Shown one piece after another: positions 1 through 64,000 of a stretch of DNA of 64,000 nt. The position numbers were made by a program, and so were the translations under genes. The notes below the pieces were generated by a model that was given only the letters and a program-made list of their open reading frames with translations, was not told where the DNA came from and made no database searches. Positions within the stretch are counted from its first letter, which is position 1. Each line of letters begins with the position of its first letter. This DNA comes from Candidatus Bathyarchaeia archaeon (GTDB taxonomy: Archaea > Thermoproteota > Bathyarchaeia > Bathyarchaeales > Bathycorpusculaceae), in assembly GCA_049521795.1 (NCBI GenBank), contig JBEKOM010000011.1, positions 1 to 64,000 on the forward strand, in the 5' to 3' direction.

Positions 1-773
1 ATTCCTGGTGTAACAGCGCCTAAATTGTAAGTGTATGTTCCAGCCGCAGGCGTGGTTGTCCCACCGCTCGCGGCTATGATGCTTAGAGTACCTGTATTGG
101 CCGTTGCTGTGAAAACAGGCTGTATAGTTTCTGCGGCTTGGAAGATGCTGACTGTTAACGGATTGTTTGGGTTGCCCGTTTGGTATGGTGCACCATTGAA
201 GACCCAGCCCGTAAGCGTGTAGCCTGACGCCGGCGTTGCCGACACTTTTGTAGAGCCGCCTAAACTGAGAGTGTACGTTCCAGCCGCGGGCGTCGTTGTC
301 CCGCCAGTCGCAGCAACAACGCTTAAGGTGCACGATGTCTGTAGCGCGAAAACGATGTTGAAGCTGAAGCTGGAAATGCCAGACGCGTTCGAGAATACGG
401 TTAGGCTGGGGTTGATCTGAACGGTTTGGCCTGGCAGGATCTGTGGTTGCTGGCAGCTGAAGGTTGCAACGTTAGAGTTGTTGTTTGCTTGCCAATTTGC
501 TTCCGTGACGCTTAGGATGCCGCTGACGCTTCCTTGGTTTTGTACGTACATCGTGAGGCTTTTCGTCGCTCCGACTGTTAAGCTTCCCCAATTCACTGAG
601 GTTACTGGTGTAGTGCGATTCGCGTCCCAGTACACTCCCAGAGGCCCTGTGATCGAGGCTGCTGACACGTTCAATGGGGACCGTTGGAAAAACAGGTTTG
701 TCATGGACATCATCAGCAGCAGGGCGATTGCAGCAGTCATGATTAAACGGTTTTTAGCGTTCAAGCTTAGCAC
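1..773 (-). CDS. Secreted/surface protein, 3' end beyond window; N-terminal domain paralogous to 35929..37113, followed by ~80-aa beta-repeats (divergent InlB B-repeat-like)
   Basis: Not in ORF track (no stop in window). Manual translation: hydrophobic N-terminus (RLIMTAAIALLMMSM), GPLGVYWDANRTTPVTSVNWG..., then repeated TLSVVAATGGTTTPAAGTYT / TLSIIAASGGTTTPAAGTYT. Start is uncertain (GTG 773, or a later TTG/ATG). Confidence 0.8.
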   Translation of the reverse strand, partial: MLSLNAKNRLIMTAAIALLLMMSMTNLFFQRSPLNVSAASITGPLGVYWDANRTTPVTSVNWGSLTVGATKSLTMYVQNQGSVSGILSVTEANWQANNNSNVATFSCQQPQILPGQTVQINPSLTVFSNASGISSFSFNIVFALQTSCTLSVVAATGGTTTPAAGTYTLSLGGSTKVSATPASGYTLTGWVFNGAPYQTGNPNNPLTVSIFQAAETIQPVFTATANTGTLSIIAASGGTTTPAAGTYTYNLGAVTPG

Positions 774-1122
774 CCTTGATGTAGCAGTCTGTGTGGGTTG
801 GAGAGATCGGCCGGAAATGGATTGCTTTTGAGTCTCTGCGCTTCATCAGCCAGCCCATTCGAGCGAGCTGGTTGAGGTAGCTGCTCTCCAACGCTCGGCA
901 TCTTCCAGTGGCGTTTGACACTTCTGTGGCGTTGCATTCGCCTCTTGAGGCGACGGTCATGTAGGTTTTTCGAATGTGGTCCGGCAGCGAAAGCAGCTCC
1001 GACTTCGGTATCTCCAACGGCAGCGGGTTCCAGCCTGAGAAGCTGCGTTCGATGTCGTCAAGCCGGTAACGTATTCTTCGCATCTCTTTGAAGATCTGGT
1101 CGAAGATGGATCTCCTCACCAT
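754..1122 (-). CDS. Winged helix-turn-helix transcriptional regulator
   Basis: LSLPDHIRKTYMTV...ATEVSNATGRCRALESSYLNQLARMGWL wHTH pattern; close paralog at 35495..35881. Confidence 0.8.
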   Translation of the reverse strand: MVRRSIFDQIFKEMRRIRYRLDDIERSFSGWNPLPLEIPKSELLSLPDHIRKTYMTVASRGECNATEVSNATGRCRALESSYLNQLARMGWLMKRRDSKAIHFRPISPTHTDCYIKGAKLER

Positions 1123-1174
1123 GCTTTCTTCTCCCCTTCATCCGTCTTTTGGCTCTAAGGACATTGATCCGTAG

Positions 1175-1194
1175 CTTAAGGTTTTTTGAGAATG
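1175..1194 (-). promoter_or_regulatory. Putative BRE/TATA-like promoter motif shared by both wHTH paralogs
   Basis: Minus strand CATTCTCAAAAAACCTTAAG matches plus strand CATTCTCAAAAACTGTTAAG at 35419..35438; both lie about 55 nt before the start codon. Confidence 0.5.
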
Positions 1195-1720
1195 ATGTTT
1201 GAGTAGCCTGTGAATTCCGTTTCTCACGGATTGTCAATTTCTCTTGCTAGTCTTGTCAACTTTGCATAGAACCATTGTTTTTCGAGATTTTTCATCTTTA
1301 TTCTTGGTGAGTTCGTTGAGTAGGTTTGTCTGTGTCATTTCCTAGGCGCCAACCAAATCGCGCGCGCTTCTATCTAATCCCATTTCTTTCTCATTTACGA
1401 CGCACACGGCTTCTTGTTCCTCTGCACAATCACCCCCTAAATAGGCATAGCTGAGTCAACGTTCTAACTACTCTTTTTTCACCGGCAATTCACACTTCAG
1501 ATGATGACTCTCAGATCAACGCGTTGGTCCGAAGTACGAAATCGCGCTGGAAGAACGAAAATTCTTGAAAGAGCTGTACCCTGAGGCCTATAGACGTGTA
1601 GTTGAAGCGTGGCGCTTGCGCTTCTCGCTCGAGCCAGCCAGCTAGAATTTAAGCTTCCGACATGGGTCTTCGTTGAGGAACAAAAGTTAGACCTATAGTT
1701 CTCGAATCCGCGCGCACGGT

Positions 1721-1912
1721 TCATTTGTGCCGCTGTTTCTGACTCGCTTTGCGCCACGCCTGAACCCACTCTTCGTCACATTCATCCATCATCTGTAAAT
1801 AATCCTGATCTATAGCTTCAACTGATTTTTCTCCGAGTTCTATAAGTACGCCTTGAAAAAGAGCCGTATCGAGTTCTTTTGACTGTTCTGTCGTCTTCCT
1901 AGGCTTCTTCAT
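1721..1912 (-). CDS. Small protein of unknown function, DECDEEW family, copy 1 (63 aa)
   Basis: Paralogous to 2156..2350 and 7010..7223 (FQG...DQD.LQ.MDECDEEWV.AWR), which supports real coding. Confidence 0.75.
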   Translation of the reverse strand: MKKPRKTTEQSKELDTALFQGVLIELGEKSVEAIDQDYLQMMDECDEEWVQAWRKASQKQRHK

Positions 1913-2011
1913 GGAAACAAGCTTTCGATCAGATACATATTAGATTTGTGAACTCACAATCAACATGGAGGAGCTCGCGCAGCACGAGCGGTAGTTAAAT
2001 ATCGGATTAAT

Positions 2012-2330
2012 CTATGTTAAATGAATAGCCTAGCGTTTTGTGGCACATTAATAACACAATCTATTGGTAACGTGTGTGGTTCGCTCTTGTGTTATGCTGG
2101 TATCTTGTCAACAAATCTATTATGAGCCCGCTCGACAAGATGATAATCGACCTCCGTGAAAAAGCCCAAGACGGCAGAATCAGATTCGGATGTCTTCCAA
2201 GGCGCAATCGTGAGGCTAGAAAACCCCTCGGTTGCCATGGTGGATCAAGACGAGTTGCAATTGATGGATGAGTGCGACGAAGAGTGGGTCCGGGCATGGC
2301 GGAGCGGACTCAGCAGAAGAATTGAAGAGA
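2012..2330 (+). repeat. Segmental duplication (upstream region plus peptide), partner 6865..7186
   Basis: ctatgttaaatgaatagcctagcgttttgtggcacattaataacacaatct aligns with ctatgctgaatgagacatctagtgttttgtagcatattgatgacactatct, and the similarity continues through the peptide. Confidence 0.8.
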
Positions 2331-2350
2331 AAGCGTGCGCGCTAAACTGA
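2156..2350 (+). CDS. Small protein of unknown function, DECDEEW family, copy 2 (64 aa)
   Basis: MKKPK...VFQGAIVRLE...DQDELQLMDECDEEWVRAWR; divergent from copy 1. Confidence 0.75.
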   Translation: MKKPKTAESDSDVFQGAIVRLENPSVAMVDQDELQLMDECDEEWVRAWRSGLSRRIEEKACALN

Positions 2351-2435
2351 GCCAGCTTAATCACAATCGCTCGGCGAAGCATCCTGATCATTCGATTCCC
2401 GATTCCGCGTAATTGTCTTCAGGACGAGGATTTTG

Positions 2436-4277
2436 TCACGTTGTTTTTCCAAAGTTGTTGGCAAGTGTTATTGCATCTAAAATGTTTACGATACCATCGT
2501 TGTTTAAGTCAGCATAAGGATTCCATGTGGAACTGGTCGGTGTAGACCAGAATGCTGAAGATAATAAAATAGCATCTAGGATGTTAACCACGCCGTCACC
2601 GTTTACATCTCCGGGAAGGCGCGCCATAGTGTGGCCAACCGTTATTGCAATGGTGGGTTTAAGGTCTGAGTACTGGGTTATTCCCAGAGCAGCCTTGGTG
2701 GCGTTCTCATCCACGATTTTGCCCGAGTCGGCAACGAGTCCCCATGCGGCACTTTCCAGAAAAACATCTTGAAACGCGCAACCCGCCTCAGTGTACGCCC
2801 AATCTATGTTTGAATAATCCATCCTGCTCGTATTCAGAATCGGCAACAAAATCATCGGGGCTGAAGCCATCCAGGTTTCCCCCGTCGCCTGCGCTATAGC
2901 ACCTCTTTCGTCGCCTGAAGATTCCTTCAATACAGCTTGTGTCCAAAGATCGTACAGGTATGTGCCCGTGGAGTTTAACATCCACATCGTAAACACATAA
3001 GCTCCCCCGGCGCTGGGCACCGTGCGGTGTTGAGTTGGATTGACATAGGGGCGAACGTCAACCAGGTAGGAAAGACCGTAAGCAGACCATAAGATCTGTG
3101 AAATCTCCTGAGACGTGAGCGGCGTTTCATTCCATTCGTGTGATGTTCTCGTCTCCAACAGAGCATAGTCGAGGAAAACTGAGCTTTGTTTAACCGAAGG
3201 CAATAGCTCCCAACCAGGATAAGTAGAGGACGGCAGGGCTGCGCAAGTGAAATTGTAGAAAGAGGATGGAATGGGATGTCCCAGAGGCATGTTGTACAGA
3301 ATGACTTCATCCGTCGGAAGATCAAGTACGTCATGAAAGAGAGTTGCATTTATTCCTCCTACGCATACTGTGCCAAGGCCAAGAGCGTCGGCTTCAAGGT
3401 AGATGTTCTGAACGACAGCTCCAGCTTCGAGTGCACCTAAGTTAGTGTCAGCAAACTCGTACTGACTAAGGTTGAGAGTGATGAACAGTTCAACTGGCGC
3501 AAGAAAGTAGTCGAAATAGTTCTTGTCATAGCCTCTATAATCACCGCGTCTCCACAGTTCCAGTACCTGCTGGGCCGGATCGTATCTGTAGACAGCGGTT
3601 TCGTTGCAGACATAGATGACCAGAGGATAGTTTCCAGAAACATTGGAAACAGTTCTCCCCCAAGAGGAAATACCGTACCCTGCCCACAGCACCCTTAAGA
3701 GCTGGTCCGATGAAACCTCGGGAACCGTGTAGTTCTCTGTATATGGGAAATCTCTTAGGGAAACCCTGCGCGCCATAGCAAGCTCAAGCGGCACACCCGG
3801 AATGTATGAATAACTATTCTGAAAGTCATATATTGCCACGGGGATGGATGTGGAATCGAATGTTTGATTGCCACTTATAATCGTGAATTTCTCAATTTGC
3901 CCTTGATTTCCATTCACGGCGTCAAACACTCTGAGAAACCATCTGTGCTCCTCAGACGGTGGCAAATACTGGGCTGCCCCGGAAGCGTCAACAGTTAGGT
4001 TAAGATTGCCTGTGCCAGGCTCCTCGTTCCAAACACGGATCGACCAAATGGGCTTTCCTGGGTCACCCACACCCAAGTCGACCACAAGGTCGCTAATGGA
4101 ACTGTGTTCGATGTAGATTTGGGCAACTGGCCCGGGGTCTTGTGGATTGAGCATGACTGCTGAGGGAACAGTTAGAGACACGTTGCAAAAATCAACGAGT
4201 CCATAGGACATCGTTATTGGAAGACATAACAGAAGAATCAAACTTGTACCGGTTAAAAGCCTCCTCATAAACAACAC
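2436..4277 (-). CDS. Secreted multidomain protein: P-proprotein-like domain, two SagB/ThcOx-type nitroreductase domains, C-terminal dockerin type I
   Basis: Signal peptide; IEHSSISDLVVDL...WFLRVFD...GQIEKFTI (P-domain-like); RRVSLRDF, QLLRVLWAGYG, EAGAVVQNIYLEA, RTVPSAGG (SagB-like); GDVNGDGVVNILD and ADLNNDGIVNILD (dockerin). Confidence 0.85.
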   Translation of the reverse strand: MLFMRRLLTGTSLILLLCLPITMSYGLVDFCNVSLTVPSAVMLNPQDPGPVAQIYIEHSSISDLVVDLGVGDPGKPIWSIRVWNEEPGTGNLNLTVDASGAAQYLPPSEEHRWFLRVFDAVNGNQGQIEKFTIISGNQTFDSTSIPVAIYDFQNSYSYIPGVPLELAMARRVSLRDFPYTENYTVPEVSSDQLLRVLWAGYGISSWGRTVSNVSGNYPLVIYVCNETAVYRYDPAQQVLELWRRGDYRGYDKNYFDYFLAPVELFITLNLSQYEFADTNLGALEAGAVVQNIYLEADALGLGTVCVGGINATLFHDVLDLPTDEVILYNMPLGHPIPSSFYNFTCAALPSSTYPGWELLPSVKQSSVFLDYALLETRTSHEWNETPLTSQEISQILWSAYGLSYLVDVRPYVNPTQHRTVPSAGGAYVFTMWMLNSTGTYLYDLWTQAVLKESSGDERGAIAQATGETWMASAPMILLPILNTSRMDYSNIDWAYTEAGCAFQDVFLESAAWGLVADSGKIVDENATKAALGITQYSDLKPTIAITVGHTMARLPGDVNGDGVVNILDAILLSSAFWSTPTSSTWNPYADLNNDGIVNILDAITLANNFGKTT

Positions 4278-4315
4278 CTTTGCGCGATCGCTCTTTCTTC
4301 TGTCTGTCCGTGCGT

Positions 4316-4355
4316 TAGCGCGCGCACGCGCGCGCTACATATATATGCACGCGCA
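4316..4355. repeat. (GC)n palindrome TAGCGCGCGC-AC-GCGCGCGCTA plus alternating purine/pyrimidine tract
   Basis: Read directly from the sequence; followed by catatatatgcacgcgca. Confidence 0.9.
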
Positions 4356-5049
4356 GTCTTATACTTTTCTCGCCTTCAAAAAAACTGAAGATAGAGAGAA
4401 TAAAGCGCGCTGTAGGGTTTATTTTCGCGCGCGCGATGCCAAATCAATATTTTGGAGCGACACTTACCAAAGGAATGACGCCCATGGAGTAATCGTTCGA
4501 CAACGACAGGCTACTGCGCTCAAATATATCGACGAATTATCACTTCCAAAAACCGCTCGTGTCCTCGAAATCGGATGCGGAGCAGGGTTCTTAGCAATAG
4601 CCCTTACGCAGAGAGGATTTGTTGTGGAGGCAGTGGACCATGCCCCTGCAATGATCAAGCTGACCCAAAGACACGCAGAACAGGCAAGCGTGGATGATCG
4701 GATTCGCGCATCAATTGAAGATGTTCACGAACTCAGTTTCGAAGATGAATCGTTTGACATAATCGTCGCTTTAGGAGTAGTCAGTTGGCTACATGATCTG
4801 AAGAAAGCACTGGTTGAGATTGTAAGGGTCTTAAAACCCGGCGGATACGTTGTTCTAAACACAGGGCGCGCACACGCGTTACTTAATCCTTTATCGATCC
4901 CTGCATTTGAGTCGATCTTAGAAAGATTGAATCGTAAACTTGAAAGAATCGTCACCTGTGATCCGCAGAATCTTGCTCGCGCTCACGCCTATTTGGACAA
5001 GGAATTCAATCGGTATCTCCGTAACGTGAATCGCGCGCGCGCTCGGTGA
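4345..5049 (+). pseudogene. Class I SAM methyltransferase, damaged paralog of 7323..8171
   Basis: VLEIGCGAG motif. In-frame homology to 7323..8171 runs only from about 4435 to 5031, bounded by (CG)n runs. About 70 C-terminal residues are missing. Confidence 0.7.
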
Positions 5050-6167
5050 GGAAGATGGCTTACCATGTCTCCAAGAACTCTGTCTGTGGCGTTTCGGATT
5101 CTGTCCTGCGTTGGAATATAGTGAGACTGGCTTCTCTTCTCGAAGCCCTTGAGATCCTCTCTTGAGAGATTAAGCATCTCTAGCCATAATTCGAGTTCGT
5201 GTGGTTCCCGCAAGTTTTGCTCTTCCTCCTTCAACGTCAATTCCAGGGCTTTATCTCTTGAGATCTGTTCATTTCTTACAAGCATGCTATACCATGCAGC
5301 TGCTGAGAAGCCCCATTTTCTCTGTCTGAGATAATCGTTCACGGATTCCATTGTGCAATCTATGTGATGGAACCTGTCTGCCTCTTGTTTCCAGTTGAGT
5401 TCATCCTTAAGCGTTTTGAGCATCAGATTTATGTCCCATCCAATGTAATCGAAAATAGGTAGAATGTTTATCTTTCTTGTGGGAAGAAAATGTTGCGATA
5501 TCTTTCTCAACGTGCCGTTGTGGAAATCTCCTTGCAAGTGAAGATATTCTTCTGCATCTCTAATTGACATTTCGCCACGTATGACTTCTTTGAAGTAGTA
5601 AGGGGACCAGCTGTAGATGCGATTGCCCCTAGGAAGTCGTTCGCTTATTCTGTTTGATGATCCTGAGACCACGAGAGGGATGCCAAAATCCTGCGCGATT
5701 TTGTAGCTGAAAGACCATATTCCGAGGTTGCATGGTGTGCAGAATTCTCCTGTTTTCCTGAAGAATAATGCGTAGAGTTTGCTAGCCTTCTCCCAATCTG
5801 GACCTGTTGAAACAAAATCCACGGATAGTTTCCTAGTGGCGTTCGTCAGGTTTCGTCTTGCTATTTCGGATTGGAAGCCATTGTTGAAATTGAAAGCCAA
5901 CGTTCTCAGATTGTAGAATCTACTGCAAACATAGAGAACATAGGTGCTGTCCAAACCGCCGCTTATCGGAACGAGGCAATCATACTTCTTACCCTTGTTT
6001 TTGAATGAATTAATGATTTTATTCAGTTCTTTCTTCCTTTGAATCGTGCTATGTTTGAAACCGCCCCACTCTTCATCAAAGTCATGACATACGTTGCAAG
6101 TCCCGTTTGAATCGAAACTTATCCCGGGGCAAGTTGCCGGCAGAACGCATTTTGCACATATCTTCAT
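4989..6167 (-). CDS. N-acetyl sugar amidotransferase (WbuX/WbpG-like, PP-loop)
   Basis: MKICAKCVLP...GISFDSNGTCNVC, YDCLVPISGGLDSTY; C-terminus runs through a (GC)n junction. Confidence 0.85.
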   Translation of the reverse strand: MKICAKCVLPATCPGISFDSNGTCNVCHDFDEEWGGFKHSTIQRKKELNKIINSFKNKGKKYDCLVPISGGLDSTYVLYVCSRFYNLRTLAFNFNNGFQSEIARRNLTNATRKLSVDFVSTGPDWEKASKLYALFFRKTGEFCTPCNLGIWSFSYKIAQDFGIPLVVSGSSNRISERLPRGNRIYSWSPYYFKEVIRGEMSIRDAEEYLHLQGDFHNGTLRKISQHFLPTRKINILPIFDYIGWDINLMLKTLKDELNWKQEADRFHHIDCTMESVNDYLRQRKWGFSAAAWYSMLVRNEQISRDKALELTLKEEEQNLREPHELELWLEMLNLSREDLKGFEKRSQSHYIPTQDRIRNATDRVLGDMVSHLPHRARARFTLRRYRLNSLSK

Positions 6168-6649
6168 TACTTCTCCCTCTTTTTCCCGCAGGCGATCGTT
6201 TTCCTGAGCAAAGTTCCTCGGCAGTATCCGCTAGCCAAAAAGCACACGCATGAACCTGTTTTTTCGAAACCGTTGTTTTCGAACACGTGTCGGGAGACTT
6301 TCATAAACTTGTTTTTGATGTAGATGCCGGCATAGGCCTCAGTGAAATTCTTCTCCCCTAAGCGTTTTACGGCTTCCTCGACAAGTTTTGTTCCTACGCC
6401 TTGATAACGATGCTCTGGAAAAACATACAATTTTGATATCCACCCGCTGTAGATTTTCTGTAGCAGATTATCCAGACACTGGGTAAAACTTTCCTTCCAA
6501 CTCCCACAAATAAATGAGATATCCTTGCTGCCGACGCTTACTGCTCCAAGCATTATTCCGTCGCGTTCAACAATTAGAATGTCTTCTCCATCTGATAGAA
6601 GATCAGGCTTGCTCTTGGAATAAGGAGGCATCTTCGCAAGAGATACCAT
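6167..6649 (-). CDS. GNAT family N-acetyltransferase
   Basis: ISKLYVFPEHRYQGVGTKLV acetyl-CoA binding motif; NNGF. Confidence 0.85.
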   Translation of the reverse strand: MVSLAKMPPYSKSKPDLLSDGEDILIVERDGIMLGAVSVGSKDISFICGSWKESFTQCLDNLLQKIYSGWISKLYVFPEHRYQGVGTKLVEEAVKRLGEKNFTEAYAGIYIKNKFMKVSRHVFENNGFEKTGSCVCFLASGYCRGTLLRKTIACGKKREK

Positions 6650-7009
6650 GTCTTGTTTAGTGGCAAGCCTCGTATTTGTTGAACTCGTCCATGTTGCCTG
6701 CTTTGTTCTTCATTCGTTAATTTGTCGAGCGCGCATGCGTCTATGTGAAGCTCTCATTTATTCTTTTCCGTCTGAATTGGCCAGAAATTGTTTTTATCGT
6801 TTGTTTTTCGGGATTTAAGGTCAGCTTCCTGCGGCACATTTTTGTCTGACTTGTTTGGCGCGCGCTATGCTGAATGAGACATCTAGTGTTTTGTAGCATA
6901 TTGATGACACTATCTTGTTGACGATGCGCGTGGTTTCGTTGTGTAACATGTTGATTTCTAATAAACAAACCTAATATAGCCTGCATAAGACAATGATAGT
7001 TCGACCGTT

Positions 7010-7223
7010 GTGAGAAAATCCAAGAATGCAGTAACCGATATGAATGTTTTCAAAGGCGCAATCGTGAATCTTGAACGGCCCCCTGTTGCAGTAGTGGATC
7101 AAAGATGAGTTGCAACTAATGGATGAATGCGACGAAGAGTGGGTCCGAGCATGGCGTAGCGAACTAAGCAGAAAATCGAAGACAAATAGAACACAAAGAG
7201 CGCGCGCTGTTTTGCGTATGTGA
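7010..7223 (+). pseudogene. DECDEEW family small protein, copy 3, frameshifted
   Basis: GTG 7010 gives MRKSKNAVTDMNVFKGAIVNLERPPVAVVDQ. An extra A at 7101-7103 gives TGA at 7106, and the +1 frame continues DELQLMDECDEEWVRAWRSELSR. Confidence 0.8.
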
Positions 7224-7322
7224 CGAGAGAGATAGTAAAGGAAAGACAAAAACTATTTCAGAGCGTGATGATTTATCGATATTGAGGAAGAATAACTGAG
7301 CGAGGATGGGCATAGTACAATT

Positions 7323-8171
7323 GTGGGCAAGGAAGACTACAACCATAAGCAGAAGCTCGTAGACAAGCTCTTCGATGCCAGATCAGCGTTCTGGAGAGAC
7401 ACTTACCAACAGAATGATGCCCATGGAATCATTGTTCGACAGCGGCAGGCTATTGCGCTTAAATACGTCGACGAATTGTCACTGCCAAAAACTGCCCGCG
7501 TTCTCGAGATCGGTTGCGGGGCAGGTTTTATGGCAGTAGCTCTTGCTCGCAGAGGATTTACGGTGGAGGCAGTGGACCATGCCCCCGCAATGATCGAGCT
7601 AACCCAAAAACACGCAAAACATACAGGCATGGATGATCGAATTCATGTGGCAATTGAAGACGTTCACGAACTCACTTTTGAAGATCGATCGTTTGACCTG
7701 ATCGTTGCTTTGGGAGTAATTAGCTGGCTCCACGATCTTAGAAGAGCACTAGTCGAGATTACGAGGGTCTTAAAGCATGGCGGATACGTTGTTCTAAACA
7801 GTGGGCGCGCGCATGCGTTACTTAATCCCATGTCGAACCCTGCATTTGAGTTGATTCTAGAAAGGTTGAAGAGAATTACTGCTCGTGATCAGCAGAGTAT
7901 TGCTCGGCCTCACGCTTATTTGGAACAGGAATTCAATCAATACCTCTGCGAGGCGAATCTGACGATCATAAAGAAGACAAATGTAGGGTTTGGGCCATTC
8001 AAGATCCTCAACCATAAAATATTCTCTGATCAGGTAGAAATCAAAATCCAGCAGAAATTACAACATTACGCTGATAACGGATATCCAATAATACGGTCGG
8101 CCGGAGGGCAGTACATCGTTTTGGCGAGAAAGAAGTTATCCGCACGCCTACGAAACGTATCCACTTTTTGA
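7323..8171 (+). CDS. Class I SAM-dependent methyltransferase (Methyltransf_11-like)
   Basis: VLEIGCGAG, FEDRSFDLIV, RVLKHGG motifs. Confidence 0.9.
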   Translation: MGKEDYNHKQKLVDKLFDARSAFWRDTYQQNDAHGIIVRQRQAIALKYVDELSLPKTARVLEIGCGAGFMAVALARRGFTVEAVDHAPAMIELTQKHAKHTGMDDRIHVAIEDVHELTFEDRSFDLIVALGVISWLHDLRRALVEITRVLKHGGYVVLNSGRAHALLNPMSNPAFELILERLKRITARDQQSIARPHAYLEQEFNQYLCEANLTIIKKTNVGFGPFKILNHKIFSDQVEIKIQQKLQHYADNGYPIIRSAGGQYIVLARKKLSARLRNVSTF

Positions 8172-8182
8172 TGATGAACAGA

Positions 8183-8968
8183 TTAATTTGCGAGCGCTGA
8201 ATCTTTTCTGGTCTGCACGCGCGCGCTAATTTTGAAAGGTCTCAGTCGGACTGAAGACAAGGTCATGTCTACCGTCAAGGGCACGCCATGATACTCTGCT
8301 AGAGTCATCGGCTCAACATTAGGCGTTGTGATCTTCGCGATTTCATACATCGACATTCTCTCTTCACCCCGTATATGAACGATCCCAGTAAGCCCCTGTG
8401 GAGCGCGCGCGCGCTTAACCACAGACTTTACTGCGGCCGCTACGTCAGAAGCGAAAAGGTACGTGCCGTACCTGTCGACGAACGCTCTTGGGTACGGCCA
8501 CTTTTCCTTGGCCACAAAATTGGTCCTTACAATGAGAGACTTCAATCGCGAGCATTTCACCACAAATTCCGCAAGCAACTTTGTGAGGGAGTAGTAGTTC
8601 TTGGGATACGGCAAGTCCGTTTCAACGTAGTTACCCACGTCGCCACGGAAAACGCAGGCCGTGGAAATCTGCACGAAGAAGCACTTGGCATTGTGCACTG
8701 AGCAGGCGCCCACAAGATTCTCTGTGCCCGTGACGTTCGTCTCATAGGCTTCTTTTCTGTTCTCCTCGCAGAAAGGCACGCTCGTGAGGGCTGCAGCGTG
8801 AATTACTACGTCTGGCTTTTCCTTGGCAATGTACTTGTCTACCGAGGCCTTCACCGTCAGGTCAAGTTCTTGCCTAGTCGGATGCAACGCCTCTGGGAAA
8901 ACCCTGACGAGTTCTGTTCCTAGCTTGCCTGAGCCTCCTGTTATCAGAACCTTATCCATCAGGCCCAT
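8183..8968 (-). CDS. RmlD-like NDP-4-keto-sugar reductase (extended SDR)
   Basis: ITGGSGKLG, DVVIHAAALT, YSLTK (YxxxK). Confidence 0.88.
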   Translation of the reverse strand: MGLMDKVLITGGSGKLGTELVRVFPEALHPTRQELDLTVKASVDKYIAKEKPDVVIHAAALTSVPFCEENRKEAYETNVTGTENLVGACSVHNAKCFFVQISTACVFRGDVGNYVETDLPYPKNYYSLTKLLAEFVVKCSRLKSLIVRTNFVAKEKWPYPRAFVDRYGTYLFASDVAAAVKSVVKRARAPQGLTGIVHIRGEERMSMYEIAKITTPNVEPMTLAEYHGVPLTVDMTLSSVRLRPFKISARVQTRKDSALAN

Positions 8969-9948
8969 CCTGCCTCTTTCAACAAGGCAAGTATTTCTTT
9001 TTTCTTCAGTCTGCTTGTCTTGTCGCTCGTGAACTCTTGTGCCAGGTCCTTATGGTTAAGCAGCGAGCCGGGATGGATGATGAAATATTGGCCAACCGAA
9101 GCAGTGCAATTGATCTCGTACTCGTTTATGAGACACTCATGGACTTTCTCCCCTTCCCTTAATCCAACGATTCTAAGCGGGTATGCTTCGCCAGCCATTG
9201 CCTTAGCAAGATCCAGCATGTTACAAGCTGGTAGGTTTGGAACGAATATTTCGCCACCCTTCATATGCTCAGTGGTGTACAAGACAAGTTCTATGGCCTG
9301 TTTCAGCGTGATGAGAAATCTGGTCATTTCTACGTCAGTTATCGGCAGAGGTTCCTTCTCCTGAATAAGCTTTTTGAAGAATGGAACTACAGAACCGCGA
9401 GACCCTATGACGTTACCATAACGAACAGCTGAGAATTTAGTCCTGCTTGAGATTTCATTGGCAACCCATATCTTCTCCGCTATCCCTTTTGTCATGCCAT
9501 ATAGATTGACTGGTTTCACTGCTTTATCGGTTGAAACAAATATGGCTCGCTCTATTTCATTTTTAATCGCGGCCCTCTTCACGTTCCATGTCCCCTCTAC
9601 GTTTGTTCTAACGGCTTCCAATGGAGCCTCTTCGCATGAGGAAATTATCTTTTGGGCTGCTGCGTGATAAAGCGTTTGCACATCCTTGCTTGTGTCTAAT
9701 ATCCGGTCATAATCACGAACGTCGCCAAGCACAAAGTTGAGTCTTCCATCGTGAAATTCTCGGTACATATCCAACTGTTTTTCTTCATCACGTGATAAAA
9801 CTATGATCTCTTTCGTGTCACCTTTCAGCAGTTCTTTCACGATGGCGTGACCGAATGAACCCGTACCTCCTGTAACCATTATTGTCTTTCCAGCATTAGA
9901 TTCTGTTCTCATTCTAACCGCACCCTTTAGGATTCCAATACTTCCCAT
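8959..9948 (-). CDS. UDP-GlcNAc 4,6-dehydratase (PseB/FnlA/CapD-like)
   Basis: VTGGTGSFG, SRDEEKQ, STDKAVKPVNLYGMTK, VRYGNVIGSRGSV, GLREGEKVHE. Confidence 0.92.
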   Translation of the reverse strand: MGSIGILKGAVRMRTESNAGKTIMVTGGTGSFGHAIVKELLKGDTKEIIVLSRDEEKQLDMYREFHDGRLNFVLGDVRDYDRILDTSKDVQTLYHAAAQKIISSCEEAPLEAVRTNVEGTWNVKRAAIKNEIERAIFVSTDKAVKPVNLYGMTKGIAEKIWVANEISSRTKFSAVRYGNVIGSRGSVVPFFKKLIQEKEPLPITDVEMTRFLITLKQAIELVLYTTEHMKGGEIFVPNLPACNMLDLAKAMAGEAYPLRIVGLREGEKVHECLINEYEINCTASVGQYFIIHPGSLLNHKDLAQEFTSDKTSRLKKKEILALLKEAGWA

Positions 9949-10043
9949 ATATCTTTTGGCTTTTTCCTCTACAGATCCTGCGCGTGTAGATCAGAAGTGC
10001 GCACTAATGAGTCCCTCACAAGCCGATGAGGCGTTGTATTGAT

Positions 10044-11189
10044 TTAGCGTGTGCGCCCAATAGATCCTGAACGCCCGAACTCATGAACGGTTGTCAAGAT
10101 ATCGACAAGCTTCTCACCAATCGATGCGGCACTATGTTCTTCAAGATAGTGTTTGTAGCCGTTTTCTCGTAGCGATTCATAGAGCAATTGGTCGTCGTAG
10201 ATTTTGTTGACTGCAATATCGATGTCTGCCGCGCCTATCACAAGGGTATCTACCCCTTTTCTCGCACAGTAATCGTTGTGAGTCATTACAAGAGGGGTTT
10301 TTGTCGCCCAGCACTCTCCTATGAACCCCCATCCTCCGATTTTTGCAGGAGTATATGCATAGTAACAACTTGAAAGCAATTCAAGGGTTTCATTCCTTGA
10401 CAATTTGATAATATGTCGTATCTTGGAACCGTATTTTTTCTTTAGCTCTGCAATCACTCTAAGATCTCCACTACCGACAAAGATGAATTCTTCAGTAGGT
10501 GTTCTCTCCATCAAGAGGGGTATTGTTTCAAGAAATTCATCGGTGTTCTTGAGTCTCGAAAAAGCACCAGCATACATGGCTCTTCCTTTGAATCGACTAT
10601 TTGCAGGTGTGTATTCTTGAGGGAGTTGGTTTGGCCAAGGTACATAAAAAACCGGCGTATCCATCGTCGAAAGTTCATTCAGGACGTATTTGTCTTTAGG
10701 ATAACATGTAATGATTGCATCTGACCACTTACAGAGCCATTGCCAGTATGCCCTACCATAGGGTATTCCCTGGATTTGCATTGCAAGGCTGAAAAGCTTG
10801 CTTCGGCTTTTTCCCAGAGCTATAGCGCTTGCCACTTCAACCAATAGAACAATAGGGACGCCCAAGTGTTTTCTTAGTTTCACAGCTATTCGCATGTTTT
10901 GTTGTTGCGAACAAAAGATTACATCTGGATTAAACTTGTTTGCTATTCTGAGCACTTCACTTATGTGCCTTTCAGGAAAAAACGTCATTTCAAAAGTGTT
11001 TTTGTATGGTCTGTAGACTTGTATTCCATCCATTGGTTCATATCTTGGAGACCTATCGATGCTCTTGGACGGATTAGTCTGCGCCGTGACTATGGTTATT
11101 TCGAGACCCATTTGACTCAAATGTAGAAGTAGTTGCGCAACATCATTCCCTTCTATGTTCAATCCGGGATATAAACCAAAGATTTTCAT
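10044..11189 (-). CDS. Glycosyltransferase family 4
   Basis: GT-B fold pattern: MYAGAFSRLK, GWGFIGECWATKTP. Confidence 0.8.
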   Translation of the reverse strand: MKIFGLYPGLNIEGNDVAQLLLHLSQMGLEITIVTAQTNPSKSIDRSPRYEPMDGIQVYRPYKNTFEMTFFPERHISEVLRIANKFNPDVIFCSQQQNMRIAVKLRKHLGVPIVLLVEVASAIALGKSRSKLFSLAMQIQGIPYGRAYWQWLCKWSDAIITCYPKDKYVLNELSTMDTPVFYVPWPNQLPQEYTPANSRFKGRAMYAGAFSRLKNTDEFLETIPLLMERTPTEEFIFVGSGDLRVIAELKKKYGSKIRHIIKLSRNETLELLSSCYYAYTPAKIGGWGFIGECWATKTPLVMTHNDYCARKGVDTLVIGAADIDIAVNKIYDDQLLYESLRENGYKHYLEEHSAASIGEKLVDILTTVHEFGRSGSIGRTR

Positions 11190-11312
11190 TTTCTGTCCTC
11201 TATTCCGGTCTTCCCTGCTGGTTGGGCGCGGACGATCCTATTATCCTGATGGCACTACCGCCCTGGAGGCTTCGTAGATTTCCAATCAATAGGTAGAGCG
11301 CTCGAATTTATG

Positions 11313-12929
11313 TTAACCTGTGGGCGCATATGTGAAGTTTGAGCTTTTTAGTGCTATGTATGAAGAACCAGCGTCATATATCACGTTGAGTATGTTTTCA
11401 TGAAGAATACTATCTGTGGTATAATTATATCTTAAGAGGTTAATGCCCAAACCCACCGTATAAACTATGCAGTCATATTCTTCAATCCTCGGGAAAAGTG
11501 GAGAATACACGTCGTCCTCAAAACGGACTGGGCTGGGTTGTTTGGCTTCCAAATAAGTTATCACTCTATAGTGCGCAAGCATGAGACTTGGATTTGTCCA
11601 GTTATAATGGTCTATTAAAAAGTTTTCAGTTTGATAGTCCACTCTTGTCTGGAAAAATATCTGAGAGCTACCAAATGTGCCGTGAATCGGAATAAAAACA
11701 AATAGAATTATTAATACCAAAAAAAGTGCTATCACATATGGCCTAAATCTGGTTTTTAAGAAATATGCCGCTCCTAGAGAAATTGGCATGAAAATTAGTG
11801 GAATTGCACGTGAGCCTAGCGCAGAAAGTCCGATACCAACAGTGGAATAGACCACTCCTGTAAGGAAAATTGCTATGTCAAGATCCCTCATTTTTCTTTT
11901 AATTAACAATATAGTAAAACCGGCAAAGCATATCATTATAGTTGCTATTGTGACGTATCTGGAAAACATTTGAGCTATTTCGTCAAATGGAACGGAAACA
12001 GGTGCCAGTATCGCTTTGGTTATGCTAGAGTATTCACTGGGGTTAGTAAATGCAACTATTATGTTATTGAAAAACGAAGAACTTGCTTGGGAGAGTTGTA
12101 CCAGAAGATAAATGATCAAAGTCATTAAGGCGAGGCGACCATGTTGGCTGCTTCTGTGGAGCATAAATCGTATTAATAGGTATAAAATAAAGAACAAAGG
12201 AACAAATGCGTGGGTAAATGTGATACAGGTAAACAAGACTAGCTCCGTCAGTATCACATTAAGGTTCTTCTGTCGGGTTTCCAGCATAAACAGAAGAAAG
12301 AGAAGCCCAAAAGCAAGTGAAAAAGGAACATCTTGATAGTTCAAGAAATAAAACATTGCAGCAAAAAAGGTCACTACCGCTAAGAAGCCTTCATGCTTGT
12401 AGGCTCTGGAAGCATATGCATACATGCCTGTAGCCAATAGAAAACCTATGATCGTATACAATAAGAATTCAAAATTCGCTAACCCCAATCCGCTGACGGA
12501 AGTTGCCATGTCGCTTAACAAGAAGAAAGAAGGCCACTGAAAATAGCTATGACCTAGTTTTGAAGCATCCAAATCTTTTGTTTTAATAAAATATTCTGTC
12601 ATGCCTCTGAAGGCTTGCGAATCAGAACCTGGCATCATGTAGTAGAAGTAGGATAATGAATATATAGTCAATACAATGCCAATGGCAGCTATCCATTTCA
12701 CGTATTGGTTTTTGAAAGAAATGCTGATCATGCACATTGAGCCTAGCAACAATGGCACACTGACCCAGTATAAGAGCGACACATGGTTAAAAATAACGTC
12801 AAATATGGAATCCATTGACAGTGGATAACTTGACCACCAGGCGTAAACCATGAGTATTAAGCCTGCGAAAAACGGCAGGAATAGTATGAATAGTACTTTA
12901 TTCTTTTCCAAACTTAATACCACAACCAC
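11313..12929 (-). CDS. Polytopic membrane protein (GT-C/polymerase-like, archaeal glycosylation cluster)
   Basis: More than 10 hydrophobic segments, loop GSDSQAFRG, YFQWPSFF; location in the cluster. Confidence 0.65.
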   Translation of the reverse strand: MVVVLSLEKNKVLFILFLPFFAGLILMVYAWWSSYPLSMDSIFDVIFNHVSLLYWVSVPLLLGSMCMISISFKNQYVKWIAAIGIVLTIYSLSYFYYMMPGSDSQAFRGMTEYFIKTKDLDASKLGHSYFQWPSFFLLSDMATSVSGLGLANFEFLLYTIIGFLLATGMYAYASRAYKHEGFLAVVTFFAAMFYFLNYQDVPFSLAFGLLFLLFMLETRQKNLNVILTELVLFTCITFTHAFVPLFFILYLLIRFMLHRSSQHGRLALMTLIIYLLVQLSQASSSFFNNIIVAFTNPSEYSSITKAILAPVSVPFDEIAQMFSRYVTIATIMICFAGFTILLIKRKMRDLDIAIFLTGVVYSTVGIGLSALGSRAIPLIFMPISLGAAYFLKTRFRPYVIALFLVLIILFVFIPIHGTFGSSQIFFQTRVDYQTENFLIDHYNWTNPSLMLAHYRVITYLEAKQPSPVRFEDDVYSPLFPRIEEYDCIVYTVGLGINLLRYNYTTDSILHENILNVIYDAGSSYIALKSSNFTYAPTG

Positions 12930-13042
12930 TTCTGCACACGTATTCGTGCAATATGTGTGCTTGTGTCGAACATGTGGACGAGAACGTTTATTAAATCGTA
13001 GTACTCATCTGGTCGCTAGGATCATAGCGGAGACAGGAAGAA

Positions 13043-14287
13043 TTGCGAAAACCAACTGGATTTACAGTATTTTTAGCTCCGGCATTCTTGCTTTTCATTA
13101 TCTTGTGTAGCAGCCTTGTCTTTTATGAAGTAAACGCCTTAAGCTCCTCCACAACTACAATATCTACTTCAGGTTCCATTTCTCAAGCCGTTGCTAGTAC
13201 CTTCTTGCACACGAGCGGAACTAACATTTACGATTCAAACAACGAACAAGTGATCTGGAACGGCATCGTCACAAAAACCCTTTTAGGATATGAAATGTAC
13301 GCTTCAGCTGGGGTTCTTCCTGAGGATCTATCTACAACCGATATAGACACCATTAGTAGCCATGGTTTAAACTTCGTACGTTTGGGCATAGCACTTTGTT
13401 CTGCCGTTTACGGTCAAGACTACCACAATCAGACACCTACAAAACTCAACTATTATCCTCGTTTTTGGAATCTGTTAGATTCAATCGTAAATGAAGCGCA
13501 AACCCACGGAATGTGGGTTGACATCACTTTTATGACCACTGACTTTGTATGGTCGGGTATCGGTGGCTACTGGGGTGTCGGTAACGGTTTTCCAACATGG
13601 ATGTACAACGGATCATGGAGCTACTTCAACAAGATTTACACAAACGATGCTGCTGGCAGATCAGATGCAATACGTGACTTCTGGAACATAAACGATGGCA
13701 CTGCGGCAAACGTGAGAACTGCATATCAAACATTCTGGAAAGACTTTGCCTACCACTTTAGGAACACGCCGAACGTGGTTTTCAGCTTGTACAATGAGCC
13801 TCAAAACAAATATGGAGGACCCGAACTTTGGGACAGCCTAAACGGTCATCCGACGCAAACCCAAGGAGCTCAGATGTACGAGTCTTTCATGGAAAACACC
13901 ATTGACATTATCAGAAGCCAAGATAACGGAAAACATGTTATCCTTATCAATGATGCATATTTCTGGAGTTACAGCACCAATCCACAAATTCAGCGCCCAA
14001 ACATAGTAGTTGAATGCCATTCATATTCTGGCGTAAGCACTAGCTTCTTCAACTTAGGCTGGCGTTACAATCAACCTTTTTATGTTGGTGAGTTTGGTGG
14101 TATAGAGCAGGGATTGCAAAGCGAGTCAGCCACTATTTCAGTGATGCAGACATGCAACAGCTACAACGTCAGTTGGTGTTATCTACGGTATAATAATCCT
14201 GCAACTGGAGGGAGTGCGACCCCTTCAGTGCAAACGTGGACTGACCTACGGAACAATCTGAATCCTGACTTAACCTATTGCTCGTGA
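13043..14287 (+). CDS. Secreted glycoside hydrolase family 5 (cellulase-like)
   Basis: N-terminal TM/signal, GLNFVRL, LYNEP (acid/base), ECHSY, YVGEFG (nucleophile). Confidence 0.88.
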   Translation: MRKPTGFTVFLAPAFLLFIILCSSLVFYEVNALSSSTTTISTSGSISQAVASTFLHTSGTNIYDSNNEQVIWNGIVTKTLLGYEMYASAGVLPEDLSTTDIDTISSHGLNFVRLGIALCSAVYGQDYHNQTPTKLNYYPRFWNLLDSIVNEAQTHGMWVDITFMTTDFVWSGIGGYWGVGNGFPTWMYNGSWSYFNKIYTNDAAGRSDAIRDFWNINDGTAANVRTAYQTFWKDFAYHFRNTPNVVFSLYNEPQNKYGGPELWDSLNGHPTQTQGAQMYESFMENTIDIIRSQDNGKHVILINDAYFWSYSTNPQIQRPNIVVECHSYSGVSTSFFNLGWRYNQPFYVGEFGGIEQGLQSESATISVMQTCNSYNVSWCYLRYNNPATGGSATPSVQTWTDLRNNLNPDLTYCS

Positions 14288-14328
14288 GCAGGATAACTGT
14301 ACTAGGTTCAACAGCAGCACTATCGCTT

Positions 14329-15579
14329 TCATTTGTTTTCGACCCATCTTAAATAACGGTCGAGGTTCGTTGCGACTCTCTCGCACGTGTACTTGCTTTC
14401 CACAATTGTCAGTCCCTTTTCACCCCATTCTTTAAGTTTCTCTTTGTTGTCGTGGGCAAACGTAATGGCCCCTGCGATTTCAGCGGGGGAGATGGATGAC
14501 AAATAAATTCCACAATTGTTGGTTCCAACGATTTCTCGATGACATGGAATGTCTGTTAGAATGACTACTTTTTTCATGGCTAGATATTCAAGCAGTTTTA
14601 ATGGGCTTTGATTCCTCCATTGCGGTATATCAGGCAATGGAACTATTCCAACATCACACATGGCAATGTACTTTGGAACCTCTGTATAACTCACGGCGTC
14701 ATGAAGGACTACTCTATCTTGAAGCCCGCCGTTTTGAATTGCTTCTCTCATGTCACGAACTGTCTGAATTGGTCCTGTGCCTAGCATAAAGAGGACAGCA
14801 TCAGGACATCGATCCTTCAATATTGACATAGCACTTATTGCATCCATTAGCCCTCTACTTTGCCCGAACCCTCCATGATAGAAAACCATGAATTTGTGGC
14901 TTAATCCAAGGTTTTCTCTCAACTCTATTCCTTCCTGGACGTGGGATTCGGGCCGAAAGAGCTCCACAGGTACACCACTTGACCAGACCCCGACCCATTG
15001 TGGGTCGATACGGAACCTACTGCAGATTTCTTTTTTCATTAAATCGGTTATGATCGTCATTCCATCCAATGTGCTCTTTGCTACGTAAACAGACGCACTA
15101 AACATAAGATTCAGTAGATACATACGCAACCCAATTTCTCGATTCGTGTTTTCAATCGGCGTCGGCGTACTTCGCACATCAAGGATGACTTTGGCTCCTA
15201 GCAATTGATAAAACGGGAGCATCAGCATCAAGCCAAAAAGGCTATCCCAGTCGACTATTACGAAACGTGGTTTCACCCTGACGAGGTAGAGTGGAAAAGA
15301 GAAAAATTGAACGAGACCGGAGATAACATGGTATTTTAACGGTACATTCTTTCCTAGAGCTATCGAAAACAAGTGTATTTTTGAATTTCCGAATTTAGGT
15401 TTCTGTTTGGAATAGCTTGAAACGTAAAAGATCTCATACCCGCGTTTCGTCAAACAGTGCAAGATCTTTGTCTCAGCTTTCGCGTATAGGTCGATGTCTA
15501 GCAGCATGTTTCTCACCCAGACGATTCTCTTCGGTTGAAGGCTTGTGCTTCTTTTCATTGCGTGACAAGTCCACTCCAA
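14329..15579 (-). CDS. Glycosyltransferase family 4
   Basis: YHGGFGQSRGL, SPLKLLEYLAMKK. Confidence 0.9.
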   Translation of the reverse strand: MEWTCHAMKRSTSLQPKRIVWVRNMLLDIDLYAKAETKILHCLTKRGYEIFYVSSYSKQKPKFGNSKIHLFSIALGKNVPLKYHVISGLVQFFSFPLYLVRVKPRFVIVDWDSLFGLMLMLPFYQLLGAKVILDVRSTPTPIENTNREIGLRMYLLNLMFSASVYVAKSTLDGMTIITDLMKKEICSRFRIDPQWVGVWSSGVPVELFRPESHVQEGIELRENLGLSHKFMVFYHGGFGQSRGLMDAISAMSILKDRCPDAVLFMLGTGPIQTVRDMREAIQNGGLQDRVVLHDAVSYTEVPKYIAMCDVGIVPLPDIPQWRNQSPLKLLEYLAMKKVVILTDIPCHREIVGTNNCGIYLSSISPAEIAGAITFAHDNKEKLKEWGEKGLTIVESKYTCERVATNLDRYLRWVENK

Positions 15580-15892
15580 TATGCTGATTCGTTTATAGAC
15601 GCCTTAAAGCTCAAAACAAGTCATGGATGCAGACTCTTAAAGCAGACGCTGCTGCGTTGGAATCATGCTCCTGCGGGCTGCCAAGTGGTGATATCATTCT
15701 GCTTGCAAGGTGTACTCCTCATTGGAATAGGTAAGGAATATTCGATTTTCCCGTGGGGAAACAAGATTCTACTAAAATCCGAAACTTCTGAAAATAGAGC
15801 GTTGCCTCGTCCTGATTGGCTTAAAATGGCTGTTATTCTTTTTTGAGCTTTGAGATTGAGTTTCCGTGCGCGCGCTAATATCAGTGTGCATG

Positions 15893-16924
15893 CTAGTCTG
15901 AGAGTCGTTGCCAAATGTTTGGCGGAAATGCTTTGCTGGCTAAGCTATATAGAGGAAGCAAAGCTCTGCTTATTCTCGGAGACAAAGAGTATTGAAGTTC
16001 CTTGTGGACTCTTAATTTGATAGCCAACATGCCTTTCTTGGAAAGCGGAACATAATATCTTGGGATGACACATTCTCTAAAGCCATTATCCATCTTGAAA
16101 GAATCTAGACTGGGCAGATAGCCCATTTTCCCATAAACAATGAAGCGAAAACCTTTCTTAGAACATCTTTTAAGGCCCTCGGCCATTAATGCATTGTTTG
16201 GAGATTTGTTCCGATGTTTGATAAGAGACACGAAACTCCTAATCTCAACCACTCTGTCTCCATAGACCATCCATAGAAGACCCACTAATCCACCATCATA
16301 ATAAGCACCAAGAACCTCAGACTTGCTTAGATTACTAAATTTTGCTCTTAACGTCGCTAAATTCAACCCATAACCAGCATACCTCCGACCTTGTCTAATC
16401 GGCGTCTCGTTATAGATTCTCTGCGCGCCTATAACGAAATTCTCATCTATTTCAGCCAAATTTATCACAATTCCCTTTCTTTCTGCATTGCGTATTCTAT
16501 TTCGTACATCCTTCTTAATCTGAAACCTCCACCAATCCTCAAAGGAATTGATTTCCAGAAGCGAGATTGAATCATTTTCACAAGGAAATGCGCGATTTTG
16601 TCCAGATCTCAGGAAGCTTCTCTCAGCGAAAGTAAATAGATCCACACCTTTCTTCTTGAGATCCATAAAGGTTTCGTTTGTTATATCAGCTTCGTAGATG
16701 TATCCTAGGGAGTATTTGGCCTGTAGGTAGAAGAAACGTTTTCCTACAGTTAGGACATTAGTATCTTCTGGGTACTCATGACTCCCGCTATTGACAATTA
16801 GTGTTCTCATTGGTGAACGACTTCTGCTTAGACAGTTGTAAATCGGGAGTAGCCCTTTCTCGATCTCTTCCGGCAATTTGATGTGAAAAGCGCGCTTAGG
16901 CGCTGAATCAGCGTACGCTAGCAT
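15893..16924 (-). CDS. GNAT/FemAB-like (CelD/BcsL-type) acyltransferase; true start probably downstream
   Basis: FEDWW...KKDVRNRIRNAERKGI, SPNNALM, SLDSFKMDNGF. Confidence 0.7.
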   Translation of the reverse strand: MLAYADSAPKRAFHIKLPEEIEKGLLPIYNCLSRSRSPMRTLIVNSGSHEYPEDTNVLTVGKRFFYLQAKYSLGYIYEADITNETFMDLKKKGVDLFTFAERSFLRSGQNRAFPCENDSISLLEINSFEDWWRFQIKKDVRNRIRNAERKGIVINLAEIDENFVIGAQRIYNETPIRQGRRYAGYGLNLATLRAKFSNLSKSEVLGAYYDGGLVGLLWMVYGDRVVEIRSFVSLIKHRNKSPNNALMAEGLKRCSKKGFRFIVYGKMGYLPSLDSFKMDNGFRECVIPRYYVPLSKKGMLAIKLRVHKELQYSLSPRISRALLPLYSLASKAFPPNIWQRLSD

Positions 16925-17586
16925 TTAGATGCGCAGACGATGATCCATGGACTAATAACCGATAACTTGTCCAGCCTGAGCAGTCTGACGATTTTGCCAA
17001 AGAAAGGAATAAACTTATTGTTTGATTCTCTGTTCAACAACAACCAGTTGTATCCCTCTTCTTGGATGATTCTGAAATTGAAGCGATTGAGCAATTGAAC
17101 AGCCTCCCCATATGAATAGGCATCTTGCACGTAGTATTTCTTGCGAAGTCGTCTCAGTCTTGACTTTAGACTAGACGTGTTTCCAAATGAGAGAATTAAT
17201 GATCCTTGTTCTTTGAGAATTCTATACATTTCTCTCAGTAGCGTTTTCGTTTCTGTAACATAATCGAAGATTTCGATCAAGAACAGGATGTCAACTGTGT
17301 TTTCCCTTAGTGGAAGAGCTGTAACATCTCCAAGAATGACATTCGATGAATGATCCCGGGATTTTAGCCACTTCAATGAGCCAAGGTCCCTGTCTAGCGA
17401 TATGACGTAGGCACTCTTTCGCAAGGCAAGAATAGAGAATTTGCCACCTCCAGAACCTAAGTCGGCAATAGTTTTATGGTCAAAATCGACGGATTTTAGA
17501 ATAAAAGCGGTTTCGATGCTCGTCAAATAGATGCCCATCTTAGTTTTCGCCGTTCTTTCCCATTGCGGCTCAGCCATAATATTCAT
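16918..17586 (-). CDS. Class I SAM-dependent methyltransferase
   Basis: ADLGSGGG, GDVTALPL, EMYRILKEQG. Confidence 0.88.
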   Translation of the reverse strand: MNIMAEPQWERTAKTKMGIYLTSIETAFILKSVDFDHKTIADLGSGGGKFSILALRKSAYVISLDRDLGSLKWLKSRDHSSNVILGDVTALPLRENTVDILFLIEIFDYVTETKTLLREMYRILKEQGSLILSFGNTSSLKSRLRRLRKKYYVQDAYSYGEAVQLLNRFNFRIIQEEGYNWLLLNRESNNKFIPFFGKIVRLLRLDKLSVISPWIIVCASKC

Positions 17587-17599
17587 TTGCAGACCCCTC

Positions 17600-18241
17600 T
17601 CAAAGGAGCACGTTGATTATTTCTTTGTGAACGAGAAAAAAAGGCTGATTAGCGTTGAGTATCGGAATGTTCTGGGATTCTGCAATCAGGCGAAAATCGT
17701 TTCTTCGACGTGTCAAATACTTAAGATCTGGGACATCACATTTTCTTTCAAAGGCGGTCATTTCATCTACGTCAATCAAGAACACGATGGCAGATCGAGG
17801 CTTCAGGTGGAGTATGAGCTGCCCAATCCGTTTGTGGTGTAGCTCTTCATCATCTACGTCGACCATGATTTCAACAAGAATGTCGTAGATAAAACGATCG
17901 CACACAACTGCAAATCCAAATAGAAGCGACATGTATACTTGCATAAAGACGAAAAGTGCAAGATCCATAAGCTGAATCCAAGGCCATACCAATGCAACCG
18001 GTCTATTTCTGTGGTATTGGTGCTCAGAAAAAATCAATCGGTTTGATAGGTAGCGAGTCTCTGTAAGGCCCAACATGCGGCAGATGACCATGAAAGGATA
18101 GGAAAGAAAATAGGGTGCACCAAACCAAACGTATCTGCATTTCTTGCCAGACTTTTGCAGGCAAGAGACTATTTCAAGCGCGTGGGTTGTTTTCCCGCTT
18201 CCATCAATTCCACTCAAGCAAATCAGCGTCATCCCATACAA
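17600..18241 (-). CDS. Thymidylate kinase-like P-loop kinase
   Basis: LSGIDGSGKTT Walker A, VVCDRFIYD. Confidence 0.85.
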   Translation of the reverse strand: MYGMTLICLSGIDGSGKTTHALEIVSCLQKSGKKCRYVWFGAPYFLSYPFMVICRMLGLTETRYLSNRLIFSEHQYHRNRPVALVWPWIQLMDLALFVFMQVYMSLLFGFAVVCDRFIYDILVEIMVDVDDEELHHKRIGQLILHLKPRSAIVFLIDVDEMTAFERKCDVPDLKYLTRRRNDFRLIAESQNIPILNANQPFFLVHKEIINVLL

Positions 18242-18273
18242 CTCTTCTAATCATAGCGCGCTAGTGACGTATG

Positions 18274-19386
18274 CTAATCCATGGACAAACCGAGTTTAGT
18301 TTCATCATTCATTGGAGCATTTCTCACGGGGTTGAACTTCCTTTTCATAATATCCGCAACGACAAAGTCTATGTTGTTCAATCTTTCCGATAAGGCCAAG
18401 TCTGAGTCGCCCATTACTTTTCGTACAAAGTAGAAAGCTGAAACAGCGTAGGGTATGGTGAGAACCGCGAGGCCACTTCTGGTGGATTTCGCAGTCTTGA
18501 GTATGAGTTTGTCACATGGTCTTATCGATTCTACAATCCTGGAGAGCACATCTTTTGGAAGCAGATCCCTACTGAACAGAAGAGCATAAGACTTGTTTGC
18601 AAGCAGCAATGCTAAATTCAGCGCATTAATCCATCCCAGTCTATGAGCATGATTGAAAACATAATCCCATTCTATGTTGTGGCTCTTGATACATACATCC
18701 AGTTTCAACAAATCATGAAGGGCAATTTCATGATTCTCAAAAAAAAGATGCGCGATTGTCACTAGTATGCAATCCTCTGGAGACGGAGCATAAAAGCCTC
18801 CATTTTCTGTTACAGTCGTACGTCTACTCCAGAGATCTCTTGTATCTATGAACTTTGTTCCCTCCCATTCCACCCTTGTGTGAATGTGAACAGGTAATTC
18901 ATCAAAAGCGCCCACTTTTCTAAACAGAAATTTATGCTTCTCTCTTATTTGTGGAAGCTCGGCGTATCCGATGCGTTTCAGCATTTGCACTACTTTCGTG
19001 AGATCATAAGGCTTTATCAGAACGTCGAGATTGTCACTCTCGTATGGATAAGAATCGGCGGACTTTATCAGTATGAAGTCTATGCCCTGTCTTGAAAACT
19101 CATTCTTGACTTTGTCGAATGCGCACGAGTCATTTTCGATTTTGGAGTGTAGGCCTTGACAGAAGAGTTTGATGACGGGAAGCTCACTGAGGAACTTATC
19201 GCTTGAACCAAAGAGTGTTTCGAGGTTCTTCTCAAAATCGATTGCCACATGGTTTCTTTGGAGCGTTTCAATAAGGCGGCGCTCGTTCAGGCCGTGGAGA
19301 TCAGACAAAGAGCTCGTTCTTTTGACGGGGGGTAGGTCAAAGGATCGAGCCACAAAAATGAGCTCTTTGCTTGTTTGTCTCAACAA
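18274..19386 (-). CDS. Nucleotidyltransferase family protein (NTP_transf_5-like)
   Basis: GIDFILIK...SDNLDVLI, PVHIH, PSPED...AHLF. Confidence 0.8.
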   Translation of the reverse strand: MLRQTSKELIFVARSFDLPPVKRTSSLSDLHGLNERRLIETLQRNHVAIDFEKNLETLFGSSDKFLSELPVIKLFCQGLHSKIENDSCAFDKVKNEFSRQGIDFILIKSADSYPYESDNLDVLIKPYDLTKVVQMLKRIGYAELPQIREKHKFLFRKVGAFDELPVHIHTRVEWEGTKFIDTRDLWSRRTTVTENGGFYAPSPEDCILVTIAHLFFENHEIALHDLLKLDVCIKSHNIEWDYVFNHAHRLGWINALNLALLLANKSYALLFSRDLLPKDVLSRIVESIRPCDKLILKTAKSTRSGLAVLTIPYAVSAFYFVRKVMGDSDLALSERLNNIDFVVADIMKRKFNPVRNAPMNDETKLGLSMD

Positions 19387-19395
19387 CCACCGACC

Positions 19396-20646
19396 TCAAG
19401 CTTCCTCGACTACTTCTTTGAGCAGATTCACGAAATCTAACGTTGAATCATCCCAATCAGAAAGGCTACTCACAAAGCGTTTGGCGTTCCTTCCAATTTG
19501 CAATGACTCTTTAGGATGTTCATACAAGAATAGAATTGCCCGAGCCAACGCATCCGAATCTCCAGGTTCAATGACAACTCCACGATCCTTGCCTAACGTC
19601 TCTGGCAGAATCCCCAGATTTGTTGTCACAACTACCTTGCCAAGACCCATAGCTTCAAGAACTGATAAGGGTGGTTCGCTGAACATCATCTCAAACGGAA
19701 GCGCGATCACATCAGATGTAAGGATGTATCTTTTCAATTCTGACCAGTTCAAAACACCCGAAACTATCTCGACGTAACCTTCAACTCCCAATTTTCTAAT
19801 CAGTTTCTTGAGATACTCTTCTTCCGAGGCCAAGTAGCCTTTACCGATTTCTGGCTTAGACACATTTCTTCGTGAAAGTATGACGACCTTGACGTTTTTG
19901 CATTTCATAACGATCTTCTTAATGCTCCGAATAAGAGTGTCCGTTCCTCTCAGTGTACAGGGTGAACCCATGTACGCGACTGTAAAAACCTCAGCCTCAC
20001 CTCGGGATTCTCTTTCGGGTTTCTCATTTGCAAGAGACGTGTCTGAATTCTTGATCCTGTTCATTTCAACAGCTAAGGGCATTATCGCAATCTTGCTCTC
20101 TTTAACGCCTAACCTGCAAAGTGATTCTCTGAGATATTGACCCGGAACGATGATCTTGCTTATCATGGCCGAGTTCGCCACGCTCCTTATGACAAACTTC
20201 GGCAATGCTGCCATGAACGCCTGATACAACAAAAAAGTGTGATGAGGATGAAAAACCTCCCGAAGGGACAATCGGCGGAGCAGCTCAATGCCGTTCATTC
20301 CCGTTTCTATATCCCAAACCAATGGCTTCATAATAGATTTTAGCCTAGTCAAATAGATGGCACTGAATAGTGTTCCGTACCAAATGACAACATCCGGTTT
20401 ACTTCTCGCTATTGCTTCCAGCAGTTCCCTCCTCCTCATGAGCGGAGCTAAAGAAAAATTACTTATTCGTGTTATCTGTATCCCATCTATTTCCTCCACT
20501 TCAGATTGTCCACAGCTTCTGTCAGAGACTATCGTTACAGAAATCGATCTCCTTGTTGCTCTTCGTGATATCTCATAGATGCGTCGCCAAGGTTGAAGCG
20601 ATAGTGACGACCGATCAAACCCCTGACAAACGATTGCTATGTTCAG
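19396..20646 (-). CDS. Glycosyltransferase family 4 (extended to a probable CTG start)
   Basis: EPPLSVLEAMGLGK. The frame is open 49 codons upstream of the track start, to CTG-AAC-ATA-GCA-ATC-GTT (MNIAIV, typical GT4 first strand), just after GAGG. Confidence 0.85.
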   Translation of the reverse strand: MNIAIVCQGFDRSSLSLQPWRRIYEISRRATRRSISVTIVSDRSCGQSEVEEIDGIQITRISNFSLAPLMRRRELLEAIARSKPDVVIWYGTLFSAIYLTRLKSIMKPLVWDIETGMNGIELLRRLSLREVFHPHHTFLLYQAFMAALPKFVIRSVANSAMISKIIVPGQYLRESLCRLGVKESKIAIMPLAVEMNRIKNSDTSLANEKPERESRGEAEVFTVAYMGSPCTLRGTDTLIRSIKKIVMKCKNVKVVILSRRNVSKPEIGKGYLASEEEYLKKLIRKLGVEGYVEIVSGVLNWSELKRYILTSDVIALPFEMMFSEPPLSVLEAMGLGKVVVTTNLGILPETLGKDRGVVIEPGDSDALARAILFLYEHPKESLQIGRNAKRFVSSLSDWDDSTLDFVNLLKEVVEEA

Positions 20647-20651
20647 TCTAA

Positions 20652-21860
20652 CTACCTCTCTTCACATCTGAGATCGGTTTCCGCTTCAGAATATAATTCT
20701 ACGTACTTTTCAGCCAAAGTGTTCCAATTGTGTTCTCTTTTCACGTATTCATAGGCGTTCTTCCCAATTCTGGAGCGTAGTTCCTCATCTTCCAAGAGCA
20801 CCTTGATTTTTCCAGAAAGATCTTGGACATCACCTGGTCTCGCAAGAAGGCCAGTGTGCATGTCGTGTATAATCTCGCGCGAAAACGGAAAATCGAAAGC
20901 GACGACTGGTTTTCTGCAAGCCATTGCTTCTAAGAAGGAGATAGGCTGAGCTTCATGCAAACTTGGCAATACGACTATGCTTGCCTTCTCGATTTCCTGA
21001 AACAATGTGGCCCTCGGAACATAACCTCTTACACTGATATTCTTGTTGAGACCAAAATCTGAGACTAGACGGTTTGTCTTCTCCTTAAAGGGTCCATCTC
21101 CAAATATTCGAACCTGAAGGTTTGGAAAATCCTTGCGCAATTCAGCAACGGCTTCTATAAGAAATTGCACACCCTTTGCCCATAAAAGACGGCCATAGAA
21201 TATTATTGAAGGGTTCCTCTCCTTATAACTGCTGGCGGTTGAGCTAAACTGGTTAAAGTCAACGCCGTTAGGGATTACTGTAGCTTTGCCTAACGCCAAA
21301 TTGGGATAAATACTCTTCAACTCCCCTAGTGTGCTCGCGCTGCAAACCGCAACCCTGTTGGAGTGCTTCAGGCAACGACCGTACAGAAATCTGTGCAACG
21401 GATACCCAAGAAGCTGAGTACCTACGTCTCCAAAAGTCCAAGAAGAAAAAGGTGAACTCAACATCTTCTTGATAGGATATACGTAGGTTCCGTGAACTGA
21501 CATTACAACAGGCTTGTTCAATCTTCTGCCAACGTAGGCAGTCGTAGCTCCTGCTTCTGGGTTAACTATGTGCAATACCGCATAATCTTTTAGCAATTTT
21601 GATAGCAGCTTGAAGTTTTGAAGCTGAAACCACAAGAACCGAGGGGGAAAATCAAGGCACGGCAGACGGACAATTTTCAGGTTCTTGTTCACCTTCTCGA
21701 GGGTCACTCTTTCTGCTTTACCACAGAAAACCGCTGTAGATACCCCATTTCTCGAGAGGGCATAAGCCAAGTCATGGCAAACTGAACCGATGCCACCAAA
21801 CGTGAATGGCGGAAACTCTTCCGAAATTAGAGCGACTCCAGACAGGTTCAAAAAAGACAC
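20652..21860 (-). CDS. Glycosyltransferase family 4
   Basis: EEFPPFTFGGIG, VIPNGVD, GRLLWAKG, EAQPISFLEAMA. Confidence 0.92.
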   Translation of the reverse strand: MSFLNLSGVALISEEFPPFTFGGIGSVCHDLAYALSRNGVSTAVFCGKAERVTLEKVNKNLKIVRLPCLDFPPRFLWFQLQNFKLLSKLLKDYAVLHIVNPEAGATTAYVGRRLNKPVVMSVHGTYVYPIKKMLSSPFSSWTFGDVGTQLLGYPLHRFLYGRCLKHSNRVAVCSASTLGELKSIYPNLALGKATVIPNGVDFNQFSSTASSYKERNPSIIFYGRLLWAKGVQFLIEAVAELRKDFPNLQVRIFGDGPFKEKTNRLVSDFGLNKNISVRGYVPRATLFQEIEKASIVVLPSLHEAQPISFLEAMACRKPVVAFDFPFSREIIHDMHTGLLARPGDVQDLSGKIKVLLEDEELRSRIGKNAYEYVKREHNWNTLAEKYVELYSEAETDLRCEER

Positions 21861-21871
21861 ATCCGCACCAG

Positions 21872-23080
21872 TTATCGCGCGCGGGCGCTAAGTTCCAAGA
21901 GGTTTTTCAATAGTATTTGCTCCAACGTTTCCGCGAGGACGCTCACATCATATTTGTTAGCAAACTCCAGTGCCTTCAGAGACAATCGGCGCCTCATGCC
22001 TTCATCACTTAGCATAACTGAAGCAATACGAACAAACTCGTGTACATTATGATAGAAAAAAACATGTTCACTCCCGAGTGCGATTACTTCTGGCAAAGGC
22101 GTTGAGATTATAGGCTTCCCGTATGCAGAGTACACGAAGAGCTTCTCAGGGAGACGTATTATCGAACTGAAACTATCCGTCTTGTACGGCATTACGCAGC
22201 AGCAAGCTGAACCCAGATAATCAGCAAGTTGCTGATCGGAAACGTACCCAACAATTTCAACTCGTGAAGCAAGTCCAGAAGTTTCTACGAAGCTTTCTAT
22301 GTATGTTCTGAACTCTTCTTTTCGCCATGGACCAATGATCACAGTTTTGATCTCTGGAAATTTCGTACTCAATAAGCGCGTGGCCTCAAGAGGTGTTATT
22401 AGATCCAACCAATTGTCAATCACTCCCATGATTGCCATAATACTACAGGATTGATCAATATTCTTATCAGATATTTGTTCGCTTGAGAGACTTCTGTGTT
22501 TGGTGATGTCAACACCATTAGGCAAGAAGTAGCAAGATTTCTTATTGTCAATACTGCGAACATTGTTAACCAATGAGCGGCAGACGGCCAAGCATACATG
22601 AGACAATTTTATGTTCAACTTAGTTATTGCTAGAGTGACTCCTTCCACCATCTTTTTCATTATTTGCGATGAGCCTTCATAATATATTGAAGCAGATTCT
22701 GGAAAATAGTCAGAGAAATCGAACACTTTTAGAACCGAATCGCTAGAAACAAGAAAAGCGATTAAGCCACCGAGAATATTCTCATTGATCACAACATCAA
22801 TCTTAAGCTCACGAATAGCCTTGAACATTGCAGGACCTTGAAATAGAGCATTTATGGCAAAGAATATGGCTGGATCACTAACCCAGAGCGTTCTTGGTTT
22901 GATTAGATTTACCCTTTTTGCGGTTCTCTTAACTCGCTCACCTCTGTAAATGTCAAAATGCCATGCATAGACGTTGTGCCCTTTCTCGGCAAGTTTTTCA
23001 GCAATGTTATCAATATGACCATGCCCAGGTGCTCGCATCCAGTCATTCGTTGGGATCACAAGTATATTCATAAGGTCCAT
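21872..23080 (-). CDS. Glycosyltransferase family 4-like
   Basis: LPNGVD, GVIDNWLD, LPEKLFVYSAYGKP. Confidence 0.85.
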   Translation of the reverse strand: MDLMNILVIPTNDWMRAPGHGHIDNIAEKLAEKGHNVYAWHFDIYRGERVKRTAKRVNLIKPRTLWVSDPAIFFAINALFQGPAMFKAIRELKIDVVINENILGGLIAFLVSSDSVLKVFDFSDYFPESASIYYEGSSQIMKKMVEGVTLAITKLNIKLSHVCLAVCRSLVNNVRSIDNKKSCYFLPNGVDITKHRSLSSEQISDKNIDQSCSIMAIMGVIDNWLDLITPLEATRLLSTKFPEIKTVIIGPWRKEEFRTYIESFVETSGLASRVEIVGYVSDQQLADYLGSACCCVMPYKTDSFSSIIRLPEKLFVYSAYGKPIISTPLPEVIALGSEHVFFYHNVHEFVRIASVMLSDEGMRRRLSLKALEFANKYDVSVLAETLEQILLKNLLELSARAR

Positions 23081-23201
23081 ATCCTTCTGAGCTTGGAGGC
23101 TATCACAGTCATTCGAGTTTTGGGAATATTCAGAGGTGAAGTCGCCACAACGCCGTCATTGGATGCAAATTTCCTTGCCTGTGGGCGTTAAAATTTGGGC
23201 C

Positions 23202-24626
23202 TCAGACCCGGAATTCCGCTTTTGTTTCATCTGTCAAGGTGACTATTTCTCTTGGCAAACTCAGTAGCAATTCATTGTCAGAAGTCAATACGTTCAGCAA
23301 TTCCTCATATGTCCCCAAGTTCGTCTGGTCTGCGAGTTCGTAGTCAGGATGTACAAGAATAGTACAAAGACCATTCATTTGCTTAATAGTATTGATCATG
23401 CTTACCCATTGATGTATGGCTTCATGGGGACGCAGCTTTGATATCTTCATCAATTGGTGGTCCTGTGGCAATGAGACGGGAATTTCGAGAACACTTCCAA
23501 TAAACAGAGGGAACACGGTCGAAATCCCGTGAGGTTTCATAGTTGTCGGGTGTCTGGGCTCCCACGTTGGTATTGAAGTGTCATAAGAATAGCCAGCGAG
23601 ACCCAAAGCTTGCAAAATTGAAGAATTGTGTTCAAGAAGAGGCGCCCGAAATCCAGTGATTTTTTCCCTTACGATTATTTCCAGCATTTGCCTCGCTTCC
23701 CTCAACCTTGGAACCAATCTGTCCATGGAAATGGCACCAAGCCTCCCATCGTGCTTCGTATCATGCGCACCCACTTCTCCCCAATCTGCAAGCTCTTTGA
23801 CTATCTCCAAGTCCAGCCTATATCTTTTCGAAGGCACAAACCAAGCCGAACGTACGCCGTACTTAGATTCGATTCTCTTTAGCTGACCCGCTCTTCGCAG
23901 ACCCCTCCCAGTATCAATGTCATGGGTAAGAAGAACTGCGCACTTCTTGCCTTTCCAAGTGTTCGTGACGAGTTTCTTCTTAGACAATTTTTCTATTGCC
24001 GTCGCAAGAATGTGTCTTAAGGCGTCTAGTGACAGAACGTCGCAGAGATTTGCGACGTTTTGTTTCTCAGTCTTGCCCATTAGAAATTCCCTAGTCTTCG
24101 TTGGGGCATAGGTGTACGGGATTGGCAAGCCAGTGAGGAACCGATAAAGAGGCGTTGGTTTAACGTTCAACGTCTCAAATAGTATATTCTTGTATTCTTT
24201 CACAACATCTACGCTTAGAAATAGTAGATAGTCATCTATCTGTCTGAATATCTCTTGTGTATTATGAGGTCTTGAGCCACCTCGTCCATCAAAAGAGTAT
24301 GCCACTCGCGGATGCGCTTTCAGTTCAATTCCTGAATTAGTAAATAGTGAAATAGGTTCACCATGACACGTCGAAACCCTCAGTTTTATAGCTTCAGTCC
24401 ATCTTGCGAAACTGGAAGAATTCGAAGGCACAGCGATCGTTTTTTTTGTTTCAGAAGGCTTTTCGTTGTAGGCAATTGCAACTTCAGCTTGGTCTAAACT
24501 GGTAAAAGAACAAGCCCAAGGGGACAGAAGTTCACGTATTACTTCCGCCTCTGGGGCGCGCGCTTGAACAGCTACTTTCAAACGATCCTTTCTCCACGTG
24601 AATATTGCTGTGCTAATCCTTGGCAC
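23202..24626 (-). CDS. Polysaccharide deacetylase family protein
   Basis: LTHDID, EVGAHDTKHDG, GFRAP, YDTS, LVHPD. Confidence 0.85.
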   Translation of the reverse strand: MPRISTAIFTWRKDRLKVAVQARAPEAEVIRELLSPWACSFTSLDQAEVAIAYNEKPSETKKTIAVPSNSSSFARWTEAIKLRVSTCHGEPISLFTNSGIELKAHPRVAYSFDGRGGSRPHNTQEIFRQIDDYLLFLSVDVVKEYKNILFETLNVKPTPLYRFLTGLPIPYTYAPTKTREFLMGKTEKQNVANLCDVLSLDALRHILATAIEKLSKKKLVTNTWKGKKCAVLLTHDIDTGRGLRRAGQLKRIESKYGVRSAWFVPSKRYRLDLEIVKELADWGEVGAHDTKHDGRLGAISMDRLVPRLREARQMLEIIVREKITGFRAPLLEHNSSILQALGLAGYSYDTSIPTWEPRHPTTMKPHGISTVFPLFIGSVLEIPVSLPQDHQLMKISKLRPHEAIHQWVSMINTIKQMNGLCTILVHPDYELADQTNLGTYEELLNVLTSDNELLLSLPREIVTLTDETKAEFRV

Positions 24627-25356
24627 CCAACTTCAAGTAGACCAGTGGTCCAACGATTTTCCACCAGTCTCGAAAAGGAGAGATCTTTGAATATCCACCT
24701 TTGTAGTTGTATGGATAGATTTTCGATACCGGAACTTCCTTCATTTTGTAGCCAAGCGTGAGAACTTTGTAGTGAATATAGTACTCTAATTCATAACCGT
24801 CGAGCCAGTCTTGCCATATGTTGATTCTTTTGTCCGAGAAAATCTTCAATCTGTATGCTCTAAACCCATTTGTCACGTCAGTGCATCTGGTGTTCGTCAG
24901 AAAAGTCCAAAGGTATGGATAGAGACGACTAAAAACTCCTCTCAGAAAGGGGTTCTTTACACGCTTTCCTCCAGGCAGAAATCTTGATCCTTGCACGTAA
25001 TCATATCCATCGTTCAATATTGAACCCAAAAACCGAGGAATTTCCGCAGGATCATCCTTTCCATTACCTGCCATGATCACGGCAGTGGAGTATCCATTTT
25101 CAATCGCATACTTGATCCCATCTCTTATAGCGTGTCCTACCCCTTTTCTTTTCCTGTTGCTAATAATGTGAACGGGAGTTCTGATTTTGTTCGCTCCTCT
25201 CCTCATTTCGTCCAGGTCCTCTGGAGTTGCACTGTCAACAACTAAGCATATCTTTCTAACAGAGCCGTCCCTGAACCTGGGAAGAACTTTCAGCACATTG
25301 TCCCTATCCTTGTAGACAGGTATTATTGCAATGACCCCTGAGACAGAGTTATTCAT
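24613..25356 (-). CDS. Glycosyltransferase family 2 (DPM synthase-like)
   Basis: [30 protein letters not shown]. Confidence 0.9.
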
Positions 25357-25856
25357 TCTTTATCCCTGTAACCTATTATGCAACAAGGATTTCCCGCTGC
25401 GATTGCCTTGTCTGGAACATCCTTCGTCACCACTGAACCCGCTCCAATCAATGCCTCTTCTCCAATCGTCACACCAGGCAATATGACGCTGTTGGCTCCT
25501 ATCGAAGCTCCTCTCTTGACTGTCGTTCGGAGAAGGTTCCATTTCCCTTTGACCTTGGGGTACTTGTCGTTAGTGAACGATACATTGGGTCCGACAAAGA
25601 CATCATCTTCAATCGTCACTCCAGTAGGGATAAAGACGAATGGTCTGATTTTGCAGTTGTCGCCGATGACAACTCCTTCTTCAATGTAGACGAAGGCATC
25701 GATTTTGCAGTTCTTTCCAATCTTGCAATTGTACAGATTTACCTGATCATGTACGATTGTTCCTTGACCTACGCTAACGTTTTTCAGCAACGAGTATCTA
25801 GGCATTCTTTTGGCTCCCGTCTCGCAGGTCATTCTTAACTGTCGCGCCTGTCTCAA
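25353..25856 (-). CDS. Hexapeptide-repeat sugar N-acyltransferase (WbpD/FdtC-like)
   Basis: Hexapeptide repeats, [20 protein letters not shown]...GNP. Confidence 0.9.
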
Positions 25857-26871
25857 GTGACTTCTTCATGTTTTCAAGGACAGCTACGTTTCCAGCACCG
25901 ACCATCCCTGGGTTTCTTGAGTTTTTGCCGGTTATTATGCTTTCAGCAAAATGACTCACTTCGTCGAAAATTGTGTTGTTCTTAACCACGTTGAGGTTAA
26001 GACTTTCCTTATCACCATTCTCATTGACCTGGATTGTCTGTTCTAGGCAATCGACAGTCGCAGCTCTTTCCGACCCTATGATTGTCACTTGTCTAGCCTT
26101 TCCTGGTTCTAGCCAGCTTAGCTCTATGTGAGCAATCAGTTTTTGGTCGAATTCCAACGTGGCATAGGCTAATTCTTCGAGGGTTTTTCTTCTATATGCC
26201 TTTGCCTTGCAGGTCACCGTTTCAGGCCATTTGCTCAACAAGAAGTTCAAAATGTCGACTGGATGCGGACCAAGATCGAAAATTATGTCTCTACCCAACG
26301 GGGAGGGGCAAAGTGTTGTCCACTGAAGTTTCAGATAATACAACTCACCCAGATAGTTCTGAACCATCAGGTCCCTCATCATTTTCAAAGCATTGTTAAA
26401 CCTGAATATGTGCCCTACTTGCAGAATCAAATGTTTATGTTCGGCCATTCTAACTAGCTCCCACGCGCTTTTCGCATGCAGTGCCATGGGTTTCTCCAAT
26501 AGCACGTTTTTGCCTGCATTGAGCGCTTCCATGCAGATCTGGTTGTGCGTCTCGTTGGGAGTGCATATGTGAACAGCGTTAATAGCCTCAGAACTGAGCA
26601 CCGTCGAATAGTCATCAGTCAACTTCTCGTCTGACAGATGAAAGGCTTCACTACACGATTTCAGATTCTCACCTTTCAAGTCGCAGACCATCAACAGATG
26701 GACCTTGGGGTTGATGCTGCTGAGGCGAGTATACTCTGATAACACTTTTCTGCCCCAATATCCACTGCCTATGACGGCCACATTCACTGATTCTGCCAAT
26801 TTCAATCCCTCCTTTTCATGTCGTCTCAGAAAATTCATGAATGCAGTCGCTGATGAAAGTGATTTCATCAC
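25798..26871 (-). CDS. Gfo/Idh/MocA oxidoreductase (WbpB-like)
   Basis: [33 protein letters not shown]. Confidence 0.9.
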
Positions 26872-27979
26872 TCGACAGGTCAGGATACATAGGTATGCTT
26901 AGGCATGTTCTACAGAATTCCTCGCTTTTCGGATACATCCCTTCTCTAAATCCATACATTCTCCTGTAAACTGGCTGCAAATGAATCGGCAGCGGGTAAT
27001 GTATCCCGCATTGTATCCCTCGCGTTTCCAACCATGTCTTGAGGCTATCGCGGCGTTTCGTTCTGATTACGTAAAGATGATAGACAGGTCTCGTTTCACC
27101 ATCGCCTTTCGGAGGCAGAACCACTCCATCAATGTCAGACAATAGATGATCGTACGCTTTCGCGTTTCTTCTTCGCTTTTCATTCCACTCGTCAAGACGT
27201 TTAAGTTGTACTCTGCCAATTGCCGCGTTGACGGTGTTCAAACGAGCCGTGTAGCCAATCAAATCATGAACGTACTGGGTCTTTCTTCCGCAATCTCTCA
27301 GCTTTGCAGCTTTGACAGCCATCTTCTTATTGTTAGTGACCAGGATTCCGCCGTCACCACAAACTGTCATATTCTTAGATGGGTAGAAACTGAAACACGC
27401 AACGTCACCGAGACTCCCGATCTTCCTGCGCTTATAAACAGCCCCATGAGCCTGGCAAGCATCTTCAACCACGCTCACTTTATGCTTGTTAGCCCACTCT
27501 CTTATTGCATCCATCTCTGCTGGATACCCAAAAAGATGAACAGGAATGACTGCTCTCGTTTTCGGTTTCATGGCTTGCTCTATCATTTTAGGATCAATAG
27601 CATATGTTTCCATGAGGATGTCGGCGAAAATGGGTGTTGCACCAGCATGAATAATTGCATTGGAAGAGGCGACAAACGAGGTTGTCGAAGTAATCACCTC
27701 CATACCTTCCGCAATTCCCAGAGTTGTCAAGGCGATCTGCAGGGCATCCGTTCCAGAATTCGTGGAAACAGCATAATCTACACCACAGTACCTAGCGAAC
27801 TCTTCTTCAAACCTGAAAACACTCTCCCCCAAGACAAACCGTTCAGAAGAAAGAGCATTAAGAGCGGCCTTTTCCATTTCCTTGTCAAATACCGGTTTCA
27901 TCAGAGGGATCTTCACTTTAGGCATCCCATGTTGAGCTTTCACGACCATCACATTTTCCTCCTGAGGTTCATCCTTCAA
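26816..27979 (-). CDS. DegT/DnrJ/EryC1/StrS aminotransferase (WbpE-like)
   Basis: NSGTDAL, PVHLFG, EDACQAHG, SFYPSKN, GIHYP. Confidence 0.93.
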   Translation of the reverse strand: MKDEPQEENVMVVKAQHGMPKVKIPLMKPVFDKEMEKAALNALSSERFVLGESVFRFEEEFARYCGVDYAVSTNSGTDALQIALTTLGIAEGMEVITSTTSFVASSNAIIHAGATPIFADILMETYAIDPKMIEQAMKPKTRAVIPVHLFGYPAEMDAIREWANKHKVSVVEDACQAHGAVYKRRKIGSLGDVACFSFYPSKNMTVCGDGGILVTNNKKMAVKAAKLRDCGRKTQYVHDLIGYTARLNTVNAAIGRVQLKRLDEWNEKRRRNAKAYDHLLSDIDGVVLPPKGDGETRPVYHLYVIRTKRRDSLKTWLETRGIQCGIHYPLPIHLQPVYRRMYGFREGMYPKSEEFCRTCLSIPMYPDLSSDEITFISDCIHEFSETT

Positions 27980-28237
27980 ACACGTCCAGCTTCGAAACGA
28001 CAGAATTCAGAGCATAATATATGAGGCTGGCATCAAATTGAAAGCAACCGAAACGTCTTGTAGGGCCGGAATAGGATATGAACTCGGCGACGCATTAGTG
28101 CCTTTAATGGAGAATATGGTTGCACGGATTATCGCTGATTCCCTCTCAGCCATTCTAGGTCGGTTCAATCTAAGGTCAAATTGTTGATAAGGTTTCTGGC
28201 GATATAAGTGTTGATAGAAGACAGTTCTATAACGACT

Positions 28238-29944
28238 CTAAACTTTCCATAACTCCGAGTCCAACTTCTCATTCTCGTTCAGTACGGACTCCAAATAGAC
28301 ATCACTTTCTAAGCTACCCTTTTTGCTCAAATGCTGGATCCATTGGTCACTTGTTTCTTTTAACCCAATATTCACAGCATAATCTATTATGCTAGGTATC
28401 AAGCTCAAAACATTCAAGGCATTCTCAATAATCTTCAATTCATACTTAACCACTGAAAGATGAGACGATCTACAGATTTCAGTGTGACTCATAGAGACAT
28501 ATCGAAGCCTTTCTTTCAATTCCTGATCGTTTGGGCTTCTGCTCAACTCCTCGATGAGGCTCCTCTTTGATGTCTCAATTTCATGAAGTCGCTCATGGAT
28601 CTCAGAGATACGAGACATTAGCATATTTTTGGCCTCAGAAAGATTCCGAGCTCCTGAAGCATCACAAACCCGCCGAAGTTCCAACAAAGCCTCCACCTGT
28701 CCAACGCCAGAATATTTATCACGAGGTCGCCAGATAACAATTGGCGGGAAGAAAATCTCAAGTCCTTTTGCGACATGCTGAGCTTCCGCCAAATATTGTG
28801 CGCCAGCAGCCCCTCCAACATAGGAAGAAGGCTGCAAACCGTTGAAAAACACTAATCCCATCGGGATAGCTCTTGCCGAAATCTGCGAGGCTATGCCCAA
28901 TATATCAGGATTGTCTTTACCACCAAAATCTAGCTCGTAGTGTTCTTGGCAACGAACGCAATTCCCATTCCCAAACAACATACCGTCTTTCTCCTCCAAG
29001 AATAACTTAGCTTTGCTTCCACATTGGCAGTGATACCAGAAAGGAGCCAGATAAGGCTCTTGATCCGAAACGCCGCCCGTTATGCCCTCAGCGTGCGGCA
29101 TCTCCATGGCTTCCTGCAGCAGCCTAGAATAGTCCTTGAAACGCGAAAGCAGGAAACAAAACTCGGGAGCAAAAGTCTGTTGACATTCCGAGAACCGCGC
29201 AAAAACCGTGTCATACCCCCAAGCGTCATTCACAATTCTCGACATCAAGAAGCTATTGAAGTCAGAGTACGTCCTCGAGCGCTCCCAACAATCTTCGGTA
29301 ATCTTCCAAAAAGAACCCAGATTTTCATGTAACACCGACACTGTGGAACTTGGACATGCTTCCTGAAGACCCAGCTGCCTGCAGAGCCTTTCCGTTGACC
29401 CAATGGTCTCATTCAGCCATTTTTCAATCTCAGACTTCCACTGCGACAGCAGATCACGCGAAGGCTTCGGCACCTTGTTCAGCATCAACTTTTCAGGAAG
29501 CTTCACTTCTATTGACAGCAGGCCACCGCTTCTCTGAACAGCAGGAAGCTCACAAGACCTTACCCACCGGTCGTCCGTGAAATCTTGGTCGGCTATCCCG
29601 AAAAAACTGACGACCGGAATCTTCAACGCACTTTCCAGCTTCTTTGCCAGGACAAAGTTCAAAGTAGCTTTGCGCAGGACACCACTGTAAGCAAAAAAGT
29701 TCGGCTGATGAGCAGTCATGAGCACGATGCAATTTCCACTTTCTAAATCTTCCAATCTCTTTTTAACGGAAGACGTTAACGTTCCACAGTCATCATGGAA
29801 AAGTCTCGCAAACCCCGCGAGATCAGCTCTCCGTTTTCTTACACGTTCCAAACTTGTCTCGTTCTTGTTTTGTTCAATAAAAGAGACACATGCTTTCAGA
29901 AGCTCCCCAAAACTATTGGGAAAAGCACCGCATGTCTCGATCAT
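28238..29944 (-). CDS. BshC-like Rossmann-fold protein with Cys-rich insert and coiled coil
   Basis: LMTAHQPNFF...RKA and PVVSFFGIADQD resemble BshC VTGQQ...KA and PVFW.A.EDHD; YVGGAAGAQY; CQC...CVRC. Confidence 0.65.
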   Translation of the reverse strand: MIETCGAFPNSFGELLKACVSFIEQNKNETSLERVRKRRADLAGFARLFHDDCGTLTSSVKKRLEDLESGNCIVLMTAHQPNFFAYSGVLRKATLNFVLAKKLESALKIPVVSFFGIADQDFTDDRWVRSCELPAVQRSGGLLSIEVKLPEKLMLNKVPKPSRDLLSQWKSEIEKWLNETIGSTERLCRQLGLQEACPSSTVSVLHENLGSFWKITEDCWERSRTYSDFNSFLMSRIVNDAWGYDTVFARFSECQQTFAPEFCFLLSRFKDYSRLLQEAMEMPHAEGITGGVSDQEPYLAPFWYHCQCGSKAKLFLEEKDGMLFGNGNCVRCQEHYELDFGGKDNPDILGIASQISARAIPMGLVFFNGLQPSSYVGGAAGAQYLAEAQHVAKGLEIFFPPIVIWRPRDKYSGVGQVEALLELRRVCDASGARNLSEAKNMLMSRISEIHERLHEIETSKRSLIEELSRSPNDQELKERLRYVSMSHTEICRSSHLSVVKYELKIIENALNVLSLIPSIIDYAVNIGLKETSDQWIQHLSKKGSLESDVYLESVLNENEKLDSELWKV

Positions 29945-29953
29945 AAGTTGTCC

Positions 29954-30571
29954 TCAAATGTCAAAGATGAATTTTCCAACCTCGAAGGCCTCTGCCACGT
30001 CTACTCCGGCCTGATAGCCTCGAAACTTGGCCAATCCTTCAATAGCCTTCATGGCCACTGTGTACACTCCGTGATTGCTGAATTGTGACCCATACACGTG
30101 CGTCATCTTCATTTTCAATTCGAAAGTATTCTTTACGTCCACAAAAACCTGAGGAGTGAAATCCCTCTGCGTGCTAGCCCCCTCATACATCAAGATGATT
30201 TTACAGCGTCGGCAAGCCGACAATGTTGCGTACCCCGCATTCCTATGGTCTTGGTGCGTGTCCTTTAATGTTGGCGCATATATGATGTCAGGCTTAACCT
30301 CATCAACAACCTTCTCGATAGCGTCAATCGTCTCTCGCCCATCATGAACCTTCGTGTCAGGAAGATCTCCGAAGAACAGACCATCAACACCCAGAATTCC
30401 AGCCGATCTCCTACACTCATCCTCTCTAACTCGTGCAGAACCTGAAGCCTCCCCCTTTGTCAGCACAAGAAGATACACTTTGTCCCCTCTCAACTTGTGC
30501 AACGCCAGGGTCCCTGCGCATCCCAATTCGACGTCATCAGGATGCGCGCCAACAGCCAATATAGACTTCAT
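29954..30571 (-). CDS. PIG-L family N-acetyl-sugar deacetylase (BshB/LmbE-like)
   Basis: VGAHPDDVE, LTKGE, DTHQDH, AEAF. Confidence 0.92.
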   Translation of the reverse strand: MKSILAVGAHPDDVELGCAGTLALHKLRGDKVYLLVLTKGEASGSARVREDECRRSAGILGVDGLFFGDLPDTKVHDGRETIDAIEKVVDEVKPDIIYAPTLKDTHQDHRNAGYATLSACRRCKIILMYEGASTQRDFTPQVFVDVKNTFELKMKMTHVYGSQFSNHGVYTVAMKAIEGLAKFRGYQAGVDVAEAFEVGKFIFDI

Positions 30572-30663
30572 CTTTTAGCACCAGCGACTTTGAACCACAC
30601 TCTTATTCTCAGGCAGCGATTTAAAATCATGTAGAAGAAAAATCTAGAACAATGTTACATGTT

Positions 30664-31266
30664 CTAAGGAGAAGCTGTCATGTTAAGCCAAAGGGTGACG
30701 AAACGATTATGATAACCGAACCCGTCTGACACTGGATCGTAAATCCAAAGTTCTGTGAAAAGCTGATAGTAATAACCGCTGTTCACCGCATCCCAAGAAA
30801 CAGACTTGTCGACACTGGACGAAACTCCATTTATCAGGAGATTCCCAACATTAGATTGATTGTTAGAAAAAGACACGTTGGAAAACGAAAACGTCAAAGG
30901 AAACTCGCTGCTACCGTTGTCCTCGATGAACATACGATACGTGTACAGAGGCGAAAGAACACTCGGCGTCCCAGCCGTCGAGTTGGGCAAAGGCTCAGTC
31001 TCGTTCCTAAACTTCACGTACAAAACATAGTACGTCGAAGAACCCATATGGCAACCAACACCGACATTAATCAGATAATTCACGCCGGCAGTAACGTTGC
31101 CTGGAAGGTCCTCAGCCATATTCTCAGGCCCCAGAATATACAGCTCAGAAAACCTTTCACCGCCCGGCAAATGCAGGACCAAGCTCAGAACGGGAGTGGC
31201 AAGAAGCAGAACGCCAATCAAGCCAACAGCAACAAAAACAACCCTATAATCCTCAAGCTTCATCAT
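30664..31266 (-). CDS. DUF1616-like membrane-anchored protein
   Basis: N-terminal TM, ERFSELYILGP, LFTELW...FVTLWLN. Confidence 0.7.
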   Translation of the reverse strand: MMKLEDYRVVFVAVGLIGVLLLATPVLSLVLHLPGGERFSELYILGPENMAEDLPGNVTAGVNYLINVGVGCHMGSSTYYVLYVKFRNETEPLPNSTAGTPSVLSPLYTYRMFIEDNGSSEFPLTFSFSNVSFSNNQSNVGNLLINGVSSSVDKSVSWDAVNSGYYYQLFTELWIYDPVSDGFGYHNRFVTLWLNMTASP

Positions 31267-31795
31267 GCGCCACCTCCGGCTTCATGCCAAACACCTTCCC
31301 AACATGGCTATGCTTGAACCGTCGCCAAACAAGCGCCAAAACAAAGACAAACACGGCCCCGCCTACCACAGAAATGGTGAAATACGTCCAAAAAATCGTC
31401 TGCGCCTCGTCCAAAGCCGGCGCCCTCAGAACCTCGGCGTCGCTCTTAACGCTCTCTGCAATTTCAACACACTGGCCAGCCTTGGTGGAAGCCTCGCTTG
31501 AATTCCCGTTTGTAAGCGCGACCTCAGCTTCGGTCAGAAGCCCCCCAGCTTCATTCAGCTTCACAATCAAACTGGAAACGTTCGCTCCAGCCCTCTCAGC
31601 GTCCAAAGTAGCGTTAAAAGCCAGGCGAACCGCAACGTCCGCGTTTTCAACACTCCCGGAAGCTTCGTCGGCGCCCTTGGCAAACCGCGACCGGTACGAG
31701 ATGAAGCCCGCAACCATCAGAATCAGCAGCAGCCAAGCAGAAGCCTTGAGGCATCGTTTGAGGAGGCGGCTCACTTTCGACGTTTCCCTCCGCAC
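31253..31795 (-). CDS. Hypothetical membrane protein (helical ectodomain, two TM segments)
   Basis: AERAGANVSSLIVKLNEAG; overlaps its neighbours in operon fashion. Confidence 0.7.
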   Translation of the reverse strand: MRRETSKVSRLLKRCLKASAWLLLILMVAGFISYRSRFAKGADEASGSVENADVAVRLAFNATLDAERAGANVSSLIVKLNEAGGLLTEAEVALTNGNSSEASTKAGQCVEIAESVKSDAEVLRAPALDEAQTIFWTYFTISVVGGAVFVFVLALVWRRFKHSHVGKVFGMKPEVAHDEA

Positions 31796-32124
31796 ATAGC
31801 TTTAAGCTTGCCATTTCTCGAAGGCTGGCACATCCTCTTCAAAACTTCTCGCTCGTACATGACGCTCTGAAGTTCGCTCTCCACCATTGAATATTTACTG
31901 GAGAGAGCAAGGTATTTTACCAGAAAATCCTGACCCTTCTCCGTAACCTCGTAACCCTCACCATTCAACCGCAAGAAACCAGCCTGAACCGTCCTCCCCA
32001 AATACTTCTCAAAAAGCCTGTAACTCAAGTTCGCAACACCCATAATCCGAGTCTTCTTTGAACCGCTGCCAGCAGCATGCAGCATATCCGCTATGATCCC
32101 AAGCATATCCCTGTACTTACCCAT
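31771..32124 (-). CDS. Archaeal winged-helix regulator (HTH_45-like)
   Basis: MGKYRDMLGIIADML...KKTRIMGVANLSY...YEVTEKG; ATG at 32124 preferred over the track start. Confidence 0.85.
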   Translation of the reverse strand: MGKYRDMLGIIADMLHAAGSGSKKTRIMGVANLSYRLFEKYLGRTVQAGFLRLNGEGYEVTEKGQDFLVKYLALSSKYSMVESELQSVMYEREVLKRMCQPSRNGKLKAMCGGKRRK

Positions 32125-32449
32125 CCAAACCACAACCAAACACACAACAACAGCCGAAAGACAACACAAACCCAAAACTCAACTAACACAAAGCACACAC
32201 GCTACGACACACACGCACCACAAACCCGCCTGCCCCAACAAGGAACTGTTACCACACAACATTACCAAAAACGTTACCAACAAAAAGGCGGGGGTCCACA
32301 ACACAACATCGCGACAGATCACAACTACAGACTACATCTGACCCGGCAACTGAAGAAAGGGGGTCAACTTTCACAGGCGTCTCTCCTGAAGCACCAGCTT
32401 TACACTCTCAGAAATCAACATTCTAAGGATCAGAAATCGGATACCAAGC

Positions 32450-32842
32450 TCACTTGTGAAGCCAGCCCCTGCCGCCCTTCTTCAGATGCTGCCCATCCTT
32501 CTTAGGCTTGGACTCACCGTTAACGAAGGCTCTCGCCCTCGAGTGAGCAACAGTGCCCACGTGCAATCGAACAAACTTGCCCCACCCACCGACATCAGGA
32601 TCAGGAGAATAAACCAGACCCTGAGACGCGTAAACCGCCATTATCTGCGAAAAACTCAGAACCTTAGCGTTCCTAGTCGCAAAAATAACGTGCCCGCGAC
32701 TCGTAAAAACCAACGGGTAATCCCGAACAGAAACCGCTTCAGCCCTAACCCTGTCATCAAACCGCTCCCTCCACAAGAGCTCCCACTCCTCCTTAACCTT
32801 ACCCCGAAACACATCCCGCTCAACCCTGCTCGTGGTCTGCAC
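32450..32842 (-). CDS. Hypothetical protein
   Basis: 130 aa, GGGAGG upstream, WEL-LW-ERFDD and GGWGKF motifs. Confidence 0.65.
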   Translation of the reverse strand: MQTTSRVERDVFRGKVKEEWELLWRERFDDRVRAEAVSVRDYPLVFTSRGHVIFATRNAKVLSFSQIMAVYASQGLVYSPDPDVGGWGKFVRLHVGTVAHSRARAFVNGESKPKKDGQHLKKGGRGWLHK

Positions 32843-33226
32843 TAGACCAGTCCCTCCCTGACAGGAGCGGAACCGAACACATTTTCAAGCATGTTCACAC
32901 ATTCGCCCGCTATCTCTTTCTCCTAAACCCTTCAAATTGAAAACCTGCTATTTAAACAATATTCTATGTAACATCTACGCAAATGTTCTAGAACAAAACC
33001 CCACATGTATAGCGCGTGCGAGAAACGGCAACAACACCAGAACAAAATCCGGCCTAGGAGCTCCAACAACCTGCTCATTAACAACCAGAACGCCCGAGTT
33101 CTCAGAAGCCAAAGGCTCCGCTTAGCGCGTTGCCTTGTCCCTTTATTGTGTGTGCGCACTTGAACAGTTCACACGGCTCCAGATCCCACCTGAACAGCCT
33201 CAGCGTTTTCAACAATGCTCGTCAAC

Positions 33227-33261
33227 TGTATATGCAAAACGTATATGCAAAATGTATATGC
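33227..33261. repeat. Tandem 13-bp repeat (YGTATATGCAAAA) x2.7
   Basis: tgtatatgcaaaa cgtatatgcaaaa tgtatatgc in the intergenic region. Confidence 0.85.
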
Positions 33262-33445
33262 TCTCACGTGCGCGCTATTGGCGAATTTAGGGACAAGCCA
33301 ACGCGCGACAGTTGAGCAAAGGCTCCTCTGCTTGGCAAAAGCCGAGGTCACAGAAGACTCAGAATGGTCGAACATGAACCGAAAACAAAATAGAACCCTT
33401 AACTATAACATGAGTTCATAGGCATAGAATACGGAGCCAAGGATC

Positions 33446-34363
33446 ATGAACAAGCCTTTCAAATTCCTCATGGCAGTTTTCGTTCTCATATCTCTGATAG
33501 GCTCGGCGGCCACTCAAGTGAGAGCGCAGGGCAGCCCGATAGAGGCAGAAATACTTCCTTCACAAGGGACAGCCACCACGATTATTCTCCTGAGATTCAC
33601 CACGACAAACGCAACCGTGGGCAACGTCCAGACAGCCGACATCTTCTGGGACGACACCATCGTAGCCCTCAACCAGCAGGGCACGCTAGGAGCAGACGGC
33701 TCATACAACTACAACCTAACAGTCCCAACCGAGCCTCCCCTGTCCAACGTGGGAAACCACACGATCCGAGTAGACTCAACCGTCTTCAACTACGGCCCAG
33801 TAAGCTTCAACTTCACCTTCACAATAACAGAATTCGTCCCATCCCCAGAATACACGGCCCTGAACGCCACCTACAACTCACTGCTCACCAACTACACCAA
33901 ACTACTCGCCAATTACGCCCAGCTACTCATCAACTTCAACGATACCTCAACAGCCTACGCCAACCTTCTCAGCCAGGCCAACCAACTCAACCTAAGCTAC
34001 ATCACGCTACTCGCCAACTACAACAGCCTAACCGCAAACTACAATTCACTAGCAGCCAACTACAACTTACAAGAAACAAACTACGACAGCCTCCACACAA
34101 CATTCAACGCACTGCTAACAAACTACACCAGCCTACAAAACAGCTTCCAATCCCTCAACTCCAACTACAACAACCTGACACAATACTATAACGCACTAAA
34201 CTCAACCTACACAAGCCTCACAGCAAACTACGACGCCACACGCGGCCAAGTAGCCCTCAGCACAAACATCAACTACACCCTCACAGCATCAACCATCATC
34301 CTAGCAGCCGCAACCATCTACCTCGCCACAAAAAAATCAAAACCACCCACAAAAACAAGATAA
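33446..34363 (+). CDS. Secreted membrane-anchored protein with Ig-like domain and NYxxL heptad coiled coil
   Basis: Signal peptide, repeated LxANYNSL heptads, C-terminal TM followed by a basic tail. Confidence 0.85.
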   Translation: MNKPFKFLMAVFVLISLIGSAATQVRAQGSPIEAEILPSQGTATTIILLRFTTTNATVGNVQTADIFWDDTIVALNQQGTLGADGSYNYNLTVPTEPPLSNVGNHTIRVDSTVFNYGPVSFNFTFTITEFVPSPEYTALNATYNSLLTNYTKLLANYAQLLINFNDTSTAYANLLSQANQLNLSYITLLANYNSLTANYNSLAANYNLQETNYDSLHTTFNALLTNYTSLQNSFQSLNSNYNNLTQYYNALNSTYTSLTANYDATRGQVALSTNINYTLTASTIILAAATIYLATKKSKPPTKTR

Positions 34364-34683
34364 CCCACACCCAAAACACCAACAAACACAAAACCACCGC
34401 GCGTGCTTCTAGAACAAAACCCAACATCTTCCACAACGACAAAGTATCATCCGAACCCAGCATTACTTCAAGAGCATCAATAAAGAAAACCGCGGAAACT
34501 TTGAGCGCGCGGGAGAATTGTGACAAACGCTTCAATTTCAGCTGGTGTCCAACGCCACAAATGCCTTGTTTCTAACTTAGACTCCGACCCGCACAAACCG
34601 ATCCAGACTCACCACAACGTAATAAGATACACATACATGTCAAAAACACTTATCTCCTCCATCATGCGGAGCTGCATTCAGGC

Positions 34684-34893
34684 ATGATCTTGAAAATGCC
34701 CGGAAACATACGCGTACGCAGCAGGGCGGTTATACTGGTACTCCTACCCGTCACAACCCTCCTCTGGCTAGTCGGATGGACACTCTATTGGACAGGCTCC
34801 AGAACCAAACCCCAAAAACCCAAACCCACCCCGCAAACAGACACTATGATCACCACAGCCATACTCTTAGAAAACGAAGAATACAACACCTAA
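34684..34893 (+). CDS. Small membrane protein
   Basis: LLPVTTLLWLVGWTLYWTG single TM segment. Confidence 0.55.
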   Translation: MILKMPGNIRVRSRAVILVLLPVTTLLWLVGWTLYWTGSRTKPQKPKPTPQTDTMITTAILLENEEYNT

Positions 34894-35000
34894 CCCAACC
34901 TCGTCACCACAAGAACACAACAAGAACAATCAACATCGCTAATCGAGTACCCCAGAACAACCTCCTCCAGAAAATCCACACCTCACGTGAGTAGCCTATT

Positions 35001-35249
35001 ATGAACAAAGATCTTGATACAAGCATTACAGTTCTCAGAGTAGTCGGCGAAGCCCTCTTCCTGTATGGACTGCTGGGCTGGATCTACGGAGTACTAGTGG
35101 ACATAACACATCCCGACTGGCTGCCGCTCGCTTTGTCTCATCTCACAACATGGATTAGAACAGACACGTTCGCAGTGTTGTCTTTCATCTTAAGCATCAT
35201 CGGATTCTTCGTCTGGAGACTAGCTCAAAAGATAACAAGACAGCGTTAA
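35001..35249 (+). CDS. Small two-TM membrane protein
   Basis: Two hydrophobic segments with a LSHLTTWIRTDTF loop. Confidence 0.7.
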   Translation: MNKDLDTSITVLRVVGEALFLYGLLGWIYGVLVDITHPDWLPLALSHLTTWIRTDTFAVLSFILSIIGFFVWRLAQKITRQR

Positions 35250-35494
35250 GCGCGCGCTTCCGACAGCTCGGCTTCGTTGCAACCATAGAAACAACAGACC
35301 TGCAACGTTCACTAGCGCGCGTTTTACGAGGAGGCAGACGATTTGCTAGTTTAACTTTGCAATTTTGCAAACCAGACTTTGCAGCTTTCCTAACACAATT
35401 GGCTAACCACTCGAAAACCATTCTCAAAAACTGTTAAGTGCCCATGAAATTTCCTTAGGCTTAACGGAGACAGAATCGGAGGGAAAGAATAAAC

Positions 35495-35881
35495 TTGGTG
35501 AGGAGATCTGTGTTTGATCAAATCTTCCGAGAAATGCGGGAAATACGTTACCGCCTTGACGACATTGAAAAATCCTTTTCAAACTGGAACCCTCGGCCTC
35601 TGAAGATTTCCCCTTCAGAGCTGTTCCTATTGCCAGATCACCTTAGAAAAACCTACATGACCGTCGCGTCGAAAGGCGAATGCAACTCTATACGAGTATC
35701 AGACCTCACCGGTCGCTGCCGCGCGTTAGAGAGCAGCTACCTCAACCAACTAGTTCGAATGGGCTGGCTGACAAAAAGGAGAGGCTTAAAAACAATGTAC
35801 TTCCGCGTAGTCTCCGCCGGGATATTAAAAGAAACAGCAATGGCGGAGGCAAAAAGGGCATACGGCGCGCTACTTGGATAA
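35495..35881 (+). CDS. Winged helix-turn-helix regulator, paralog of 754..1122
   Basis: VRRSVFDQIF...LPDHLRKTYMTV...TGRCRALESSYLNQL. Confidence 0.8.
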   Translation: MVRRSVFDQIFREMREIRYRLDDIEKSFSNWNPRPLKISPSELFLLPDHLRKTYMTVASKGECNSIRVSDLTGRCRALESSYLNQLVRMGWLTKRRGLKTMYFRVVSAGILKETAMAEAKRAYGALLG

Positions 35882-35928
35882 TGAAAGGATACGTATTGAA
35901 TCGGGTTTTGAGTCGAAGGTGCTAGGGT

Positions 35929-37113
35929 GTGAGGCGTAAGCGCCGGTTGGCTTTGGTTTTGGCAATCGCGGCAATATTATCCATCTCCATGGCTAGGCTG
36001 TTCTTTGATAGTCCAGCTATTTTGAGGGTGTCAGCCGTCATAACGTCAGTGCCTCTGGGAGTGTACTGGGACGCGAATTGCAGCACACCAGTGTATTCCA
36101 TCGATTGGGGCAACGTGACCGTTGGGGAGACGAAGACGATTACAATGTACGTTCGAAACGAGGGGAACGAAACATTCGTTCTGAGTGTTGAGGCAGAGAA
36201 CTGGCAAGCAGGCAACACCTCTAACGTTGCAACTTTCAGCAGCGAGGAACCAAAGATAGGACCAGGCCAGACTGTTCAGGTTAATCCGAGTCTAACGGTA
36301 TTTTCGAACGCGTCTGCGATTTCCAGTTTCAGCTTCGACATCGCTTTCGCGGAAACGTTTGTCAGGCTGGGCGATTTCGACACGTTGTTCTCCAACAACA
36401 CAAGTGCGGTGAGGATGATTTATCCTTCAGACAACACTACTAAACCGCTTAACTGCAGTGCGGCATTGGTGAGTGACTGGACAGCGTCCGCGTTCGTCTA
36501 CACAAAACTTGCAAATGTCACGGAGGGCCTCGACACTCAGGCCAGCTTTGTAGATCAAACCACAGGAAAGCCTGTGGGGGCCTCAGGAACGGGCATAGTA
36601 AGCTTTGGCGGCCCTATAGTAAACCCCGTCGTGAAGTATTCGGAGAGTAACACCAGCACTCCTTCGTCGGATAGAGCACCCATCCAATTCTATGATGCAA
36701 ACGGAGTTTTCTACTTCCAATACTCGAGCGGTTCAGCCATTTCAGGGACCAGCATGCCTGCCTCGACTGTCAATGGAAATCAAGACGTCTTTGTTATCGA
36801 GACGTTCAGTGATGGGGGCGGCAGATACATAATGCTATGCTATGGCTTTGGTTGGAAAGGAACATATGCTGCAGGCAAATACTTTGACACAGTCATATAC
36901 CCAAATCTGCAATCGCAGAGCGAAAGCTGGATCATCGTAAAGTGGAATGATACCAACGGAAACGGCTTTGTAGATGGGCCTTATGATGGAGAGACACGTA
37001 TACAATCATCGCACAGGGCAACTGAACGGCACAAGCGCGCGCTGCATGAGCTGTGCATGCTTCTGCATAGACTCAATTACTTCCTGCTTCACGTCAACAT
37101 CATTGCAACATGA
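35929..37113 (+). CDS. Secreted protein; N-terminal domain shared with 1..773, distinct C-terminal domain; probable frameshift near 36990
   Basis: Signal peptide, LGVYWDANCS, SFGGPIVN, YGFGWKGTYAAG, DTNGNGFVD. Removing one GA from gagaga gives DTYTIIAQGN-stop at 37025. Confidence 0.8.
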   Translation: MRRKRRLALVLAIAAILSISMARLFFDSPAILRVSAVITSVPLGVYWDANCSTPVYSIDWGNVTVGETKTITMYVRNEGNETFVLSVEAENWQAGNTSNVATFSSEEPKIGPGQTVQVNPSLTVFSNASAISSFSFDIAFAETFVRLGDFDTLFSNNTSAVRMIYPSDNTTKPLNCSAALVSDWTASAFVYTKLANVTEGLDTQASFVDQTTGKPVGASGTGIVSFGGPIVNPVVKYSESNTSTPSSDRAPIQFYDANGVFYFQYSSGSAISGTSMPASTVNGNQDVFVIETFSDGGGRYIMLCYGFGWKGTYAAGKYFDTVIYPNLQSQSESWIIVKWNDTNGNGFVDGPYDGETRIQSSHRATERHKRALHELCMLLHRLNYFLLHVNIIAT

Positions 37114-37317
37114 GAGCAGGATCTCCAGACCCTAGCGTCCGCGCACAACGCTCAAAATCCTGCTCACAAGCTCGGTCAGCTTCAGTCATAGCTCATGCTA
37201 TTACTGTTTTGCTTCAACTGCCCCGCCTGCAAGATGGCCTCAAGCCGACGAAACAGTTAATTCCTGCGCGACCGCGCGTATAATCAGCAATCTGCAAGAC
37301 GAATCTAGGTTTATGTT

Positions 37318-38022
37318 ATGGCTGCCGATCAAGAAAGCGTCACGCGAATACTGTCAGCGCTCTCGCACCCCACTAGAAGAGGGATCCTCCTCACTCTCAA
37401 CGAGAAGAGCGAATGCTCCTTCACCGACCTGATGAACGCTTTGAGCATCGATACCGGAAAGCTGAGTTTTCACATTCGAAATCTGACGGGGCTGATCGAG
37501 CAATCGCCGTCGGGCAAGTACCGGCTAAACAAGATGGGCGAAAACGCCGTCAGACTCGTCATGGACCTGCAATCTTGGGCCTCAGAGCTGGCCAAAAGAG
37601 CCTACGCCTTCCTCATCGACTTCGGAGTCGTTCTCGCCGTGTTCACGGCAGCTTCCTTGATAGCCACCGTGTTCTCATTAATCACGGGAGGAGGATTCCG
37701 CCCTGACATCAACGTCATCCTCTTCGTCCTCGTATTCTGGGTCTATTCCACACTGCTCGAAGGCTTCTCAGGCCAAAGCCTCGGCAAGAGACTCCTAAGA
37801 CTCACCGTTGTCCGCCTAGACGGAAAAAAAATGTTCTACGACCACGCTGCAGTCAGAAACTTCGGAAAAATCTTCGTCATACTGCCCTTCGATCTACTCG
37901 CAGGACGCCGACTGAAGGACAAGAGGTACATCAGATACTTCGACAAGTTTGCAGGAACAACAGTAATAGACCTTAACCCAGAACACTCACAAGAATCTCC
38001 AACGAGTGCCCAGACATCATAG
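37318..38022 (+). CDS. ArsR-type HTH fused to RDD domain
   Basis: ALSHPTRRGIL, GKLSFHIRNL; KRAYAFLID, GQSLGK, DKFAGTTV. Confidence 0.88.
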   Translation: MAADQESVTRILSALSHPTRRGILLTLNEKSECSFTDLMNALSIDTGKLSFHIRNLTGLIEQSPSGKYRLNKMGENAVRLVMDLQSWASELAKRAYAFLIDFGVVLAVFTAASLIATVFSLITGGGFRPDINVILFVLVFWVYSTLLEGFSGQSLGKRLLRLTVVRLDGKKMFYDHAAVRNFGKIFVILPFDLLAGRRLKDKRYIRYFDKFAGTTVIDLNPEHSQESPTSAQTS

Positions 38023-38273
38023 CATTTGGAGGGCACGTGCACACCGCCAACAGCCAGAATCCATTTCAGGACAAATCTTGCACCACTGATCGCCTACAAA
38101 GTGCGAACATTCGCGCGCGCTAGACTTGTTGTGCTCAGCTGCACATCGGCCAACAACTCTGGCGATCCTATTGTTTGTTGAGAAAAAGTGTGGATGAGTT
38201 GAAGTGTTTCTGCCCAGAGCTTATAAGCGCAGCTGTTGACTTGCTTCTGGAGCGGCCAAGCGGGGGTTGACGT

Positions 38274-39053
38274 TTGAAGGTCACAAGAAGTGGCGTCAAT
38301 AGTGTCCGAGCGAAGCAGAAACGTAGATTGTGGTTTGATGAGTTGAACATGAGAGACGTCAAAGAATGCGCTAAGTCAAACAGCGCCCTCATTGTTCCTG
38401 TTGGGAGTGTTGAGGAGCATGGGGCTCACTTGCCTCTGTGCACCGATAGTGCGCAGCCTGAGTTCGTGGCGGTTGAAGTAGCCAAGAGAACTGGGTGCTT
38501 GGTTGCGCCGCCTTTGAGGTACGGTGTCTGCGATTCGACGCGGGGTTTTCCTGGCACGATTTCAATCGGGTTTGACTCGTTGCACAGGGTTGTTCGAGAC
38601 GTTCTTGAGGAGTTTGTTCGCAACGGTTTCAGGAGGATTCTCGTTTTGAGTGGTCACGCTGGTCAGGCTCACATGGCTGCGCTGAGACTTGCGGCGCAGG
38701 AGGTTGTTTGGCATCATCAAGGCGAGGGTGCGGAGAAGAGGTGTCGGATTATGGTGTGTTCGGATTATGACTTTGCTTATGAGTTGAGGGGGAAGTATTT
38801 CAGCGAGAAGGATGGTCATGCTGGAGCGATTGAGACTTCAAGAGTTATGGCCATTAGGCCTGACTTAGTTAAGATGAGGGGTAGGAAGAGTTTTCCGGAG
38901 CTGCCGAGGTTCGAGATAGTCGCGGATGCGCAGAAGTATTTTCCGAGCGGTGTGATCGGTGACCCGACAGCGGCGTCGCGGAGGAAAGGTCGGATGATTA
39001 ACAGTTACGTCGTGGAAAACGTGGCTAAACTCGTGGAAGATTTGATGCGTTGA
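38274..39053 (+). CDS. Creatininase family amidohydrolase
   Basis: PVGSVEEHGAHLPLCTD, FPGTIS, SGHAG, HAGAIETS, SGVIGDP. Confidence 0.92.
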   Translation: MKVTRSGVNSVRAKQKRRLWFDELNMRDVKECAKSNSALIVPVGSVEEHGAHLPLCTDSAQPEFVAVEVAKRTGCLVAPPLRYGVCDSTRGFPGTISIGFDSLHRVVRDVLEEFVRNGFRRILVLSGHAGQAHMAALRLAAQEVVWHHQGEGAEKRCRIMVCSDYDFAYELRGKYFSEKDGHAGAIETSRVMAIRPDLVKMRGRKSFPELPRFEIVADAQKYFPSGVIGDPTAASRRKGRMINSYVVENVAKLVEDLMR

Positions 39054-39157
39054 CAGTCGTGATTTTGGATTAGTGCGTGCCAATGAGACAATTATCACAA
39101 ATCCTTAAACGGATCAACTGAGAGAATCTGTTCACTGCAAGAGTCAAAGAGTAGGAC

Positions 39158-39910
39158 GTGATCTTCATGAATCTTCAGAATCGAGTAGTTATTGTCACTG
39201 GTGCTTCTTCGGGGATCGGCCTTGCGACCGCAAAGCTTCTTGCTAAACAAGGCGCCAAACTTGCTCTCGTCTCCCGTTCCAAAGAGAAACTGGAGCAACT
39301 GTCAGCTGAGCTCCCCAACTCCTTAGCGGTCCCCGCAGACATGACGAGAATTTATGAAATCGAAGGGATGATCAGGAAGGTGATGGAACACTTCGGGAGG
39401 ATCGACGTTCTACTCAACTGTGCGGGTCAAGGGTATGATGCTCCGATTGAGAAGACTAACGTTGACACTTTTCATCGTATCTTCGACTTGGACGTTGTGG
39501 GTCCGCTTGTTGCGATGGAGCAGGTTATTCCTATCATGCGGAAGCAGGGCGGAGGAACAATTGTCAACGTTAGCTCCGGCACTGCGCTGATGTATTTGCC
39601 GTACAACGGTGCATATTCGGGCTTGAAACGCGCGCTTGCCAATATCAGCTTGACTGCAAGGGAAGAGTTGAAGAAGGACAAAATCGTCGTCAGTGTCGTG
39701 TACCCGTACATGACGCTCACAGATTTCGAGAAGAACACGATTAAAGACGTTGTTCTCGAGGGAGCGGAGCAGAATGGTGGCCCTCCCTTTCCAGCTGACA
39801 CGGCAGAGTATGTGGCACAGAAGATACTGGAAGGAATAGAAACCGGAGAAGCAGAAATCTTTGCACACGACTGGATGAAAGGAAGAGCCAACACAAACTC
39901 GGTTGGATGA
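39158..39910 (+). CDS. Short-chain dehydrogenase/reductase
   Basis: TGASSGIG, NCAG, YSGLK. Confidence 0.92.
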   Translation: MIFMNLQNRVVIVTGASSGIGLATAKLLAKQGAKLALVSRSKEKLEQLSAELPNSLAVPADMTRIYEIEGMIRKVMEHFGRIDVLLNCAGQGYDAPIEKTNVDTFHRIFDLDVVGPLVAMEQVIPIMRKQGGGTIVNVSSGTALMYLPYNGAYSGLKRALANISLTAREELKKDKIVVSVVYPYMTLTDFEKNTIKDVVLEGAEQNGGPPFPADTAEYVAQKILEGIETGEAEIFAHDWMKGRANTNSVG

Positions 39911-40052
39911 AGCTTAGCGCACCGCGCGCGTGGCATAAAGTGTGCGTGCAACGGTGATAGGCCCGCCTATTCGAGGGCCCAAATATGTTCTGATTTCGAA
40001 AGCTCGCTCTTGAGGTTTAAGGTTTATATGTTTTCGTGTTGAAGCTTCTGTT

Positions 40053-40958
40053 ATGCCACATAGGCGCGGGAGGTCTCACGGACTTAGAAATGCGCTCATC
40101 GTCGCAGTAGTCCTGATGCTTATCCTTGGCATCGTAGTTGCGGCTTATCGGATGAGCGGCGGCGGACCGGCTAGTGCCAGTCCTCCCACGTTTTCGTATG
40201 TGTCGAGCAATTCAACGGTAGTAGGTTCATCATGTACCTTCAGTGCTCTATGGGCGGATAATGCGAACGTAAGCGGTTACATTTTCGAAACCAACAACAC
40301 TGGCGCATTCGTTAATGACACGTGGACACCGTTCTCCCGTTTCGTAGGTCCCACATCCAGCAATGCCACGGTTACCAAGACGTTGGATAACACGATCGGC
40401 GACGTCGTTCAATGGAGATTCTGGTGCAACGACACTGACAACAATTGGAACGCGGTTCCAACGCAGAGCTTTTTCGTTGACAAGGCGGTTCTTCTCGTGA
40501 CAAGCATGGGAAATATAACGATCGAACTCTACGATGACATGCCAATTACAACGGATAACTTCAAGAATCTAGTCGGCACTGGAGCGTATGATGGAACCCT
40601 CTTTAGCAGAGTTGCCTATGGTTTTGTGATCCAAGGCGGAGACACTACGCCCAAGGGCATAACGGTGCCTCCGATTCAGGATGAACTTCCTAACAAGCAC
40701 AGCAACGTGCGCGGAGCAGTGGCCATGGCCAAAACAAGCCAAGCCAACTCTGCAACGAGCCAGTTTTTCATAGACTTGAACGACGCCAACGCTGCCAGTT
40801 TGGACGGCAATTACACGGTCTTCGGCAACGTGATATCAGGCATGGACGTCGTCGACGCTATCGGCCAGGTGCCCATCACCCCCACGAATCCCCAGAACCC
40901 GACTGACGGCACGCCAAATCAGGACATAACCATCATATCAGCACAATTCACCCAATAA
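40053..40958 (+). CDS. Membrane-anchored cyclophilin-type peptidyl-prolyl isomerase
   Basis: N-terminal TM, extracellular beta domain, FVIQGGD, GAVAMA, SATSQFFI, YTVFG. Confidence 0.9.
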   Translation: MPHRRGRSHGLRNALIVAVVLMLILGIVVAAYRMSGGGPASASPPTFSYVSSNSTVVGSSCTFSALWADNANVSGYIFETNNTGAFVNDTWTPFSRFVGPTSSNATVTKTLDNTIGDVVQWRFWCNDTDNNWNAVPTQSFFVDKAVLLVTSMGNITIELYDDMPITTDNFKNLVGTGAYDGTLFSRVAYGFVIQGGDTTPKGITVPPIQDELPNKHSNVRGAVAMAKTSQANSATSQFFIDLNDANAASLDGNYTVFGNVISGMDVVDAIGQVPITPTNPQNPTDGTPNQDITIISAQFTQ

Positions 40959-41047
40959 CAAGCAAGACGGGCGCTCTAAATGGTATGCAATCATTCGTTC
41001 TCTGAGGGTCAAGTAATCAGAGTAGTGCGCCAGGAAGAAATGTTGAT

Positions 41048-41458
41048 CTAAACCAGTCGGTCCTTGTTGGTCGTCATCACGGAGAATTTTATCTGTTTCA
41101 CAGGCTTGTTTGCTTTCAGGCCGTCTACGAGGCTTTTCAGACGCTTAGGAGACCCTTTTACCACCATGACCTCCAGACAGCTGCTTTCCGTCAAGTGTGA
41201 ATGAAGGTATGCGGCGATCATGTCGCTGAACTCGTGCTGGAGCCTGAACAGTTCCTCGTTTTTTTCTGTTTTTTCATAGAGCACCGTTATCGTGGCCATT
41301 ATGTCTCCTTTGATTTCGTCGAGTTCTTTGTACTCTGAAATGTATGTCCGAAGAGCCTGTCTTATCACCTCAGACCTTGATGCGAATCTTTCTTCTCCAA
41401 GGATTGCATCTAGCTCTTTCAGCAGCTCCTCGGGTAATGATAGACTGATTATTCCCAA
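41048..41458 (-). CDS. nikR: NikR-family (CopG/RHH + ACT) metal-responsive regulator
   Basis: IISLSLPEELL...SRSEVIRQALR, LQH, HSH, CLEV; TTG start at 41458 after GAGG. Confidence 0.85.
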   Translation of the reverse strand: MGIISLSLPEELLKELDAILGEERFASRSEVIRQALRTYISEYKELDEIKGDIMATITVLYEKTEKNEELFRLQHEFSDMIAAYLHSHLTESSCLEVMVVKGSPKRLKSLVDGLKANKPVKQIKFSVMTTNKDRLV

Positions 41459-41676
41459 CGTCCTCGCCTCAGCATCATGCAGTGTATTAACGTGGTCTTT
41501 TTCTAATAAGACTGACTGGAGCAGCTTATGAATCGCCCGCGCGATAACGTTATCGAGATGGGACCCTCGCATGAGTCGTTGTGTTCAAGACGGCTTAGTC
41601 TCGTTTCCTTGAAGAGATGGTGGTGATGGCGGTACCAGTTTTTGGATGCGGGTTCTTACGAGTTGGTGTCGGGCTG

Positions 41677-42471
41677 CTATGAGGTAATTTTCTCGCGCCA
41701 TCTGATTACTATTACTACGGCGAAAATGGCAACTCCGGACACTACCACCAAGGGGCCGGGAAGCACGTTGAAGTAGCTTGACAGTAGTATGCCTGAAATT
41801 GAGGAGATGGCACCGAAAATGGCGCTTAATGCAAGGTATCTAGAGAGATTTGCGCTTACTGTTCTTGCTGCTGCAGCGGGAGTCACCACCAAGAAACCGA
41901 CGAGTAAAGTTCCAGTTATTCTTATTCCTATGGCCACAGTGAGGGAAACGAGTAACAGATACAGAAGATTCGTTCTAGCGATGTTGATGCCTTTTGAAAC
42001 CGCGAGTTCCTCGGAGATCAATCCCAAGACAATTTTCCTGTAGATGGCCCTTGTTAGTGCTACAACTGCAATTGAGATTACGATTGCAATTAACGCGTCT
42101 ATCCAGCCAACTTTGGTTATGTCGCCGAACAAAGCTTCCAGTAAGTCGGGTTGGGGGACGAGAAGTATTCCTATTGCCAGCGCCAGAGTAAATACTGCGC
42201 CCACGAGGGTTTCGAATGAAAGTTTCGTGACTCTCCCGAGATACCATATTAGGACTGCCGAGGTGAAAAGGAAGGCAAATGCGCCGACAAACGGGTTGAA
42301 ATGCAGCAAGATTCCTATTGCCAGTCCTGGTAGGGCTACGTGGGACAAAGCGTCGCCGACGAGGGCCATTTTTTCGAGTACCATTATGGATCCTAAGTAG
42401 CCCGCGGAAAGCCCAACTGCGATCCCCACAATCAGACTGAACAGTAGCGGCTCAACCATGGGGTTCACCAT
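41677..42471 (-). CDS. Metal (Zn/Mn) ABC transporter permease
   Basis: GDALSHVALPGLA, LFGDI, PAAAA. Confidence 0.9.
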   Translation of the reverse strand: MVNPMVEPLLFSLIVGIAVGLSAGYLGSIMVLEKMALVGDALSHVALPGLAIGILLHFNPFVGAFAFLFTSAVLIWYLGRVTKLSFETLVGAVFTLALAIGILLVPQPDLLEALFGDITKVGWIDALIAIVISIAVVALTRAIYRKIVLGLISEELAVSKGINIARTNLLYLLLVSLTVAIGIRITGTLLVGFLVVTPAAAARTVSANLSRYLALSAIFGAISSISGILLSSYFNVLPGPLVVVSGVAIFAVVIVIRWREKITS

Positions 42472-43153
42472 ATTCTCTGCAAACTGGCTCTCCGTAGATC
42501 AACTTCTGCGTATCCGGATTCATCACATCCTTGGATTTCCCGAAGAAAATCACGTGTCTGTTCAGGGCCAAGACATAATCCGAATATTCCCTGACTATGT
42601 GGAGGTCATGAGAAATCAGAAGGAGTGTAATCCCGTTTTCAGCCGTCATTTTTTTTAACATTCCATAAATGGCTTCTTCACCACCTAAGTCGATCCCGCT
42701 TGTAGGCTCGTCAAACAATAGAACATTGGGTTTGTCAATTATTGCCCAAGCGATCAAAACCCTTCGCAGTTGACCTCCTGACAAGGCATCGAGACTTTTT
42801 TCCAAGACAGTCTGACTATCCAGTCCGACAGAGGCAAGAGCGTTGCTAGCGTCCGAACCATCCTTGAATGACAAGAACTCCTTGACTGAAATCGGTATAT
42901 CGTGCACCGACAAAATCTGAGGCACGTATCCTACTTTGACCTTCCCGTTCCACTCGATCTTTCCCTTGTAGGGAATCAGACTTAGCAAAGCTCTAAACAG
43001 GGTCGTTTTGCCGGCGCCGTTTGGTCCGACTATCGACAAGGTTATGCCTTTCTTGATCGTGAAACTAACGTTCTCCAGAATTTTCTGGTTTGAAATCTCT
43101 AAGCTCAGGTCGGACACGTTTAGGAAATACTCATCAGTTACCATAAGAACCAA
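42452..43153 (-). CDS. Metal ABC transporter ATP-binding protein
   Basis: GPNGAGKT, GYVPQ, LSGGQ, LFDEP, SHDL. Confidence 0.93.
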   Translation of the reverse strand: MVLMVTDEYFLNVSDLSLEISNQKILENVSFTIKKGITLSIVGPNGAGKTTLFRALLSLIPYKGKIEWNGKVKVGYVPQILSVHDIPISVKEFLSFKDGSDASNALASVGLDSQTVLEKSLDALSGGQLRRVLIAWAIIDKPNVLLFDEPTSGIDLGGEEAIYGMLKKMTAENGITLLLISHDLHIVREYSDYVLALNRHVIFFGKSKDVMNPDTQKLIYGEPVCREYGEPHG

Positions 43154-43610
43154 TCCAATTCAAATTAGAATGTCTAGCCCCACCGCTGACGCCACCAGGG
43201 CGCGTCTATGAAGAAGCGCATATGTCATTTTGGACCATCCATGATCCGTGTAAACAAGGATATTATTAACTTTTGCGCAAAAGTTAATAATAATGTCGGC
43301 GGCCGGGGCAAAGGACCAATAATCATGCCGAGCCACTCAAGAAAGTGCACGCGTCGGAATGTTCCGTTGAAGCTTCAGCTTCAGCGCGTGAGGATTTCAA
43401 GGTGCTTTGCGGCCGGCCCGCTTTGGAATAGGGTGATAATGCTTCTACGTGGGGATGACTCGGAACCTAGCTTTTGTGGAAACAGTCTCGGATTTTCGGT
43501 CGAATTGGTCTGAGAACAAGCCGGCTGCACATTTGCCCGGAGAAGTGATGAAACGTCTCAAGTATTCCTGTTGGCACTGTGGATGAAAAGAAAAGGGGGA
43601 GGAGCTGGCT

Positions 43611-45428
43611 TTATTTGGCACTGATTCTCTGTGGACTCGTGATTGGCACAGAGGGCTTCTGCTTGCGGACGAGCGTTGCGTTAGCGATTCTTTTCAGTGC
43701 GTTCATGTAGGCTGCGATGCGCATGTTGACCTTGTGTTCTTCTGCAACTGCAAAGACTTCGTTGAATGCGTTGACTATGGTACTCTGCAGTTTGCTGCGT
43801 ACCTCTTCTTCAGACCAGTAGTAGTTCATTTGGTTCTGAACCTGTTCGAAGTAGCTCACGATTACGCCGCCTGAATTTGCCAGGATGTCTGGGATCACGA
43901 ACACGCCGTTTCTGAACAGTATTTCGTCCGCCTCAGGCGTCGTGGGCCCATTTGCTCCTTCGGACACTATCTTTGATTTGATCTTGCCTGCATTCGTCTC
44001 AGTGATCTGGTTTTCCATTGCCGCGGGCACAAGGATGTCACATTCTAACTCCAGAAGTTCCCCGTTGGTTAGGCTTTTGCAGTTCTCATAGTCGATGACA
44101 GTTCCTCTTTCGTTTTTGTATTCTGAGACTTTTGCTGGGTCTAACCCTTCTGGACTGTAGATCGCGCCTTTGGAATCAGAGATTGCCACGATTCTGCATC
44201 CAAGCTCATGGAGCAGTTTTGCTGCGTGGTAGCCCACGTTTCCGAACCCTTGAACGGCAACGGTTGCTCCTTTGAGCTCTATGTTCAAGTGTCTTGCAGC
44301 TTCGACGATGGTGTACATCACTCCTCTGGACGTTGCTTCGACTCTTCCAAGTGAACCGCCTATGCAAACTGGTTTCCCTGTGACAACGCCGAAAGCGTTG
44401 CATCCGACCATCTGACTATACTCATCCATTATCCATGCCATCGTTTGTGCGTCCGTGTAAACATCTGGTGCGGGCACATCAGAGTATGGACCGATGAATC
44501 TTGCCAACGCGCGTGTGTAACCTCTTGTTAGCCTTTCCAGCTCTCCAGAAGACATCTCTTTCGGGTTGCAGCGTATTCCTCCTTTGCCGCCGCCAAGAGG
44601 GAGTCCTACGACCGCCGTTTTCAACGTCATCCACGCAGACAGCGCTATGACCTCCTCAAGTGTCAGTTCAGGATGATATCTTATGCCGCCTTTTGTCGGA
44701 CCCAAAGTGTCGTTGTACTGCACACGGTAACCCGTGAACACTCGCATGCTTCCATCGTCCATCACAACCGGGACATTGACGATCATTGTTCTCATTGGAC
44801 GTTTGAGCATTTCGTGGATTCCCTCGTCCAGTTTCAGTTTTTCTCCCGCGATCTGCATCAGTTCCAGAACGGTTTTGTAGGGATTCGGCATCGTCGTTAT
44901 GGGCGAAAGCGTTTCCGTTCTGATCGACAAAGCCGTCTGAGTCTTCTCAACCAGGTTTCGGAAGTTTTCTCTAGCCAGTTCACCGTTTCCTTCAGAAGTT
45001 CCAAAGAACCACTTGTAAGCCTCTATCACTGATTCAGTTCTGCTTGCGACGAAGCCACTCGCAGATGTCATTCTGGGATTCGGAGAGAAGTAGTCGATGA
45101 GCACTCGAACCATGTTGACTTCGTCTCTGGACAGGGCAATCCATCTCTTAACCGGATAAGGCGCTTCCACGTGAACATATTCCGCTTCATTGATTTTTCT
45201 CTCAATTTCCTCAAGTATCTTCCAAGCGTCGGCTTCAGGAACGTCAAAGTTCTCCGAATACGTCGTTGTCAACGCATAATGAGCCGTAGAGTAGCTCTCA
45301 ATCTTTGCGGCCAGCTCAGGTTTTTCAGAGAGAAACTCCGCCATCAGTTTTATCATTCCAAGTTCTCGGCCTGAAAGTTCTATCGAGCTTAACATATCCT
45401 TTTCATCTCCCCATAGTCTCGATTTCAA
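43611..45428 (-). CDS. gdhA: Glu/Leu/Phe/Val (glutamate) dehydrogenase with ~180-aa N-terminal extension
   Basis: GPTKGGIRY, GGGKGG, DVPAPD, VQGFGNVG, EGANGP, PDILANSGG. Confidence 0.9.
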   Translation of the reverse strand: MKSRLWGDEKDMLSSIELSGRELGMIKLMAEFLSEKPELAAKIESYSTAHYALTTTYSENFDVPEADAWKILEEIERKINEAEYVHVEAPYPVKRWIALSRDEVNMVRVLIDYFSPNPRMTSASGFVASRTESVIEAYKWFFGTSEGNGELARENFRNLVEKTQTALSIRTETLSPITTMPNPYKTVLELMQIAGEKLKLDEGIHEMLKRPMRTMIVNVPVVMDDGSMRVFTGYRVQYNDTLGPTKGGIRYHPELTLEEVIALSAWMTLKTAVVGLPLGGGKGGIRCNPKEMSSGELERLTRGYTRALARFIGPYSDVPAPDVYTDAQTMAWIMDEYSQMVGCNAFGVVTGKPVCIGGSLGRVEATSRGVMYTIVEAARHLNIELKGATVAVQGFGNVGYHAAKLLHELGCRIVAISDSKGAIYSPEGLDPAKVSEYKNERGTVIDYENCKSLTNGELLELECDILVPAAMENQITETNAGKIKSKIVSEGANGPTTPEADEILFRNGVFVIPDILANSGGVIVSYFEQVQNQMNYYWSEEEVRSKLQSTIVNAFNEVFAVAEEHKVNMRIAAYMNALKRIANATLVRKQKPSVPITSPQRISAK

Positions 45429-45438
45429 AGCACATCGC

Positions 45439-45786
45439 TTAGCGCAATCCTCTGTCGACCGTTTTTATACCTTTGAAGCTCAGTGGAACCTCGGATACTT
45501 CCTCTTCAAACCTGAGCTCATACACATCTTTTGAACCACATTCTTGGCACTCTCTGGCTTTCAATCTGCACACTTGGCACGCTTCTGATTCCATTCCGAT
45601 TCGAAGGCACAGGTCTTCCTTTCCGTCTCTGTGGCCGATGACCATGCCTACAAACTCAGTCCAAGTTATTCCGCAGCTAGCGCACGCGAATCTTCGCTTT
45701 CTCAGCTCCTCACTTGAATCTCTGCTTTTCATTTCTTGAAATATCTGTTCTAGTTTCATTTTACTCTCCCAACATTTTAAGCACAT
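45439..45786 (-). CDS. Small Cys-rich (Zn-finger) protein
   Basis: CLKC, CASC, CQVC, CQEC; 10 bp upstream of gdh on the same strand. Confidence 0.7.
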   Translation of the reverse strand: MCLKCWESKMKLEQIFQEMKSRDSSEELRKRRFACASCGITWTEFVGMVIGHRDGKEDLCLRIGMESEACQVCRLKARECQECGSKDVYELRFEEEVSEVPLSFKGIKTVDRGLR

Positions 45787-45982
45787 TTGGCCCTATTTAT
45801 ACGTTTTGTCCGATTTCAACTTAAATATTCGCACATTTTAAGATAATCTCGCTATATAGTGCGGATAATGTCCCGCGATAATCGTTTTTCTTCTTGAGAC
45901 ATTCGACACTGTAAGATTTCAAGGGTCAAATCATAGGATTTAAAAGCTTTGAACGCCTATTTTTCGGTTAAGAGGATGTAAG

Positions 45983-46462
45983 TTGGCTTCCAAAACGAAG
46001 ATTGACGAAATTGACGTGAACGTCATTCGAGCTTTGCAGGAAGACGCGCGCACGAACTTTGCGGATATTGCCAAGGGTTGCAAGGTGTCTGTGGATACGA
46101 TAAGCAAGAGGTTTGGGAGGTTGAGGAGAACCGGTGTTGTCAGAGGAACAACGATACTGCTGAACCCTAAGAGCTTTGGCTGTGATTGTGTTGCGAGCTT
46201 CGGAATTCGCGTCGAGTATCCTCACGTAGAGGATGTCGTGGACTTTATCGAAAGGATGCCAGGGGTGGTTTTCTGCAGCCCATCTATGGGCAGACACAAC
46301 ATATTTGCAATAGCAGTGCTGGAAAACGTTGGCAGGTTGGGGCAACTGAAGGAGTCTATACAGGGACATCCCATGGTTAGGGAGGTGGCCACCAGCATAT
46401 GGGTCGATGAGATACTGTTGTGTCCAAAGAACTTTGAATTCGAACAGCTTAGGAAGAAGTGA
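45983..46462 (+). CDS. Lrp/AsnC family regulator
   Basis: IDEIDVNVIRALQEDART-FADIAK, GRHNI. Confidence 0.92.
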   Translation: MASKTKIDEIDVNVIRALQEDARTNFADIAKGCKVSVDTISKRFGRLRRTGVVRGTTILLNPKSFGCDCVASFGIRVEYPHVEDVVDFIERMPGVVFCSPSMGRHNIFAIAVLENVGRLGQLKESIQGHPMVREVATSIWVDEILLCPKNFEFEQLRKK

Positions 46463-46468
46463 CAAGGA

Positions 46469-46942
46469 TTGGACAAAACAGACCTTGCCATAATTGATAA
46501 GCTTACTGAGAATGCTCGCATGTCTTTCAGGAAGATTGCCAGGGAACTGGGTGTCTCACCTGATACGGTGGTGCACAGATACACTGCGCTGCAGAAAGAG
46601 GGAGCGATTCGCGGGTCCACGATCGTGATCGACCCCCAGAAGATTGGGTACCAAGCAATGGCCGTGTTTGTGATCGACACCTCGCCTACGCACATACTGC
46701 CGCGTCAAAACAATCCTCCTGATTCATCAATGATCTTGGACAGGCTCATTCATATGCCTAACATAATTGTGGCTGCGAAGAGTGTTGGAGACCACGATTT
46801 ACTCGCTATCAGCGTGGTGATGAGTTTCGAGCATTTGATCAAGGTGAGAGATGATATCGCCAGAATACCTGGAGTCAAAGACCTTCAGGTGTCTTTCTGG
46901 GTTAAGGATATGGAGATCTGCCCTAAATACTTCATTGTTTGA
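46469..46942 (+). CDS. Lrp/AsnC family regulator
   Basis: DKTDLAIIDKLTENARMSFRKIA, GDHDL. Confidence 0.92.
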   Translation: MDKTDLAIIDKLTENARMSFRKIARELGVSPDTVVHRYTALQKEGAIRGSTIVIDPQKIGYQAMAVFVIDTSPTHILPRQNNPPDSSMILDRLIHMPNIIVAAKSVGDHDLLAISVVMSFEHLIKVRDDIARIPGVKDLQVSFWVKDMEICPKYFIV

Positions 46943-47169
46943 CCGCGCCGCACGTTTTTATTCTACAATGCAGGAAAGCTCAGTGTTTCCCAACCATGAG
47001 CCTAAAAGATTATCTCCCGCGAGAGTCTAAGAGAAGAGACGATCGCTTCTCTGCAATGGTGGGGCTTCGGATGATTTTTGTACGGAAAATCTGTTCTCCA
47101 GCCATGAGAACAAAAAAAGTTCTGAAGAGGAATCAGAAGAACATCGGGATCAGTTACGTGACGAACGCG

Positions 47170-47697
47170 TTAGGACTTCTTTGTTGTCTCTTGTACGGCT
47201 TCTTGGAAGAGTTTCTTCACCGCTGTGATTCTTGCCTTCTGTGCCAGGACGTCGCTCGTGACGAGGTCTAGGGCTTCTTCTGGGCACCATTTGATGCATT
47301 GGGGCTCGCCTTTTTCTTTGCACAAGTCACAAATGTAGACTACTTTGTCGTCTGGATGCAGCATGACTGCGCCGTAGTCGCAGGCTTCGATGCACCATCC
47401 GCAGCCGTTGCACTTGTCTTTGTCCACGGATACGAGTCCTGTTTCTTCCGACTGAGTGAGCGCCTCTCTTGGGCATGCGGCAACGCAGGGCGGGTCTTCG
47501 CAGAGTCTGCAGGTGACTGCCATGTTTATCAGCTGGTTTATCCTGACGACGCGTATTCTGGATTTCAACGGGTTGAAGGCTTTTTCCTTAGTCCATGAGC
47601 AGATGTACTCGCACACTTGGCATCCTACGCACTTGTCTGGGTCTGCTGAAACGAATTTTCTATCATGAATCTTTACCATGGTTTTTCCTCCGGTCAC
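47170..47697 (-). CDS. 4Fe-4S dicluster protein (AOR small subunit)
   Basis: CVGCQVCEYIC, CRLCEDPPCVAACP, CNGCGWCIEAC, CDLC...CP. Confidence 0.93.
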   Translation of the reverse strand: MTGGKTMVKIHDRKFVSADPDKCVGCQVCEYICSWTKEKAFNPLKSRIRVVRINQLINMAVTCRLCEDPPCVAACPREALTQSEETGLVSVDKDKCNGCGWCIEACDYGAVMLHPDDKVVYICDLCKEKGEPQCIKWCPEEALDLVTSDVLAQKARITAVKKLFQEAVQETTKKS

Positions 47698-49541
47698 TTC
47701 TGAACTATGGGTGTTAGGTCTTCCATCCCAAGTTCCTTGAGCTTCTCCACTGTGGGTACTCCCTGCTTTGTCCAGCCTCGGGCTTCATAATAATCATCGA
47801 GAAGCAGGTCCAGCTCCGCTTGAGTGAAGACGGCTCCTTTTGACGGGCCCTCGTCGGGGATCGGCAAGTGCATAACCTTGTAAGGCAACGTGTCGTCCTT
47901 CCTGCCCAGTCCTTCTCTTATGTTGAACAGTCTGCCGAGGTTGTTTATCCTTTCACCAGCACGTCTGAGTTCTTCAGGCGTCATCGGGTAACCTGTGACG
48001 ACGCTGTAGAGTTTAGCCATGTCCTCCCATTCCTTGTAGTAAGTGCCCCTTGAGAACTTGCACACGACCAGTGAGTCGATGACTGCGTACGAGTCTTCCA
48101 TGCCCATCACCATCTTTCCCCTGCCCTTCTCAGCGATCAGTCGGTTGACTTTTCCCTTCACGTCGAACGCGTAGGCCCCGTGTCTGTTGTGGTCTGCTCC
48201 ACGGAACGAAACTGCGAAACCCAGCGCGGCCGTCTTCAGGCATCTCAGGTCGTAACCCGTTACTTCAACGCCTTTAATGTGTGCAGCCAGCTTCTCCGAG
48301 CCTTGGCCGATCTTTTCTGAGGCAACTTTGACCCCGTCGGCCAACACTTCGCCTATGCCCTCGCGTTTGCCTATCTTCTCGACGAGCTGAACCATCGCTT
48401 CATGGTTACCGAAGTGAGCGTCTATCCCGCCGAGGTCCTTGTCGGTCAGTATGCCCTTCTCGTAGCAGTCCATGGTGAAGCCCGCGATAACGCCGGCGCT
48501 GATCGCGTCTACTCCGTAGTAGTTTGAGAGTTCCATCCCCTTTATTATCGCGTCAAGGCGGTCCACACCGCAGAACGGACCTAGCGCCCACAAGGTCTCG
48601 TACTCCATACGCGTCATCGTGTTCTTGTACGGGCCCTCTGCGACGACGCACATGTGTTCACACCGCATCGCACAGGAACTGCATCCTATGATCTTCGCGA
48701 CGTACTTCTCGTTCAGGACCTCTCCGCTGATTTTCTCTGCACCCTCAAAAGATGCGTTGTTGTAGTTCCTCGTAGGCATGCAAGCCAAGGAGTTGTGAAC
48801 GAGAACATTCTCCGGAGTCCCCAACGTGCGGTACTTCTGCGCTGCGGGACCTTTCATCCTCTCGTGAAACTCTTTGACCATCTCCATAAACTCTTCAGGC
48901 TTAGCCACCGTGATGTCATGCGTGCCACGGGCAGCGATTGCCTTCAAGTTCTTTGACCCCATGATTGCGCCTAGTCCAGTTCTTCCACAGGCTCTGGTCT
49001 TATCGTTGATGATGCACGCGATGCGCGAGAGTTTCTCGCCGGCGACGCCTATCGCCGCGACGCGGATATAGTAGTCTCCCAACTCTTCTCTTATCGCGTC
49101 CTCTGTTTCAGCCGGCGACTTGCCCATCAATCGTGAAGCGTCCAGAAGCTGAACAGCGTCATCGTCAATCCACAAATAAACTGGTTTTTCAGCCTTGCCC
49201 TTGATTATTACGCCGTCGTATCCGGCTCTTTTCAACTCTGTCCCGAACGTGCCGTGAGCCTTGGACTCGCCGACGCCGTAGCTTGCTGGCGACTTTGAGA
49301 CGAAAGCGTGTCCGTTTCCGCCCGTGGGCCACATTGTGCCCGCTATCGACCCAGTCGTCAGGATGAGGGGGTTCTCCGGGCTGAACGGTTCCACTCCGGG
49401 TTTAGAGTTGTCTAACCACAGGCGCATGCCTAAGCCTATTCCGCCGATGTATTTCTTAGCGTACTCTTCGTTCAAAGGCTCAACATGGGTTTTTCCTGAG
49501 GTTAAGTCAATATGAAGCATTCGACCAGCGTATCCTAACAA
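47694..49541 (-). CDS. aor: Tungsten aldehyde:ferredoxin oxidoreductase family
   Basis: GYAGRML.IDL, GRTGLGAIMGSKNLKAI, CSSCAMRC, EYET, RGADH, YYEARGW. Confidence 0.93.
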   Translation of the reverse strand: MLGYAGRMLHIDLTSGKTHVEPLNEEYAKKYIGGIGLGMRLWLDNSKPGVEPFSPENPLILTTGSIAGTMWPTGGNGHAFVSKSPASYGVGESKAHGTFGTELKRAGYDGVIIKGKAEKPVYLWIDDDAVQLLDASRLMGKSPAETEDAIREELGDYYIRVAAIGVAGEKLSRIACIINDKTRACGRTGLGAIMGSKNLKAIAARGTHDITVAKPEEFMEMVKEFHERMKGPAAQKYRTLGTPENVLVHNSLACMPTRNYNNASFEGAEKISGEVLNEKYVAKIIGCSSCAMRCEHMCVVAEGPYKNTMTRMEYETLWALGPFCGVDRLDAIIKGMELSNYYGVDAISAGVIAGFTMDCYEKGILTDKDLGGIDAHFGNHEAMVQLVEKIGKREGIGEVLADGVKVASEKIGQGSEKLAAHIKGVEVTGYDLRCLKTAALGFAVSFRGADHNRHGAYAFDVKGKVNRLIAEKGRGKMVMGMEDSYAVIDSLVVCKFSRGTYYKEWEDMAKLYSVVTGYPMTPEELRRAGERINNLGRLFNIREGLGRKDDTLPYKVMHLPIPDEGPSKGAVFTQAELDLLLDDYYEARGWTKQGVPTVEKLKELGMEDLTPIVQK

Positions 49542-49701
49542 TGTTTCCTCCCCTTGCTGTTTGTAAAGGAACGATGCGCGGTTGATATTAATTTATCGAT
49601 TTGCAAACGAGAATCTCCATGGAGAGCAACTAGGGCAGGTGAGAAATGGGAAGGCACGTTGAAAAAACGCGTGTTGAGAAAGTCGCGAGGTTTTCGGGGC
49701 C

Positions 49702-51276
49702 CTATGTTGCTTCTTTGATGAGTTCGAGGATGTCTTTCACGGCAATCTTGTTTTCGACGTCCAGCACTTTGACAGCGTCTTCGAGAGTTGTCACGCAGTA
49801 GGGACATGCAACGGCCACGGTGTCAACGCCGAGTTCAAGGGCTTCATGAAGTCTGTTCGTGCTTGGCCTCTTCTCTGTCACCGCGTCTTCTGTCCAGACT
49901 CTGCCTGCTCCTCCGCCGCAGCAGAAGCTACTCTGTCTTGTTCTCTTCATCTCAACAAGCTTGATACCGTTTATTGACTGCAAGATCTGTCTCGGCGCGT
50001 CGAACACGTCGTTGCGCTTGCCTAAGAAGCATGGGTCATGGTAGGCAACGGTTTTCTTCACTGGCTTGCCGAGTTTGATTTTGCCGCTGCTTAATGCCTC
50101 GGCCAAGAATTGTGTGTAATGCTGAACGTTGAAGTTGGCGTCTTTGTATGGTTTGTCATTCTTGAAGGTGTTGTAGCAGTGCGGCGACAGCGTCACAATC
50201 TTTCCAGCGTCGAACTTCTTGAACATGGAGACGTTATGTTCGGCCAGTTCTTCGAAAAGTCCTTTCTCGCCCATTCTCAGCATGTGGTCTCCGCAGCACC
50301 ACTCTTCGGCGCCCAGTGTTGCGAAGGACACGTCCATACTGTTAAACACTGCGGCCATGTTTCTAGCGGCTTCTTGGTTCCTCATGTCATACACGTTTGA
50401 GCAACAAACGAAGAAGAGCACGTCCGCTTTCGTGACTGTTGGGTAAGTTCTTACGTTCAGGTCTTTTGCCCAGTCCATTCTTTTTGCCTGCGGCGTGCTC
50501 ATTGGGTTGTGGTATTTGTAGACGCTCTCAAGCACGTCTTTGACGGTTCTGGGTATGTTGCTGCCTTCTACGAGAAGGCTGTGGTCGTCGACTATCGCGT
50601 CGGCGCAGCTTAGTTTCTTTGGGCAGAAAAGCGTGCATGAATTGCACTGAGTGCACAGCCACACATTGTCTGCCATCGGCTTCAACCGTTCATCCGCGCC
50701 TTGATCCCTTGAATCTGCTACAAACCGGTAATTCGACGTCAAAGCCGAAGGGCCCAAGAATTTCTCGTCTATGATCGCCGGGCATGCAGAGTTGCAGATG
50801 GAACATTTTATGCAGAGCGTTAAGTCCCAGTACTTCTTGAGGTCGGCCGGAGACTGGACAAATTCGATTGGTTTTTTCAGCTCGTCTCCAGGTTTGATTA
50901 GGTAAGGCTTTATCCTCTTGTACGTGTCGAAGAAAGGCTGCATATCGACTACCAGGTCTTTTATGACCGGTGCGTTCGAGAGCGGCTCGATGAGTAACGA
51001 GTCTGAACCGAGATCGAGAATCTGCGTGTAGCATGCCAGCATAGGTTTTCCGTTGACGTTGATGGCGCAGTCTCCGCATATGCCCATTCTGCACGACTGC
51101 CTAAAAGTGAGTGATTCGTCCAGATTGTCCTTGATGTAGAGAAGAGCGTCCAGCAGTGTTGTTCCTTTTCGAACTGGAACCTTGAACGTTGAAGTGTACC
51201 TTCTCTTTTGCGTAGGGTCAAAACGGTTTATCTTGAACTCGACGGTTTTCTCAACATGTGTGCTCATCAAACTCAC
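49702..51276 (-). CDS. tfrB: Fumarate reductase Fe-S subunit fused to two CCG domains (TfrB/HdrD-like)
   Basis: SCRMGICGDC (2Fe-2S), CIKCSICNSAC, CTQCNSCTLFC, EWCCG, YHDPC, FCCGGG, ACPYC. Confidence 0.8.
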   Translation of the reverse strand: MSLMSTHVEKTVEFKINRFDPTQKRRYTSTFKVPVRKGTTLLDALLYIKDNLDESLTFRQSCRMGICGDCAINVNGKPMLACYTQILDLGSDSLLIEPLSNAPVIKDLVVDMQPFFDTYKRIKPYLIKPGDELKKPIEFVQSPADLKKYWDLTLCIKCSICNSACPAIIDEKFLGPSALTSNYRFVADSRDQGADERLKPMADNVWLCTQCNSCTLFCPKKLSCADAIVDDHSLLVEGSNIPRTVKDVLESVYKYHNPMSTPQAKRMDWAKDLNVRTYPTVTKADVLFFVCCSNVYDMRNQEAARNMAAVFNSMDVSFATLGAEEWCCGDHMLRMGEKGLFEELAEHNVSMFKKFDAGKIVTLSPHCYNTFKNDKPYKDANFNVQHYTQFLAEALSSGKIKLGKPVKKTVAYHDPCFLGKRNDVFDAPRQILQSINGIKLVEMKRTRQSSFCCGGGAGRVWTEDAVTEKRPSTNRLHEALELGVDTVAVACPYCVTTLEDAVKVLDVENKIAVKDILELIKEAT

Positions 51277-51280
51277 CCTT

Positions 51281-52990
51281 CTAATAGGTTCTGGCCGCGG
51301 GCAGCCACCTTGTGATCGTCACTGGCGAGTACTCTAGTCTCGGCCCGTCTTTCGTGTAATAAGCCAATGTGTGTTTCAGCCATTTTTCGTCGTCACGTTT
51401 CGGATAATCAGTTCTCGAGTGGGCTCCGCGCGACTCGTTTCTCGGAAGCGCTCCGACAAAAGTGACCTCAGCTAGGTCTAGCATGAAATCCAGCTGCAAG
51501 GCATTCAGCATGCCAGTGTTGAAGGGTCTGCCCTTGTCTTTGACCCTTATTTTTTTGAATCTGTTCTTCAGCTGTCTTATTTCTTTCAGGCCGCTTTCAA
51601 GCTGGTCGCCTCTTCGGTAGATCCAGGCTTTCTCATTCATCGTGCGCCTCATCTCATCCCTGATTTTGGGCACACTTTCACCGCCCTCGCTTCCCAGTAT
51701 CCCGTCAAAAACCCGCTTCTCTTCTGCTATGAGTCTTTCGTGTTGAATCTCGTGCACACCGTTCTTAAGAGCGTGCTTGGCGGCTTCTTCGCCTGACACG
51801 GCTCCGAAAACTAGACATTCGCTTGTTGAGTTTGTTCCCAGCCTGTTTGCTCCGTGTATGCTCAGACAGGAGCATTCTCCGGAAGCGTACAATCCAGAAA
51901 TCGGCGTTTCAGCTCTTACGTTGGCTTTGATTCCTCCCATCGAGTAATGAGCCGCGGGCCTGATGGGGATCAGCTCCTTTACAGGGTCTACGCCGCCGAG
52001 TTTCATTGCAACGTCCCGGATCAGCGGCAATCTCAGGTTGATTTTTTCTTCACCCAAGTGTCTCAGGTCTATGGCTATGTAGGGCCCGTAAGGTCCTTGC
52101 AGACCTCTTCCTTCCAGGATTTCCGTCTGTTCAGCCCTTGAGACTACGTCGCGTGGGGCAAGCTCCATCTTCTCCGGCGCATAACGTTTCATGAAACGCT
52201 CGCCTTTGGCGTTAACCAAGTAACCTCCTTCGCCACGAGCACCTTCGGTTATCAGCACGCCGGGGGGAACCAGCCCCGTCGGATGAAATTGCACAAATTC
52301 CATGTCTTCCAGTGGTGCTCCGGCACGGTAGGCCATTGCCATTCCGTCGCCGGTCGTTGTGTGTGAAAAAGTGGTGAACTCGTAGATGCGCTCGTGACCT
52401 CCGGTTGCCATCACGATCGATTTAGCACTGAACGCATGCATTTCCCCACTTTTCATTTCTATGGCAGTTAACCCTGTTGCCCTGTCGTTCTCGACTATGA
52501 GCGACGTGGCGAACCACTCGTCGTAGAACTTGATGTTTGGGTATGATGTTGCTTTTCCGTACAACGCGTGCATCTCATGGAATCCAGTCATGTCCGCTGC
52601 AAAGCATGCTCTTGGAAACGTGTGACCGCCGAAAGCTCTTTGGTCTATCTTTCCGTCTGGGGTTCGGCTCCAGGGGCATCCCCAGTGTTCAGTGAGAACT
52701 ATTTCTCTTGGAGCCCTTTTTACGAAGAATTCTACGACGTCTTGGTCTGCCAGGTAATCCGCACCTTTCACCGTGTCGAAAGCGTGCTGTTCAAACGAGT
52801 CTTTTTCACGCATCGCCGCTGCGGTTCCACCCTGCGCGCACACCGAGTGTGAACGTATCGGGTGGTGCTTTGAGATTACGGCTATGTCCAGTTTGTCGCT
52901 GACGTCCGCGGCGGCCACTGCGGCTCTGAGACCGGCTAGGCCGGCTCCGATTATGGCTACATCATGAGTGAATTTTTCCATGCCGTTCAC
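51281..52990 (-). CDS. Succinate dehydrogenase/fumarate reductase flavoprotein (SdhA/FrdA/TfrA)
   Basis: GAGLAG, RSHSVCAQGG, QFHPT, TEGARGEG, HYSMGG, HGANRLG, ESRGAH. Confidence 0.95.
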   Translation of the reverse strand: MNGMEKFTHDVAIIGAGLAGLRAAVAAADVSDKLDIAVISKHHPIRSHSVCAQGGTAAAMREKDSFEQHAFDTVKGADYLADQDVVEFFVKRAPREIVLTEHWGCPWSRTPDGKIDQRAFGGHTFPRACFAADMTGFHEMHALYGKATSYPNIKFYDEWFATSLIVENDRATGLTAIEMKSGEMHAFSAKSIVMATGGHERIYEFTTFSHTTTGDGMAMAYRAGAPLEDMEFVQFHPTGLVPPGVLITEGARGEGGYLVNAKGERFMKRYAPEKMELAPRDVVSRAEQTEILEGRGLQGPYGPYIAIDLRHLGEEKINLRLPLIRDVAMKLGGVDPVKELIPIRPAAHYSMGGIKANVRAETPISGLYASGECSCLSIHGANRLGTNSTSECLVFGAVSGEEAAKHALKNGVHEIQHERLIAEEKRVFDGILGSEGGESVPKIRDEMRRTMNEKAWIYRRGDQLESGLKEIRQLKNRFKKIRVKDKGRPFNTGMLNALQLDFMLDLAEVTFVGALPRNESRGAHSRTDYPKRDDEKWLKHTLAYYTKDGPRLEYSPVTITRWLPAARTY

Positions 52991-53089
52991 CTGATTGGCA
53001 AGTATTTAGGGATAAGGTAGACTTGTTACCTTTGCTTTATAGTTTTCCAAACCCGGTTCTGTTAACTCTTCGGGGTCTAAAGGAGTTTG

Positions 53090-55657
53090 TTAACTGGCGG
53101 GGCTTTTTCTCCTACCATCCGCGTTGTTGCGAGAGACCTTTTCGTGATTTTTGTTGTTGAAATGCGCATGTCTCATGTGGACAAAGGAGTGCCTGCCTGC
53201 TGGGTGTCTCATCAGGTATTTGACGGTTTCAACGATTAACAGCATGCCAAAACCGACGCTGAATACTAATATCCAATCGTTAAGGTGCAGTGGTACGACG
53301 CCTAAGATGTTGTTCAGAGCAGGAATATAGAGAGCTAAGAGTTGCTGGGAGAAACCTAGACCGACTGTGCCGAAGAGCCACTTATTTGTGAAGAAGTTGC
53401 CTGATTTGGCCAGGGAGTGCCTAAGGCTGCGGTAGGCGAAAATGTATATCAACTCTTGTACGGCTAGGACTGTAAACACTATGGTTCTGCCTGATTCTAT
53501 GTCGTGGTAGATTTGCCAGAAAGACCAGAACAGAATTAGAGAACACGCTGCAGAGATGAGGCTTATAGCGAGAATCAAGGTTTTGGCCCAGTTATCCAGA
53601 ATGTTCTCTTTCATGCTCTTTGGTTTCTCATTCATTACGCCTGCTTCTCCTTTTTCGAAGCCGAGGACAATGTCAGACGGGCCATCACATATTAGGTGGA
53701 CCCACAGGATCTGCGGGACTGTCAATGGGGCTGGCCAGCCTAGAATCATAGCGCCGAAGATTGTGAAGATCTCGGCGAATGAGTTGGAAAGAACGTAGGC
53801 TACGACTTTCTTTATGTTGTCGAAGACTATTCTTCCTTCTTCAACCGTGTCTACAAGCGTCTGGAAATTATTGTCCAGAAGGATTAAGCTAGCTGTTTCC
53901 TTTGCTACGTCGGTAGCGTTTCCAACTGAGACTCCGATGTTTGCTTTCTTGAGAGCCGGCGCGTCGTTCACGCCATCTCCGATCATTGCCGTTACTTCGG
54001 AGCGTTTCTGAAGGGCATTGACAATTTTCAGCTTATGGTGTGGCGCGACGCGGCAAAACAGTACAACATCATCCACAATCTTCGCGAGATCCGACTCGCT
54101 CATGGTTTCAAGCTCTTTGCCTTCAAGAATCTGGTTTGAATTGACAGAAAGACCGATTGCAGCAGCTACCTTCTGCGCTGTGCCGCGGTAATCTCCAGTC
54201 ACTACTTTCACTTTGATTCCAGCCTTGTGACAAAGGGCCACAGCGTCTTTGACGCTCGGTCTTATTGGATCTTCGATTCCGACAAGTCCGAGCCACTCGA
54301 AATCCTTCAATTCTCTGCGTTGTCCATCTCGTTTGTATGCTAGAGCGAGGACCTTCAAGCCTGAGTTAGCCCACTCTGTGAATTCACCGATTGCTTCCTT
54401 CTTTTCTTTCTGTGACACCGAACAGAAGTCCAGAACTATTTCAGGTGCTCCCTTCAGGAGTGCAACTTCAGCTCCTTCTATGACGTTGACCGTCAACATG
54501 TGCTTTCTTTCACTTGAAAACGGCACTTCGTGAGTGCGCTTACATTTTTCGGAGAGCGCTTGAGGATCTACGCCCATGACTTTCGTCCTATTCCACATAG
54601 ACACTTCCAAAGAGTCTGCAAGATCATTGCACAATGCCATCACGTGCACTGCCATCTTCTCGTTGCGAAAATCGGTTCGCACAACTTGCATGATTCCTTC
54701 GGTAAGGGTTCCTGTTTTGTCAGTACAAATGACGGTTACAGAGCCAAGTGTCTCCACGGCCAATAGCTTTTTGACGAGACCTCTCCGGTGCAGGATGGCT
54801 CTCATGCCAATGACAAGAATCATTGTGACAGCAATTGGCAACCCTTCGGGTATGGCGGCAATGGCCAAGACCACCGCTACCTTGACCATCTGTAAGAAGT
54901 CGATTCCTGAGAGCAGCCCGATGCCAAGAATTACAGCACTTATGACTATTACGATGTAGGTTAAGGAGCGACCGAAGCCTTCAAGTCTCATTTGCAAGGG
55001 TGTAGGTCCTTCTTTCATCTCGGACAACGAATCGGCGATCTTTCCGAGTTCGGTTGATATTCCTGTTGCAGTGACTTTCACGAGACCTCTGCCGGAAACT
55101 GCAGTTGTTCCCATGTAGACAGGGTCGCTGACATCTTTGACCACGGGCTCGCTTTCACCAGTCAAGATGGCTTCATTGATGTTCAGGTTTACAGCTTCAA
55201 TGAGCTCGCCATCCGCAGCTATTTTGTCGCCATCGTTCAGAGCTATTACATCGCCGGGCACAATTTCCGAGGCATCTATTTCGGCCAATTGTCCGTCTCT
55301 GATCACCCTTGCAGTGGGCTTCAGTAAGTGCCTAAGAGCTACGACGGCTTTCTCAGCTCTGTGTTCTTGAAAGAAGCCAACGACAGTGTCTAGGAGAATT
55401 ACGATTGCTATTATCAATGCATCGTTGTAATCTTTGAGAATAACGGATATGATGGCGGCGGCTGTGATTACATAGATCAGCGGGTTTTTGAACTGCGACA
55501 AATAGATGGTGAGAGCACTTCGGCCTTCTTTCTGGGGGAGCCTGTTCAAGCCAAAGCTTTTCTTCAGTTCCTGCACTTGCGAACTTTGCAGTCCTTTCCT
55601 TTGGAGGTTTTCGCCAGAGTCTGCTTCATGCAAGAATCTCAATCTTTCCTCCGGCAA
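53090..55657 (-). CDS. P-type (IIA, Ca2+-like) cation-transporting ATPase
   Basis: TGES, IPEGLP, DKTGTLT, KGAPE, TGD, GDGVND. Confidence 0.95.
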   Translation of the reverse strand: MPEERLRFLHEADSGENLQRKGLQSSQVQELKKSFGLNRLPQKEGRSALTIYLSQFKNPLIYVITAAAIISVILKDYNDALIIAIVILLDTVVGFFQEHRAEKAVVALRHLLKPTARVIRDGQLAEIDASEIVPGDVIALNDGDKIAADGELIEAVNLNINEAILTGESEPVVKDVSDPVYMGTTAVSGRGLVKVTATGISTELGKIADSLSEMKEGPTPLQMRLEGFGRSLTYIVIVISAVILGIGLLSGIDFLQMVKVAVVLAIAAIPEGLPIAVTMILVIGMRAILHRRGLVKKLLAVETLGSVTVICTDKTGTLTEGIMQVVRTDFRNEKMAVHVMALCNDLADSLEVSMWNRTKVMGVDPQALSEKCKRTHEVPFSSERKHMLTVNVIEGAEVALLKGAPEIVLDFCSVSQKEKKEAIGEFTEWANSGLKVLALAYKRDGQRRELKDFEWLGLVGIEDPIRPSVKDAVALCHKAGIKVKVVTGDYRGTAQKVAAAIGLSVNSNQILEGKELETMSESDLAKIVDDVVLFCRVAPHHKLKIVNALQKRSEVTAMIGDGVNDAPALKKANIGVSVGNATDVAKETASLILLDNNFQTLVDTVEEGRIVFDNIKKVVAYVLSNSFAEIFTIFGAMILGWPAPLTVPQILWVHLICDGPSDIVLGFEKGEAGVMNEKPKSMKENILDNWAKTLILAISLISAACSLILFWSFWQIYHDIESGRTIVFTVLAVQELIYIFAYRSLRHSLAKSGNFFTNKWLFGTVGLGFSQQLLALYIPALNNILGVVPLHLNDWILVFSVGFGMLLIVETVKYLMRHPAGRHSFVHMRHAHFNNKNHEKVSRNNADGRRKSPAS

Positions 55658-55955
55658 ATAGACGTAAATGCAATCTTCGATGAAGACCTCCGAACAAGCG
55701 GGGGAGTAACTATTTTTTGGTTGTGCCTTATAGGCGTTGCGCGCGTGCTATGAAAAGAGCAAAACTGGGTTCATCGTTGGCTAAAACCCATACCTTGCTT
55801 AGGGAACTCTAATCCAGTTCATTACAGTGCCGAGTCTCTGAGAGTTGCCAGAACCTTGGACCATAGCCAAAACGTCTTTATTCCTCATTATCGCTTTTTT
55901 GTGCGTTTTACAAGATTTTTATAGTCCCCCGTTTATCCTAGCTTGTGATGGTCTG

Positions 55956-56909
55956 ATGTTTGATGCTGAGAAATTTATAGAGGGCACTGTTGAGGAGTTA
56001 AGACGCAGGATAAAGGGCGTTGCTGTTATCGGCGTTTCCGGCGGCGTTGACTCTACTGTTGCCGCGGTGTTGGTGAACAGGGCGATCGGGAAGAGCCTGC
56101 GGTGTGTTTTGGTCGACACTGGCTACATGAGGAAGAATGAGGTAGCCAACAATCAGAAACTGCTGGAGAAGCTGGGGTTAAACGTACTTGTCGTGGATGT
56201 GAAGGAACGATTTTATGAAAAGCTGAAGGGTGTTGTCGACCCGGAGAAGAAGAGGAAGGTCATAGGTGAGCTTTTCATAAGGGTCTTCGAGGAAGTCGCG
56301 AGGAAAGAGAACGCTAGATTCTTTGTTCAGGGAACGATCGCGCCGGACTGGATAGAAAGTGGAGGGGGACTCAGGGACAGAATCAAGTCTCACCACAACG
56401 TCGGCGGTCTGCCCGAGAAAATAGAGTTTGAAATTGTTGAGCCGCTTAGAGACTTGTACAAGGATGAAGTCAGAATCGTCGGACAGGAGCTGGGGTTGCC
56501 TAAGCATATTTATGAGAGACAGCCTTTCCCAGGCCCCGGGTTGGCCGTAAGAATTCTCGGCGAGGCTGATCCGGACAGTGCGAGAATCGTAAGAGAAGCG
56601 TGCGCCATAGTCGAAGAGGAGATCGAGAACGCCGTAGCGAACAATGAGATGAGCAGGCCCTGGCAATACTTTGCTGTCCTGCTGCCCTGCAAGACCGTTG
56701 GCGTTCACGGCGACGTCAGGGTCTACAGAAGCACAATATCTGTCCGCGCTGTTGAAAGCCTAGACGGGATGAGCGCTGCTTACTCGAAGATTCCTCACCT
56801 AGTGTTGGAGAGAATATCCGTCAGAATAACAAACGCTCTAAAGGATGATGTTGGAAGGGTTGTTTTTGACGTTACGAACAAGCCGCCGGGGACGATCGAG
56901 TATGAATAA
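55956..56909 (+). CDS. guaAB: GMP synthase ATPPase subunit (B)
   Basis: SGGVDS, QGTIAPDWIES, IKSHHNVGG, PFPGPGLA, KPPGTIEYE; ATG at 55956. Confidence 0.95.
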   Translation: MFDAEKFIEGTVEELRRRIKGVAVIGVSGGVDSTVAAVLVNRAIGKSLRCVLVDTGYMRKNEVANNQKLLEKLGLNVLVVDVKERFYEKLKGVVDPEKKRKVIGELFIRVFEEVARKENARFFVQGTIAPDWIESGGGLRDRIKSHHNVGGLPEKIEFEIVEPLRDLYKDEVRIVGQELGLPKHIYERQPFPGPGLAVRILGEADPDSARIVREACAIVEEEIENAVANNEMSRPWQYFAVLLPCKTVGVHGDVRVYRSTISVRAVESLDGMSAAYSKIPHLVLERISVRITNALKDDVGRVVFDVTNKPPGTIEYE

Positions 56910-57477
56910 ACCCGCGAAAATCAACGTTATCGACAACGGCGGACAGTGGACTCACAGGATCTGGAGAGTTCTGCGAGAGATAGGATGCGAAACCAAGATT
57001 ATCCCAAACACGACTCCAGTAAGCGAGATAGACGCGGATGCACTGGTTTTGAGCGGCGGCGCACCGCGAGTCGTCTGGGAATCTCCTAGGCTGGGCAACT
57101 GCACTGACTATTTGAACGAGTTTCACGGTCCCATAATGGGAATATGCGTCGGGCTTCAACTGATGGCCATCCACTGCGGAGGCAAGGCTGGGCCGTCGAA
57201 GGTTCCAGAATACGGGTTGGCCAAGATCAGAGTCATCGAAGAGGATGATCTGTTCAAAGGACTGCCGAAAGAGTTCCTTGTTTGGGAGTCGCACAACGAC
57301 GAGGTCAAAGATGCACCGGGCTTCAAGGTTCTTGCGGTTTCAGAGAACTGCAGTGTCCAAGCTGTTAAACATCTGGAAAGGTCGTATTATGGTGTTCAGT
57401 TCCATCCAGAAGTGAACAACACTGAGCACGGTGAAGAGATTTACAGGAATTTTGTACGCGTAGTCGAAACAAGATGA
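56902..57477 (+). CDS. guaAA: GMP synthase glutamine amidotransferase subunit (A)
   Basis: DNGGQWTH, GICVG, SHNDEV, QFHPE. Confidence 0.93.
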   Translation: MNKPAKINVIDNGGQWTHRIWRVLREIGCETKIIPNTTPVSEIDADALVLSGGAPRVVWESPRLGNCTDYLNEFHGPIMGICVGLQLMAIHCGGKAGPSKVPEYGLAKIRVIEEDDLFKGLPKEFLVWESHNDEVKDAPGFKVLAVSENCSVQAVKHLERSYYGVQFHPEVNNTEHGEEIYRNFVRVVETR

Positions 57478-57638
57478 CGAACGGGGCTCATTCTCTGAGT
57501 TACGTTGCCACGAATTTCGAGAGATGTCCACCTCCACTTGTAGGTGAGTCATAGTATGATTCTTACAGTCTATGATCATGTTTGGGCTTAGCAGGCATTA
57601 TGGGAAATAAAAAGAGGAAGGGATTATGGTGTGCGCGT

Positions 57639-57956
57639 CTAGAATATGGTGGGCATTTCGTCTGCGTGTGCCAAGAGTTCTTTTGTCGGTGTGACGAGGT
57701 GGAAGTCAATTTCCAAAAAGTGCATGAAACCGGCTCTAGCAAGGAAGTCTCTGACGGCCTCTGCATTAGGGGCCTCGAACAGCATGAAGGCCTTATGGTT
57801 TGGGTCAAGATGAATGTCCATCAAGATCTTCACGTTTAGCTGCTTGGCCAGCTTCGGAACTTGTCGGTAAGTTTTCTTGGCAAACTCCCTGACTGCTTTG
57901 TTTGTCATTGGACAATTGTCAGGCGGATGGCTTCCTATTATAGCATATTGCGGCAT
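57639..57956 (-). CDS. Small ferredoxin-like fold protein (DUF3303/GYD-like)
   Basis: MPQYAIIGSHPPDNCP...HKAFMLFEAPNAEAV. Confidence 0.65.
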   Translation of the reverse strand: MPQYAIIGSHPPDNCPMTNKAVREFAKKTYRQVPKLAKQLNVKILMDIHLDPNHKAFMLFEAPNAEAVRDFLARAGFMHFLEIDFHLVTPTKELLAHADEMPTIF

Positions 57957-58334
57957 AACATACCACAATTCAGAATTGCGCTGGTGGCCTTTTTGAGTCT
58001 TGGGACTATTCACGGAAGACGTTTCGTCGTTTTATGTCAAAGCTCTTGGCGCGTGTTGATAGTTACTTCAGGAACGGAATATTTCTTTTCATGCGACCAA
58101 GTGTGCCCATTCAATCGAACTTCTCGATGTCAATGACGCAGGTAACGCCATGTTGCTGTTGACATCGACCGTTAGAAAACTTCAGTAGGGCTTCAGTTTC
58201 AAGTACTCGAGCTAGAACTCATTAATTGCAACGAATTGAAAGGCGCGCACGCAACTTCCAGGCTTCAGCATTGCACGTAGCCGATTTGGAATTCTATTCC
58301 AGCCGTTTTATAATGTGATAGCCGAAAGAAAAGT

Positions 58335-58838
58335 TTGGTTATCAACGCCCATGAGGATCATCCTAAAATACTCGGCGCAACTTCCAGTTTCACCTCGATA
58401 ATGACGATGAACAGAAAATCTCTGTTTATAATATGCTTCGCAATCATCGTGCTTGCATGTCAGCAGAGGGCGGCAATGGCCTTAATTCCCAGTGAGGAAA
58501 TGAGCAGTAGTTCCCAACTTCTGTATGTAACGCGTTTGTCAGACGGTACAGTCGAGAGGCATTATGCTAATGGAACTGTTATGCATGACTATGCCGTAAC
58601 GATGCAGTTTCACACGGTTGAAACATGGACGATGGCAGCCACAACAAGTACGATTATTGTAGAACCGAAGCCTCCAGACACTCCCGATGATGACTCCAAC
58701 CCTTTCAACCACACTGAATTGATATATTCATTCTTGGTTGTTATCGGAGCAGGAACCATTCTAAGTGTATGGGCAAAACAGAAGAAATCATGTCGGTTAC
58801 CAGCGCCGTTGGGCCGCGCTAATGTTGGTCGCCAATAG
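58335..58838 (+). CDS. Hypothetical secreted/membrane protein
   Basis: Signal-like segment and C-terminal TM; start probably at an internal Met. Confidence 0.5.
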   Translation: MVINAHEDHPKILGATSSFTSIMTMNRKSLFIICFAIIVLACQQRAAMALIPSEEMSSSSQLLYVTRLSDGTVERHYANGTVMHDYAVTMQFHTVETWTMAATTSTIIVEPKPPDTPDDDSNPFNHTELIYSFLVVIGAGTILSVWAKQKKSCRLPAPLGRANVGRQ

Positions 58839-58850
58839 GAAGATGAACGC

Positions 58851-59786
58851 ATGATGAAATACAAGAAATGCGCTGCGAAAACGCTTTTGCCCTTGATTTT
58901 TGTGTTAGCATGCATAGTCGTTGCCGGAAGAGCTGTGAATGTAAAAGCATCGAACACGACGCCTTCCCCGCAATTTGACATGATGATGCAGCTCGAAATC
59001 TATTCTATCGACCTCAAGACCGAAACACTGTATAGCTCGTATTATTCATTCACGATGTATACGACCGATCCATCAGTCCAGTGCTTCAGGGTCGCGGTCT
59101 TACAACCCGATATGAACCAAGGACTTGGAATGACAAGCTGGAACTCGTCCGGCGAGCAGCTTGTCAGTGAAAGCATCAGCACTGATCCACAGAAGGTCGC
59201 GGTTCCTTGGCAGTGGCACATGAACCCGATACGCAATGCTGGCCTAGGAACCCCTTTTGACTACTATGAACTTTCCTCTTTGATAGCTGTCAACATGTCA
59301 ACGCATCTGATGATAAACGACGGCACGGTGATTATGCCGGTGTATTTGCGGGGAGATTGGGTTTGGTCCTCAGACATATCGGCTGAGAAACTGGTTTCAG
59401 TTCCGACCAACGAAACATTAAGATCGTGGGGCTTGAGTCCAGAAAGGTTCTATCAATATGGGTGTGAAAACATGCCAGATTTCTACTTGTTCAAGGTGAG
59501 TCTGAGTGCTCCAGCTATGAAAGCATTAAGAATGACTGTTGCATTTCTGCTTCCTTCTCTGGCCCTCCTTGGAGTTCTCTCAGTCACAACATACTATCGG
59601 CGCAGATTGGAAAGGGGGGATTTCTTGGCCATCTTTGTCGGCGCCGGTTTGTTCACATTATCTTTCCTTGTTTCGTTCTATCAATATGCCCCGCCAGATG
59701 TTTTCACCTGGGAAGAGCTGTTACTCATCGTCGATTTCGTCTTCGCAAGTATTCTCGCAGTGTATTCCATAGTCAAGCGAGAGTGA
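58851..59786 (+). CDS. Hypothetical membrane protein (ectodomain plus 3 C-terminal TM)
   Basis: Signal peptide, PFDYY motif, three hydrophobic C-terminal segments. Confidence 0.75.
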   Translation: MMKYKKCAAKTLLPLIFVLACIVVAGRAVNVKASNTTPSPQFDMMMQLEIYSIDLKTETLYSSYYSFTMYTTDPSVQCFRVAVLQPDMNQGLGMTSWNSSGEQLVSESISTDPQKVAVPWQWHMNPIRNAGLGTPFDYYELSSLIAVNMSTHLMINDGTVIMPVYLRGDWVWSSDISAEKLVSVPTNETLRSWGLSPERFYQYGCENMPDFYLFKVSLSAPAMKALRMTVAFLLPSLALLGVLSVTTYYRRRLERGDFLAIFVGAGLFTLSFLVSFYQYAPPDVFTWEELLLIVDFVFASILAVYSIVKRE

Positions 59787-59870
59787 TCGTGCTGTTGCTC
59801 GTATGCGTATACGCATATCATGACCGCGTCGCTCAATCATCTGATAGGTGGTTTGCTGCGAGGTTCAACT

Positions 59871-60740
59871 ATGGCCAAAAATAACAAGTCTAAGGATAAG
59901 GCCATTGACGATTGGCTTTCCAAGTCAACCTCAAACCTCAAGTCTGCCAAGATACTCTACGATGGCGGACAATGGGAGGATTGTTTGAGTCTTCTGCAAC
60001 AGAGCCATGAGAAACTGTTCAAAGCATTGCAGCTTTCCTTGGGAAGGATGACCCTGAAACAAACAAAGGCAGATTTGAGAGTACAGAAAATGTTGGGGTT
60101 TCTGCCAAGGGAACCACGAGCGTATAGGCACAGAACAACGATGCCTCTCATTTCTGACATGGAAACGGCTGCTCCGTTCATAGAAAACTTTTTGATGCGA
60201 ATGAAAGGTAGCGACTTAAGACCTCAAATTGAAGGCTTTATCGAAGGTGTTCGGAATAGTCGGAAGAGATTGCAGGAGCTGAAGAAGAAACCGTTTGGTC
60301 TAATCAAGACGACAGAGCAACTTGAGACAGAAGTCAAGGTGGCAGAAGACATTCTTAATTTGCTTGATCAACTTGAAACGGTGGCAAAGGAAACAGCTGC
60401 CAAGTTTGATACTGCGGAGCTCTTGCGCACCGCAGCTTCTGTGGCGAACAGTCTAGGGTACAAGGTAGACATGAGTGAAACCGTTTCCGTTGATGGCGTG
60501 ATAGCTGATGTTCTGCCAAGGATAAGAATCGCCGAACTTTCATCCCTCTCAGCTGGGCTAGGCACCTTTCTCGATCCCTTATTCAAAGTCACTCGCTACC
60601 CGGAAGAGCCGCATGAACCTTTCGACGAGAACAATCCATACATCAAGAATTTTATGGGCCTCTACGGTGTGTTGGATCGTATGCTCAAACAGAGCCGCGA
60701 GGCCGTGAAGAGTCCGTCAAACATCAATGCTGGCCGCTAA
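59871..60740 (+). CDS. HEPN domain protein with large insertion
   Basis: WLSKSTSNLKSAKILY...LQQSHEKLFKA (HEPN N-helices), TRYP near the C-terminus; ATG 59871 after GAGGT. Confidence 0.75.
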   Translation: MAKNNKSKDKAIDDWLSKSTSNLKSAKILYDGGQWEDCLSLLQQSHEKLFKALQLSLGRMTLKQTKADLRVQKMLGFLPREPRAYRHRTTMPLISDMETAAPFIENFLMRMKGSDLRPQIEGFIEGVRNSRKRLQELKKKPFGLIKTTEQLETEVKVAEDILNLLDQLETVAKETAAKFDTAELLRTAASVANSLGYKVDMSETVSVDGVIADVLPRIRIAELSSLSAGLGTFLDPLFKVTRYPEEPHEPFDENNPYIKNFMGLYGVLDRMLKQSREAVKSPSNINAGR

Positions 60741-60872
60741 AGCCCAGTCAACCTTGTTCTGAGGCAGCGTTTGGAGACTTCCAGAACCTCGCGGATCACT
60801 CAACACTTCGCCGCGCTCACATGACACAACATTCACGATGGCGCCGTCACTGAAGCGTTGTGATAAACGAAG

Positions 60873-61145
60873 TTACAGTCGCTTTATAATGTGACACCCA
60901 AACTTTGTCCTTACTATCGGCGACGTTTGACCCTTTTGGAGCCCAAACGCGGCTGTTTCGAACTCTTTAACCATCTTCCCTCTTGTGAAGGTCCCAAGGT
61001 CTCCACCACGTTTTCCTGAAGGGCACAGAGAGACCTCCCTTGCCACGTTCGAGAACTTTTCGCCCTTGTTCAGACGGTCCAGCACGGTCTTGGCTTCCTG
61101 CTCGGTCTTCACAAGAATGTGGGCACAATGAACCTTGTCTGACAT
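60873..61145 (-). CDS. Parvulin-type peptidyl-prolyl isomerase
   Basis: CAHILVK, SLCPS, GGDLG, MVKEFE, TKFGCHII. Confidence 0.95.
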   Translation of the reverse strand: MSDKVHCAHILVKTEQEAKTVLDRLNKGEKFSNVAREVSLCPSGKRGGDLGTFTRGKMVKEFETAAFGLQKGQTSPIVRTKFGCHIIKRL

Positions 61146-61473
61146 ACGCTAACTGTTCCATCATTGAACTTATTAACACTTCTTCAAAAAGGATCAGAAT
61201 ACCTGAAGATGGTCACTCTTGGTTTTGCGGAAAAGTTATAGCTGAGCCGAAGTGATGTACCGGCGCGCCTTGAATTAGACCAAAACATTGAAATTTCCAG
61301 TTGCTATTAGAAAGGTTGGACAATGAAGAAATCGAGGTACGAGTACGCTTTTGCGGATGACATCTTTTTCCGCTCCTGAGTCCAAAAAGACCTTTGCATG
61401 CTAAACTCCACCGCGCAGTGGAGGCTCTGAAAGCTAGATTCTGCGTACAAAGAAAGGGGATGGGGGAGAGCTG

Positions 61474-61692
61474 TTAACGTTCTGGAGATCCGCTGATGTA
61501 GGCCCAAATAGCCACTAGTGAAACTGTTAGCAAAGCTCCGGCGAGTCCTGACAACAGGTACCCTGCGCTGAGGAATGCAGGGAGCACTGCAGCGAGAGCT
61601 GGAATGGCATATGTGGCTGCGAGGTCTGCTATGACTCCTGCGAAGAATCCTAAGATTGCGATGAAGAGGAACATCTTTAGCCTTTCGCCCAT
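61474..61692 (-). CDS. Small two-TM membrane protein divergent from cdv genes
   Basis: Two hydrophobic helices; AGGTGA upstream. Confidence 0.7.
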   Translation of the reverse strand: MGERLKMFLFIAILGFFAGVIADLAATYAIPALAAVLPAFLSAGYLLSGLAGALLTVSLVAIWAYISGSPER

Positions 61693-61918
61693 TTTTTCAC
61701 CTTTTGCTTAGCTATTGAATTCAAGCCGCTTTTTAGTCTAACTTACACTTATTTGTCTATTCTCAGAAAAGCGGCAACATAGTCTTTTAGTTGGAAAATT
61801 AAAGGCCAAAACCGCTCTGACCGAGACGTATAGCTCCACATATATCCGCGCATATTGTCATCATGTTAACAATGCATAAGCTGGTTTTATGCGACTTCTG
61901 TTTTTGGAGGTAATTAAT

Positions 61919-62590
61919 TTGTCAGAAAGGTTTAGCAAGAAATGGGAATCGAGAAGAGAAGAACAACCGTTTCCGAACAAGCTCAAGGAGACAATACGGC
62001 CACCTGGTCCTCTGAAGCCGCGGCTAGACTTTGCTGTCCGACGCATTGAAATGCAAGTTCAGAAGCTCGATCAGGCCACAGACAGATTCGGTCAAAGAGA
62101 CAAGACGATCTTTGCGAGAATAGTTGACGCTTACACAAAACACGACACTGCTCGCGCAAATGTCTTCGCCAATGAGTTAGCAGAGATACGAAAAATGGAA
62201 AGGCTCATCATAAATGCCAGGCTCGCGCTCGAACAGATCGTGTTAAGATTACGCACTGTGTCAGAGCTAGGAGATGTCGTGTCCACACTGGGCCCAGCAG
62301 TCGGTGTCCTAAGATCAGTCAGAGCGGGACTCGTAAGCGTTTTTCCAGAGGCAGAGAACGAACTTGGCGAAATAGGCAACATGCTGAGCGGCATAATGAT
62401 GGAAGCTGGAACAAATTCAGGAATGACAATGGACTTCAACACGGTTAACGAAGACGCAGCCAAAATTCTCACAGAAGCCTCAACAGTCGCAGAGCAGAGA
62501 ATCAAAGAAAAGTTCCCAGACCTGCCACCAGGAATCCCAGGACTTCCAGCAGCCCCAATAGGCGAGAAATCTTCGACAGAGACCTCATAA
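61919..62590 (+). CDS. cdvB: ESCRT-III/Snf7 (CdvB-like) cell division protein
   Basis: ARANVFANELAEIRK, LEQIVLRLRTV, EAS..AEQRIKEKFPDLP; TTG start after GGAGGT. Confidence 0.9.
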   Translation: MSERFSKKWESRREEQPFPNKLKETIRPPGPLKPRLDFAVRRIEMQVQKLDQATDRFGQRDKTIFARIVDAYTKHDTARANVFANELAEIRKMERLIINARLALEQIVLRLRTVSELGDVVSTLGPAVGVLRSVRAGLVSVFPEAENELGEIGNMLSGIMMEAGTNSGMTMDFNTVNEDAAKILTEASTVAEQRIKEKFPDLPPGIPGLPAAPIGEKSSTETS

Positions 62591-62606
62591 ACAGGGGATG
62601 TAAACC

Positions 62607-63326
62607 ATGTCACAAAACCCCAACCTTTTTCTTTCCCTTGGAAAGCAAGTTAAAGACGAGTATGGATATGCAATAGGAAAGATTGCATCCTTTGCTGTCA
62701 CCCCAAGCGGGAAATTCGACTCCGTCTTCATCGAAGGTGGCGACGGAAGAATCTCGAAACACTCTTCTGAACTCCTCAAGCTGGAAGGTGCTAACGTAAC
62801 TCTAACATCTAACATAAAGGCTCAAGCGAGTATCCTGTGCGATCAGATCCCCCTCATCTGGCGCAAAGACCAAGCCCTCAAAGACTTGTCGGAAAAGAAG
62901 AAGATCTCCAAAGAGATGTACACTGAGCTGCACACCAGCTTCGACGGTGTACTAACCCAGCTTAAGACCGAAGCTCAAGCTCTCACGGAGGACATAGACA
63001 ATGAAATTGCAAGGTGCCTTGACGAAACGAAGGCCCTGAACTACGCATTCGTGCACCTCGAACTCGAACACGAGATAGGAAAATTGGACAACCAATCCTA
63101 TGAAACGGCCTTCGCACTCGTTCAGGAAAGCCTCAAGAGAGTCCACATGGAGAAAACCGACCTAGACCTCACGAGAGGCAAGCTGTCAAACATTCTCTTA
63201 GGCGATCAAGCCAAAAACAAGGGGATCGAAGGATCGAAAGCAGGGACTTCTGCTTCATCCTCTCCAGGGCTTCCAGAGCCGCCTGTAGTAGTCTACGTGA
63301 AGGAAATCGGAAAGACCGGCATTTAG
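62607..63326 (+). CDS. cdvA: CdvA-like protein
   Basis: PRC-barrel N-terminus (LGKQVKDEYGYAIGK), coiled coil, C-terminal EPPVVVYV strand; lies between two ESCRT-III genes. Confidence 0.85.
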   Translation: MSQNPNLFLSLGKQVKDEYGYAIGKIASFAVTPSGKFDSVFIEGGDGRISKHSSELLKLEGANVTLTSNIKAQASILCDQIPLIWRKDQALKDLSEKKKISKEMYTELHTSFDGVLTQLKTEAQALTEDIDNEIARCLDETKALNYAFVHLELEHEIGKLDNQSYETAFALVQESLKRVHMEKTDLDLTRGKLSNILLGDQAKNKGIEGSKAGTSASSSPGLPEPPVVVYVKEIGKTGI

Positions 63327-63361
63327 AATCGAAACAGGAAAGCGGCGGCGGAGGGAGAGCT

Positions 63362-64000
63362 ATCAAAAGTTTCATTCGTTCGCACCCTCCACCATTCCGC
63401 GAAATCGTTCTAAAGTCCGTTCAGACCTTGAGAATTGAGCAGGGCAAGCTTGGTCAAGCAGCTCACAGACTCAAAAACAGGCACGATATCCTCTTCCAAA
63501 CATGCGTCAGCGCATTGAAAAACAAGAACAGGGAAAGAGCCGCAATATGTGCAAACGAGATTTCTGAAGTTCGAAAAATCCTACAATTTCTCCACAGCGT
63601 AGAGCTGGCCATAGAACGTGTAGTGCTGAGACTTGAAACCGTAAAAGAGCTAAGCGATGTCATCGTCGACCTGAAACCAGCTTTGAGACTTCTCCAAGGT
63701 GTCTCGCAGGAGCTGATTTCGGTTCTTCCTGACGTCTCGTCTGAACTGTGCAGGGTCAACGATACTATTAGCGAGACGCTCTACTCGACCAAGATAACGA
63801 CTGATGAATCTGTGATACCCATGAATTGGAAAACACCTGCCGGTCAAGAGATAATGAATGAAGTCTCAAACTATCTTGAGAAGAAACTTGCTGAGGATCT
63901 TCCAGAACCGCCCGCCGCTCAGAAAATTGCGGATGCTGAGAAAACCACGATAAAAGAGATGGTTGCAATAGCTTCTGGCGTGACAGAGTCAGCAGGCAGG
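63362..64000 (+). CDS. Second ESCRT-III/Snf7 (CdvB-like) protein, 3' end beyond window
   Basis: Not in track. Manual translation: IKSFIRSHPPPFREIV...ERAAICANEISEVRK...IERVVLRLETV...LPEPP. Start is uncertain (ATC 63362 after GGAGG). Confidence 0.85.
   Translation, partial: MKSFIRSHPPPFREIVLKSVQTLRIEQGKLGQAAHRLKNRHDILFQTCVSALKNKNRERAAICANEISEVRKILQFLHSVELAIERVVLRLETVKELSDVIVDLKPALRLLQGVSQELISVLPDVSSELCRVNDTISETLYSTKITTDESVIPMNWKTPAGQEIMNEVSNYLEKKLAEDLPEPPAAQKIADAEKTTIKEMVAIASGVTESAGR

Follow-up and report, generated by a model that had tools for sequence, protein, structure and literature searches.

Joints made by eukaryotic NHEJ, in V(D)J recombination and by polymerase theta carry filler DNA or N/P nucleotides, which are random, GC-biased or locally templated. 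An archaeo-prokaryotic form of NHEJ, composed of Ku, a LigD polymerase, a ligase and a phosphoesterase, is described for Methanocella paludicola (PMC4797286). A hyper-abundant octamer is known from cyanobacteria as HIP1 (GCGATCGC); it is described as enriched and conserved between genes as well as within them, in all three frames, and has been read as maintained by selection (PMC5861425) and tied to orphan methyltransferases (PMC4390886).

In the genome of a bathyarchaeon from peat (G000, a metagenome bin of 69 contigs), runs of alternating G and C had been described in an earlier note as a candidate HIP-like plasticity system that marks rearrangement junctions. The note concerned the first 64,000 nucleotides of one contig, referred to here as the window. 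With slightly better than even confidence, we propose that these runs are scars of illegitimate DNA joining, i.e. filler added at the joints.

Abundance and form of the runs

In the window, GCGCGCGC matches 18 times if overlaps are counted, corresponding to 15 loci, whereas 100 dinucleotide-preserving shuffles averaged 0.65 matches and never gave more than 4. All 14 start positions listed in the earlier note are among the exact matches; its 14 loci found by eye are all real, but the one at 7805 was overlooked, and the matches starting at 5035, 8405 and 8407 are overlaps within longer runs. It is also true that 12 of the 14 runs are followed by T if the whole alternating run is taken (exceptions: 4318 and 4426). 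The claim that none occurs past 38.2 kb holds for GCGCGCGC in the window, but not for a CGCGCGCG run at 39923-39930. Further runs are found on the same contig (C11) outside the window, at 88.6-103.2 kb.

The whole genome (2,439,145 bp) contains 417 matches per strand. Against an order-3 Markov background, 834 occurrences on both strands compare with 71.9 expected (11.6x, z ~90), which places GCGCGCGC first among the over-represented octamers and bears out the over-representation claimed earlier. With models of order 5 and 6 the observed/expected ratio drops to 1.8 and 1.1, respectively, as the signal is then already contained in the sub-words. Enrichment of alternating words is restricted to GC and CG runs (11.6x and 6.6x), other (XY)4 words reaching 1.0-1.8x. 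A(GC)nT has enrichment values of 0.79x and 1.28x for n = 2 and 3, and of 36x and 120x for n = 4 and 5. Runs longer than 10 bases are few (7 of 1130); run length is quantised and does not form a slippage series. The consensus is tA-GCGCGCGC-Ta, mostly with 8-10 alternating bases, its conservation decaying outward. Outside +/-2 bases the flanks are random, and the motif is therefore not a repeat element.

GCGCGCGC is abundant in each of the 11 genomes of the genus, among them a single-contig genome of a sister species with 464 copies, and the other eight genera of the family that were searched have 0-14 copies. Across the class (151 genomes), the distribution is patchy.

Runs and joints in the window

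The runs and the features that they adjoin are as follows:

1359..1367, CGCGCGCGC run in a spacer; no homology-block end within 155 bp; covered by a Logan contig from another sample
2012..2332, module copy A, 322 bp, non-coding; left end without run, GCGCGC at 2337-2342, 4 bp beyond the right end
2436-4277, minus strand, nitroreductase-dockerin gene, left neighbour of the spacer with the twin runs
4318..4335, twin runs GCGCGCGC-a-CGCGCGCGC; spacer flanked by the nitroreductase-dockerin gene and the methyltransferase fragment; metagenome contig L236 is identical
4426..4435, (CG)5 run, left joint of the methyltransferase fragment; homology with the intact paralogue from 4434
4434..5032, plus strand, internal fragment (copy) of a gene for a class I SAM methyltransferase, 599 bp, 78% identity
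5032..5042, CGCGCGCGCGC run, right joint of the fragment; homology stops at 5032
6858..6865, GCGCGCGC run abutting copy B of the module on its left; self-match starts at 6865, copy A being run-free there
6865..7186, module copy B, 322 bp, self-match to 2012-2332 at 74% identity
7200..7207, GCGCGCGC run, 14 bp beyond the right end of copy B
7323..8171, plus strand, intact methyltransferase paralogue, 282 aa
8218..8226, CGCGCGCGC run; RmlD-like gene on the minus strand (8183-8968), close to its 3' end
8403..8414, (GC)6 run, translated in frame as part of the RmlD-like domain
15868..15875, GCGCGCGC run between convergent ORFs, spacer of 46 bp; covered by a Logan contig from another sample
21876..21883, CGCGCGCG run; minus-strand ORF 21872-23080, at its 3' end
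24556..24563, GCGCGCGC run; minus-strand ORF 23202-24626, within its first codons
35250..35257, GCGCGCGC run immediately past the stop of ORF 35001-35249; homology with the sister species G001 stops at 35222
37035..37042, GCGCGCGC run, 6 bp past a block of 74% identity with G001 (35949-37029)
38112..38120, spacer with a CGCGCGCGC run; homology begins at 38122 (G002) and 38209 (G001)
39923..39930, CGCGCGCG run; G001 lacks the segment 39075-39938, at whose right edge the run lies; homology again from 39939

The methyltransferase fragment is bounded, as had been noticed, by two (CG)5 runs that are missing from the intact paralogue, which reads ...ctcttCGATGCC at the position of the left joint and GAATC followed by tgacgatc onward at that of the right one. 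The fragment is devoid of ~60 C-terminal codons, and its frame closes as ...NRARAR-stop within the right run. The run at 7805-7812 lies inside the intact paralogue, the fragment copy reading GCGCGCAC there, different by a substitution. Bracketing of the duplicated module is likewise borne out for copy B, which lies between the runs at 6858 and 7200; the ORFs called across this copy have no Pfam match. Near the run at 8218, DNA homology with two genus members begins at 8225 and 8253, a block end that is imprecise at ~70% identity. Of the two runs thought to follow stop codons, the one at 35250 does so, but the one at 37035 sits ahead of a stop, with the final 26 codons of ORF 35929-37113 beyond it.

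Genomic location and junction precision

On a crude ORF map with 85.6% coding sequence, 282 of the 389 runs in the genome are intergenic, run density in spacers being ~17x that in ORFs. DNA that cannot be aligned to G001, which differs from G000 by ~8-10% in its DNA, holds 326 of the 389 runs although it makes up only 37% of the genome (8.7x denser). Gene adjacency is conserved in G001 for 14 of 207 run-bearing spacers (6.8%), compared to 927 of 2213 run-free ones (41.9%). Runs are present in 14/941 spacers with conserved adjacency, in 15/126 with broken adjacency, in 77/638 with an orthologue missing on one flank and in 95/635 with none on either flank. The earlier view that the runs are non-random, enriched in accessory DNA and placed at rearrangement junctions is supported by these values and by those that follow.

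A homology break coincides with 108 of 154 runs with informative flanks, versus 131 of 693 random control positions, and 15 intergenic runs are 1-5 bp off an alignment-block end where 2-3 are expected. Offsets of block ends, which stem from BLAST blocks that are not independent in multi-copy families, form a near-edge peak of 71 ends (-2 to +1) and a far-edge peak of 51 (-10 to -8) over a background of ~5 per base. Where a block ends at a run, the partner is run-free in 61 of 78 G001 blocks and 35 of 46 self blocks. At 10 of 51 unique junctions the run edge has two bases in common with the partner sequence (offset -2), which suggests that microhomology may seed the joint.

A run of at least six bases lies at a boundary of 55 indels out of 151, compared to 6 of 151 control windows displaced 150 bp outward. 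The two largest run-bearing classes have a run in the short allele alone (18) or one run in the long allele and none in the short (18). We also found chimeric joints in which the left part of one locus, GCGCGCGC and the right part of another follow each other, both G001 partner loci being run-free (C5:25159 and C1:556056), a tandem duplication bearing a run at its joint, and a cas1 fragment that begins flush behind a (GC)5 run.

Four deletions could be cleanly polarised, by unrooted parsimony across seven genomes. In G000, tct-GCGCGCGC-aagc stands in place of 1.1 kb at C1:76454 (long allele in G001, G002, G005, G008 and G009), and an 11-base run in place of ~760 bp at C2:78177 (long allele in all six others). 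In G001, a 1645-bp deletion carries the filler aCGCGCGCtg (long allele in G000, G002, G004 and G009) and a 1000-bp deletion the filler GCGCGCGag... (long allele in G000, G002, G004, G005 and G009). On this polarity the run is confined to the derived allele in all four, the ancestral sequence matching it in no more than 2-4 bases. Of other candidates, C8:13546 depends on G002 alone for its polarity, C4:74996 has a run of just six bases, and C4:52758 and C2:102191 lie outside the clean set. Since G000 and G001 differ by ~8-10%, a run may have preceded the rearrangement on the same branch.

Candidate machinery

The genus encodes a complete, bacterial-type end-joining operon (G000 C5:41155-44209) with a LigD-type primase-polymerase, Ku and a phosphoesterase-fused ligase. 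It could perform the joining, but alone does not explain the GC filler. Among 31 relatives searched, Ku is present in 8 of 11 genomes of the genus and 1 of 20 others. Over the 151 class genomes it does not track the motif: 18 of 23 other Ku-positive genomes have at most 25 GCGCGCGC, and several run-rich genomes are without a Ku match (G107, G115 and G113 with 601, 373 and 325 copies), all these being raw counts not normalised for GC content. Ku is also present, with at most seven sites, in G016 and three other genera of the family. No enzyme is tied to the filler, and no link to the runs was found for a methyltransferase, a reverse transcriptase or an inverted-repeat transposon.

Origin of the runs

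According to our proposal, the joining of two DNA ends in this genus would often add a short alternating G/C filler, whether the ends stem from deleted, duplicated or translocated DNA or from a stray fragment that is captured. The chemistry may be one of tailing and annealing, in which ends with a (GC)n tail or linker would pair before fill-in and sealing; as (GC)n is self-complementary, any two ends tailed in this way can pair, in either orientation. Scars would build up where tolerated, i.e. in spacers and accessory DNA, and would be inherited, gradually lost through point substitution and possibly re-used as break or joining points.

The reverse order, in which the runs came first and were then exploited because (GC)4-5 is fragile as Z-DNA or cruciform or is targeted by a sequence-specific nuclease or recombinase, corresponds to the "hot spot" half of the earlier note and appears rather unlikely to us. 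It draws on joints with a run in both G001 partner loci (C1:74987, C4:121311 and C9:3411), on partners that also have a run at 17 of 78 (G001) and 11 of 46 (self) run-ending blocks, on the far-edge peak, on 16 indels with a run beside the event in both alleles, on a run-bounded 300-bp module inverted between the two species, and on two run-flanked G001 segments of 1.2-1.75 kb where G000 has one run (C8:51846 and C1:208565). However, it does not account for the source of 389 runs (~36 expected per strand), nor for the run-free partners in the polarised deletions and at most block ends. Indels with runs at both ends and one in the empty site are rare (2 of 55), and the core has no conserved arms such as a recombinase site requires. 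Fragility of Z-DNA or hairpins alone leaves runs restricted to the derived allele unexplained. The suggestion that a repair-linked process "creates or exploits" the sites was on target, with the polarised deletions favouring "creates". Partner runs and the far-edge peak (a shared run with divergence past it) fit re-use of existing sites, and count against our proposal.

An origin of the runs from an unrecognised mobile element or integrase, as footprints or duplicated targets, we hold to be decidedly improbable. Such an agent could be a transposon with GCGC termini that targets TA and leaves footprints on excision, or an integrase for which GCGCGCGC is the insertion site of arbitrary DNA and becomes duplicated. 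A footprint-like palindromic consensus with outward decay (tA...Ta), fragments bounded by runs at both sides, clean insertions of 6-7-base runs within otherwise aligned spacers and a patchy distribution in the class would all suit such an agent. Yet terminal inverted repeats are absent beside 2696 run pairs (inner-flank scores equal the outer-flank control), the main dispersed repeats of the genome (185-200 bp, 12-21 copies) have no runs at their flanks, and none of the large protein families near runs is transposase-like, as judged by eye from the sequences. The pattern of target duplication is the rare one mentioned above, and insertion does not fit single-run deletions with a run-free ancestor. 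It is very doubtful that we are dealing with a HIP1-like motif whose abundance reflects selection for a genome-wide function or methyltransferase-tied biased repair, unrelated to rearrangement. The nature of the word, an octameric GC-rich palindrome ranking first and restricted to a clade, agrees with this, as do ~20 runs in collinear DNA that are conserved or differ by substitutions only between G000 and G001. On the other hand, the density in spacers and unaligned DNA, the low share of conserved adjacency and the coincidence with junctions do not, and HIP1 itself is described as ORF-enriched and conserved in all frames (PMC5861425). The HIP-like label is not supported, and neither is the methylase link: a C5 methyltransferase (PF00145) occurs in just 2 of 11 genus genomes, and the conserved PF01555 methyltransferase, present in run-free lineages and absent from run-rich ones, is uncorrelated with run counts. 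An assembly or sequencing artefact at GC-rich palindromes might be suspected in a 69-contig bin with the window at a contig start; its probability is negligible. Logan contigs from three other peat samples and studies are 99-100% identical including the runs at 1359, 6858 and 15868, positions 4233-4553, with four runs, recur identically in a JGI metagenome contig (L236), a single-contig genome of a sister species has 464 copies, and assemblers are not misled by words as short as 8 bases. No ongoing rearrangement at the sites is seen in the contigs of the other samples, which counts against our proposal, although contigs do not reveal rare variants. The observation of the earlier note is confirmed and its interpretation partly supported.

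Comparison with known systems

As in integron cassette arrays, homology of gene-sized modules between genomes stops at a short core, and modules are gained, lost and reordered; unlike attC sites, the archaeal runs have neither a structure of 60-120 bp nor conserved arms, and the source copy is often run-free. Transposon footprints and target-site duplications resemble them as short palindromic insertions in spacers and as fragments flanked by one short word, but inverted repeats and an element were not found here and the duplication pattern is rare. With HIP1 the motif shares its GC-rich, octameric palindromic form, hyper-abundance over a Markov background and clade restriction, whereas it is mainly intergenic, poorly conserved, concentrated in non-conserved DNA, placed at homology breaks and tracks no methyltransferase. 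Archaeo-prokaryotic NHEJ is matched by the presence of all four activities in one operon of the genus and by polymerase-made additions at joined ends, although runs are few in most Ku-positive genomes of the class. We know of no report of alternating GC addition by this pathway. Filler DNA and N/P nucleotides are similar in that the joints of deletions, insertions and captured fragments contain bases foreign to both partners, with short microhomologies at the edges. In contrast to these, the proposed archaeal filler has a defined sequence, a self-complementary word whose length is quantised, and is frequent enough to top the list of over-represented octamers of the genome, as though a repair process marked every joint with one stamp of eight to ten letters.

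Abundance and anatomy of the palindrome

In the window, GCGCGCGC occurs 18 times at 15 loci, where dinucleotide-preserving shuffles give an expectation of 0.65. An earlier note on this DNA had listed 14 positions by eye; all of them are present, and a single locus (7805) had been overlooked. The over-representation that the note had wanted tested against a Markov background extends to the whole source genome G000 (2.44 Mb in 69 contigs; contig C11 begins with the 64-kb window): 417 copies per strand were counted, i.e. 834 on both strands compared with 71.9 expected from an order-3 model (11.6-fold, z ~90). This makes GCGCGCGC the most over-represented octamer of the genome, and its extensions AGCGCGCG and TAGCGCGC rank next among the over-represented words. 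A second over-represented word family, GTATATGC/GCATATAC (85 observed versus 25.8 expected), probably stems from a dispersed repeat that is also found in the window:

33123-33309, intergenic repeat of ~185 bp, with ~19-21 copies in G000 and many in the sister species G001 and in G002 of the same genus; no GC runs flank it and it has no Rfam match

Scans of the window for known RNA families and tRNAs gave no match.

Genome-wide, the maximal alternating G/C runs comprise 6 (543 runs), 7 (198), 8 (219), 9 (107), 10 (56) or 11-13 bases (7 in all). An initial G is preceded by A in 65% of the cases and a terminal C is followed by T in 72%; one step further outward a weaker T/A preference is seen, and beyond +/-2 of the run the base frequencies equal the background. 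The motif is therefore a short palindrome scattered over the genome, tA-GCGCGCGC-Ta, with no longer repeat around it. Enrichment of A(GC)nT words is quantised by length, with observed/expected ratios of 0.79x for AGCGCT, 1.28x for AGCGCGCT, 36x for AGCGCGCGCT and 120x for AGCGCGCGCGCT, and no other dinucleotide repeat (XY)4 exceeds 1.8x, which argues against plain slippage as the origin of the runs. They are real DNA: the same runs are present at 99-100% identity in contigs of three further samples from separate studies and likewise in one JGI contig, contradicting an assembly artefact. Searches of the literature, supplements aside, for highly iterated palindromes in archaea, over-represented GCGCGCGC and filler DNA in archaeal end joining gave no description of the phenomenon.

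Peat metagenomes contain G000 DNA, and the genome is archaeal, with RNA polymerase subunits A'/A'' and B and the PolD large subunit. Most archaea encode A' and A'' by two separate genes; here both lie in one ORF:

C2:192395-196213 (locus L227), 1272 aa, rpoA1 at residues 8-876 and rpoA2 at residues 906-1262

The highest run density of the genome is reached in the 43.5-kb contig C13, with 46 matches or 10.6 per 10 kb compared with 1.7 genome-wide. C13 also holds aminotransferase- and glycosyltransferase-family genes paralogous to those for glycan biosynthesis in the window.

Placement in spacers and non-conserved DNA

On a crude gene map of our own (greedy longest ORFs of at least 80 aa, 85.6% coding), 282 of the 389 runs of at least 8 bases are intergenic, 99 lie within ORFs, where they are skewed towards the ORF ends, and 8 cross an ORF edge. 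Run density is thus ~17 times higher in spacers than in ORFs, amounting to 1.15 per kb in convergent, 0.84 in tandem and 0.59 in divergent spacers. A promoter or terminator role is not supported: runs occur in all spacer types, and their distances to gene starts and stops showed no fixed value and no positional signal in the G000 spacers.

Between G000 and the complete single-contig genome of G001 there are 1472 reciprocal best hits, with a median amino-acid identity of 92%. Adjacency of orthologues is kept in G001 for only 14 of 207 run-bearing spacers versus 927 of 2213 run-free ones, a contrast that persists in three of four spacer-length classes. DNA-level alignment of the two genomes covers 62.8% of G000, yet merely 63 of the 389 runs are in the aligned part.

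Runs at homology breaks

The 150-bp flanks of every run were searched in G001, together with those of 1167 random positions having a matched intergenic/genic mix.

Fate in G001 of the flanks of runs and control positions
Class; runs (n=389); controls (n=1167)
Both flanks collinear; 46; 562
One flank only; 89; 115
Flanks at two loci; 19; 16
Distal parts only; 51; 92
None; 184; 382

A homology break was found at 108 of 154 informative runs versus 131 of 693 controls, so that the association with breakpoints suspected in the earlier note holds for the comparison with this relative. Alignment-block ends cluster at both edges of the run, with 71 at -2 to +1 (near edge) and 51 at -10 to -8 (far edge) over a background of ~5 per base, with blocks that are not all independent; intergenic runs 1-5 bp from a block end number 15, where 2-3 are expected. 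Among 151 collinear G000/G001 indels with a short allele and a length difference of at least 40 bp, 55 have a run of at least 6 bases at the boundary, compared with 6 for windows displaced 150 bp outward. Individual cases include an 8.5-kb segment whose place is taken by 67 bp with two runs around a 25-base fragment, pure-run insertions of 6-7 bases in spacers that align well, and a tandem duplication of 40 bp carrying a run at its joint. At chimeric joints, in which the left part of one G001 locus is followed by GCGCGCGC and the right part of another, the run is absent from both G001 loci; as in end-joining filler, the bases at the joint are missing from both partner sequences.

The window provides worked examples:

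1-28000, species-specific island with 13 of the 17 window runs
2436-4277 (minus strand), 613-aa protein with a nitroreductase domain and a C-terminal type I dockerin domain
4345-5049, ORF containing a 599-bp internal copy (78% identity) of an intact methyltransferase gene
7323-8171, the intact methyltransferase gene (homology of 4434-5032 with 7373-7959)
6865-7186, copy of 2012-2332, with a run flush at its left end and another 14 bp past its right end

The first ~28 kb have almost no DNA match in G001, and positions 1-14 kb almost none in the five other genus genomes searched. Cell-surface glycan-biosynthesis genes (RmlD-like, Polysacc_synt_2, GNAT and class I methyltransferases) occupy the first 10 kb. 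The methyltransferase fragment is edged exactly by (CG)5 at 4426-4435 and an 11-base run at 5032-5042, and the intact gene carries no run at either corresponding point; the copy at 2012-2332 is likewise without a run at the matching left end. Further downstream, homology to G001 breaks off 6 bp ahead of the run at 37035 and restarts 9 bp after that at 39923, which closes a segment absent from G001. In total, a homology block ends within 14 bp of 6 of the 17 window runs. A metagenome scan for the "empty" allele of the methyltransferase-fragment insertion gave no match, and a scan with its left flank returned one contig, identical to the window. Contigs from four sequencing runs over window positions 1-20000 had no joints at GC runs; being contig-level data, from which rare variants are dropped, they are uninformative on activity.

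Created at joints or pre-existing

Where homology blocks end at a run, the partner is without a run in 61 of 78 blocks shared with G001 and in 35 of 46 blocks within the genome. Five more genus genomes were added for polarity; by unrooted parsimony over this sample, only four events were cleanly polarised. The species compared differ by ~8-10% in DNA, and assignment to the same branch does not equal the same event. The replacements and deletions are:

C1:76454 (G000), ~1.1 kb of G001 and G002 replaced by tct-GCGCGCGC-aagc; ancestral left end tctGCG; G005 and G008 carry an additional 0.7 kb at the site, and in G009 the flanks are further apart
C2:78177 (G000), an 11-base run in place of ~760 bp that the six other genomes all keep; ancestral ends ...tttCG and GCa...
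G001, 1645-bp deletion with filler aCGCGCGCtg; long allele kept in G000, G002, G004 and G009
G001, 1000-bp deletion with filler GCGCGCGagttggaaaatct; long allele kept in G000, G002, G004, G009 and G005
G001, 1132-bp deletion with filler GCGCGCGtag; polarity from G002 alone

For C4:52758 and C2:102191 the polarity was not resolved, the flanks being on different contigs or inverted in other genomes.

These data are best fitted by runs being scars, short self-complementary G/C filler from the joining of DNA ends. According to this proposal, alternating G/C filler would be laid down when ends are joined, and the scars would then be inherited, mutated and sometimes re-used. With an alternating-GC tail or linker, any two ends could anneal whichever way round they lie, in keeping with the inversions, with captured fragments that bear a run at both joints and with the 2-base GC/CG microhomology that ancestral ends frequently show. 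Both the filler chemistry and the enzyme behind it are inferences. The main rival is that the runs pre-exist and attract breaks. It accounts for the minority of joints with a run in both partners, but leaves unexplained both the origin of the runs and the cases in which the run belongs to the derived allele. Scar formation and break attraction may also both operate.

Specific tests contradict a reading of the runs as ends or footprints of transposons. No inverted repeats extend from the runs, as would be the case for TIR transposons or MITEs (the inner-flank score equals the outer-flank control for 2696 run pairs in two genomes), and the abundant dispersed 185-200-bp repeats are without terminal runs. 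Target-site duplication by an integrase or transposase, like recombination between two sites, would give a long allele flanked by a pair of runs and a short allele with a single one, a pattern seen in just 2 of the 55 run-bearing indels; in 18 indels the short allele has a run and the long allele none. A site-specific recombination site (integron attC or dif-like) is at odds with the lack of conserved arms and the background composition beyond +/-2. No transposase-like family was recognised among ten multi-copy families inspected by eye, and the only multi-copy protein family enriched near runs (7 of 12 members) is one of ~460 aa, read from its sequence as a putative surface protein with dockerin-like repeats. 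A reverse transcriptase (RVT_1) was found in none of 31 relatives, and neither a PolX palm domain nor the Prim-Pol domain PF09250 in any of the 11 genus genomes. Full-length cas1 is present in 10 outgroup genomes; in the genus, cas1 is confined to short fragments or stop-containing frames, except for one full-length match each in G002 and G004. Since Cas1 is mostly fragmentary in the genus, a casposase-like integrase is unlikely. In G000 the fragments are:

C10:61693-61890 (L234), cas1 fragment starting flush after a (GC)5 run
C2:288413-288541 (L235), cas1 fragment

An end-joining operon and the clade distribution

The only positive lead for the agent is a complete bacterial-type NHEJ operon with all four activities, located outside the window at C5:41155-44209 (L224, L226) and matched in Pfam by PF21686, PF02735 and PF01068:

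LigD-type primase-polymerase, 288 aa, TIGR02778 (267 bits, above cut-off)
Ku, 281 aa, TIGR02772 (251 bits, above cut-off)
ATP-dependent ligase fused to a 3'-phosphoesterase, 464 aa, TIGR02779 (267 bits) and TIGR02777 (191 bits), both above cut-offs

Of 31 relatives searched, 8 of the 11 within the genus yielded a Ku match, as did 1 of the 20 outside it; the three genus genomes without a match are 65-89% complete. Site density is 64-202 per Mb in genus members whose polymerase and Ku genes are intact and 26-60 in those where these are broken or unfound (G003, G005, G006 and G007), figures that derive from rounded genome sizes and a trend that is confounded by kinship and incompleteness and does not extend to the wider class. 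GCGCGCGC itself is present in all 11 genus genomes (29-464 copies each), whereas the other eight sampled genera of the same family have 0-14 copies; one genome of another family has 53. In a class-wide sample of 151 genomes, some other lineages also reach hundreds of copies (raw counts, uncorrected for GC content), and these run-rich lineages keep a ~2:1 excess of GCGCGCGC over CGCGCGCG. Ku was detected in 24 of the 151 genomes and is less rare in this archaeal class than expected. By the same uncorrected counts, 18 of the 23 other Ku-positive genomes have at most 25 sites and several run-rich genomes are without a Ku match; Ku/LigD end joining therefore appears not to be sufficient for the runs and may not be necessary.

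Taken as a general mechanism, our proposal is tentative and we regard it as rather doubtful: in the genus, and possibly in other patchy lineages of the class, a joining pathway would mark every joint with a self-complementary (GC)4-5 linker. Stray pieces of genes and foreign DNA, like any other ends, could then be built into the chromosome either way round, and neither homology nor a recombinase would be required. How archaea devoid of insertion sequences and integrons remodel their accessory genomes is poorly understood. If joints are tagged by a fixed palindrome, each past deletion, capture and translocation would be marked in the sequence; this would be a tagged route of gene gain, loss and shuffling whose history can be read from the genome, and in uncultured peat archaea the genomes by themselves would reveal rates and targets of illegitimate recombination. 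A new kind of end processing, by synthesis or ligation of alternating GC, would also be implied, which would interest biochemists and might serve as a tool.

Comparison with HIP1 and methyltransferase systems

The earlier note had linked the palindrome to a methylase, among other processes, and this connection, which for a HIP1-type motif would show as a co-distributed orphan DNA methyltransferase, finds no support. A C5 enzyme (PF00145) was found only in G000 and G002 of the 11 genus genomes, and over 151 genomes the occurrence of one conserved PF01555 enzyme does not correlate with the number of runs. The methyltransferases of the window are of the small-molecule type by Pfam and not DNA methyltransferases. 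Two further genes were noted in G000:

C4:26000-27037, second conserved PF01555 gene
C6:17888-19891 (L130 670-2673, minus strand), protein of 667 aa, its C5 cytosine methyltransferase domain at residues 64-391 followed by an unassigned C-terminal part of ~275 aa

The 667-aa protein has no match in G001 or eight other genus genomes. It is overlapped and followed by an ORF of at least 224 aa without a family match, and the two may form a mobile restriction-modification unit.

The note's description of the palindrome as HIP-like had to be given up as well, the runs lying mainly in spacers, being poorly conserved and standing at homology breaks. A hyper-abundant palindrome need not be a selected signal of the HIP1 type, and its origin is relevant to k-mer-based binning, to the detection of horizontal transfer and to the inference of restriction sites. 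Like HIP1, the highly iterated palindrome of cyanobacteria, GCGCGCGC is an octameric palindrome strongly above its Markov background. HIP1, however, is enriched between genes and also in coding regions in all frames, whereas only 99 of the 389 runs lie in the ORFs that cover 85.6% of the genome. HIP1 sites are also conserved between related genomes, and here the runs differ: 63 of 389 runs are alignable to G001 versus 62.8% of the genome, and 46 of 389 have collinear flanks versus 48% of control positions. Spacer bias and poor conservation thus contradict a selection of the HIP1 type.
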